From a virus (Duplodnaviria; Caudoviricetes): a DNA stretch of 42,039 bases. The translations under genes and the position numbers were made by a program. A model generated the notes under the pieces. The model did no database searches and had not been told where the DNA came from. It saw only the letters and a program-made list of their open reading frames with translations. The stretch is from positions 1 to 42,039 of IMG/VR virus record IMGVR_UViG_3300043570_000825. One strand, given 5' to 3'. This document shows positions 1-42,039 of this stretch, piece after piece (the first letter of the stretch is position 1; the number at the start of each line of letters is the position of its first letter).

Positions 1-21
1 TACTTACGATATATTTGTATA

Positions 22-30
22 TATAAGTAT
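22..30 (-). promoter_or_regulatory. Candidate late promoter motif ATACTTATA (for a gene left of the window)
   Basis: Same motif and orientation as the other intergenic copies. Confidence 0.5.
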
Positions 31-49
31 ATCAAAATAAAGAAAACGA

Positions 50-3000
50 TTATTTATCGAAGAAAATACCTAAAATTTGATTTAGGGGTGCGAATGCACC
101 TGTTAATTTGTAAGTGTTACCACCATAGACAAATACAATACCTTCGTTTGGTACAATCTTTTCAAATCCACCAAGTGCATTAAGTCTTTGTAACTCTAAT
201 TTTAATTTTGCAATCTTCTTAGGGTCACCACTTGCTTTTACTTGCTGAATTGTAGATTCCAACCGTGCTACCATTTGTCTTTTAGCACTATCAGGGTTTG
301 CTGTAAGGACTGATTCCATAAAGGATAACACATCCGCACCAACTCCTAAAAATATCTCCTCAAATCTCATTAGATTTTGCTTTGATATCTTTTGTTGGTC
401 CTGCTTATCAGTTTGTTCAGCCCATGCTCTTAATTTTGCATCTTGTATTGTTGCTATACGGAAACTTTTGTCACCAAAAGCCCATCTCTTTACTAATCCT
501 ATTTTTTCTTGTGCATCTAATTTCTTTGCACCTTTTTCTACAAACTTAGTCCACCAAGCCTGATGATAATCTGCTACACCATCATTATCAGATAATGCGA
601 ATTCGGATTGTAATTTAGAAATCATTCCTAAATACTTTCCTTGCAATTTAGAAAGGTGTTCTGATTTAGGAAGTTTATTAATTGGAGGTCCCTGTATTGT
701 GTACTTAGATTGAACATGTGCATTTACTTGCTTAATCATTCCACCCAATATAGATGCCGCTTGTTGGTTTTCACCTACAATAGTACCATCCATATCATAA
801 TCAAATGTACCATGAAATACTAATAGGGGTTGATTGTAAGGGATTACATTTACAGAAGTTGGATATATCACTTCTAAGTTCATAAACGAACTACCATCCT
901 TAAAAATCTTCTTACGTTGCGGTTCGGATAGGGCTGCTATTGCTTTAGATAAATCCTGCATAGCGAAGTTGTAAGCATCGGTTAATCCACCTCTGCCAGC
1001 AAACTTATCTGCCACTTGTCCTATTGTCATAGCACCAGCTCCTTTGCTCTTTAGATGTGATTTGTTACGAGCTGCTACTAACCTACCATTTACCCAACTA
1101 ACTGCTAATGCCTGTCCATCAGTCTTCTCTCTAGTCAATTCTAAGTCACCATTAAGTGCTTTGGTTACAATTGATTTAAGGTCAGCAAATGTAAGATTCA
1201 TTTCAATATCAAATGGGTGATTCATGTGACCATACGCACCACCTTCTAATAATAATGATTCGTTTATTGATTCTTTTTTTAAACTTCTTTTCTGAAGAAC
1301 TAATTGATTGATTTGAGAAAATATATCCGCAATATCTTTATCCAATTTCTTTTCATCTGCACTCATTGGAGATTCGATATCAACATTAGAATAAAGTTTT
1401 TTCTTTTTTGCGATTAATACCTCTGCTTTTTTTAGTAAATCAGATTTTACTTTATCCAAATCTTTTAGGATTTCAGATGAAGTGGCTTCATTTGTAGATT
1501 CAAATGCAGATGGTGTTTTAATTTTTCTCCAACCTCCACCAGGTGTTCTAAATATTCTAGCCGGTATTGGTAAAGTAGAACCTATTGGGAGTTGTCTTTC
1601 ATATCCCTTATCAACATATATAATTTTAGTTATAAATTGATTTGTTTTATTATCAGAACCTACCAATTCAACTTCTACATTTACAGGCCTACCACCCACC
1701 TTCATTTTACCAGCAAATAATTGACCTTTAGTAAATCCTTCTTCTACTGGAGTATATTTTTCACTACCATCACCATCTAATTTAGATTTTAATTTCTTAG
1801 CATCTTCTGGGTCTGGTGCTCCGTTAATATATCCACCTGGTAAAGATAAACCTACACCGGCTCCTCCACCCAATCCCATTTCACTCATTATGCTTTCTTC
1901 AAACTCATCCATAATTTCATTTATATCTTCTTTTGAAATTATAGTATCTTTTTGATTATCGGGTAATTCCCAAAATCTTTTAGGTTTTTCGTTTGGATTT
2001 TCTCTATACGCATCTTGCCAATCCTCAACCTTAAATGGGTCATCGGCTGGGTTTAACGTGCTTTGAGTTACATTCTTAAGTTTATAATAAGCTTTTCTAA
2101 ATTGAGTTTCAGTATCTTTTGATTTTCCTCTACCTCTCATAGAATCTGCTTTAGGAGTATCCATTTGAGTATATCCACCTTGCTTATACCAACCTTCAGG
2201 TTTAGCTGTGTTTAGTATTCTAGGTTGTCCATCTGCTACAAATGATGTATCAGGTTCATCTTGCCCAGTAAATCCACCGGTAGATGCTGCTTCTTTTAAG
2301 TTTTCTTTTTTAGGGATTCGAAACGTTACTGCTTTCTTACCATTGATTGTTGGCATTCCCCATTCATCCTCACCTATTGCTTTAACAACTACTTTTTTAT
2401 TTTTAAATTTACCCATTAATAAAGTATCACCAACTTTTACGTTTAGTTTAATTTCTTCATTAATACATTCTTTTAAACTCTTTAATTTTAAAGTAATTAA
2501 TTTGAATATTTGAGAATCAAACTTTGGATAAGCTTTGGTAAAATTCTTTTTTCTATCAGCTTCACTACCAGCACTTAACCAATAACGAACATCAGTACCA
2601 CTAATAGGATTTGATTGTGCAGGTGAAGCGTACACATATCCTTTATCTAAGTAACCAGCTTCTACCTTACCTTTATATGGAGTAAAATATTTACCACCCA
2701 AACGATTTTGGTCTTTTTCACCCACTACAACTATTAAACCAGTTGTATTAGAATCATATTTATTAAGTATTTCTTCAGGTGCATAAGGATTTTTAATATT
2801 AACAATTTTGTTTGATGGAATACCAAACATAGTTGTCATTATTACTTTTTTTTCCTTAAAATTAAATGGAGATTTTTTTGAATCGGTAACGTTAGAAGTT
2901 CCGATATATACACTATCCTTACCGAATTTGCGTACTAAGTTTTCATAAGTTGCGTAATGCCCCTTATGAAATGGTTGAAAGCGGCCCGAATAGACAACAA

Positions 3001-3067
3001 CTACTTTGTCCATTTGAGCCGCTTCTCCCAATATTGTTTCTATTAAAAAGTTTGATAATTCGTTCAT
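50..3067 (-). CDS. Modular protein: N-terminal HxGH nucleotidyltransferase (cytidyltransferase/NMNAT-like), several small modules, C-terminal ATP-dependent ligase-like (RNA-ligase fold) domain
   Basis: GRFQPFHKGH (HxGH) and ISGTDVR (SxTxxR-like) motifs near the N-terminus; EKTDG (KxDG motif I), EGIVF (motif IV) and YKLTG (motif V-like) in the last ~400 aa; candidate late motif upstream. Confidence 0.75.
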   Translation of the reverse strand: MNELSNFLIETILGEAAQMDKVVVVYSGRFQPFHKGHYATYENLVRKFGKDSVYIGTSNVTDSKKSPFNFKEKKVIMTTMFGIPSNKIVNIKNPYAPEEILNKYDSNTTGLIVVVGEKDQNRLGGKYFTPYKGKVEAGYLDKGYVYASPAQSNPISGTDVRYWLSAGSEADRKKNFTKAYPKFDSQIFKLITLKLKSLKECINEEIKLNVKVGDTLLMGKFKNKKVVVKAIGEDEWGMPTINGKKAVTFRIPKKENLKEAASTGGFTGQDEPDTSFVADGQPRILNTAKPEGWYKQGGYTQMDTPKADSMRGRGKSKDTETQFRKAYYKLKNVTQSTLNPADDPFKVEDWQDAYRENPNEKPKRFWELPDNQKDTIISKEDINEIMDEFEESIMSEMGLGGGAGVGLSLPGGYINGAPDPEDAKKLKSKLDGDGSEKYTPVEEGFTKGQLFAGKMKVGGRPVNVEVELVGSDNKTNQFITKIIYVDKGYERQLPIGSTLPIPARIFRTPGGGWRKIKTPSAFESTNEATSSEILKDLDKVKSDLLKKAEVLIAKKKKLYSNVDIESPMSADEKKLDKDIADIFSQINQLVLQKRSLKKESINESLLLEGGAYGHMNHPFDIEMNLTFADLKSIVTKALNGDLELTREKTDGQALAVSWVNGRLVAARNKSHLKSKGAGAMTIGQVADKFAGRGGLTDAYNFAMQDLSKAIAALSEPQRKKIFKDGSSFMNLEVIYPTSVNVIPYNQPLLVFHGTFDYDMDGTIVGENQQAASILGGMIKQVNAHVQSKYTIQGPPINKLPKSEHLSKLQGKYLGMISKLQSEFALSDNDGVADYHQAWWTKFVEKGAKKLDAQEKIGLVKRWAFGDKSFRIATIQDAKLRAWAEQTDKQDQQKISKQNLMRFEEIFLGVGADVLSFMESVLTANPDSAKRQMVARLESTIQQVKASGDPKKIAKLKLELQRLNALGGFEKIVPNEGIVFVYGGNTYKLTGAFAPLNQILGIFFDK

Positions 3068-3083
3068 TATATAGTTGTTCCTA

Positions 3084-3092
3084 TATAAATAT
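3084..3092 (-). promoter_or_regulatory. Candidate late promoter motif ATATTTATA
   Basis: 16 nt upstream of ATG 3067. Confidence 0.65.
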
Positions 3093-3098
3093 TCGATA

Positions 3099-3482
3099 TT
3101 ATTGTTTTACTACTTTCATACCACTTGGTTGAGCTAGCTGTTCAGCTTGTTGCTTTCTAGTTGGTGCTCCCGGTTGGTATTGAACTGAACCATCTTCTAA
3201 ATTAATTCTACCTTGTGGATATTTATCATCCAATGCATCAAGTATTTCTTTTAATTCATTACTAGTAGATTTTAGTTCATCTTCACCTTTCAATAAGAAA
3301 TCATCCAATCTGATTAATTCTTCTTGAATTTCTCTCTTTCTGATGTAAATTTGTCCAAATTCATTGATGATGTTAGCAGATTTTTGATTTAAATCTTTTA
3401 TGCTTTCTAATACTTTTTCATCCAATTTTGCAATTTCAATTTCAATTGTTTGCTTTTGTGGAATACTATCTAATGCTGCCAT
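3099..3482 (-). CDS. Small coiled-coil protein, paralog of 6912..7196; function unknown
   Basis: Heptad-rich helix; aligns without gaps to the 94-aa ORF (VLxSIK, ExGQI, KYPxGxIxLxxG). Confidence 0.7.
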   Translation of the reverse strand: MAALDSIPQKQTIEIEIAKLDEKVLESIKDLNQKSANIINEFGQIYIRKREIQEELIRLDDFLLKGEDELKSTSNELKEILDALDDKYPQGRINLEDGSVQYQPGAPTRKQQAEQLAQPSGMKVVKQ

Positions 3483-3507
3483 AATTTTGTTTTTGTTGTT
3501 TTATATA

Positions 3508-3516
3508 TATAAGTAT
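3508..3516 (-). promoter_or_regulatory. Candidate late promoter motif ATACTTATA
   Basis: 25 nt upstream of ATG 3482. Confidence 0.6.
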
Positions 3517-3531
3517 ATTATTTTTTATTTT

Positions 3532-4680
3532 TTATAAGAATTTTTCCAATTCTTTTATTACCATTTCGGATGTTATTGATTTTGTACACTCAAATTGTCT
3601 ATCCGTACCTTTATGGTCTGGACACCAGTTCCAATCGGATGGGTCTAATTTAATCCTATTAAAGCATCCCTCACATTTTCCTTTAGGGGCTGCAATTCTG
3701 ATACAATCCTGCATTTCTGCCCAATCATATGAGAATCCACTAATTAATACAGTCGGAACATTTAAACTCCAACTCAACCAACTTAATCCACTACCAATAC
3801 CAATAAATGCTTTTGATTTTAACATTTCATCCATAACCAATTCCAATGGCCCGTTTGGGTGTTGAATTATTCCATTTGGTAATTTGTTTCCCATATAATC
3901 ATCACCTTCTTTTGAAAGTAATTTTACAGTATAACCTTTATTTTTTAACCAATCAACAACATCCTGCCATCCGTTTAGATTATTCCAAAATTTAGATTGT
4001 GCAGTACCAAATACACCAATACAAACTTGTTTAAGATTTGGGTCTATATATGGATTTCTTTTCTTTATTTTTGGTTTTATTTCTGTATATTCCAATCCCA
4101 AAATATCCGTACACATTTTTTGCATTGTTTGGTGCTTTGGGTCTATTGGATTTTTTAAACCATTTATAGTACCATCTTCATTATAAAATAAACCAATACT
4201 ATACATAGCATATAAATCAATAACGTTTGTACCAGGAGTTACAAATTCAATTTCTTTATAGTTTTCCTCAAACATATCATTCATAAATGTAGATGTTACT
4301 ACTTTACAATTATGTTTCTTTCTAAACTCATCCACATATGCAATCCAAGATAATGAATCACCCAATGCTCTTGAATCTAATGAAATGTAAACTTTCGTAT
4401 CTTTTGCATTGTAAATGTATTCATACCATAATTTATCATTTTCATAAATTAAAATTCTCCATTCTACAAAATATTCAATATTACACTTACACCAGCAATT
4501 ATTTCCTATTGTAGTAGAAAATTTAATTTGATTGGTTTTATTATCAATAAATTGAACTTTATATTCTGATTTTTTACTTCCTTTTATTTCTAAAAAAGCA
4601 CCTTTTACAAAATTAATGATTACTCTATTATCAATATTCACAATTGGATTTGTATTCTTTTTTAAATTATCGTATATCAT
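3532..4680 (-). CDS. Autotransporter strand-loop-strand O-heptosyltransferase-like glycosyltransferase (TibC/Aah family, GT9-related)
   Basis: SRALGDSLSW, FIGIGSGLSWLSW, VLISGFS and a C-terminal four-Cys cluster (CEGC...WCP...FECTKSIT) as in TibC. Start placed at 4680 because that ATG overlaps the upstream TGA stop (ATGA); the ORF track starts at 4689. Confidence 0.8.
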   Translation of the reverse strand: MIYDNLKKNTNPIVNIDNRVIINFVKGAFLEIKGSKKSEYKVQFIDNKTNQIKFSTTIGNNCWCKCNIEYFVEWRILIYENDKLWYEYIYNAKDTKVYISLDSRALGDSLSWIAYVDEFRKKHNCKVVTSTFMNDMFEENYKEIEFVTPGTNVIDLYAMYSIGLFYNEDGTINGLKNPIDPKHQTMQKMCTDILGLEYTEIKPKIKKRNPYIDPNLKQVCIGVFGTAQSKFWNNLNGWQDVVDWLKNKGYTVKLLSKEGDDYMGNKLPNGIIQHPNGPLELVMDEMLKSKAFIGIGSGLSWLSWSLNVPTVLISGFSYDWAEMQDCIRIAAPKGKCEGCFNRIKLDPSDWNWCPDHKGTDRQFECTKSITSEMVIKELEKFL

Positions 4681-6857
4681 GTATTCCAAGTTTTAACTGT
4701 TAAATCCAAAAGAGAATATCCTTCGGCTTGCTTACTATACATTTTGTTTGTTGTGTAACGAGGTCTTGGATTATTATAGAAAACGTGATTGAACCAAAGG
4801 TCACCTACATCCCAACCACAATCTACCAATCTATCCATCCACCATTGCTTCTCTCTATTTGGAATTAAATAACAATGTGCTAAATCCTGATTGAATGCTG
4901 TTTTTGAAAACAATTCATCAATTCTTTCTTTTTCTCTAGATGGGTTATCTGCAAATGATATGAATGGTACATTATCTCTTTCTGAGATAAAACAAGCTCT
5001 ATGTACAATTTCTACAAATTCTTCCAATCCAGTGTAGATAAATGCATCTGCTTCAAATATTAAAGTATAATCAAAGTTTTCAGTATCTATTGTTTCCAAT
5101 GCTCCCCTATGTGCTAAATAACATCCATAGTGTCTACCGGTCATCCAACCCAAACCAGCACCAGGGTATAACTCACCCGGCTTATTATCCTTACTTATAT
5201 GTTCGGGTCTCCTACAATTTTCAGCAGGTGCAAATCCTTCATACACTTGATTTACAATTGGTTGATATACCATTCCATATTTTTCCAATTGCTTAAGAGA
5301 TTGAATACTAACCATCTCTCTCATATCATCCGGTCTAGTTAATAGATGTTTTATTTGAATACGAGGTTTTTTCTTTCTCCAATTTCGGAATCCTAATGTA
5401 CATTGATTGTAAAAGAATTCATCAACTGCAGTAGTAACGCCGGGAAAAAAACTTCCACCATAATCATCACCACTAATAGTTCCGCCCGGTTTTACTTTAT
5501 TATACCAAAAATGAATATCATTTTTTACATCTTCATAACTATGCCCAGCATCTAACATTATATAATCAATACTATTGTTTGTAAATTGATTAGCTGCATT
5601 GTGTGATGTATCTTTGATTATTTCAAATTTATTATAATTGTTTGATAGAACTGTGTTATCTATGAATTCATAAAATATATCTCCATTAAATGCTCCTACA
5701 ATATTTTGGTGTAACTCCTCATCATCAGTTCCTTTAAATGTATCAATTGTTGTAAACTTAATATCTTTTTTAGATTCTTTTATTTTGTTTACTAAATAAT
5801 TTGTGGATTTTCCAAACCAAGTACCAACTTCCACAAACGTATCTCCATCTTTTGCTTCTTCAACAAATTGATTATACAATTCATCAAATGCGAACCAACC
5901 GGGAATATAATTAAATTCAGGCTTAAGTGTATCTAATATGATTTTTTTTGTTGCTTTTAAATCATCATCAATATAAGTTACCAATTGATTATTATCGTAT
6001 GTATCTAAGTATGTGTGGAGTTTTCTAAATATAGATGGAAGTTTGTAACTCAATGCTTCTTTAATTGAAAGAGGATTTAATTCCAATTTAGAACTAAAAT
6101 AAAACATATCACTTGCTGCATAAAATGTATCCACATCATCACGCTCTCCCCATATAACACAATTTTCAGGTTTATGTTTCATCAATGGTGCCCAATAGTG
6201 TTCAAAGTTTCCAGCTTGATTTCCTACGAAATGAAATTTGATTTTGTATTTTTCCAATTGAGTTGCTAATGCAAATATTTCACCTTGATTTTTACCTGGC
6301 GCAAATAATCCAACATTAAGGATATGTTTCCAATCTGATTCAAATCCTAATTCTTTTTGTGCAGATTCTTTATCAAATTTATATTCTTCGATTGGATATT
6401 CCCATAATTGAGTTTCAACTCCAGTATGTTCAAACCTTTGTCTACTCCATTCGGATACTAAAACGTATCTATCAGGATGATAATTTATTTCAGATGGATT
6501 TGTAAATGAACCATGAGTTGATGCTACAATAAAATAATTTCTATCTTTTGTAAAAATCTGGTCTAATATAAATGGAGCTAAATCAAATTGTGGTATTTCC
6601 TGAAAATGTATGATATCAGGTTTAAACTGATTTATTACATTGAGTATTTGAGATTTATCATCTCCTAATGTATGAACCTCTACTAATGATTTTATTCTAT
6701 TTTTTTGAACTACAAATGCGTTTCCGCCACTATTGTTTATTTCAACAACTTGGATATCAAAATCTTTAATAAAATGCTTTACCTGTTTATATAGGTATTG
6801 TGGTTGTCCTCCCGTAGATAAGTGAGGCGCAATATAAAGTAACTTCTTTTTAGACAT
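4677..6857 (-). CDS. Three-domain fusion: GT4 (GT-B) glycosyltransferase, class I SAM methyltransferase (Methyltransf_24-like), GT25-like glycosyltransferase
   Basis: HLSTGGQPQY, NVGLFAPGKNQ and ELNPLSIKEAL (GT4); VEVGTWFGKS, LDAGHSYE and KPGGTISGDDY (methyltransferase); GCYLAH and LIFEADA (GT25-like). Confidence 0.8.
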   Translation of the reverse strand: MSKKKLLYIAPHLSTGGQPQYLYKQVKHFIKDFDIQVVEINNSGGNAFVVQKNRIKSLVEVHTLGDDKSQILNVINQFKPDIIHFQEIPQFDLAPFILDQIFTKDRNYFIVASTHGSFTNPSEINYHPDRYVLVSEWSRQRFEHTGVETQLWEYPIEEYKFDKESAQKELGFESDWKHILNVGLFAPGKNQGEIFALATQLEKYKIKFHFVGNQAGNFEHYWAPLMKHKPENCVIWGERDDVDTFYAASDMFYFSSKLELNPLSIKEALSYKLPSIFRKLHTYLDTYDNNQLVTYIDDDLKATKKIILDTLKPEFNYIPGWFAFDELYNQFVEEAKDGDTFVEVGTWFGKSTNYLVNKIKESKKDIKFTTIDTFKGTDDEELHQNIVGAFNGDIFYEFIDNTVLSNNYNKFEIIKDTSHNAANQFTNNSIDYIMLDAGHSYEDVKNDIHFWYNKVKPGGTISGDDYGGSFFPGVTTAVDEFFYNQCTLGFRNWRKKKPRIQIKHLLTRPDDMREMVSIQSLKQLEKYGMVYQPIVNQVYEGFAPAENCRRPEHISKDNKPGELYPGAGLGWMTGRHYGCYLAHRGALETIDTENFDYTLIFEADAFIYTGLEEFVEIVHRACFISERDNVPFISFADNPSREKERIDELFSKTAFNQDLAHCYLIPNREKQWWMDRLVDCGWDVGDLWFNHVFYNNPRPRYTTNKMYSKQAEGYSLLDLTVKTWNT

Positions 6858-6873
6858 GTTTTATTAATTGTAA

Positions 6874-6905
6874 CAAATATACAAAATAATTCTTAAACTA
6901 CCAAA
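6874..6905 (-). promoter_or_regulatory. Bacteroidota sigma-A-type promoter upstream of the glycosyltransferase pair
   Basis: Minus strand reads TTTG-N20-TATATTTG, matching the -33 TTTG / -7 TAnnTTTG consensus, 16 nt upstream of the ATG at 6857. Confidence 0.8.
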
Positions 6906-6911
6906 TTTATT

Positions 6912-7196
6912 TTATTCAGCTGATTCAAAATAAACCATCCCTTCATTTAGGTCTATTTCTCCTTTTGGATATTTTACTTCTAATTCTGCTAAAATTCCTT
7001 TAACTTCTTCATTTACCACATCAAATCTACTTTCCATAGACATTTTAATTTGGTCTAGGTTTGCTAATTCATTTCTAAGTTCTCTAGTTCTTAAGCTAAT
7101 TTGACCTAATTCCATTACTAAATTAGATACTTCATCTCTTTTTTCTTTGATGCTATTCAAAACATCAGCGCTTAATGATTCTTTTAATTGTGCCAT
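6912..7196 (-). CDS. Small coiled-coil protein, paralog of 3099..3482; possible tail-fibre-associated chaperone
   Basis: Same motifs as the 127-aa ORF; lies directly downstream of the tail fibre gene. Chaperone role is inferred from position only. Confidence 0.65.
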   Translation of the reverse strand: MAQLKESLSADVLNSIKEKRDEVSNLVMELGQISLRTRELRNELANLDQIKMSMESRFDVVNEEVKGILAELEVKYPKGEIDLNEGMVYFESAE

Positions 7197-7216
7197 AATA
7201 TATTATTGTTTATATA

Positions 7217-7225
7217 TATAAATAT
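7217..7225 (-). promoter_or_regulatory. Candidate late promoter motif ATATTTATA
   Basis: 20 nt upstream of ATG 7196. Confidence 0.65.
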
Positions 7226-7232
7226 ATAGATT

Positions 7233-10200
7233 TTAAATTTTCGAACTACTTATTTCAGCTTCCAGTCTATTAACTTTTGATGATAATTCCTGTATTGCTT
7301 TAATCATAGGAGCCATAAATTCTTCATAACGTAACCCCAAATCAGAATGATTTTCTAAATCACCTTCAATATATCCAGCAAAATCATTTGTTGAAAGTCC
7401 CATGTCATCCAAAATTGTTTTTACATGCTGTGCAACCAACCCATGATGTTTTCTTATACCAGGAGTCCAAGTTACATTTGGTATTTGTTCATTTTTTATA
7501 TATTCAATAACTTCTTCTTTTACTACTACCCCATCACTATCCATAATGGCCGGTTCTTTAATTGTTTTTATATAATCCTCTATTTTTTCAGTAATAGCAC
7601 TTCCAGAAATAAATTTATATGAAACTGGTTGTAATCTATTTATAAAATCCAATCCCAATTGCGATTGTTCTATTTCTAATTTTTGGTTTGCATCTGATGT
7701 TTGTATAGTTCCAGTATTAGACCATATTTGTTTCCATTTTTGTCCAGACTTTCCTATTGTCCAATAGTTATCACTTGCTGGTAAAAAATTAGAATATGAA
7801 GTTATATACGTTTGGTCTGCCGCTGTTGCTGTACTTCTTCCACCTAAACGAAGTGATTCTTGTGTACCAGTTCCATCAAAGTAATAATCACCTAAATAAT
7901 TAGTTTTGCCATTTGAAACCAATCCACCATTCATATAGATACCAGTATTACTCAAACTTGTTGGATATCCACCAAATGCAGATACATTAATCGCACCACC
8001 AACAAATTCTGCAACTGCAGAACCCCCACCATATGCACTTGGTTCGATTCTATTAAAACGAACATAAGCATTTTGATTTGATAATACTTGAATACCACCA
8101 TTCGTTATTTCCGTTTTATTTACGTTTGGAGAAAATTGAAAAGTAATATCACCAGTTGTTGTATGATTAGAAGTTCCGGTTGTAGTATAATATGTATTTC
8201 CACCACCAACATAATTATATATAGCTGCCGATACAGCTGTAACTTTTAGTACTAATCTAAATTGATATATACCCGGTGCTGGTATTATCAGTTGACCTGC
8301 TTTAGACCCAAATGGAATATTTCCCTGATAATATGCTGTTGATGAGTATGATGAATAATTCCAATAGTATGATTCGGTATAATAAGGGAATCCGCTATAT
8401 GATACTACTGCAGTATAATAGGAATTACTTGAAGTACCACTTCTATATGTAGATGCTCCATTTATTGCAACTTCAGATATAAACGTTGTTCCAGTTGAAT
8501 TGTACATTTGTACATACCATTGGGCAGATGCATTACCCGGAGCGGCATATTCCGATTGATATGTTTCGTATCCATATTGTGGTGGGTCGGGTGGGTAATC
8601 CGAAGCTGCACTTGGTGAAGTCGTTGATATAGTTAAAGATGTTTCTGGAATATACACAATAAAATTGGTATTACCAGCTTCACTAAAGGCTAGAGTTGCA
8701 CCTGAATATGTACTGTTTGCTGATATACCAAACGAACCACTATATACTTCAGTAATTACGTTAGTAGTATTAGTAGTTCCAGATGTTGATGTTCTGTTAC
8801 CATCCGTACCATCGTATTGTGAACCACTTATATATATAATTTGTCCGCTTGGGTCAGTTAATGTTGCTTTTGGATTTAATACTACTTTAGCAGAACCAGT
8901 TGCGTTTGTGTAAAATTCTATCGATGGTGCTTGTGTATCAAATCTTAATAAAGCCCCCGATGCGATTAGCTTATTATTGGCAATAGTAAATCCACCAATC
9001 TCACCAGAATCTGCTGTTATTGTTCCATTTATATCTAATGTTCCTAAAGTATTATTCCAATAAACGTAGTTACCTTCAGTAGATGTATCTGCCCCAAATC
9101 TCATATTACCAAGAGCATCCATATAAAATCCATTACCACCACCAATACTTTGTGCACCAGCAGAACGAATAAACCCTACATCACTACCTTCCTGTCCTAT
9201 TACAAGTCCTTTTGTTACCGTTGCATTTTCAGCAAGTAATAATCCAGTTGCTACTGAACTAAATGTTGCTCCAAAAGATTGCCAATATGTTGAATAAGAT
9301 GCACCATCAATTGGTCTAGTAGCAGTACCTATTGGTGCATTTACTACATTTGGAGTGTGTGTTACTTTTGCTATGTAATATTGATTATCACTTCCCCTAA
9401 CAACATCCGTTCTATCGGTTGTTTTGAAATATTGCAAACTACCAGTCCAAGGCCCTCTATAAACAACACCAGGTCCAGCTGCTCCAGCTGCCCCATTTGC
9501 ACCACCACTACCAGCAGTTCCAGCAGTCCCAGACGTTCCAGCCGCAGCTGCTATTGCCCAAGGACCTGAACCCGGATATCCAGTTAATGCAGCTGTATCG
9601 TTTGTTGCTATATGTTGATAACTTTGTGCTTGCGCCGATGTACATCTCCAACTCTGTCCTCCGTATGAAACTATATCATTTGTATAATAAGTAAATCCAC
9701 TTGTCCATGCTCCCCTTAATGAACCTTCACTAACACCAGGTTCAACTTGTCTAATTGAACCAACAATAGTTAAAGAATCACCATCCCAAAACATTCCTTT
9801 TCCAGATGTTCCAGTTGTTTTTATTGAAAATCTACCCGTTGTACCAAATGAACCATTTTCGTATATTCCTAAAAATATTCCTGGTCTATCGTATCCAATA
9901 ATACCAGACCCAGTATTTGATGTACCAGATGTGCCGGATGTACCTATCGTTGAGTTTTGTCCAATAGCAATGTAAGGGTCAGGCCTTCCCCCAGCTAACA
10001 CAATATTTGCAAATCCGCTTGTACCATCTTTAGTACCAACGTTAATTGTATTCTTAACATATGATTCTTCAAATATTGCTAATTTAGCTGCTACAAAAAA
10101 TTGTTCACTTCCTAAAAATTCCCAATATTCATTATTACTATCAGGTGTTGGTGCTTTATAATTAATTAAATTATATCCAGCAGCTGGGGAAGCGCCTACA

Positions 10201-13200
10201 TAATAACCATCCTTACCCGGAACTATTGTTGGTTTATTATATGTGTTAGGTCCACTTCCACTAATTGCTCCGTAGTATTTTGTTGTACCAGGAACAGGAC
10301 TATAAATTACCGCATCTCTACGAGAATTACTTGTTTGGTGAGAACCTATGTAATCAGTAAGTGGTGACCATTCACCTCTCATCACTATACCAGGTCCTAC
10401 ATTACCTTCATATTGAATTGAAAGTGATTGAGTTTTAAAGAAAGTTTCTCTACCTTCACATTGTATTTGATATACAATACTTGCAACCGAATCAGTTTCA
10501 GGATTTGTCCAACTAGTTATTGCCGGCATTGTTGCTGGTGTACCACTAACCCATTGCCCTGCGGTTAAGCCACCAGCTAATCCAATAACTCCAACAGGAG
10601 ATATTGAAGAAATACTAACTCTACATTTATCCTTTGATAATCCAGTTGTACCATATGCATCAGTATCAGTAGCTGGTAATGGGTTTGTATTTACTAATTC
10701 AGTACCACCTCTATAAACTCTTATTACGTTTGAAGTTGAACCAAAATCTAATTCACCAGACACTCTATAAACTGCTGATGAATTTTCATTTTCCATCTTT
10801 ATATCATATGGAGCAGGTGGTGTAAATTGTACTGATATTGATTGAGTTACAAATTGAGTCTGTCTCGCCAATGGCCTTACCAATGTATTTGTTGATGATG
10901 AATCTCCCTCAAAATCTACTCTATATACAATTTGTCCAGATGTATTTGTAGCTGGTGCAGTCCAACTAATTATATTTCCAATTTCAGCAGGATTCGATGA
11001 TGGAAACTTTGGTGGAGTTCCTCCAGTTAATCCAATCCAAGCAGATTTTGAAAATATAGATGCGGATGAATATCCCAACACACCAATAGGGTCATTATTA
11101 AAATCCAAATCATTTGGGTCATTTGGTAATGGTAAAGGATTTGCATTTATCAATTGTTGATTACCATTAAATGTGGTAATCTTCATACCAGTTCCTGCAA
11201 ATTGAGTTGTCCATAAATCTGCGGTTATAGAAGTACTTTCATTTGATGCTACTAACTTATATGCATCAGCCCCAGCCTTCATACCAGATATTGTTAATTG
11301 AGCTTCTGCTCTATATGGATTTAATGTTGGAGATGAATACGGATTACCATCAGTCAATTTAACTTTATATGTTTTTATTGTATCAGGACCAATATCGTTA
11401 TAGTTTACATCCGGTAGTGTAAATGTTACTGGATTTGTACCACTATCTCCCTGAAATATAACTTCTCCAGATTCAGAGCCATCAGGAGCAATATCAGATA
11501 TTGTAAGAAATACTCTGTCAGCAGATGATGTTGTATTAAATGCTGTTGCAGATAATATAATTGGTGATTGTGATGCCGCCGATACTCTACCATTCCTATC
11601 ATAGTTTACCGTATACGAAGATGCTTTAAAATCAATACTACGAGCTTTTGGCGGAGTTACATTTTTTGTAAATGTTTGTGTACGAGTAAAAATAGATGAA
11701 GTTGGTAAATGCCCAGCTCCCAATGCGTAAGGATATACTTGAATTGTATAAACTGCACTTGCTGAAACATATGGATAATCAAATCTATTATAATTGATTG
11801 TTCCAGTCAATCCAGATAAAGATGAAGATGCTAATGAACCAGTTCTTATATTCCAAATACTACCACCTCTTGTTTCAATTGAATTAATTGTGTATGTACC
11901 TTTTCTAGCATCAGCATTTGCAAAAGATTCAGTTGTTACTAATTTTAAAAAATCATCTCCCTCCTTTACTTGTATAGTAGTATTTGCTGCAGAATATCCA
12001 ACCGGAGTAATGTATCCAACTTCATCTGCTGTTAATGCTACTGATGTTGGTGAGACTACTATTTGAATTGGCGGCGCTCCTTCTAATATCTTTGTATAAT
12101 TTACAACTACACTTGCCGTATAAATTGATGATGTATAGTATGGATGAATTATTAATGGATATGTTATACTTCCACTTAATTGTGTAAAGTTTGAAGATTG
12201 GGATACAATTAAAGATGCGGTATATGGTACTCCAAATGATGATGTAAAATGTACGTTACCTGCTTTAATTTCCTTTTCAATTATAGATGCAGTTGCTATA
12301 TGGAACGTACCATGTGTATCCAAATTATTAGGAACACCAGCACTAGCACTAAAAGCAAGATACCTAGAACCTTGCTTTAATTTAATATCAGTAATGGATG
12401 GTGTATAATCATTAACTATACCTCTCGAATTTGCACCAAGTGTAATTGCTATTGGACTTACTTCAAATACAATACTTTCATCTCCTTGCTTACCTTCAGG
12501 TACAATTGTAAATGTTTTATCTAAACTAACAGATGCCGATGTCCAAGGTTCAGTATATGTAAATGTTAATGTTAAGTTTTTAGTTTGATTTACTGCAGTT
12601 CTTACATTTCCGTTTACTATTTGAGATGGTATTATATTTTTATTATCATCTTTTGCAACAACTGTTATTGTTGGATTTAAACTTTGTGTATGATAATACA
12701 TCCAATATTCAGGAACCCAATCTCTATTTATTGACATTGATGGATACACCTGAAACGATGCCGTAACTGCTTCTATATCAGATGCAGCCGTTCCTCTTTT
12801 TGCAAAAGATGCAGTTGCAAATCCAAATGCTGGTTTAAATTCTGATTCTGTTCTTGGATTTATTGTGAATGAATCTGCATTATATGTTACAATACCACTA
12901 TCCAATCCATCTTGCAAATCCTCTAATATAATAGATGCTACAACCGAACCAGATGTTTCATATGCAGGTCCAGATGCTGCGGAGCCTGATGATATTATGT
13001 ATATAGTTCTTCTAAAATCAATTGAATCACGATTAAAAGTTGCGTTATAATTTATCTCACCACTTCCCAACGAACCCGTAGTTAATCCGTATATATATTT
13101 GCTAGATGATGCATATTCTAAGTTTACAAACTTCTCAGCTCCATCAGCCGAACGTGATATAATATGAAGTTGTTTATCAGGCCAACCTTTTTCGGGTTTG

Positions 13201-15341
13201 GTTGTACTACTTAATTCAATATCGTTTACACCATCAATGCGAATGGCCTGAATTTCTAATGAAGCAGTACTACTATTTCGTATTTGAGTTCCTCTATAAG
13301 GTCTAATCAAATAATTAACTCCACCAAATCCATCCAATACTCTGGTGAATATTACACTATCGGTAAATCCTTCAACTTCTCCTGTAATTTTAACTAATTG
13401 TACAGTCTTGTCAAGTCTAGAACCCGTAAAGTTTCCAACTGTCATTGTTGGTGCATCTGATGTAATATCACTAAGTAAACCAGGATATCTTCTACCCGTA
13501 AAGGATGCGGTATAATTATCATAAAATAATTCATTACCATCAAAATCAAAAGATTGAGATGTATATGTTACCGAACCTGTTAATAAATTTTTAGTAACAG
13601 TAAACCCAACTACTGTTGGTGGTATTGGACTAGAACCAGAATCAAATTGAAATGATAATGACCTAGGATTAAATACAAGTCCTTTTCGTATTGTTTGTAA
13701 ATTACCCCCATTAAATGTTTTTGTTTCTTCAACTAAAACAGGAATATAATTGTTATTAATATCATAAAATTCAAAACGATATACAAAAGTTTCAACTGGT
13801 AATATTCTTGGTACTGATTGTATAAATGTAATTTCATCAGGAGAAAATGCTGTTTCTTGAGATGCCTTTAAACTAACTTCGGATATATGCCAATCGTTTC
13901 CGTTTACATCAAAATATAATCTAGCATTATCTATTTGTTCAGCTTTTATATTTTCAGTAATAATTTGTTTTTCAAGTAAAGCGTTTTGAGTATTTATTGT
14001 TACTATATTTTGTTTAACTTGAAGTGTAGTTGGAGAACCATTTACAGTTGTTTGCTTAGAACCACTTAAATACGCTTCAATAAAATTATTAGTATTACCC
14101 AAAGTTTGCTTTCTAACATTAAAATTTAAAGTATATTCAATACCTTCACTTATACTTAATGATTTTGTTGTAAAGAATTTTTGAGTTCCAACAGTACTAT
14201 TTAATTTTATAGAATCAAATAAAAACGTTTGGTTAAATGAAGTTATTAAATTATTTGATGATGTTACCCAATATTCTTTATAATTGTTAGTATCAAATAA
14301 ACCATAATTTTCTTGATTTTTTGTAGTAGATTCTAAATCAACTAAAAGTTCATTTGATTCTAATTGTATTTCTTGAACAAATTGAAAATCAGATAAATCT
14401 GTTGTTGATTTTCTAAATATTTTAACTCTAGCACAATCACCAACAAAAGTAGTTAAATCGGATAATGTTATTTTTGCAAAAGAACCAGTCAATGCTGTTT
14501 TTAAATTATCAACTCCTTCGGTGTAATTAAATGTAGCTGTATATGGTTCGGATTCTATATTTGCAACCAACCCGTTTTCAGTATATGGTGGTTGTACTAA
14601 TATTTCTCTTGAATTAACTATTTGAGTAACTAATGGTGAATAATTTATTCCAGGAATATTCAAAAATGTTCCAACTACAGACCCTGTCCAAAATGAATTA
14701 CCAACAGTTTCTAAAATATATGTAGTTGGTGATGTATAATTTGATAGCAAAGTACCAGCCACTGGATTTTGTGCAGTACCCGTTATAATTCCACTTTGCG
14801 TTTTTGGGGCAACTACATTTGAAAATATTGGTTTAACTATTTCGGTGATACTAACTTCAGGTCTACGATAAAATCTTACCTTATCTTCATTTGCAAGTAA
14901 TCTATTAATTTTAAATTCTCTTTCCCACTTAACATTATATATACCAGCCCATTCATCAGGAATTGGTTGTACTATACCATCAGTATCTATATAAGTTTTT
15001 AATTCACCTAATACAGTAATTTTTGCGTTACCAATTGGCGTATCTTCGTATATGTAAACAGCAATAACTTTTGATAATCCCTCATAATATTCAGGCACAC
15101 CATTACCAGGCTCAAAATAAATTGGATTACCATCCACATCCAATATTTCTATTTTTATATCAGTACTTTCTTTTAAATGTTCAGAACCTTCAATTAGAAA
15201 TCCGTTTTTACCACCAGTAAAAGATTCTTTAAATTCGGTAATTCTAAAATACTGCGAATTTGGATTAGAATCTAAAACAAATGTTTGATATATTGATAGT
15301 GGTTGTGTTAAATTATCTGCGAATTTTTTTATTCTTGCCAT
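7233..15341 (-). CDS. Giant tail fibre/tail protein (2702 aa) with C-terminal intramolecular chaperone (peptidase S74)
   Basis: C-terminal TSD...K...GLDFINRLQPVSYKF...HGLVAQ...GLRYEEFMAPMIKAIQEL is the S74 signature; S/T/G-rich beta composition; three RGxW...Y...DxV modules; short Gly-X-Y stretch. Confidence 0.85.
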   Translation of the reverse strand: MARIKKFADNLTQPLSIYQTFVLDSNPNSQYFRITEFKESFTGGKNGFLIEGSEHLKESTDIKIEILDVDGNPIYFEPGNGVPEYYEGLSKVIAVYIYEDTPIGNAKITVLGELKTYIDTDGIVQPIPDEWAGIYNVKWEREFKINRLLANEDKVRFYRRPEVSITEIVKPIFSNVVAPKTQSGIITGTAQNPVAGTLLSNYTSPTTYILETVGNSFWTGSVVGTFLNIPGINYSPLVTQIVNSREILVQPPYTENGLVANIESEPYTATFNYTEGVDNLKTALTGSFAKITLSDLTTFVGDCARVKIFRKSTTDLSDFQFVQEIQLESNELLVDLESTTKNQENYGLFDTNNYKEYWVTSSNNLITSFNQTFLFDSIKLNSTVGTQKFFTTKSLSISEGIEYTLNFNVRKQTLGNTNNFIEAYLSGSKQTTVNGSPTTLQVKQNIVTINTQNALLEKQIITENIKAEQIDNARLYFDVNGNDWHISEVSLKASQETAFSPDEITFIQSVPRILPVETFVYRFEFYDINNNYIPVLVEETKTFNGGNLQTIRKGLVFNPRSLSFQFDSGSSPIPPTVVGFTVTKNLLTGSVTYTSQSFDFDGNELFYDNYTASFTGRRYPGLLSDITSDAPTMTVGNFTGSRLDKTVQLVKITGEVEGFTDSVIFTRVLDGFGGVNYLIRPYRGTQIRNSSTASLEIQAIRIDGVNDIELSSTTKPEKGWPDKQLHIISRSADGAEKFVNLEYASSSKYIYGLTTGSLGSGEINYNATFNRDSIDFRRTIYIISSGSAASGPAYETSGSVVASIILEDLQDGLDSGIVTYNADSFTINPRTESEFKPAFGFATASFAKRGTAASDIEAVTASFQVYPSMSINRDWVPEYWMYYHTQSLNPTITVVAKDDNKNIIPSQIVNGNVRTAVNQTKNLTLTFTYTEPWTSASVSLDKTFTIVPEGKQGDESIVFEVSPIAITLGANSRGIVNDYTPSITDIKLKQGSRYLAFSASAGVPNNLDTHGTFHIATASIIEKEIKAGNVHFTSSFGVPYTASLIVSQSSNFTQLSGSITYPLIIHPYYTSSIYTASVVVNYTKILEGAPPIQIVVSPTSVALTADEVGYITPVGYSAANTTIQVKEGDDFLKLVTTESFANADARKGTYTINSIETRGGSIWNIRTGSLASSSLSGLTGTINYNRFDYPYVSASAVYTIQVYPYALGAGHLPTSSIFTRTQTFTKNVTPPKARSIDFKASSYTVNYDRNGRVSAASQSPIILSATAFNTTSSADRVFLTISDIAPDGSESGEVIFQGDSGTNPVTFTLPDVNYNDIGPDTIKTYKVKLTDGNPYSSPTLNPYRAEAQLTISGMKAGADAYKLVASNESTSITADLWTTQFAGTGMKITTFNGNQQLINANPLPLPNDPNDLDFNNDPIGVLGYSSASIFSKSAWIGLTGGTPPKFPSSNPAEIGNIISWTAPATNTSGQIVYRVDFEGDSSSTNTLVRPLARQTQFVTQSISVQFTPPAPYDIKMENENSSAVYRVSGELDFGSTSNVIRVYRGGTELVNTNPLPATDTDAYGTTGLSKDKCRVSISSISPVGVIGLAGGLTAGQWVSGTPATMPAITSWTNPETDSVASIVYQIQCEGRETFFKTQSLSIQYEGNVGPGIVMRGEWSPLTDYIGSHQTSNSRRDAVIYSPVPGTTKYYGAISGSGPNTYNKPTIVPGKDGYYVGASPAAGYNLINYKAPTPDSNNEYWEFLGSEQFFVAAKLAIFEESYVKNTINVGTKDGTSGFANIVLAGGRPDPYIAIGQNSTIGTSGTSGTSNTGSGIIGYDRPGIFLGIYENGSFGTTGRFSIKTTGTSGKGMFWDGDSLTIVGSIRQVEPGVSEGSLRGAWTSGFTYYTNDIVSYGGQSWRCTSAQAQSYQHIATNDTAALTGYPGSGPWAIAAAAGTSGTAGTAGSGGANGAAGAAGPGVVYRGPWTGSLQYFKTTDRTDVVRGSDNQYYIAKVTHTPNVVNAPIGTATRPIDGASYSTYWQSFGATFSSVATGLLLAENATVTKGLVIGQEGSDVGFIRSAGAQSIGGGNGFYMDALGNMRFGADTSTEGNYVYWNNTLGTLDINGTITADSGEIGGFTIANNKLIASGALLRFDTQAPSIEFYTNATGSAKVVLNPKATLTDPSGQIIYISGSQYDGTDGNRTSTSGTTNTTNVITEVYSGSFGISANSTYSGATLAFSEAGNTNFIVYIPETSLTISTTSPSAASDYPPDPPQYGYETYQSEYAAPGNASAQWYVQMYNSTGTTFISEVAINGASTYRSGTSSNSYYTAVVSYSGFPYYTESYYWNYSSYSSTAYYQGNIPFGSKAGQLIIPAPGIYQFRLVLKVTAVSAAIYNYVGGGNTYYTTTGTSNHTTTGDITFQFSPNVNKTEITNGGIQVLSNQNAYVRFNRIEPSAYGGGSAVAEFVGGAINVSAFGGYPTSLSNTGIYMNGGLVSNGKTNYLGDYYFDGTGTQESLRLGGRSTATAADQTYITSYSNFLPASDNYWTIGKSGQKWKQIWSNTGTIQTSDANQKLEIEQSQLGLDFINRLQPVSYKFISGSAITEKIEDYIKTIKEPAIMDSDGVVVKEEVIEYIKNEQIPNVTWTPGIRKHHGLVAQHVKTILDDMGLSTNDFAGYIEGDLENHSDLGLRYEEFMAPMIKAIQELSSKVNRLEAEISSSKI

Positions 15342-15362
15342 ATATGATTCCTGTTAATTACT

Positions 15363-15388
15363 AATAAATATTGAGTTTAATATTTATA
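15363..15388. promoter_or_regulatory. Back-to-back candidate promoters: ATATTTATT (-, tail fibre) and ATATTTATA (+, RHH)
   Basis: ATAAATATT-gagttt-AATATTTAT is a perfect 9-bp inverted repeat between the two divergent genes. Confidence 0.65.
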
Positions 15389-15392
15389 ATTA

Positions 15393-15429
15393 CTAAAAAC
15401 TAAAGAAAACTAAAGAAATCTAAATAAAC
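15393..15429 (+). repeat. Phased 10-bp direct repeats CTAAAGAAAA / CTAAAGAAAT / CTAAATAAAC plus a partial copy; candidate operator
   Basis: Copies at 15400, 15410 and 15420, partial at 15393, between the plus-strand motif and the RHH start codon. Confidence 0.55.
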
Positions 15430-15432
15430 GTT

Positions 15433-15606
15433 ATGAAAAAATACGCAATGATACAAATAGATGCTGAAATACATCAAGCATTAAAGGAGTTTTGTAAAGA
15501 GAAAGGATATAAGATAAATGGGTTGGTAGAAACCCTTATAAAAGAAAAGGTGCAGTCTTTAAACAAGACCACACCTAAAAATGTATTACCAGTGATTAAA
15601 AGTTAA
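15433..15606 (+). CDS. Ribbon-helix-helix (CopG/Arc/MetJ-like) DNA-binding protein, 57 aa; absent from the ORF track
   Basis: Hand translation MKKYAMIQIDAEIHQALKEFCKEKGYKINGLVETLIKEKVQSLNKTTPKNVLPVIKS*: alternating beta strand, helix, Gly turn, helix. It fills an otherwise empty gap and has its own ATATTTATA motif on the plus strand. Confidence 0.8.
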   Translation: MKKYAMIQIDAEIHQALKEFCKEKGYKINGLVETLIKEKVQSLNKTTPKNVLPVIKS

Positions 15607-18600
15607 TCTTACTAAATCCATCTACCTTTTTAATTTCAATAAGTCCATCCACAATATCTCTCATTTGTTCTAAATGAGAAATTACCCATATAAAATCAAA
15701 TTGGGTTTTTAAATATTGCATCATCATAAAGAGCGATGATAGGTTATCTGCATCTAATGTACCAAACCCTTCATCTATTACTAAGAAGTTAGGTCTAGGC
15801 AGGTTGCATATGTTAATTAGAGCCACTCTAATCGCTAATCCACTAATGAACTTCTCCATACCACTACACATCTCTAAAGCCCATTCCTGGTCTTCGTAAA
15901 CGATTCTAGCGTTAATATTCTTTCCATCAGTATCCATTGATATTGAGAAGTCTACCACTTGTCCTAATATGTTGTTCACTTCGTTTTCAATTGCTGGAAG
16001 TGCTTTGGATATTAGTTCATAAGGTACTCCATCTTTCTTAACTGCATCTAAGTAGAATGTATATAATTGGTTTTTAGTTTCCAATTCTTTTACTTCTTCC
16101 ATCTTAGCTACCATATTGTCAATGTAAGTTTTTGTTGCACCTACTTCTGACATTAATTTCAACATAAGTTTGTTCACATCGGATATTTGTTTTTCAACAC
16201 CTTGCTTCAATCTACGAACATTTTGAATTTGAATATCCAATGCTTGATTCTTTGTAATCGTTTCTACATTATCATTATATCGTTTAATATCTGCATTTAC
16301 AGTTTCGTTTTGAGTTTGTAATAATTCAATCTTAGTATCGCAAGTTTTAATATCAGTATCCAAACGGTCTGTTACTACTATTAATCTTTTGTGTTCATCA
16401 GTCCATTGTTTCCATTGTTTGAATTGGTCTTCAACTCCAGCCAATTCACCTAATTGAGTTATAAGAGCACCATGTAAAATATTTAGGGTTTCTAATTGAT
16501 TACCTTGTTGTTCTAATTTTGTTTCCGTTTCCTTTGCATCCTTTACGAATACATTGTTCATACAAAAATTACAATTAGGGTCATACTCATGCTCTGCTAA
16601 GTGTGATAACTTCTCTTTGTTATGTTCAATAGCACTTTCTAATAATTCAATCTGATGTAAGGTATCTCTAATTTGTCCTTTAACTAAATTCAATTGTATT
16701 TGTGCTTCACCAATATCAGTTCCGTTTATAGTAACTTTAGAATCAACCATTTCTTTGGCTTCTCTAACTAACTCTTTGGATTCCGTATGTTTTATTGTTT
16801 TATCGAATTTATCATCACCCCAAGTCTTCAAATCATCAACAATCTTTTGTGCTTTTGCGTTTAGAGAATTAATATCTAAGTTACCTTGAATTGGAACGAT
16901 TTGTTGAGATAGATTTACAATTTGTTCCTCTAAATCACTCTTACGATTTTCTAATTCTAACTTCTCTGCATCCAAACTATCATACTCCTCTCTCTTTGAA
17001 TTCAAGTCGTTTTCTTTTTGGGCTAATTCCGAAGTGAAGTCGGTCTTTCTGAAATTTCTGATAAGTGCATTCACATCTTTGATATCGTTGGTAGCAGTAT
17101 CATACAGCTTATCAAATATATCAAGTCCCATAAACTGAGCCATCAAGTCTTTCCTTTCGGATTGTGATTTATCAATGAATAGGGCGTTGTTAGATTGTAA
17201 GGAAAGTGCAGTCATAATGAAATCCTCATATCTTCCCACATAGGTTTCAATGACTTGGTTTGTATCCCTACGTTCCGTTCCGTTAAGTGATTCTCTACCA
17301 CTATCTCCCTCTCTCCAAAAGTCCACATCTACTTTTACGTTCTTTCCCTTATTGATTGTTCTTCCCTCTCTACGAATACCATATATAACTCCATCTACGG
17401 AGAATTCTAATTGGCAATGGAAATCAGATTTACGATTGTTCATAATAGCAGATGCTTTGTAAGCCCTACTACACTTATCAAAAAGGCAGAATGAAATTGC
17501 ATCAAATAGAGATGATTTACCCTGTGCATTTGGTGCGAATAATCCCATCAGTCCGTTTACCTTATCGAAGTTGATTACATTCCTCTCTCCGTATGAGAAC
17601 ATATTACTGAAATCAAACTTTATTGGTTTCCAGCTTATGTTTCTTTGTAGTTCTGATGGTTGGATTCTACTATTAATGTCACGATTTATTTTCTCAATGC
17701 CAGCTAAGTCCTCCTTTGTCACAAATGGCATCATACGTTCAATATACTCACCTATTAAAGAGTTTTGATGGTTTATATCAGCTATGCTGTCTACTTCCAA
17801 CCTTGCTTCTCTATCGTTGGTTTTCTTCTTATTGAATGTATCCGTTCTAATGATTGTAAAGTCCTCCACACCATACTTTGCCGTAATATCAGCCATCATT
17901 CTCTTAGTATCTGCGGTATCCGTATTAGTTATCCTCACTCTTAAACGAGGGTATAACGGCATATCAGTTACATCCGGCACAATACCACCATCAACATCTA
18001 AAGTGTAATAACCATAATCGTTTTGGATATCAACTTCTTCATAAGTCATTGTATCTAAATCCCAAACTAAGAATCCGTGCTTGTCTAATGTTTCACCGAA
18101 GTTTTGTTGTACCAAAGAACCAGCATATACCACCTTACAACCTGATGGTGATATCATCTCTTGTCTTTTGTGTATATCTCCTAATAGAGCTAAATCATAT
18201 CCATTAAATATTTCAGTTGTAAAGTGTCTACTACTAACCACATACCCTACATCGGTTGTAGAGTTATCAACAGGTCCGTGAAATAGTGCAATCTTCTTAT
18301 TACCAAATAGAGTGTTTGCTTTAGGCCAATTATCTTTGTTATCAAATATACTGAATACTGCAAAATCAACATCACCTATTCCGTAAACTTGCGTATCTTT
18401 TAAATAAGTTAAGTTTGGTAATTTTAATGCATCAACTATTGGAGTAAGTACATCCATTCTGTCCGAGTTGTTCATATTACAATCGTGATTACCAGCGATT
18501 ACAATAGTAGGACATAGTTTATTACATTCCGTAAACAACCAGCTAATTTCACTAACTAATTCAGGACTCATTTCCAATTTAGCATGAGCGATATCACCAG

Positions 18601-18739
18601 CTAAGTAGATAATGGAATCTTCCGTTCCTCTTTTTTGTATTTCCTCAAACATTGAGTAAAATACTTCTCTAAACTCTTTGTGTCTTTTTATATTACGAAT
18701 GTGTATATCCGCAATGTGATAAATTCTCTTTAACCTCAT
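15596..18739 (-). CDS. Single-chain Mre11-Rad50 (SbcD-SbcC; T4 gp47-gp46-like) nuclease-ATPase fusion
   Basis: Metallophosphoesterase motifs ADIH, AGD, GNHD, FHG, GDIH; then Walker A (NAQGKSS), coiled coil with CNFC zinc hook, signature CSGME, Walker B VIDEGFG and H-loop ISH. Confidence 0.92.
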   Translation of the reverse strand: MRLKRIYHIADIHIRNIKRHKEFREVFYSMFEEIQKRGTEDSIIYLAGDIAHAKLEMSPELVSEISWLFTECNKLCPTIVIAGNHDCNMNNSDRMDVLTPIVDALKLPNLTYLKDTQVYGIGDVDFAVFSIFDNKDNWPKANTLFGNKKIALFHGPVDNSTTDVGYVVSSRHFTTEIFNGYDLALLGDIHKRQEMISPSGCKVVYAGSLVQQNFGETLDKHGFLVWDLDTMTYEEVDIQNDYGYYTLDVDGGIVPDVTDMPLYPRLRVRITNTDTADTKRMMADITAKYGVEDFTIIRTDTFNKKKTNDREARLEVDSIADINHQNSLIGEYIERMMPFVTKEDLAGIEKINRDINSRIQPSELQRNISWKPIKFDFSNMFSYGERNVINFDKVNGLMGLFAPNAQGKSSLFDAISFCLFDKCSRAYKASAIMNNRKSDFHCQLEFSVDGVIYGIRREGRTINKGKNVKVDVDFWREGDSGRESLNGTERRDTNQVIETYVGRYEDFIMTALSLQSNNALFIDKSQSERKDLMAQFMGLDIFDKLYDTATNDIKDVNALIRNFRKTDFTSELAQKENDLNSKREEYDSLDAEKLELENRKSDLEEQIVNLSQQIVPIQGNLDINSLNAKAQKIVDDLKTWGDDKFDKTIKHTESKELVREAKEMVDSKVTINGTDIGEAQIQLNLVKGQIRDTLHQIELLESAIEHNKEKLSHLAEHEYDPNCNFCMNNVFVKDAKETETKLEQQGNQLETLNILHGALITQLGELAGVEDQFKQWKQWTDEHKRLIVVTDRLDTDIKTCDTKIELLQTQNETVNADIKRYNDNVETITKNQALDIQIQNVRRLKQGVEKQISDVNKLMLKLMSEVGATKTYIDNMVAKMEEVKELETKNQLYTFYLDAVKKDGVPYELISKALPAIENEVNNILGQVVDFSISMDTDGKNINARIVYEDQEWALEMCSGMEKFISGLAIRVALINICNLPRPNFLVIDEGFGTLDADNLSSLFMMMQYLKTQFDFIWVISHLEQMRDIVDGLIEIKKVDGFSKINF

Positions 18740-19674
18740 ATATTATTTAGTTTGGATAGAACTAAGTCATCCCATCCAGTTTGTTTTGCTCCCTTTAGGA
18801 GTTCGTTTACTTTTTTAAATCCCATTTCACCAGCATCCTTATCGGTTGGTATAATATTACGAACCTTAATTCCGTTCTTTAAAAAATAATCAGTATGTTT
18901 AGTTGAATCTGCAATAGCATCTGAATCTAACATAATAGTTACTTCTTTAACTCCTTTCTCTATAATCTTATTCTTTAATTTGCTCAATAAAAACTTACCA
19001 AGCAAAGGAATACAATTTCTCTTAATTGAGAATGAATCAAATACACCCTCACATAAAGTAATGGGTTCATTCCAATTGATTTGATTATCAAATACAATTA
19101 CATCTCTATTAACAGGCGGATTCTTATACTTCATTCGTTCTTCTTTGTAATATGAACGAGCTACAAAGTAATTCAAGTCACCATTCTCATCATACGATGG
19201 AACAATAACTCTACCAAAGTATAATCCTTCCGAACAATACCCAATATTGTATTTAACGATATCAGCTTGTGTAATACCTCTTTCTTTTAAGTAATTAATT
19301 GCTTGATTGTATTCAGGGTTGAATCCTTTTGGTTTGAAGTGTAATTGTTTGAATTCAGATGGTAATTGTAACTTAGCTACATACTCATCTTTCTCAACCA
19401 ATGTATAATCATCCTCACCATAGATATCTTTCAATCTATTAAGGTCTCTTATATCTACATTGAGTTTGCGAAGGAGTGATTGGATACTTCTACCCTTAGA
19501 ATCACACACCCAACAATGCCATCTTTGTGTATCTAAATTTACTTGAAGTTTCTTTTTGTGGTGATTGCAAAATGGACAATGATGTGCCTGCTCATTTCCC
19601 TTAAGAGATGAACCTACACCTAATGCGGTGTCCAAAATGTTAATGACCGTTAGTTTGTTCTTCCCAGATAGCAT
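18736..19674 (-). CDS. DnaG-type phage DNA primase (Zn finger plus TOPRIM)
   Basis: CPFC...CWVC zinc finger, YLKERGI, GRVIVP, KYKN, CEGVFD, DSD and KDAGE motifs; ATGA overlap with the Mre11-Rad50 gene. Confidence 0.88.
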   Translation of the reverse strand: MLSGKNKLTVINILDTALGVGSSLKGNEQAHHCPFCNHHKKKLQVNLDTQRWHCWVCDSKGRSIQSLLRKLNVDIRDLNRLKDIYGEDDYTLVEKDEYVAKLQLPSEFKQLHFKPKGFNPEYNQAINYLKERGITQADIVKYNIGYCSEGLYFGRVIVPSYDENGDLNYFVARSYYKEERMKYKNPPVNRDVIVFDNQINWNEPITLCEGVFDSFSIKRNCIPLLGKFLLSKLKNKIIEKGVKEVTIMLDSDAIADSTKHTDYFLKNGIKVRNIIPTDKDAGEMGFKKVNELLKGAKQTGWDDLVLSKLNNI

Positions 19675-19692
19675 TAATTAGATATTATATCA

Positions 19693-19724
19693 CAAATATA
19701 CGAAAAATTTGGGATATAACCAAA
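19693..19724 (-). promoter_or_regulatory. Bacteroidota sigma-A-type promoter upstream of primase and Mre11-Rad50
   Basis: Minus strand TTTG-N20-TATATTTG, 18 nt upstream of the primase ATG; same elements and spacing as 6874..6905. Confidence 0.8.
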
Positions 19725-19925
19725 TTAATGGTTGGAATTCTTTACATCGTAAAGGAAATCAGCTAAAAACTGCATTTTTGCTGCAATTGGTGCTTTTGGT
19801 TGGTTTGCTTCCAACATTCCTTTGAGGTCTACTAAAGATGCAGCTGCTATTTGAAGTGCATCATCTTTTGCGTTTAAGTAAGCTTCGGAGATTCCGTACT
19901 TCTTTGCGATTTCAGGTATTGTCAT
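19725..19925 (-). CDS. Small hypothetical protein, possible N-terminal helix-turn-helix
   Basis: TIPEIAKKYGISEAYL resembles an HTH; tightly packed between neighbours. Confidence 0.5.
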   Translation of the reverse strand: MTIPEIAKKYGISEAYLNAKDDALQIAAASLVDLKGMLEANQPKAPIAAKMQFLADFLYDVKNSNH

Positions 19926-19929
19926 AACT

Positions 19930-20340
19930 TTAGTTTATAATATCCCTACGGAAGAATTTTCCCATAAGGTTTTCGTTTATTGCTTGTTCGTTGGCTAGTA
20001 CATCGTAATGAAACTGCCATTTAATTTCGTAATATGATAAGGATTTTTTGGAAAAGCAAAACTGGATAATTTCTCTTTCAAAATCACCAGCTCTACCTTC
20101 TTTTACTTCGGACTTAATCCATTCGTTTGATGAATAGTATTTCTCCCAATCGGAAGCACTTCTAACAACTCTCTTTCTAGTCTTGCCCTTAAGGGGCTTC
20201 AATCTTCGAACTTGATTTAGGGACTTCTTCCCTATATAAAATCTACCAGTTGGTATGTGTATCATTTTATAGACAAACCCAACTGCACCTTCCGGTGTAC
20301 TTTCCTCCGTAACTATATTTCCATTAAATTTCCAACTCAT
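19930..20340 (-). CDS. Stand-alone GIY-YIG family nuclease
   Basis: GFVY-x9-YIGKK motif with downstream conserved E and N; no C-terminal DNA-binding extension. Confidence 0.75.
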   Translation of the reverse strand: MSWKFNGNIVTEESTPEGAVGFVYKMIHIPTGRFYIGKKSLNQVRRLKPLKGKTRKRVVRSASDWEKYYSSNEWIKSEVKEGRAGDFEREIIQFCFSKKSLSYYEIKWQFHYDVLANEQAINENLMGKFFRRDIIN

Positions 20341-20343
20341 TGA

Positions 20344-20538
20344 TTACTTGTTTGTAACGGAATCAGAATACTTTCTAGTATTATTTAATTCTCCACCTCT
20401 AGCTTTTTTTAATTTAATTTCGTCTGTTGCTAGATTTTTTCCACCATCTGGATTTAAAGGTGTTTTATCCTTTCCCTTAGTATCTATCATACCTGTTTTA
20501 GGTGGTGTTTTTTTGTATATGTCTAAAATACTTGCCAT
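20344..20538 (-). CDS. Small basic hypothetical protein
   Basis: 64-aa Lys-rich ORF in the main orientation, preceded by the candidate late motif. Confidence 0.6.
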   Translation of the reverse strand: MASILDIYKKTPPKTGMIDTKGKDKTPLNPDGGKNLATDEIKLKKARGGELNNTRKYSDSVTNK

Positions 20539-20556
20539 TTTGTTTGTTTATTTGAA

Positions 20557-20565
20557 TATAAATAT
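20557..20565 (-). promoter_or_regulatory. Candidate late promoter motif ATATTTATA
   Basis: 18 nt upstream of ATG 20538. Confidence 0.65.
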
Positions 20566-20579
20566 AAAGTAAAACCTTT

Positions 20580-21473
20580 TTACGAATCAAATCTAATAAT
20601 AAAGTTTATTGGATAATCTGGAGTTGATTTAATTGGTTGTGGTAATTTAGCTACCGCAACCATATTTAACTCATTATCATATAATGCAATTGTAGTAATA
20701 TATGGTGCTAAAAATGAACCAGTTGGGTCTAAACTAACGTAATCTTCATAATGATTAAATTCATCATTAATAATTTTTGTACCAGCATTATAAAAAGATG
20801 CTTCTACTAAATCATCCGGTCTTATTGAACCTGGCCTTTGAACTGTGTAAGTGTTTACAACACCACCATCTTCTATAACTGCGGTTGGGTTTTGAGAATA
20901 GTTAAATTCGTTTTCCAATACTGAAATGAATATTTCATTTTCATATATTGTTTTAGTTGAACGAAAGTTTAAAGTGAATTGAGATAAAACAGAACCACTA
21001 ACTATATCTTTAGCTACAACTACCAATCCTCTATCATAAAATATATTACCTTTTATTTCATTACCATATTTTAAATTAGAATATCCATCATCTGTATATG
21101 TTCTACCCAACTGCTCATCTTGTAATACAACAGTGCCAGGCTTTATTCCCTCACCATAATATATTTGTGGGATAGAAAATACAGCTATATCATTTTCTAA
21201 AATTCTTTCATTAGTCGATGCATATGAAATTCTTCTACCAACTTCTGTTAGTAATGATGCCGTTGCTGCATTGTTATAAAATTGCGATTTTATTGATGCA
21301 TAAACCACTTTTTTATTGAATCCATTGCTTACCTCATCAGTATCTAAATCAACAAAAGTACCATCTCCGTTTTCTCCGAAAATAGGACTAATATCATTCT
21401 CATCCAAAGTCCATTCTTTATAAACTTTAAGAGGCCTTACAATTATATCTGATTTTGGTATTTCTTTCAACAT
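20580..21473 (-). CDS. Virion structural protein (baseplate/tail-collar-like), paralog of 21544..22758
   Basis: Shares ENEFNYSQNPT and YITTIALYD...VAVAKLPQPI with the 404-aa neighbour; located in the baseplate module. Confidence 0.6.
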   Translation of the reverse strand: MLKEIPKSDIIVRPLKVYKEWTLDENDISPIFGENGDGTFVDLDTDEVSNGFNKKVVYASIKSQFYNNAATASLLTEVGRRISYASTNERILENDIAVFSIPQIYYGEGIKPGTVVLQDEQLGRTYTDDGYSNLKYGNEIKGNIFYDRGLVVVAKDIVSGSVLSQFTLNFRSTKTIYENEIFISVLENEFNYSQNPTAVIEDGGVVNTYTVQRPGSIRPDDLVEASFYNAGTKIINDEFNHYEDYVSLDPTGSFLAPYITTIALYDNELNMVAVAKLPQPIKSTPDYPINFIIRFDS

Positions 21474-21479
21474 ATCTTA

Positions 21480-21488
21480 TATAAATAT
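21480..21488 (-). promoter_or_regulatory. Candidate late promoter motif ATATTTATA
   Basis: Immediately downstream of the terminator and 6 nt upstream of ATG 21473. Confidence 0.7.
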
Positions 21489-21497
21489 TCGTTTAAC

Positions 21498-21523
21498 AAA
21501 AAACCCCCAATTAAGGGGGTTTT
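21498..21523 (-). terminator. Intrinsic terminator hairpin after the 404-aa gene
   Basis: AAAACCCCC-AATTAA-GGGGGTTTT inverted repeat; on the minus strand the stem is followed by six T. Confidence 0.8.
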
Positions 21524-21543
21524 CATATTATATTAATTTTTAA

Positions 21544-22758
21544 TTAGAATGATAATTTCACTTTAATTAAAACTTCTTTATCAAATGATTTAACAATTGG
21601 TTGTGAAGTCTTAGCTACAGCCACACATTCATTTGCATCATTCAACAAACCTATCGTTGTGATGAATGTTTGAGGGTCAGTTTCAAATGTTGGTTCAGTA
21701 AAGAAACCATCTGCATCTAAATATGTAGGATTGTTAGAGTAGTTAAACTCTCTATTTGTTGCTCTTACAAAGAAATGTTGCGTTGATACGTTTTCAGTTC
21801 TTCTAGCATCAAAATCCTTACCAGCTCTAATTGCATGATATAATCTCTTATGATTCTCCTGGTCAGCTGCTGTTGAGTATGAAGGTGTTAATGTTCCAAC
21901 AGTTTGGAATGCTTCATTAAATACGTTACCTACTACATTACCAACCGCCGTTGGATTAAGAATTATAATACCTCTTTCAGGATAGAATAAACCATAACCT
22001 TGTCCAGATGTTGGGTCAGTTGTATTTTTTATAGTTGCTTCATTTTGAGTTCCTAAATTCAATGAACCAGAAACTACTTTAAATACATTACCACTCAATC
22101 CATAAGAATCACCAAACTTTTTACCACTATTATCAATAAAAGTAAATAATCCATTAGAACCAGAAACTTTTAATGACCAGTTACCAGCATCCATAGATTC
22201 TCTATAACGAGCTCTAGCTACATTAATTACATAGATATCATTTGAATCCGTTGCAGCTGCAACTGAATTTTCAAATTGGAATTTAGCTAATGTTGGGTCT
22301 AACAACATTGATTTGTACTGAGCGTAAGTTGCTTTAGTTGGTAATAAACCATTAGGGTCTACATCTAAAGTAACAGAACCACTACCATCAACATGTCCGT
22401 ATGCTACTGCAAATTGAACTTCTTCAATATCAGTATCGATTGGGTCAGTTTGATATACGTTGTAATAATACTTACCGCTTACTGCTTCAGTTTGAGATGA
22501 TGCGGTGTAGAATGACATCAATGAACCAGAATCGCTACTCCATAATCCAGTAGTTACTACTTCTATTTTTGCATTTACCTTATCAAATTCACCAAATCTT
22601 TTATAAAGACCAGTACCAGTTACACCGGTTGATGCAATTTGTTGACCAGCTGGTAAAACTGAGTTTAATATTTGTACAATTTGATTTGAATCAATCGTAC
22701 CAGTATTAGCCAATGCTCTTATCTGGTCGGTTATATTTGGGTCGTTTATTAGTGCCAT
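21544..22758 (-). CDS. Virion structural protein (baseplate/tail-collar-like)
   Basis: NREFNYSNNPT and FITTIGLLND...VAVAKTSQPIVK C-terminus resembling the C-terminal half of tail-collar (DUF3751-like) domains. Confidence 0.6.
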   Translation of the reverse strand: MALINDPNITDQIRALANTGTIDSNQIVQILNSVLPAGQQIASTGVTGTGLYKRFGEFDKVNAKIEVVTTGLWSSDSGSLMSFYTASSQTEAVSGKYYYNVYQTDPIDTDIEEVQFAVAYGHVDGSGSVTLDVDPNGLLPTKATYAQYKSMLLDPTLAKFQFENSVAAATDSNDIYVINVARARYRESMDAGNWSLKVSGSNGLFTFIDNSGKKFGDSYGLSGNVFKVVSGSLNLGTQNEATIKNTTDPTSGQGYGLFYPERGIIILNPTAVGNVVGNVFNEAFQTVGTLTPSYSTAADQENHKRLYHAIRAGKDFDARRTENVSTQHFFVRATNREFNYSNNPTYLDADGFFTEPTFETDPQTFITTIGLLNDANECVAVAKTSQPIVKSFDKEVLIKVKLSF

Positions 22759-22778
22759 TTTATATTTCTATTTTATTT

Positions 22779-23405
22779 TTATACGGTTGCTTTGTATGTT
22801 ACGATTACAGGAATAGTTTGTGAACCTCCAGTTTCATTTCCAAACACAGTTATTGTTGTAGATACATCAATTGTTAAGTTTGGATTTGGAGTGAATCTAA
22901 ATTCTAAACCAGTAACAACTTGTGCCGTTGTTGTAATTTCATCACCTAAGAATAATGTAGTACCAGTACCACTTGCTCCTCTAGTTACAGTTATTGTACC
23001 AGCTCTTTGGTCTGCTAATACCATTGTATATCCAGCATTTTGATTTCCAGCAGGAGATGTTGTTGGAGATAATCCTACACCACCTTCATATTGATTAACA
23101 CTAATAGAAGGTACACCCAATCTAACAACAGGAATTTGAGTTGTTCCTTTTGGTAGAGTTACTAACTTATATCTTAATACTTGAGTTTCATCAGGTGAAG
23201 CTTCCGTAATAGGAATAGCTCTGATTGCTGAATCATAGTATGCAGAACCTTTTGGATGCGCTGGTTCGTAAAGCGTATAATCAATCTCATCATCACCCAA
23301 AGCAAACTTTGTAATGTTTAATGATTGACCCGATGCTAATTTTTGTCTTCCTTTTTTGGTAAGAATTGCATCTACTGTAATTTCTGTGTTATCTAAATAT
23401 GCCAT
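22779..23405 (-). CDS. Virion structural protein with tail-collar-like (DUF3751-like) N-terminus
   Basis: AILTKKGRQKLA...ITKFALGD matches the LTxxGxxxLA...ITxxAxGD pattern of P2 gpH-type N-termini. Confidence 0.6.
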   Translation of the reverse strand: MAYLDNTEITVDAILTKKGRQKLASGQSLNITKFALGDDEIDYTLYEPAHPKGSAYYDSAIRAIPITEASPDETQVLRYKLVTLPKGTTQIPVVRLGVPSISVNQYEGGVGLSPTTSPAGNQNAGYTMVLADQRAGTITVTRGASGTGTTLFLGDEITTTAQVVTGLEFRFTPNPNLTIDVSTTITVFGNETGGSQTIPVIVTYKATV

Positions 23406-23429
23406 TTGATATGTTTTTTATCTATATTC

Positions 23430-23438
23430 TATAAATAT
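23430..23438 (-). promoter_or_regulatory. Candidate late promoter motif ATATTTATA
   Basis: 24 nt upstream of ATG 23405. Confidence 0.65.
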
Positions 23439-23458
23439 AACTAATTTTTATTTTCCAA

Positions 23459-26400
23459 TTAATCTACTTCAAGTATTGGTTCACCACTACCTCTACCAGT
23501 CTTAGCCACTCTAAGAATGTTAGGATTAGTTGTAAATGTTTCAACCGGGTCTAAACCATCTGGTGTAGTTGTTGAATTTTGAACAGAACCTTTCCAAAAT
23601 GAACGTTTCATACCCTCACCTAAATTATTCTTGTATATATAGTGTGTTGGGAAATATCCATTCAACGAAGTTACCTCAACAATATCATTACCAATACTAA
23701 CACTACCACTAAATGGTAATACAGATACTTTGTATTTGTATTTGGTTACTGGAATTTTTTCGTATTTAACTTGTCCATATGGTGTTGCTGGGTATCCTTC
23801 CGTTTGTGTGTTTATTTTTTGAGTATATTGTTGCTTTACTAAGAATATACTTTTTCTACTTCCTGTTTCTTGGTAATTACCAAATAAAGGGTCATAACTT
23901 CTAACGATACCAGTACCATTATTAGCGTATAAACCATAACCAGCATTAGCAAGAGAATCTCTGTCCATACCAACTTCAGTAAACGTAAATGAATCAGCTT
24001 CACCCACCAAACTTGCACCAGTAGGACATTGTATTTCTAAATCGTAAAATGGTGCACTACCTTCTAATAAAACTCCATCATTTGCATCAATAATACTATT
24101 GTAAGATGGATTTGTTCCTTCTAATTGTATAACATCATTTGCATCCACTACTCCAGTATTGTTACTAACATCTCCAGATAGATTTGTTATTTCGGATGCA
24201 TCCAATGTAGCATCTTTTGGTATAGATTCTGCATCTAATAATACATCTTTGTTTGTATCAAGAGACGTTTCAAAATCATTTCTCAATGATTGTGGTTTAT
24301 CCCAACGAGTTTTATTTCTTTCTAAATAGTGTGGTTCAATTAACAATCCTTTAGATATGTTTGTTCTAACAGGAGCTAAATCAGAAAGTACTTCAAACAA
24401 TGATTTATCTATGTATCTTATTAATCTAATATATTCGTAGATATCTCTGTTATCCAATCTCTCAAAGTAGTAATGTCTTAAAGTATCTAATTGTTTATAG
24501 TTACTTCTATATTCATCACCATAATCTCCAATATAGTTATCAATATTAAAATCACCAAATGCTTTTAAGATATCCATATTCAACTCCTTAATTGGAGAGA
24601 AGAATAATCCCAAACGATTTGAATCTATTGGAGCTCTATCAAATGATTTTTGAGTTGCTCTAGTTTTATAAGAAAGGTCACCTATTAAAGTTTGTTCTTC
24701 AAAACGAATCTTATTAGAAACATTAAATCCTAAAGATGGAACATTTGCTGTTACAGTTCTATCATATGGAATGTATTGATATGGATATGTTGGAGCTGAA
24801 TAAAAATTACTAGCAGTTGCAAATCCAGTATCACCAACATATGATGTATCTATTGAAACGTTTTTAATGAATGGGTCTAATACTCTATCTTTTGGATATT
24901 CAAAATCCAAACGGAATATCAAATCTTTAGTTGATGAATCAAAATCATTTCCATTGATTGCGTCTGGGAATAGTGTATGGTTTTCAAATTTACTTCTTTG
25001 TAAAGGTACAGTCCATAAACGGAACTCATCTAAATTACCAGAATATCCATTACCACCAACCTCAATATAATTGCCATCTTCCCATTGTGAATCATCCGTT
25101 AATATAGACATACTCACAAATGCAGTTTGTCTAGTACCATTTGAAGTACCCAACCAAACCTCATATAAAGATGTTGCCCCACCATAATTGTATCTATTGA
25201 TTGCAACATTTGAATAATTTTCAATAGATAGTGGAAATCCTAAACTTCCTGTTTTTAAATCAGGACCATAAGCGTATGGATAGTTACTAGCCGTATCGAA
25301 ATAATATGTTGATACAGATGCACTTATAAATGGTTCATTAACATAAGTACTTGTAGATGAATCGCCACCAAAATTTAATTCTAATTTAGCAAAAGAACCA
25401 GTGGTTTGTACTAAATCTAAATTCCATTGGCTTGCTGATATTAATCTTTGTGGTGTTGATGTAATAGATGCAGGTAATATCCTAAACTCAATACAATTAG
25501 GATAATCTCCAGTTTTTGTTTGTTTCCAATCAACTCGTACTGATGAATCAGTATCCAATACAATTGCTGCTGTTCTATCATCAAACGTAAATTTACTAAC
25601 CCCACCTCTAGTTGGATCTTGAGGTCCACCAAATTCCATTATAGTCAACATAGATTGTGGTACACCATAACAAGCCATTACAGCTTTAAGTGCTCTAGCA
25701 GTACCCTTATGTTTTAATAGATATGGTAAGTTATTTAAGATTCTTCTCCACACTTCATAGTTTGCATCTTGCAAGCTTCTTCCATATTTTTGATATCCAT
25801 CTTGCGTTGTACCAAACATATATTCCCAAAGTAATTGAGAATTAAATGCTCTTTTTTCAGTCCAACCCATTGAATTTAACATAGAACTAACTAATGAATC
25901 AGGAACTCCCAATTCTTCTTTATGTTCTACGTTTTTAGATTTTTTTATTCCATTTATATAGACCCATAGAATATCAAAATGCTGGCCAATCATATCTAAG
26001 AATAAAATAAAATCAGCGTTATCGTAATCTTCGGTTATATAAGCTGGAAGATTATTACGCATTGCATATGAATTATACTTATCAAATTCTTCTGAATCAG
26101 CCAATGCAGTTTCATACCAACTAACAACCAATGGACTTGTAATAGGTCTTAAAATTCTATAAGTTAATTGGGTTGTTGGATTAAAATAATCTTCCTTTGG
26201 ATATGCTAATGTATTTTCTGATTTAAATAAGAATTTTTCAAATCCATCAAATGTTTTTATTAAATTACTTATTTTTTCAGCAATTCCATTTGCTTCAATT
26301 AATGCATATGGTGCAGGAATTACTTGAGGTACTTCAAATTGTAATTGTAAAATTGGGTCTATTTGTTCACCAATTAATATTTCATTACCTTCAATTTCAG

Positions 26401-28717
26401 GAGTACCATCTCCGCCAGTATCTTCAGTTAATAAATAACCGATTGGAAATGTTGTTTGTGTTAAACTTAAATATTTTGATTGATACTCTTGTAATATATT
26501 TATTTTATAATAAAAGTTTTTCAATCTTTCAGCACCAGAGCCAAAGTGTACAAATTGGTCAAATGTATATGAAGAACCACTAACATACTGAATATTTAAT
26601 TTTTCAGTATCAATATTATTTTGAGATGTTATCTTATTTAAGATATCATTTGATGTAGTAGACCCACTTGCTATTAAATCATCAAATATTTTAAAAGCAG
26701 TTCCGTTATCAGGATCTAATAAAAAATTAGGTCCTTTTAGTGGTGCACAATAGCTTGTATCAACACCACTAATTGTTATAGTTTCAACTATTGGGTCAGC
26801 TTGTAATTTAGAAATCCAAACTTGTTGATTTGGTTGTACAGTTGTTTCTAATGGTTCGTATAATTTTAATATAAGTGAATCATTATCACCAGTCCAAGTT
26901 GTAATTACTTTATTATCACCATTACCAATATGTAATAAGTGTGTTAAATATTTTGATGTTTCATCTGCAAAAATACCTTTATCAAATTGTGCAATAAATC
27001 CTTCTGCAATTCTACTAATAGCAACATCTCTAGGAATAGTTAAATCACCTTTATCAAATTGAATTGTGATTATTTCTTTTTTACCAATTACAGTCTGTCT
27101 TCCACTTACGTTATATGGAACTAATATTAATTGTAAATTAATTATATCTTGGTCTTCTGAAACATTAGTCCCAGCATTTATTAATAATTGTTTAAAATTA
27201 AATGTATGCGTTCCATTTTTTGGTAGTTGTGCAAAATTAGAATTACTACTACCAGCATACACCTTAACATAATCAGTATCAATTGAATCAAATGATATTT
27301 TAAAATCAACATCAGTACCTACATAATCAGGTCCTCTTAATACAGAAGGATATTGTATATTTCTAATATCAGGAACACCAACCCATATATCATCAACAGC
27401 TACTAATGATGTTTCTATTAAATCACCATCACCATCTGCGTTTGTTGGAACTAATTTTATTGTATATTTTCCAATTACATCAAATGTTTTTGATGGTATT
27501 ATTATTATGCTAGTTTCACCACTAACATTAAATTCATATTTTTTATCCTTTACATATGCAGTTACTTTTGTAGTATTTCCAAAAAGATTCAATCCAATTG
27601 GAACTGCTGCATCTGAATTAATATTATATTGTGTAAAGTCTTGAGATGCTAATTGTGCTGGATTTGAGAAACTTATTACAGGAACCGTAGCTTGTATTAT
27701 TGCAAAATTTTCACTAGTAATACTAATATTTAAATTTCTATCAAAATTTACAAGTGTAGATATACTTTCTAAAGCGGAAGTTGCTTCTAATGTTTGTGTT
27801 TTTATACCATCACCACTAACTACTATTTTAGTAATTCTATATGAACTTATATTAGTTGTTTGTATTGAATATGATAGTTCAGAATCTGCACTATCTTCAA
27901 TTTCAGTAACTCCATTAGTTAAAGTTAATGTTTCAACTCCAGCTAATTCTTTTTTATTTTTTATAAAAGTAACAGAATTATTTGGCCCATCTATTGCTAC
28001 ATTTAATTTAATTTTTGGAACAACTGGGTCAGTTGGGTTTTGCTCATCTGGTATAGCTACATTTTGTTGTAATGTAAACTCAATAGATTTATCTTGAGAA
28101 TCTACATCATAACTAAAATCATTTTGAAGTACATCTCCTAAAAATTTTCTTACTCTAAATGTGTATGCTGGCGTTGTTGAATAAACGCTTTTATAAGTGT
28201 CAGGATCATATGTATATAAATTATTAGTATCAGATGTATAATTTGGAAGACCCCTAGTACTATAAGCTACTAAACTATCATATGGGTTTATGTTTAAAGC
28301 TATGTATGGTACATAATATTTTGGATTTTCTACAACATCTATTATGAATTTTTCATTTGATGAATATCCTTCTTTTTGTACAGTAATAGTTTTAGCTCCA
28401 TTAGTCAATAAATCACTTAGAGAAACTGAAAGTCCGTAGCTCGTAGTTTGATATATTGGCGTATCGTTTACATAAATACTTGATTCAGTATTCGATTTAA
28501 TGTAAAGTATATTTTTATTATCAGTATTAGCTACATTTGGCGTATCTACAATTGGTATAAATCCGGCAGTACTTCCTCCACCGCCACCATATGAAATACC
28601 AACACCAGACCCACCACCTACACCAACACCCCTTTCAGTATCAAGCGCATTTAGTTGCTGAGATTCACTTACCCCAAAGCCACTATCAAAAATATTTTCA
28701 TCGTTTGCTACTGCCAT
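23459..28717 (-). CDS. Large baseplate wedge-like protein (gp7/P2 gpI-like segment plus LamG-like domain), 1752 aa
   Basis: LDMIGQHFD...LPYLLKHKGTARALKAVMACYG (KGT motif of gpI/gp7-type wedge proteins); YSGNLDEFRLW (LamG-like ending). Confidence 0.6.
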   Translation of the reverse strand: MAVANDENIFDSGFGVSESQQLNALDTERGVGVGGGSGVGISYGGGGGSTAGFIPIVDTPNVANTDNKNILYIKSNTESSIYVNDTPIYQTTSYGLSVSLSDLLTNGAKTITVQKEGYSSNEKFIIDVVENPKYYVPYIALNINPYDSLVAYSTRGLPNYTSDTNNLYTYDPDTYKSVYSTTPAYTFRVRKFLGDVLQNDFSYDVDSQDKSIEFTLQQNVAIPDEQNPTDPVVPKIKLNVAIDGPNNSVTFIKNKKELAGVETLTLTNGVTEIEDSADSELSYSIQTTNISSYRITKIVVSGDGIKTQTLEATSALESISTLVNFDRNLNISITSENFAIIQATVPVISFSNPAQLASQDFTQYNINSDAAVPIGLNLFGNTTKVTAYVKDKKYEFNVSGETSIIIIPSKTFDVIGKYTIKLVPTNADGDGDLIETSLVAVDDIWVGVPDIRNIQYPSVLRGPDYVGTDVDFKISFDSIDTDYVKVYAGSSNSNFAQLPKNGTHTFNFKQLLINAGTNVSEDQDIINLQLILVPYNVSGRQTVIGKKEIITIQFDKGDLTIPRDVAISRIAEGFIAQFDKGIFADETSKYLTHLLHIGNGDNKVITTWTGDNDSLILKLYEPLETTVQPNQQVWISKLQADPIVETITISGVDTSYCAPLKGPNFLLDPDNGTAFKIFDDLIASGSTTSNDILNKITSQNNIDTEKLNIQYVSGSSYTFDQFVHFGSGAERLKNFYYKINILQEYQSKYLSLTQTTFPIGYLLTEDTGGDGTPEIEGNEILIGEQIDPILQLQFEVPQVIPAPYALIEANGIAEKISNLIKTFDGFEKFLFKSENTLAYPKEDYFNPTTQLTYRILRPITSPLVVSWYETALADSEEFDKYNSYAMRNNLPAYITEDYDNADFILFLDMIGQHFDILWVYINGIKKSKNVEHKEELGVPDSLVSSMLNSMGWTEKRAFNSQLLWEYMFGTTQDGYQKYGRSLQDANYEVWRRILNNLPYLLKHKGTARALKAVMACYGVPQSMLTIMEFGGPQDPTRGGVSKFTFDDRTAAIVLDTDSSVRVDWKQTKTGDYPNCIEFRILPASITSTPQRLISASQWNLDLVQTTGSFAKLELNFGGDSSTSTYVNEPFISASVSTYYFDTASNYPYAYGPDLKTGSLGFPLSIENYSNVAINRYNYGGATSLYEVWLGTSNGTRQTAFVSMSILTDDSQWEDGNYIEVGGNGYSGNLDEFRLWTVPLQRSKFENHTLFPDAINGNDFDSSTKDLIFRLDFEYPKDRVLDPFIKNVSIDTSYVGDTGFATASNFYSAPTYPYQYIPYDRTVTANVPSLGFNVSNKIRFEEQTLIGDLSYKTRATQKSFDRAPIDSNRLGLFFSPIKELNMDILKAFGDFNIDNYIGDYGDEYRSNYKQLDTLRHYYFERLDNRDIYEYIRLIRYIDKSLFEVLSDLAPVRTNISKGLLIEPHYLERNKTRWDKPQSLRNDFETSLDTNKDVLLDAESIPKDATLDASEITNLSGDVSNNTGVVDANDVIQLEGTNPSYNSIIDANDGVLLEGSAPFYDLEIQCPTGASLVGEADSFTFTEVGMDRDSLANAGYGLYANNGTGIVRSYDPLFGNYQETGSRKSIFLVKQQYTQKINTQTEGYPATPYGQVKYEKIPVTKYKYKVSVLPFSGSVSIGNDIVEVTSLNGYFPTHYIYKNNLGEGMKRSFWKGSVQNSTTTPDGLDPVETFTTNPNILRVAKTGRGSGEPILEVD

Positions 28718-28727
28718 TTTGTTACTT

Positions 28728-28736
28728 TATAAGTAT
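28728..28736 (-). promoter_or_regulatory. Candidate late promoter motif ATACTTATA
   Basis: 10 nt upstream of ATG 28717. Confidence 0.6.
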
Positions 28737-28743
28737 TTTTATA

Positions 28744-29994
28744 TTATTGAAATTCGATTCGTTCTCTACCCATACCACCATCTGCCAAATTCTGTCTATC
28801 CAATGTATCGTATTCTCGATAGATGCTACCACCTCCGCCGCCTCCACCACCGCTTGATGGTGGTACATATGGTGGTTCTTCTATTGGTGTAACTATTTCA
28901 ATTGGAGCCGGTGAAGGTTCTACTTTAATTTTTTCTGGTGGAGTTGGAGTTGGAATTTGTTTTTTAATTTCTTCTTCCAACTTCAACTCCATACTAGTCA
29001 ATATTGGTTTTATTACTTCTGCCATTTGTAGTACAGGACTACTTGTATCTATTGTATTATTAGAATCAATTCTTTGTAATACTTTACCAACAATATCAAC
29101 ACTATCATCCAATCCAGCATCATAAGTAGCTTCTTTCTTAACATCAGGTTTTGATAGATAAAAATCAATACACATAATTAATATCCTTTTACAAATACTT
29201 TCTATTTCATTTACTGATAATTCTATTACGGGTCTTTCGGTTTTTGGTTTACCATATTTAACATCTCTAATATCAGATATTCTATTTGTAAATTCATAAA
29301 AAGATGCTTCAACAAATTTTTCAAATACTCTAGTTGAAAATGTATCAAAATCTTTTATTTTAAATTCAGAAACCATTTTATCTAACCACTTAGTTGAATA
29401 CTTTGATTTTAAAAAATTATCAATTACAGTTGGATTTACTTTCTCAATAAAATTAAATGCTAAATTTATAGTATCATCTCTGAATTCACCATTGTTTATA
29501 AATAAATCAAATCGTTTTTTAAGTTCTGGATTTAATTGTAATCCTTTTTTTAATGGTAATAATCTAACCTCTGTACGTGATGGTGATATTTCTGCTATCC
29601 ACAAACTATCCGCCGGAGCTTCACTACCTACTCTTTTGTTAAGTAATGTTATTTGTGTTTTAAATATACCATTATCATATCCAGCTTCTCTTAAAAGTCT
29701 TTCAACATCTATAAAATATTCAGTTGGAAATTGATTTTTCTTAAGTACAGTTCCTTCAGCTATTAAAAAATAATCTTTAATATTTGCAGTTGTTATTGGA
29801 ACATATCTAACTAATTCATCATTTATTTGTGGTAATTGATTATCGTTTAAGTCATATACAATAAACTCAATAGCATCTTTTTCACCAAATCCAAAGAAGG
29901 ACTCGAGGTTACCTTCTTCAAATATTTTTCTATCGTTTGAAGATATTCTATACCCCTGATTATTTAATATTTCCTTAAATGTTTTTATTGCCAT
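28744..29994 (-). CDS. Hypothetical structural protein with Pro-rich and poly-Gly C-terminal tail
   Basis: 416-aa ORF in the baseplate operon; start overlaps the upstream gene by 10 nt. Confidence 0.55.
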   Translation of the reverse strand: MAIKTFKEILNNQGYRISSNDRKIFEEGNLESFFGFGEKDAIEFIVYDLNDNQLPQINDELVRYVPITTANIKDYFLIAEGTVLKKNQFPTEYFIDVERLLREAGYDNGIFKTQITLLNKRVGSEAPADSLWIAEISPSRTEVRLLPLKKGLQLNPELKKRFDLFINNGEFRDDTINLAFNFIEKVNPTVIDNFLKSKYSTKWLDKMVSEFKIKDFDTFSTRVFEKFVEASFYEFTNRISDIRDVKYGKPKTERPVIELSVNEIESICKRILIMCIDFYLSKPDVKKEATYDAGLDDSVDIVGKVLQRIDSNNTIDTSSPVLQMAEVIKPILTSMELKLEEEIKKQIPTPTPPEKIKVEPSPAPIEIVTPIEEPPYVPPSSGGGGGGGGSIYREYDTLDRQNLADGGMGRERIEFQ

Positions 29995-31040
29995 GACAAC
30001 TTATTTCTTTTACTCATTTGCTTATCATATACATAGTAACAATATTGTTTTCCTACACTATGAATAAGTTTACCTATCCAATTATCTTTTGGCAATGTAC
30101 CCACTTCATAAGCCATATGCTCAGTCCAAGGTTTTACCATCATATAAATCCACTTAGTATTTTGTGGTTTAGCTTTCATATACTTAACTACATTTCTAGC
30201 CCACATCATATATCCTAATACCAAACGAGGGTCTTTCTCATACATCATCTCACCATAAATTTCATCGGCGTTCCAAATGTGTTGAGGTAAGTAACCCTGA
30301 TTGTATAATTCGTTACAAATAATTTTCTTCTTCTTAGTAGTTGCGTTTGTAAGTTGTTGATTAGCTGCAATCAATTGTGTTTGGTTAGCATTCAATTGAG
30401 TGTTTATCTGATTTATTGTTTGATTAAGATTTACTATCTGCGCTTGTGCCGATGTAAGTTGCTCACCCAATAATGCGTTCTCTTGTAATAAAGAAGTATT
30501 TCTTGCACTCAAAGAAACTCTTTGAATAGATTCTGCAGTTGCTTTTTGTATTGAATTTTGTAAACTACCAATACTACTTTCTATTTTTGAATTTGCTTGT
30601 AGTGTTTGATTTTGAGATACGGCTAAAAGTAAATCTTTAGAATCCATTTCCACCAAAAGACTTTGAGTTGTTATTTCCAATTCTTTAACTTTTGATGCTA
30701 AATTAAGAGTAACACTATTTAATCTTTCAACTTGTAATGTTAAATCTGCTATTAATTGGTTGGCTTGATTATAAGATGTAAGTAATATAGTTGGCGGTAA
30801 CTCCGGTGCTTCCACTGGTATCAATTCAACTATATTTGTATCTATTGATTTTATAACCTCAACCTCATTATATTTTGGTTTTGTTAATTTACCAGAAACT
30901 ATACCATCATCCGCAACAGACCCACTAAATACATGGACACCAAATTCATTTTTAGTTTTGATTGCTAATGAACCACTAACTAAAAGCTCTGATATCATGC
31001 CTTCATTTCGTAAACCCGTCTTTATTAATCTTTTTATCAT
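29985..31040 (-). CDS. Coiled-coil protein with a distinct C-terminal KIIC-type helical domain
   Basis: Long Q/N/L heptad region followed abruptly by KKKKIICNELY...GYMMWARNVV, an aromatic and Met-rich domain. Confidence 0.55.
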   Translation of the reverse strand: MIKRLIKTGLRNEGMISELLVSGSLAIKTKNEFGVHVFSGSVADDGIVSGKLTKPKYNEVEVIKSIDTNIVELIPVEAPELPPTILLTSYNQANQLIADLTLQVERLNSVTLNLASKVKELEITTQSLLVEMDSKDLLLAVSQNQTLQANSKIESSIGSLQNSIQKATAESIQRVSLSARNTSLLQENALLGEQLTSAQAQIVNLNQTINQINTQLNANQTQLIAANQQLTNATTKKKKIICNELYNQGYLPQHIWNADEIYGEMMYEKDPRLVLGYMMWARNVVKYMKAKPQNTKWIYMMVKPWTEHMAYEVGTLPKDNWIGKLIHSVGKQYCYYVYDKQMSKRNKLSWQ

Positions 31041-31042
31041 TT

Positions 31043-32113
31043 CTAGTTCTTTGCTATACTAAATGTTATATTATCATCAAAATATTGTGAACCACCATCT
31101 TTCTCAACCATAAATTCTATTTTATAAACTCTACCAGCTTCCCAATTGGAAAGATTGAGTTTTATATAGTTACCATCAGCATCACAACTTATTTTAGAAT
31201 AGTTACCAAATGGAATTATAATATCATTAGATGCAAAATCTCTTATCTGATAGTATGTAGTTTGTGGCAAATACTTTTGAGTGTTGTATGCAAATTGATT
31301 TGAAAAAGTTTTCAATGGATACAATTCTCTACCAAATATTCTTATTTTAGGAATACTATTTAGTTTGTATTCTTTTTTCAAATTGTTAATACCAATTTTA
31401 ATATCTTCTGCAGTTAATGCTGCTAATGAACCAGTTATATAAGATTGGTCATCCCAACCTATTCTAATCTTTGGTTGATATATAGTGTGTGTTTCTTTAC
31501 TAAAGAATTTAATTACACCATAATCTTCTGTATTGGATTCCACATCAGTTGCGTATTTTAAAATAAACCCATCGTTTGGTATAGAACCACTCATCCAAGA
31601 TTTTAAAATAGATTTCACATCCATATTAATATCAGATGTTTCATAATTAAATGATTGAGATGCTTCGTATTGTGTCCACCAAGTTCCACCACCACCATTA
31701 TTCACACTAGCAGTTGTATTTGTTGCGAAGTTATTTTGCAACCATTCTAAGTTAGTATCACCTTCTCTATAATTCCAAGTTACACCCTGCGTTGATATAT
31801 TATCAAAACGAGTACCAGTACCCATTTGCCAACTACCAGATAGTGCATTTGCATATATTGTATATTCTAATGGAATTTCATTTGTTTCAGTCTCTCTTAA
31901 AATTAAAGTTGCATCATTAAATCCAATACTATTATCTGATATTGATTTTGATATGTATCCTACTTCAAATTTTACCAAAGCATGAGATACATCTTTTATG
32001 TTCCCATAATATATTTTACTTATTTCTATAATTTCATCAAGCCCAGTATTTTGATTGGGTTGTTGAAGATAAAGCGTTGCATCTTTTGATGCTGTTAAAA
32101 AGTAGTATCCCAT
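31043..32113 (-). CDS. DNRLRE/CBM96-like domain virion protein
   Basis: KDATLY...PNQNTG, ALVKF, TWN, NDGFILK, FFSKE and PKIRI pattern typical of DNRLRE domains; TAATG coupling to the gp6-like gene. Confidence 0.55.
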   Translation of the reverse strand: MGYYFLTASKDATLYLQQPNQNTGLDEIIEISKIYYGNIKDVSHALVKFEVGYISKSISDNSIGFNDATLILRETETNEIPLEYTIYANALSGSWQMGTGTRFDNISTQGVTWNYREGDTNLEWLQNNFATNTTASVNNGGGGTWWTQYEASQSFNYETSDINMDVKSILKSWMSGSIPNDGFILKYATDVESNTEDYGVIKFFSKETHTIYQPKIRIGWDDQSYITGSLAALTAEDIKIGINNLKKEYKLNSIPKIRIFGRELYPLKTFSNQFAYNTQKYLPQTTYYQIRDFASNDIIIPFGNYSKISCDADGNYIKLNLSNWEAGRVYKIEFMVEKDGGSQYFDDNITFSIAKN

Positions 32114-34149
32114 TATTTTGCCCTTCCTTTTATGTCCGAATCCGGATATTTAATTTCAAAAATAGATGGGTCTAAAGATGGATATACAATCTTAGCTTTA
32201 GTTGCCGCTTCTATATTGTATGAATTCGGTGCGTATTTACCCCCACACTTATTCACTATTGATAAACTTGGAACAGATGAAACTCCTTCTATATTTGCTA
32301 TTAATAATTCAACCTCACTCAAATTTATGGTTTGATTAAATTGCCAATTATCAATGTTAAAATAATCTTTTAATTCAGAAATACATTTTGCTAATACTTC
32401 ACTCTTATTATAATTTTGGTAAACTGATATTTCAAAATCAATACCTATGTTTATAATAAATCCATCGTTAATATTAATACCATCAGTTAATAATCTATAC
32501 TCATTTAAATAAGTCTTTACATTTTCTTTAACACCTCTAGTAAGTGGTACTAATCTTCCAAATAAGTCATATCCTAACAAATACAAATTAATTGCAAATG
32601 GGTTATTCTTTTCATTTTCGTTTGAAGTCTTTCCAATTAAATATTGTGTAATATCTTCTTTTATAGATTGTTCAGATGGTTCTTCGCTATCAGGCATATT
32701 AACAAAGTTCATTACCAAATCAGTAAATTCTTGCAAATTGTTAGGTGATGCTAATATAGATGCTGGCGAGTTATTATCTATTGTACCATCAGCTACAGCG
32801 TAAGCTTTTGCAACTGCTCCAAATTTTGCAGGCATAGATAAAACTCTTACCTGATAATCTTTTGCAGTTACTGCTCTATTTTGTGAACCAAAGTTTGCTA
32901 AAGCGTTTTGTCTAATTTCTTCAACAGTCTCACCACCTCTACCACCTGCAGCAGTAACTTCATTATCAATAGCTACAGAGTTTTTTGTTGCTTCGTAAAT
33001 TGCTCTTTCACTATCACTCAATGCTTGAGTATCTTCTTCAAATTCTATTTTAGTAATTCTAGTCAATTGACCTGTTGCTACATTTGATTTAACACCACCA
33101 CCTACTAAATATCTAACAGTCATTGTTGTACTTGCCGGTGATGTACCATATGTTTTTGTTTTTAAAAAATTTGTTGGGTCAAATGATTCATCTAATCTAC
33201 TAATAGAGTTTGGTAATCCCAATCCAACATTTTTAAGATTTGGAATTAATTGTTCATCAGATGCAGTTGGGTCACCGGCTCCAAATTGAATTACAGTTCT
33301 ACTTTCCTCATCTACCTTTGCAACAAATCTTCTTGGAGTTTTTATTGTTTTTAAAATATATGGTACAGTTGTTTTAAATTGATATAAATCAGCATCATTC
33401 ACTTCTGTGTTTGGTACATCTATAAAAACCATTTCTTGTGCTAAATATGGTACTTCATACCATTTATTATTACCACTATCTCTGCAATCATATATTTGAA
33501 TAACATTAGTTTCATCCAATACTATTTTTTGAAATGGAGAATATGAATCAAATGTAACTGATGTTTCTACCAACTCCGCAGATATTGCTTGTACATATTT
33601 TTTAATTAAATAAAAACTTGGTTCTCCTGTTGCAGAATCTCTTTGATAAACACTAATCTCTCTACCAGCTGCATCAGAAAAATCAATAGCGTCTGTTGTT
33701 CTGAATACTATACCATCTTTTGTTGATGTAGATTGTAATCCTTCTTTAATTCTTAAAAAATATTTTGTATCCGGTAAATTATTTACTCCAGTTCCAATTG
33801 ATGGAACTAATTGATAAACCGATAGTGTTGTAATTGCTGGCGATGATACTTTTGGTTTGTATCCCAAATATTGTGATAATGCTAATACACTTTTTATATC
33901 TTCAGCATATACCATTAATGATTCTTTTAAAGTATCATCAATATAATAAGATAATGAATCACCTATATACGATGCCATTTCTATAAACATCATACCAGGA
34001 GAAGATTCATTAAAATCGGAATATGTTTTTGGGAAATAGCTTTTTGCAAACTCTACTAGATTATTTCTAAATCCAACAAAGTCCTTATCAAGATATTTTA
34101 TATCTTTTCCTTTATTTTTAAAATTTTTATTTGTTACAGTTATTCCCAT
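32113..34149 (-). CDS. Baseplate wedge subunit (T4 gp6 / baseplate J-like)
   Basis: DFxxFRNNL...YSDFNESSPGMMFIEMASYIGD, LGYKP, IQFG, GGRGGET and QNRAVTAKDY motifs; follows the gp25-like gene. Confidence 0.88.
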   Translation of the reverse strand: MGITVTNKNFKNKGKDIKYLDKDFVGFRNNLVEFAKSYFPKTYSDFNESSPGMMFIEMASYIGDSLSYYIDDTLKESLMVYAEDIKSVLALSQYLGYKPKVSSPAITTLSVYQLVPSIGTGVNNLPDTKYFLRIKEGLQSTSTKDGIVFRTTDAIDFSDAAGREISVYQRDSATGEPSFYLIKKYVQAISAELVETSVTFDSYSPFQKIVLDETNVIQIYDCRDSGNNKWYEVPYLAQEMVFIDVPNTEVNDADLYQFKTTVPYILKTIKTPRRFVAKVDEESRTVIQFGAGDPTASDEQLIPNLKNVGLGLPNSISRLDESFDPTNFLKTKTYGTSPASTTMTVRYLVGGGVKSNVATGQLTRITKIEFEEDTQALSDSERAIYEATKNSVAIDNEVTAAGGRGGETVEEIRQNALANFGSQNRAVTAKDYQVRVLSMPAKFGAVAKAYAVADGTIDNNSPASILASPNNLQEFTDLVMNFVNMPDSEEPSEQSIKEDITQYLIGKTSNENEKNNPFAINLYLLGYDLFGRLVPLTRGVKENVKTYLNEYRLLTDGININDGFIINIGIDFEISVYQNYNKSEVLAKCISELKDYFNIDNWQFNQTINLSEVELLIANIEGVSSVPSLSIVNKCGGKYAPNSYNIEAATKAKIVYPSLDPSIFEIKYPDSDIKGRAK

Positions 34150-34159
34150 TTTTATTTTA

Positions 34160-34588
34160 TTAAGCTGCTATTGTGAAAGATACAGTGTTTAAATCAGGTT
34201 GATTTAATAATCCAAATGTTACCGATACATTTATTAAATTATTATCTCTATTGTTATTTGTACTTTCTACATCTATTTGTTCAATTGTAACATATGGTAA
34301 CCATTGTTCTAATGCGTTTGTTATAGCATCTTCAATTTTACCTGGCAAAGTATCATCATTAAAATCAAATAATAATTCTTGCAGTCCACTACCAAATGCG
34401 GGTTGCATTACTCTTTCACCTCTTTTGGTTAATAGTAAATTTTTTACATTTGATTTTATTTGCTCATTAGTTGTAAAAGTTTGATTGAACGCAGTATTAC
34501 CAATTTGGATTGGTAATGATATACCTATCGCATAATCTTCATACTTTTTAGTATCTTGTACTAATTTTTGTCCTAATACAACTGCCAT
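34160..34588 (-). CDS. Baseplate protein, gp25/GPW family
   Basis: NLLLTKRGERVMQPAFGSGL...LF...WLPYV signature. Confidence 0.9.
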   Translation of the reverse strand: MAVVLGQKLVQDTKKYEDYAIGISLPIQIGNTAFNQTFTTNEQIKSNVKNLLLTKRGERVMQPAFGSGLQELLFDFNDDTLPGKIEDAITNALEQWLPYVTIEQIDVESTNNNRDNNLINVSVTFGLLNQPDLNTVSFTIAA

Positions 34589-35088
34589 TATTTCTTTTTA
34601 AATCTTTTAACCAATTCTGAATAATCTCTATTCAATGCTTTATCTAATTCAGGCACTCCAGTGTTTACACCCAACCCAGTTGGAGAAGGTCCTTTTGCTA
34701 AATCACCATACCCCATTTTTTCAGCTATTGCAGTTCTACCAACAATTGAACCCATATCACCTTGTCCAAAATTCATTGTTCTGAACCCACCATCACCAGT
34801 TGTAGGTGTCATTGCGGTTTCATTTAGAATTTGGTTAATCATTGGGTTTTTGCTAAATTGCTTTGTAGGTACTACCTTTGGTGCTACTGATTCTTGAATG
34901 GTTTCATCTTCCATCATAGCTTTAGCCATTGATAATCCAGTATTTTTAGGTTGTACTGGTTGTTTACCTTCACTTAATAATCGTTTTACTTCCTTTTGTA
35001 CGGATTCTTTGATTAACGCAGGTAATTGCTCCTTCAATTCCTCTTTTATAAGGATTTGTATAGCTTTTAATAATTTATCTGTGTTCAT
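34588..35088 (-). CDS. Hypothetical protein
   Basis: 166 aa, TAATG-coupled to the gp25-like gene, candidate late motif upstream. Confidence 0.6.
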   Translation of the reverse strand: MNTDKLLKAIQILIKEELKEQLPALIKESVQKEVKRLLSEGKQPVQPKNTGLSMAKAMMEDETIQESVAPKVVPTKQFSKNPMINQILNETAMTPTTGDGGFRTMNFGQGDMGSIVGRTAIAEKMGYGDLAKGPSPTGLGVNTGVPELDKALNRDYSELVKRFKKK

Positions 35089-35105
35089 ATATTGTTTGTT
35101 ATGTT

Positions 35106-35114
35106 TATAAATAT
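35106..35114 (-). promoter_or_regulatory. Candidate late promoter motif ATATTTATA
   Basis: 17 nt upstream of ATG 35088. Confidence 0.65.
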
Positions 35115-35158
35115 TTCAATTAAGTATTTTTAAGATTTAACTTAAAAAGGATATATTT

Positions 35159-36256
35159 CTATTCGTAAATAGAAACGTGCATAGGGTCATTACGGCTCAA
35201 CCATGTCATTCCTTGTGATTTGAATATTGCAGCCACCCTTTGAAATCCTTTATCAAAATCATTAAGTGGTCTAACCTTAGTAGTACCACTATAAATGCCA
35301 TCATCTTTAAAATTGTACCCATATGGATATACAGATGTATTCATATCTATCGCAGTTCCCCAAGCGTGATTGGAAAATCTACTACCACAGGTTACGTTTC
35401 TAACAGCAAGTCCGCCTGCGCAATTTTCAATATATTTTTCTAATCCTTGTGCTTTTATTTTTTCTATTGCGGGTTTTACAATTGCTGCTAAATGTTTATG
35501 TACCATTATTTTCTTACCGCCATTCTTTGTTGGAAATATAATTTCCGTGCAATTAACTTTCAAATATTCATTATTAACCTTATACCAATATCTAGGACAT
35601 TTTCCCTTTTCGGTTGTTTGAACTTCGAAATTGCCCGGAGTACCCTTTGCTGGCCAATGTCCGCTTCCACATTTCTTAAATAAAGCTTCATCTCCTTTAC
35701 CAGCTAATTGCGGTTTTGGTTTATCAGGTTGGCCATCACCAGCTCCACTACCAGCAGCAGTACTTGTACCACTTGCGCCGCTAGTACCTGTTACTGATAC
35801 AGGTCCAGACCCAAAATCAAGACTCCCACTTTCACCAAGCGGTGGGTCTTCTCCTAATACTACACCATCATCGCCAGAGTTATTAACCTCCTCATTGTAT
35901 TCCTTAATTGAGTTGAACGCTTCATCTGAAGTAACTTCACTATTATTTGCCATAGCATCTTCTTCACTTTCAAATTGAGCTTCATATGCAGCTTGACTTG
36001 CAGGATATTCTTCGTTTATATCTCTTTCAACCGCAGCTGCTTCTTCGGCATCAACACCACCCAATGTAACACTCGGTTTTGCAGGAGTAACCACATACCC
36101 AGTCCAATTTATTATACCAGGTCCGGGAGTTCCAATTGGTGGGTACAATGATACTGTATTTATAATACCACTTACAGTAGATAAATGTAATGTGGCATAT
36201 GATATAAAATCATCTACTATAAGACCTGCGTTTTTTGTTGGTGGTATTACTGACAT
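35159..36256 (-). CDS. Virion-associated M15-family Zn peptidase (peptidoglycan hydrolase), copy 2
   Basis: R...SNHAWGTAID...DPMH (SxH-x6-D and DxxH Zn/catalytic motifs); short N-terminal domain and acidic linker. Confidence 0.8.
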   Translation of the reverse strand: MSVIPPTKNAGLIVDDFISYATLHLSTVSGIINTVSLYPPIGTPGPGIINWTGYVVTPAKPSVTLGGVDAEEAAAVERDINEEYPASQAAYEAQFESEEDAMANNSEVTSDEAFNSIKEYNEEVNNSGDDGVVLGEDPPLGESGSLDFGSGPVSVTGTSGASGTSTAAGSGAGDGQPDKPKPQLAGKGDEALFKKCGSGHWPAKGTPGNFEVQTTEKGKCPRYWYKVNNEYLKVNCTEIIFPTKNGGKKIMVHKHLAAIVKPAIEKIKAQGLEKYIENCAGGLAVRNVTCGSRFSNHAWGTAIDMNTSVYPYGYNFKDDGIYSGTTKVRPLNDFDKGFQRVAAIFKSQGMTWLSRNDPMHVSIYE

Positions 36257-37149
36257 ATTATAATTATTTATTCATATATGGAAACGTGCATAGGGTCATT
36301 ACGACTTAGCCATGTCATTCCTTGTGATTTGAATATTGCAGCTACCCTTTGAAATCCTTTGTCAAAATCATTTAAATCTCTAACTTTCGTTTTGCCGCTA
36401 TATATCCCATCATCTTTAAAATTATATCCATATGGATATACAGAAGTGTTCATATCTATTGCAGTTCCCCAAGCGTGGTTTGAGAATCTACTTCCACAAG
36501 TTACGTTTCTAACTGCTAAACCACCTGCGCAATTTTCAATATATTTTTCTAAACCTTGCGCTTTTATCTTATCAATAGCTGGTTTTACAATTGCTGCTAA
36601 GTGCTTATGAACCATTATTTTTTTACCACCATTCTTTGTTGGAAATATAATTTCAGTACAATTAACTTTTAGATATTCACTATTAACTTTATACCAATAT
36701 CTAGGACACTTTCCTTTCTCAGTTGTTTGTACTTCAAAACTACCAGGTGAACCTTTTGCTGGCCAATGTCCGCTTCCACATTTTTTAAATAAAGCCTCAT
36801 CACCTTTACCAGCTAATTGTGGTTTTGCTTTATCGGGCCCAGCACTACCCCCTCCACCATCACCGCTTGTACCACTAGTACCTGTTACCGATACAGGTCC
36901 CGTACCAAAATCAAGACTCCCACTTTCTCCAAGTGGTGGGTCTTCTCCTAATACTACACCATCATCGGATGAATTATTAACTTCTTCATTATATTCTTTA
37001 ATTGAATTAAAAGCTTCCTCCGAAGTAACTTGGCTATTATTTGCCATAGCATCTTCTTCACTTTCAAATTGAGCTTCGTAAATCGCCTGATTTGCTGGGT
37101 ATTCTTCGTTAATATCCCTATCTACTGCCGCTGCTTCATCTGCATCAAC
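35159..37149. repeat. Imperfect ~0.9-kb direct duplication (35159..36055 and 36268..37149)
   Basis: Linker plus peptidase coding region repeated, with many synonymous and few amino-acid differences. Confidence 0.9.
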
Positions 37150-37566
37150 TGAATCTTGTGTTGGTACTGATGGTGATGCTATTGGTGGAGTCCATTGACC
37201 CGGATTAACTACTATATTAGTTACAACAGAAATATTTGAAGTTGCTCCGGTTGCTGGTATTATTGGTGTTGGAAAATTATTCATAGTTGCACCACTCCAA
37301 TATGCAATAACGCCTTTGCCCATCTCACCAACTAAATCATATGGTGCAGTTGATGTTTGTCCTTTTAATAAAGCTGCTTTAAATAATTGAGTCATAGCTT
37401 CAACATTTCCCCTTTGTAAAGATATTTGATGAAGTGAATCTTTTCCTCTTTTAATTGCAGCATCATATTCATTAGCATACGTTTTTGCTACAGTATCAAT
37501 ATCTGCAATACTTTCCGGACTATTGGAAAGTTGTAATATATTATCTTTAAATGTTTGCCAAGACAT
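36268..37566 (-). CDS. Virion-associated M15-family Zn peptidase (peptidoglycan hydrolase), copy 1
   Basis: Same catalytic motifs; different ~135-aa N-terminal domain. Confidence 0.8.
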   Translation of the reverse strand: MSWQTFKDNILQLSNSPESIADIDTVAKTYANEYDAAIKRGKDSLHQISLQRGNVEAMTQLFKAALLKGQTSTAPYDLVGEMGKGVIAYWSGATMNNFPTPIIPATGATSNISVVTNIVVNPGQWTPPIASPSVPTQDSVDADEAAAVDRDINEEYPANQAIYEAQFESEEDAMANNSQVTSEEAFNSIKEYNEEVNNSSDDGVVLGEDPPLGESGSLDFGTGPVSVTGTSGTSGDGGGGSAGPDKAKPQLAGKGDEALFKKCGSGHWPAKGSPGSFEVQTTEKGKCPRYWYKVNSEYLKVNCTEIIFPTKNGGKKIMVHKHLAAIVKPAIDKIKAQGLEKYIENCAGGLAVRNVTCGSRFSNHAWGTAIDMNTSVYPYGYNFKDDGIYSGKTKVRDLNDFDKGFQRVAAIFKSQGMTWLSRNDPMHVSIYE

Positions 37567-37577
37567 AATTAATTTTT

Positions 37578-38537
37578 TTAAACATCTAAATTGGTATCTA
37601 TATGTTCTTGAAGTGTGTTAATAGCTCTATCAGGATATATATTTGTAAAAGAAGTACCAGTTATAAATCCTGTTTTATTTTGATTTTTGTATGCACTTGT
37701 TATATAAAATCCTTTTTTGTTTCGTTCAATATACAAATAGAATTTTTTACCCGTATCTAAACCTTCATATGTTTCTACGAATTTTTGAGGTTCAGTTAAA
37801 TCAGGATCACCTATTGTTTCGTTTGATTTTGCAATAGCTGCTTTAGCTGCGTCTTGAGTAGGTTTTGCATCCTTCTCAGCAATTTCTGTTGTTTTATTAA
37901 TTGTAATTTTATCCTTTTCTTCTTGTGTCAATGGTTTACCACCATTTTCTTCTTGAGCTTTTTTAATTTCATCCTTCACACTTTGTTTAGCTTTTTCAGC
38001 AGTAGCAGTTGCTTTTTCTTCTGCACTTGCAATTCCTTGTTTTACTTTATCTTGTGCATCCGATACTACTTTTTGTGCTTTTTCTTGTGCAGTAGCAACA
38101 GCTTTTTCTGCTTTTTCTTGTGCAGTAGCAACAGCTGCTTTTGCTTTTTCTTGTGCACCCTCTACTTTAGCTTTTGCTTTTTCTGCTAATTGTTTTGCTT
38201 TTTCAGATGCTTTAGCTAATTTATCTTTGAATTTATTATTTTTAAGTTTTTTTGGTACTGGTAATTCTTTTTGTTTAAATTCAGGAACACCCGGCAATTG
38301 AGGTACATTTGGTAACTTAGGTAATGGTGGTATTGCAGGTGGTTTTGGTATTTTTGATTGTAAATCGCCTATCGCATTTGTTGCGGCTGATGTTGCATTT
38401 CCAACTGCGTTTGTTGCGGCTGATGTTGCGTTTCCAACTGCGTTTGTTGCCGTTGATGTTGCGTTTCCAACTGCGTTTGTTGCCGTTGCTTGTGCATTTT
38501 CAGCTACATTTGTTGCTTGTCCACTTAAATTTTCCAT
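37578..38537 (-). CDS. Low-complexity protein with two 11-residue repeat arrays and a Pro-rich hinge
   Basis: ATNAVGNATS(T/A) repeats, PKPPAIPPLPKLP hinge, AQEKAxxAVAT repeats, small C-terminal globular domain. Confidence 0.7.
   Translation of the reverse strand: MENLSGQATNVAENAQATATNAVGNATSTATNAVGNATSAATNAVGNATSAATNAIGDLQSKIPKPPAIPPLPKLPNVPQLPGVPEFKQKELPVPKKLKNNKFKDKLAKASEKAKQLAEKAKAKVEGAQEKAKAAVATAQEKAEKAVATAQEKAQKVVSDAQDKVKQGIASAEEKATATAEKAKQSVKDEIKKAQEENGGKPLTQEEKDKITINKTTEIAEKDAKPTQDAAKAAIAKSNETIGDPDLTEPQKFVETYEGLDTGKKFYLYIERNKKGFYITSAYKNQNKTGFITGTSFTNIYPDRAINTLQEHIDTNLDV
38077..38156. repeat. 33-bp coding tandem repeat (~2.4 copies)
   Basis: gctttttcttgtgcagtagcaaca unit at 38077 and 38110, partial at 38143. 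Confidence 0.8.
38374..38520. repeat. 33-bp coding tandem repeat (~4.5 copies)
   Basis: Unit gcgtttgttgcggctgatgttgcgtttccaact with variants at 38374, 38407, 38440 and 38473. Confidence 0.9.
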
Positions 38538-38538
38538 A

Positions 38539-39780
38539 TTAAGATGTTTGGTTTAATTTACTTAAAATATCATTTAGCTTGGATTTTATTTTACTAAAAG
38601 TTGGTAAGTTTTCAGGTCCTATTTTAGATGGGCCTGATGGTGTTAAGTAATTTTGTGCAACTATTGCATCTAATAGTTCTGCTAATATTTCAACTAACTT
38701 CTTTCCTTTAACTAATGGTTCTAATTCAGTATCTCCTAAAAATATAGAACCCTTACCACTATGAATTGCAAAATCTCTATTGTTTGTTACAATATGAATA
38801 TTATCTTTAACGCTTATATCAATACCACCTTTATTATCAATAGACATTGCACCATCTGAAATAAATCCATAATTCTTTTTAGAGTAAAACATCATCTCAC
38901 CAGTCTTTGCTGATAAAATTATTCTACCTGAATTTAAAAGTAGTTGGTCACCAACCAATTTATCAGGATAATTTTCAAAAGATTCAGGCTTTGTTTCAAA
39001 ATCACCCTTACCCTTATCATCAACTTTACCCGGAACAAACCCTAATTGAAATTTATCAGATGTCATAGCTATTATACTACCATCTCTATTTATATCTTCG
39101 TTAGTTACTTGATTATCTAATAATTTTTTAGAATCTGCATTCTCACCATTTCTTATTATAATTGCTGGCGAATATTTCTTTTCATCGTTATTATATCCAG
39201 AAAATCTAATTGATTGTCCAAATCTACTTTCAAATAAAGTATCACCTTCCCATAATTTTAATTTGTGAATACCTTTTTCATATGTAAAGTAATCACCATA
39301 TCCATTATACTTTGAAGTTTCATCTGTATTACTTCTAGCAATTCCGGTAGCTTGTACTTTAGAATATTCTTTTGATTTATCTTCGGTTGCTTCTACTGGA
39401 TTAAATAATTTAGATATATTATTTGGGTCAGCATCTACAAATGGTGATATTTCAGGTCCTATTCTTTTATAATATGTTGTACCACCAGCACCTTTTATAA
39501 TTTCTACTGATTCATTTTTTACCGGTAGTGTTTTTAAATTTTTATCTAATGGATATGCAATAGGTAAGTTTGCCTCATCATTTGATGGTTGGCCTGTTAA
39601 TCTATATTGAATTGCTCCAATAAAAATAGATTCTTTATTTTTTGTATCTTCTCTATTTTTTAAATATGGATGCGTGTCATCTAATATTACACTATAAACT
39701 ACACCTTGCGATTTTGCACCATCAACTCCCGCCGATTGTACTGCCTGTACTGCTGATACGCTTGAATTTTGTAATCCCAT
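38539..39780 (-). CDS. Baseplate central spike-like protein (gp5/Vgr-like), no lysozyme domain visible
   Basis: N-terminal OB-like AYPL...LPVKNESV, EGDTLFESRFGQSIRF, then short beta repeats (LNSGRIILSAK...IDISVKDNIHI); position upstream of gp25 and gp6. Confidence 0.6.
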   Translation of the reverse strand: MGLQNSSVSAVQAVQSAGVDGAKSQGVVYSVILDDTHPYLKNREDTKNKESIFIGAIQYRLTGQPSNDEANLPIAYPLDKNLKTLPVKNESVEIIKGAGGTTYYKRIGPEISPFVDADPNNISKLFNPVEATEDKSKEYSKVQATGIARSNTDETSKYNGYGDYFTYEKGIHKLKLWEGDTLFESRFGQSIRFSGYNNDEKKYSPAIIIRNGENADSKKLLDNQVTNEDINRDGSIIAMTSDKFQLGFVPGKVDDKGKGDFETKPESFENYPDKLVGDQLLLNSGRIILSAKTGEMMFYSKKNYGFISDGAMSIDNKGGIDISVKDNIHIVTNNRDFAIHSGKGSIFLGDTELEPLVKGKKLVEILAELLDAIVAQNYLTPSGPSKIGPENLPTFSKIKSKLNDILSKLNQTS

Positions 39781-39781
39781 C

Positions 39782-40174
39782 TTACTTCATTTTCTTTTTT
39801 AACTCCTCCATTTCAAATTCCAAATCATCCACTCTTTCAACTTCTTCCTTAGTATTTTCTAAATCTCTAAGTAATTGTTCTTTCTCAAATGGTGATAGGA
39901 ATCCTTCTTGACCTTCAGTCTTTTTATCAGCTGCCACAATCTTAGTTGCAATAGCTGCTAACTTAACCAAATGGTCATCGTTTCTAATTGAACTATCTAT
40001 TAGTGAATTAATTAATGGTCCTAAGTTTCCCATATCGCTCGGACTTCTAACCATATTTTTTAAATCATTGATTAAATCGCTGATTCTTGCTTTCTTATGT
40101 ACTTGGTTGTTGTATATATCCTGAAATAACCCATTTAGGGATTTACCTGGAAATAATTCGAAATCATTTGACAT
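39782..40174 (-). CDS. Hypothetical helical protein
   Basis: 130-aa ORF with candidate late motif upstream; 1-nt gap to the next gene. Confidence 0.6.
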   Translation of the reverse strand: MSNDFELFPGKSLNGLFQDIYNNQVHKKARISDLINDLKNMVRSPSDMGNLGPLINSLIDSSIRNDDHLVKLAAIATKIVAADKKTEGQEGFLSPFEKEQLLRDLENTKEEVERVDDLEFEMEELKKKMK

Positions 40175-40200
40175 ATTAATATATTTACATTTTGTATGTA

Positions 40201-40209
40201 TATAAATAT
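40201..40209 (-). promoter_or_regulatory. Candidate late promoter motif ATATTTATA
   Basis: 26 nt upstream of ATG 40174. Confidence 0.65.
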
Positions 40210-40230
40210 GGTTCTATTAAAATGTTGAAA

Positions 40231-41046
40231 TTAAACTGCGATTACCTCAATTGTAATCTTAGGTTGATATCCATCAGGCAGTTGTCTATTGATACCTTTG
40301 AATTCGTTTACTTTGTTCTTAAAGTATGTTATTTGTAATATCTTATCAGTTAGGTTCATTACAGTTTGAGATGATGTAGACATCTCTTTTGTATCTCTTT
40401 TCATATTAAGAGCCGGTCTAGTTGGGAAGTATTCCTTTCTCATAGCTTGTGCTATTGCTTTCCAATCGTCTACCTTATCAACTGATTTCTCTGCTGATAT
40501 CTTTCTCATCTTTGAACTTAGATATTTCTCACCATGTGTATAACCAGCATCGGTGAACATATGTCCGTGATTTGTACGAACAACAGGTGATTCGGAGTTT
40601 TGAAGTTTAACATCCGGCTTATGCTTTGATGTAGTTTCAATACTAACCATATGTTTTGGAGATGATACAAATGTATGTCCTTTTAAAGACATCCCACTCT
40701 TGCCCTTATATGATAGTGTAGCTCGTACTGCATCCATTAGAGTAGGTTGCTTAATAATGTTTCTCATCTTATCACCATCAGGTCCTGGCTTTCCAGCTTT
40801 CTTTACAAGCTTAGCTTCAGCTTCATCATGTCCAACTAATAGTGCTGCGTTTACAACACCGATTCCATTTTCGTTTAAACCTTCACTCCAATCAGTTACT
40901 AAATCGTGCAAATATGCAACTTCTACACCATCGATAATAGTGTGTACGATTTCTAAGTTAGGATTATAAGCTCTATCTCTATTCTTAGCTAGGATAAATT
41001 TATCTTTAATTTCCTTAGATACGATTATGCACTCTAAAAGTTTCAT
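40231..41046 (-). CDS. Ntn (N-terminal nucleophile) cysteine hydrolase, C45/NRDE-like
   Basis: CIIV...LAKNRD, EGLNENGIGVVN, RTNH and TSSQ motifs; Cys at position 6 after MKLLE. Confidence 0.75.
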   Translation of the reverse strand: MKLLECIIVSKEIKDKFILAKNRDRAYNPNLEIVHTIIDGVEVAYLHDLVTDWSEGLNENGIGVVNAALLVGHDEAEAKLVKKAGKPGPDGDKMRNIIKQPTLMDAVRATLSYKGKSGMSLKGHTFVSSPKHMVSIETTSKHKPDVKLQNSESPVVRTNHGHMFTDAGYTHGEKYLSSKMRKISAEKSVDKVDDWKAIAQAMRKEYFPTRPALNMKRDTKEMSTSSQTVMNLTDKILQITYFKNKVNEFKGINRQLPDGYQPKITIEVIAV

Positions 41047-41050
41047 TTTA

Positions 41051-42037
41051 TTATTGGATGTATGCGTTCAATTCATATGAGTTTCTCATACCATAAACCT
41101 GAATCTGAAGTTTCTTTTTTTGAACCTTACCATCTTTAGATAATTCAATACTAAATTTATTAGTCTTGCCTTCCGATGGTTTTCTAGGGCCCATACCTAT
41201 TTGTCTGAAAGAATCATCATCATTTATTTCGTATCCTTTTTTCTCTGCGTATGCTTTAGCTGCTTGGATAGCTGATGTATATGATTTGTGATATACTTCG
41301 TAATCCGATTTTGCTTCACTAACTACTTTCTTACTTGCAAAAGATACGGATGGTATGTTTCCAAATGTTTTATCTATTTTAGAATCAATTCCAAATTTTG
41401 ATTTTAACATCTTTACAACATCATTACCAAATTTTATATCGGTAAGTTTAAGATAAATGTAATTTCTATTAGGTGCGTTTTTGATTTCTCCGCTTACAAA
41501 TTTTGAACCAATTGATTTAACGATATCATCCACTACATCTGCTGCAAGATATCCTTTAAGTTCGGATTCTTTTATTGGATTCATCTTTTCATCCGATACC
41601 CAATATGCCGTTCCACCACCAATTGAATTACGGAACATCTTTTCCATTTTTTCAGCGTATTTTTTAGCATCACTGTATGAATTAAATACTTTTGGCTTAT
41701 TGGTTGTCTTAAATGTGTTTTGGTCAAATTCCTTTTCCAAATCTTTACCCCTTCCTCTACCTAAGTTATACGTTACATAGTATTTCTTTTCGGTTAGAGT
41801 TGCTTCCGTTATAGATTCGTTTGTTGATACGAATAATCTTACTGAAAGAATTACATCTTTACCAATATTTAAACTTCTTACTTTATGTTTTTCTAAATCG
41901 TAAGCCGGATTGAGTACAGTTGCTTTTGCAATTACACCATCTTTAACAAAGTGTGGTTGTAATCCAGAGTAGTTATCATCTCTAAACATAAAAACATCTT
42001 TAGGAGAATCCTTTGATATTTTAATTATTTTCTTTAA
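41051..42037 (-). CDS. Modular hypothetical protein, 5'-truncated by the window edge
   Basis: The frame stays open upstream of the listed ATG at 41989 to the window end (LKKIIKISKDSPKDVFM); ~60-85-aa modules separated by Glu-rich linkers. Confidence 0.65.
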   Translation of the reverse strand, partial: LKKIIKISKDSPKDVFMFRDDNYSGLQPHFVKDGVIAKATVLNPAYDLEKHKVRSLNIGKDVILSVRLFVSTNESITEATLTEKKYYVTYNLGRGRGKDLEKEFDQNTFKTTNKPKVFNSYSDAKKYAEKMEKMFRNSIGGGTAYWVSDEKMNPIKESELKGYLAADVVDDIVKSIGSKFVSGEIKNAPNRNYIYLKLTDIKFGNDVVKMLKSKFGIDSKIDKTFGNIPSVSFASKKVVSEAKSDYEVYHKSYTSAIQAAKAYAEKKGYEINDDDSFRQIGMGPRKPSEGKTNKFSIELSKDGKVQKKKLQIQVYGMRNSYELNAYIQ

Positions 42038-42039
42038 AC

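What the first reader, a model, noticed from the sequence alone, without database searches (positions are those of the whole stretch)
3532..32113. Candidate virion O-glycosylation system: [S/T]-[G/A]-S motif enriched in tail proteins and not seen in the enzymes
Seen: by eye I count about 28 TGS/SGS/TAS/SAS tripeptides in the 2702-aa fibre (WTGSV, LTGSF, LSGSK, YTASF, ATASF, TSASV, ISGSQ and others), about 9 in the 1752-aa protein, 5 each in the 404-aa and 356-aa proteins, 3 in the 297-aa and 2 in the 351-aa protein. Most are flanked by hydrophobic residues as in strand-turn-strand elements. I found none in Mre11-Rad50, the two glycosyltransferases or the 1005-aa protein. A rough composition-based expectation for the fibre is about 10. 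Inference: this is an acceptor sequon for the adjacent strand-loop-strand transferase, giving a glycan-coated tail. This is my top candidate for an undescribed system.
Basis: partly seen in the sequence, partly recalled or inferred. Interest (0 to 1): 0.85.

Follow-up and report, generated by a model that had tools for sequence, protein, structure and literature searches.

The report
Serine tag on phage outer shell
The outward-facing capsid, sheath, baseplate and fibre proteins of this uncultured phage family carry the tripeptide Ser/Thr-Gly/Ala-Ser about three to seven times more often than chance, and it likely marks where a conserved pair of phage sugar-transferases, not the neighbouring TibC-like enzyme, would attach a sugar coat, although no sugar has been observed.

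Summary
The motif is real: 29 sites against 9.3 expected in the 2702-aa fibre, and the top-ranked of 722,000 comparable patterns. It runs through the whole RM378/immuto-like T4-type lineage. It is enriched about 3-7x in outer virion proteins and not in tube, portal, hub, gp6 or enzymes. 75 of 79 sheath sites fall in the region aligned to T4's exposed sheath domains. The adjacent 385-aa enzyme is a true TibC relative but is not needed: immuto, RM378, G031, G032 and 12 marine records keep the motif without it. TibC instead tracks collagen-like Gly-Ser/Thr-Ser runs (5 of 6 vs 0 of 13). What tracks the motif is a tandem GT4-like pair outside this window (gene 2 follows gene 1 in 123 of 124 and 69 of 69 loci). 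Records lacking the full pair show 0.4-1.6x. Best reading: an O-glycosylation signal read by that pair (0.55). No chemistry, and lineage confounds the correlation. The scan noted this motif and pair before on other DNA. A second phage lineage uses a different tag, [S/T]-[G/A]-x-T.

The parts
7233..15341 (-). 2702-aa tail fibre/spike with C-terminal S74 chaperone-like domain; 29 [ST][GA]S sites, 18 of them in residues 568-1195 (nt 11757-13640)
   Evidence: orthologues 196 vs 56.6 in 9 genomes
23459..28717 (-). 1752-aa baseplate-region protein, 10 sites
   Evidence: orthologues 121 vs 28.6 in 11 genomes; 58 site columns among 24 dereplicated homologues
21544..22758 (-). 404-aa baseplate-region protein, 5 sites (residues 77, 85, 126, 199, 230)
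   Evidence: AF2 model pLDDT 60 puts 199 and 230 at strand ends and 126 in a loop; no PDB fold match
31043..32113 (-). 356-aa DNRLRE-domain protein next to gp6, 5 sites
   Evidence: orthologues 50 vs 7.4
20580..21473 (-). 297-aa baseplate-region protein, 3 sites
   Evidence: orthologues 50 vs 7.7
29985..31040 (-). 351-aa coiled-coil protein, 2 sites (not significant alone)
22779..23405 (-). 208-aa baseplate-region protein, Thr-rich but motif-free: internal negative control
   Evidence: 0 vs 5.1 expected over 11 orthologues
32113..34149 (-). gp6-like baseplate wedge, 1 site: not enriched
   Evidence: 5 vs 8.6 over 9 orthologues
3532..4689 (-). Aah/TibC-family glycosyltransferase (385 aa); accessory, not required for the motif; likely serves collagen-like Gly-Ser/Thr-Ser runs
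   Evidence: TIGR04414 270 bits, cut-off 200; D111, K233, C339, C342, C356, C368 match TibC D110, K230 and the four iron-finger Cys; distribution
4677..6857 (-). 726-aa GT4 + methyltransferase + GT25-like fusion, travels with the TibC-like gene; not the core pair
9468..9944 (-). two short collagen-like Gly-X-Y stretches in the fibre (residues 1800-1808 and 1935-1958), candidate TibC-type acceptors

Best explanation
[S/T]-[G/A]-S is a lineage-wide signal written only on exposed virion surfaces, and it is likely the acceptor site for O-glycosylation by a conserved tandem pair of phage GT4-like transferases that lies outside this window. Shown: the excess, its restriction to outer proteins and exposed domains, its independence from TibC, and its co-occurrence with the pair. 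Inferred: gene 1 (~460 aa) and gene 2 (~430 aa) bind the motif as an extended peptide (small middle residue G>A>S,Q; Pro at +3 cut to 0.12x; hydrophobic flanks) in the cytoplasm before or during assembly, and put the first sugar(s) on it from a nucleotide sugar. The first Ser/Thr is my guess for the acceptor, with the strict +2 Ser as a recognition hydroxyl, by analogy with N-X-S/T only. The variable genes behind the pair (GT2s, epimerases, aminotransferases, methyltransferases) would extend the glycan in strain-specific ways. The window's own genome is inferred to carry the pair because its two nearest complete relatives do. The TibC-like enzyme and its GT4-methyltransferase neighbour are likely a second, optional module for collagen-like Gly-Ser/Thr-Ser runs.
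For: Outer vs inner proteins over 8-14 orthologues each: MCP 44/14.0, sheath 79/27.1, neck 30/7.7, 356-aa 50/7.4, 1752-aa 121/28.6, 404-aa 60/15.3, 297-aa 50/7.7, fibre 196/56.6; tube 1/1.6, hub 0/2.9, tape measure 9/15.2, portal 1/3.4, scaffold 1/3.7, gp6 5/8.6, gp25 0/1.0, TerL 1/5.9, PolB 0/4.7. Within proteins: 75 of 79 sheath sites align to T4 gp18 83-365, the solvent-exposed fragment (PMC3004832, passages), 3.2x over local composition, vs 4/6.1 outside; 42 of 44 MCP sites align to gp23 135-235, the I-domain linker/I-domain region that forms surface protrusions (PMC9546572, passages; the 235 boundary was chosen after seeing the sites). The same motif sits in unrelated folds and turns over in position (17 columns in the 404-aa family, 58 in the 1752-aa family). 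The pair's gene 1 is one of 12 RM378 proteins shared with at least 3 of 4 relatives; gene 2 follows it in 123 of 124 and 69 of 69 loci. Gene 1 folds as a GT4-like GT-B enzyme (pLDDT 93) with invariant E304/E312; best match is chlorovirus B736L (Z 31.3, rmsd 3.0, 369 aligned; tied with sucrose-phosphate synthase Z 31.1). Records without the full pair: T4 structural region 0.37x, G020 1.13x once TGST/SGST overlap is removed, LR756501 and LR756504 41-kb stretches 1.16x and 1.23x, LR756511 head region 1.0x, P-SSM2 fibre regions 1.62x and 1.35x, LR756508 (gene 1 only) 1.37x with its 297- and 356-aa orthologues at 0 sites. In a second lineage, on a long sheath branch, gene 1 is 57% identical to G003's and nests among lineage 1 (AU p 0.039); there the pair and motif-bearing fibres share one island in G022 that is replaced in G020.
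Against: No sugar, mass shift or activity is shown. The pair is not in the window and the window's genome is not held. Pair and motif are largely one lineage's traits: the 404-aa protein and gene 1 hit the same 7 of 50,697 phage records, so the correlation has few independent points. Many positive genomes were found through gene 1 itself; only G002, G003, immuto, Mel-JY01, RM378 and LR756508 were found without it (gene 1 in 6 of 6, gene 2 in 5 of 6); G004 and G005 (70%, 62% complete) lack a hit. Ser/Gly/Thr-rich fibres have a generic 1.3-1.6x background (P-SSM2; single proteins up to 2.2x), which covers the whole-genome ratios of G012 (1.63) and G022 (1.25); lineage-2 support rests on a few fibres that are physically linked to the pair. 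LR756508 lacks gene 2 yet is still significantly enriched (p 7e-6) and keeps 3 sites in its 404-aa orthologue. Some sites are strongly conserved in place (SGS at 126 in 23 of 26), as structural turns would be. Contigs G009 and G007:C2 carry the pair and show no overall excess (0.67x, 1.15x), though they lack the baseplate block and their sheaths have 4 and 6 sites. The fold does not reveal the acceptor.
Confidence: 0.55

Rival explanations
1. One reading: the motif is the acceptor of the adjacent TibC-like heptosyltransferase.
For: The enzyme is a true family member with catalytic and iron-finger residues, lies 2.5 kb from the fibre gene, and is present in G002, G003, G004, G005, Mel-JY01, G029, G033.
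Against: Absent from immuto, RM378, G030, G031, G032 and 12 of 12 marine records, 8 of them at least 90% complete, where the motif, wherever counted (not G030), is 2.0-4.4x. Present in LR756501, whose 41-kb TibC region has 5 vs 9.6 [ST][GA]S[^T]. [quoted passage not shown] TibC tracks collagen-like runs instead (5 of 6 vs 0 of 13, Fisher p 5e-4 without correction for kinship).
Confidence: 0.05
2. The motif is purely structural: a favoured strand-end turn or small-residue packing unit in surface beta-domains, inherited in this lineage.
For: Hydrophobic flanks and strand-end positions; fixed sites in orthologues; generic 1.3-1.6x excess in P-SSM2 fibres; in spikes it forms part of beta-repeat units.
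Confidence: 0.15
3. The motif is a modification signal, but the reader is a host enzyme or another phage enzyme (other GT, kinase, methyltransferase), and the pair does something else such as DNA or LPS glycosylation.
For: The pair sits beside replication genes; these genomes hold many other GTs; fold gives no acceptor clue.
Against: The motif holds across phages with different stated hosts (Flavobacterium, Rhodothermus, Microcystis) and a gut contig; the recalled Bacteroidota sequon D-[ST]-[AILVMT] and N-X-[ST] are flat (46/45, 138/131 in the window). No other GT family is shared with RM378. Immuto is annotated with a dpdA/7-deazaguanine DNA pathway and no hydroxymethylase is named.
Confidence: 0.18
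4. The motif is a docking site for a non-covalent decoration protein or chaperone rather than a covalent mark.
For: Surface restriction fits a binding partner equally well.
Against: Two required hydroxyls and up to 270 sites per protein suit an enzyme better; no conserved candidate binder emerged among the 12 core proteins.
Confidence: 0.07

Closest known systems
Virion glycosylation of mycobacteriophages by phage-encoded glycosyltransferases (Freeman et al. 2023; seen only through passages in PMC12619734 and PMC11256854; the paper itself is not held)
   Same: Phage-encoded GTs, cytoplasmic modification of virion proteins, a proposed glycan shield.
   Different: There the glycans are at the C-termini of capsid and tail tube. 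Here the candidate sites are internal, many per protein, defined by a tripeptide, spread over capsid, sheath, baseplate and fibres, and absent from the tube.
BAHT family, TibC/Aah (TIGR04414; PMC4358343 and PMC8151025, passages)
   Same: The window's 385-aa protein passes the family cut-off and keeps the catalytic Asp, Lys and four iron-finger Cys.
   Different: No autotransporter substrate; donor untested; its distribution follows collagen-like runs, not the dispersed motif.
GtfA/GtfB of serine-rich repeat adhesins (arrangement and acceptor recalled; structure 4pqg)
   Same: Tandem pair of GT-B-fold enzymes proposed to modify Ser/Thr of surface proteins in the cytoplasm.
   Different: Gene 1 is a plain GT4-like fold (Z 31 to B736L vs 18.5 to GtfA); sites are dispersed tripeptides in folded domains, not dipeptide repeats; complex formation untested.
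Chlorovirus-encoded capsid glycosylation (PMC7019647, passages); B736L, PDB 3oy2
   Same: Virus-encoded cytoplasmic glycosylation of capsid proteins; B736L is the nearest solved relative of gene 1 by sequence and fold.
   Different: N-linked on Asn outside a canonical sequon, in an algal virus; B736L is listed only as a putative GT.
Immutovirus, Rhodothermus phage RM378, Mel-JY01, and moraphages (PMC12619734, passages and part 1 of section 11)
   Same: Immuto, RM378 and Mel-JY01 share the baseplate block and the GT pair. Moraphages are 200-307-kb, mostly freshwater, with four core GT groups.
   Different: In what I saw, that paper names DNA, serotype or virion as possible GT targets and no acceptor motif. 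Whether the window's phage is a moraphage was not tested.

Membership tests
BAHT (Aah/TibC), for the 385-aa protein | TIGR04414 above curated cut-off | tested here: met
   270 bits vs 200
BAHT (Aah/TibC), for the 385-aa protein | catalytic Asp110, Lys230 and four iron-finger Cys | tested here: met
   D111, K233, C339, C342, C356, C368
BAHT (Aah/TibC), for the 385-aa protein | ADP-heptose donor and dodecameric ring | not testable with these tools
   needs biochemistry
BAHT system, for the motif | acceptor co-occurs with the BAHT gene | tested here: not met
   motif 2.0-4.4x in TibC-free genomes
Mycobacteriophage-type virion glycosylation | phage-encoded glycosyltransferases | tested here: met
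   two in the window; core pair and clusters in relatives
Mycobacteriophage-type virion glycosylation | acceptors at C-termini of capsid and tail tube | tested here: not met
   sites are internal; tube 1 vs 1.6; 42 of 44 MCP sites in gp23-equivalent 135-235
Mycobacteriophage-type virion glycosylation | glycans detected on virions | not testable with these tools
   needs mass spectrometry
GtfA/GtfB-like pair | tandem pair of GT-B-fold genes | tested here: met
   123 of 124 and 69 of 69 loci; gene 1 model; gene 2 hits PHROG 2170
GtfA/GtfB-like pair | closer in structure to GtfA than to general GT4 | tested here: inconclusive
   4pqg Z 18.5, rmsd 3.3, 339 aligned, rank 49, vs 3oy2 Z 31.3
GtfA/GtfB-like pair | the two proteins form a complex | not tested
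Bacteroidota host O-glycosylation (sequon recalled) | D-[ST]-[AILVMT] enrichment | tested here: not met
   46 vs 45 in the window; 0.93-1.28x in the motif-rich lineage-1 records
Phage DNA glucosyltransferases, for the pair | fold closest to T4 alpha-glucosyltransferase type; hydroxymethylase context | tested here: inconclusive
   1y6f Z 18.5, rmsd 4.8, 342 aligned; 9iqz Z 19.2; no hydroxymethylase named in immuto annotation

The most novel reading that the evidence does not exclude
Large T4-like Bacteroidota phages write a sequence code on every exposed virion surface and read it with their own sequon-specific O-glycosyltransferases, giving a full glycan shell of thousands of sites. The code has lineage dialects ([S/T]-[G/A]-S for the GT4 pair, [S/T]-[G/A]-x-T in a sister lineage, collagen-like Gly-Ser/Thr-Ser for TibC), and enzyme-plus-tagged-fibre cassettes move between lineages.
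Probability: 0.4. Interest if true: 0.9.

Novelty: new variant of a known kind. Interest (0 to 1): 0.7.

Why it matters
If true, it would be the first defined sequon for phage virion glycosylation and would make glycosylated sites predictable from sequence in an abundant aquatic and gut lineage (at least 7,999 gene-1 relatives at E<=1e-10). It is directly testable, because cultured members exist (immuto, RM378, Mel-JY01). A cytoplasmic O-glycosyltransferase pair with a three-residue tag would also be a useful glyco-engineering tool. I found no description in print (open-access PMC and bioRxiv only; supplements not read).

Tried and rejected
Chance or post-hoc pattern choice: rejected (rank 1 of 722,000; local shuffles). 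DNA or protein repeat: rejected; the excess also holds after removing (Gxx)4+ runs. Host D-[ST] or N-X-[ST] sequons: flat. ESM Atlas on fibre residues 540-1250 gave only unnamed clusters. A prediction of the gene 1/gene 2 complex was not available. Ser codon-family mixing: motif serines mix less (8 of 25 first, 6 of 33 third positions) than other conserved Ser columns (128 of 278); this shows constraint but does not separate structure from signal. The GTDB scan found gene 1 on 12 MAG contigs only; the three I examined at length (G006, G007, G012) carry phage structural genes. A crAssphage control record was not held. The careful sheath tree did not finish; the quick tree was used.


Full report
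Setting. The window is a 42-kb, all-minus-strand piece of a T4-like myovirus: gp25 and gp6 baseplate genes, several unnamed baseplate-region proteins, primase, a fused SbcD-SbcC, a 2702-aa fibre, two glycosyltransferases and a cytidylyltransferase-like protein. Its own genome is not held. Cultured relatives are Flavobacterium phage immuto, Mel-JY01 and Rhodothermus phage RM378. IMG/VR holds at least 527 relatives of the 404-aa protein, including complete 274- and 253-kb records G002 and G003.

Observation. All but the last beat per-protein shuffles at p<0.005 and survive local shuffles. Over the ten tail ORFs the motif occurs 55 times against 16.6, first among 722,000 patterns of that form, and reorderings of the same residues are not enriched. 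It is not a repeat. Over 621 unique lineage contexts the rule is [S/T]-[G>A>Q,S]-S. Thr at +2 is barely tolerated (1.4x), flanks are hydrophobic, and Pro at +3 falls to 0.12x.

Where it sits. Across 8-14 orthologues per gene, the excess is 2.9-6.8x in MCP, sheath, one neck protein, four window baseplate/fibre proteins and the 297-aa protein. It is at or below expectation in tube, hub, tape measure, portal, protease, scaffold, gp6, gp25, the 208-aa protein and the enzymes. Within the sheath, 75 of 79 sites align to T4 gp18 residues 83-365, described as solvent-exposed (PMC3004832, passages). Within the MCP, 42 of 44 align to gp23 135-235, the region of the I-domain linker and surface I-domain (PMC9546572, passages; I set the 235 limit after seeing the data). 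T4's own sheath and MCP have 1 and 0. Some sites are fixed and others come and go: 17 site columns in 26 dereplicated 404-aa homologues, 58 in 24 homologues of the 1752-aa protein, 24 of them singletons.

The 385-aa protein is a real Aah/TibC member (270 bits vs cut-off 200; catalytic Asp, Lys and four Cys kept). But immuto and RM378 lack it and show 178 vs 88 and 81 vs 37. G031 and G032, 100% complete, lack it and show 2.6x and 2.8x, with 23 and 18 sites in the fibre's orthologues. Twelve marine records lack it and show 161 vs 37 in 3.5-kb baseplate loci. TibC instead goes with (G[STA][ST])4+ runs: 5 of 6 TibC-positive records (two seen only as 41-kb stretches) against 0 of 13 negative ones, several incomplete. 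G033 and G032 were fetched after I had the idea and behaved as predicted. The window's fibre has two short runs of this kind.

What does track it. Among 12 RM378 proteins shared with at least 3 of 4 relatives is one glycosyltransferase, gene 1 of a tandem pair (RM378 p013-p014, immuto gp181-gp180). Gene 2 follows gene 1 in 123 of 124 loci with room and 69 of 69 in a divergent group. A variable sugar cluster follows the pair. Gene 1 models confidently as a GT4-like GT-B enzyme; its nearest structure is chlorovirus B736L, tied with other GT4s, so the fold says nothing on the acceptor. In GTDB it appeared only on 12 MAG contigs. Records without the full pair give 0.37x (T4), 1.0x (LR756511 head), 1.13x (G020), 1.16x and 1.23x (LR756501, LR756504 stretches), 1.35x and 1.62x (P-SSM2 fibre regions) and 1.37x (LR756508, gene 1 only).

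A second lineage. G012, G018, G020 and G022 are about 30% identical to G003 in sheath and sit on a long branch, while gene 1 of G012 and G022 is 57% identical and nests in lineage 1 (AU p 0.039). In G022 the pair and the motif-bearing fibres share a 58-kb island. In G020 the same slot holds a 12-kb island of other GTs, with no pair and no [ST][GA]S-rich protein. The core structural proteins of G020 and G022 carry another tag, [S/T]-[G/A]-x-T (G020 191 vs 102, G022 265 vs 148, LR756501 stretch 31 vs 9.7; 10 and 9 proteins individually enriched). This favours a signal over a fold preference. It is weaker than it looks: the fibres are linked to the pair, and their 1.7-3.3x partly overlaps the P-SSM2 background.

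Limits. No chemistry. The pair is inferred, not seen, in this phage. Most positive genomes belong to one lineage, and many were found through gene 1. LR756508 keeps a weak excess without gene 2. A structural or other-enzyme reading stays open.

Known work. Phage-encoded virion glycosylation is known from mycobacteriophages, at C-termini of capsid and tube (seen only as passages in PMC12619734 and PMC11256854). BAHTs read a structural motif (PMC8151025, passages). My literature searches found no phage sequon; supplements were not read and subscription papers are not covered. Earlier notes of this scan report the same motif and pair, and the TibC-collagen link, on other DNA. I had reached both readings before seeing those notes and tested them here; they are not independent evidence.

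Verdict. Observation confirmed; interpretation partly supported (signal likely, enzyme wrong). New variant of a known kind; best explanation 0.55; interest 0.7.

Noticed in passing
G020 (L449-L463), G022 (L464-L479), L141: A second tag, [S/T]-[G/A]-x-T, is strongly enriched in sheath and baseplate proteins of a sister lineage (e.g. 22 vs 1.9 in a 1414-aa protein); its enzyme is unidentified. Candidates are conserved GT2s at G020 41555-41842 and 164368-165822.
   Followed up: partly
G022 107-165 kb vs G020 153.7-165.8 kb: A swappable island between glutaredoxin and a conserved 120-130-aa gene holds either the GT4 pair plus tagged fibres or a different GT set.
   Followed up: partly
window 35159-36256 and 36268-37566: Two tandem M15 peptidase genes, 87% identical over about 315 aa, with acidic N-terminal extensions: a recent duplication.
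   Followed up: no
window 3099-3482 and 6912-7196: Two small paralogous coiled-coil ORFs (37% identical over 86 aa) flank the TibC-like and GT4-methyltransferase genes; possible adaptors of that module.
   Followed up: no
window 15596-18739: SbcD and SbcC (Mre11-Rad50) fused in one 1047-aa ORF; split in LR756508.
   Followed up: no
window 50-3067 and 40231-41046: A 1005-aa cytidylyltransferase-like fusion conserved in the lineage, and a weak C45 autoproteolytic hydrolase-like gene.
   Followed up: no
Mel-JY01 83441-84932 (L089): Gene 1 of the pair is in two ORFs (190 + 302 aa) while the motif is still 2.2x; its stated host is Microcystis although its cultured relatives infect Flavobacterium and Rhodothermus.
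   Followed up: no
G007:C5 6661-8244 (L319): A phage contig in a Bacteroidales MAG has 6 motif sites in its major capsid protein and 77 vs 24 over the contig; the pair is on another contig of the same bin.
   Followed up: partly
G020 107949-124364: A 5472-aa protein made largely of Pro-Thr repeats, another likely glycosylation target in the pair-less genome.
   Followed up: no
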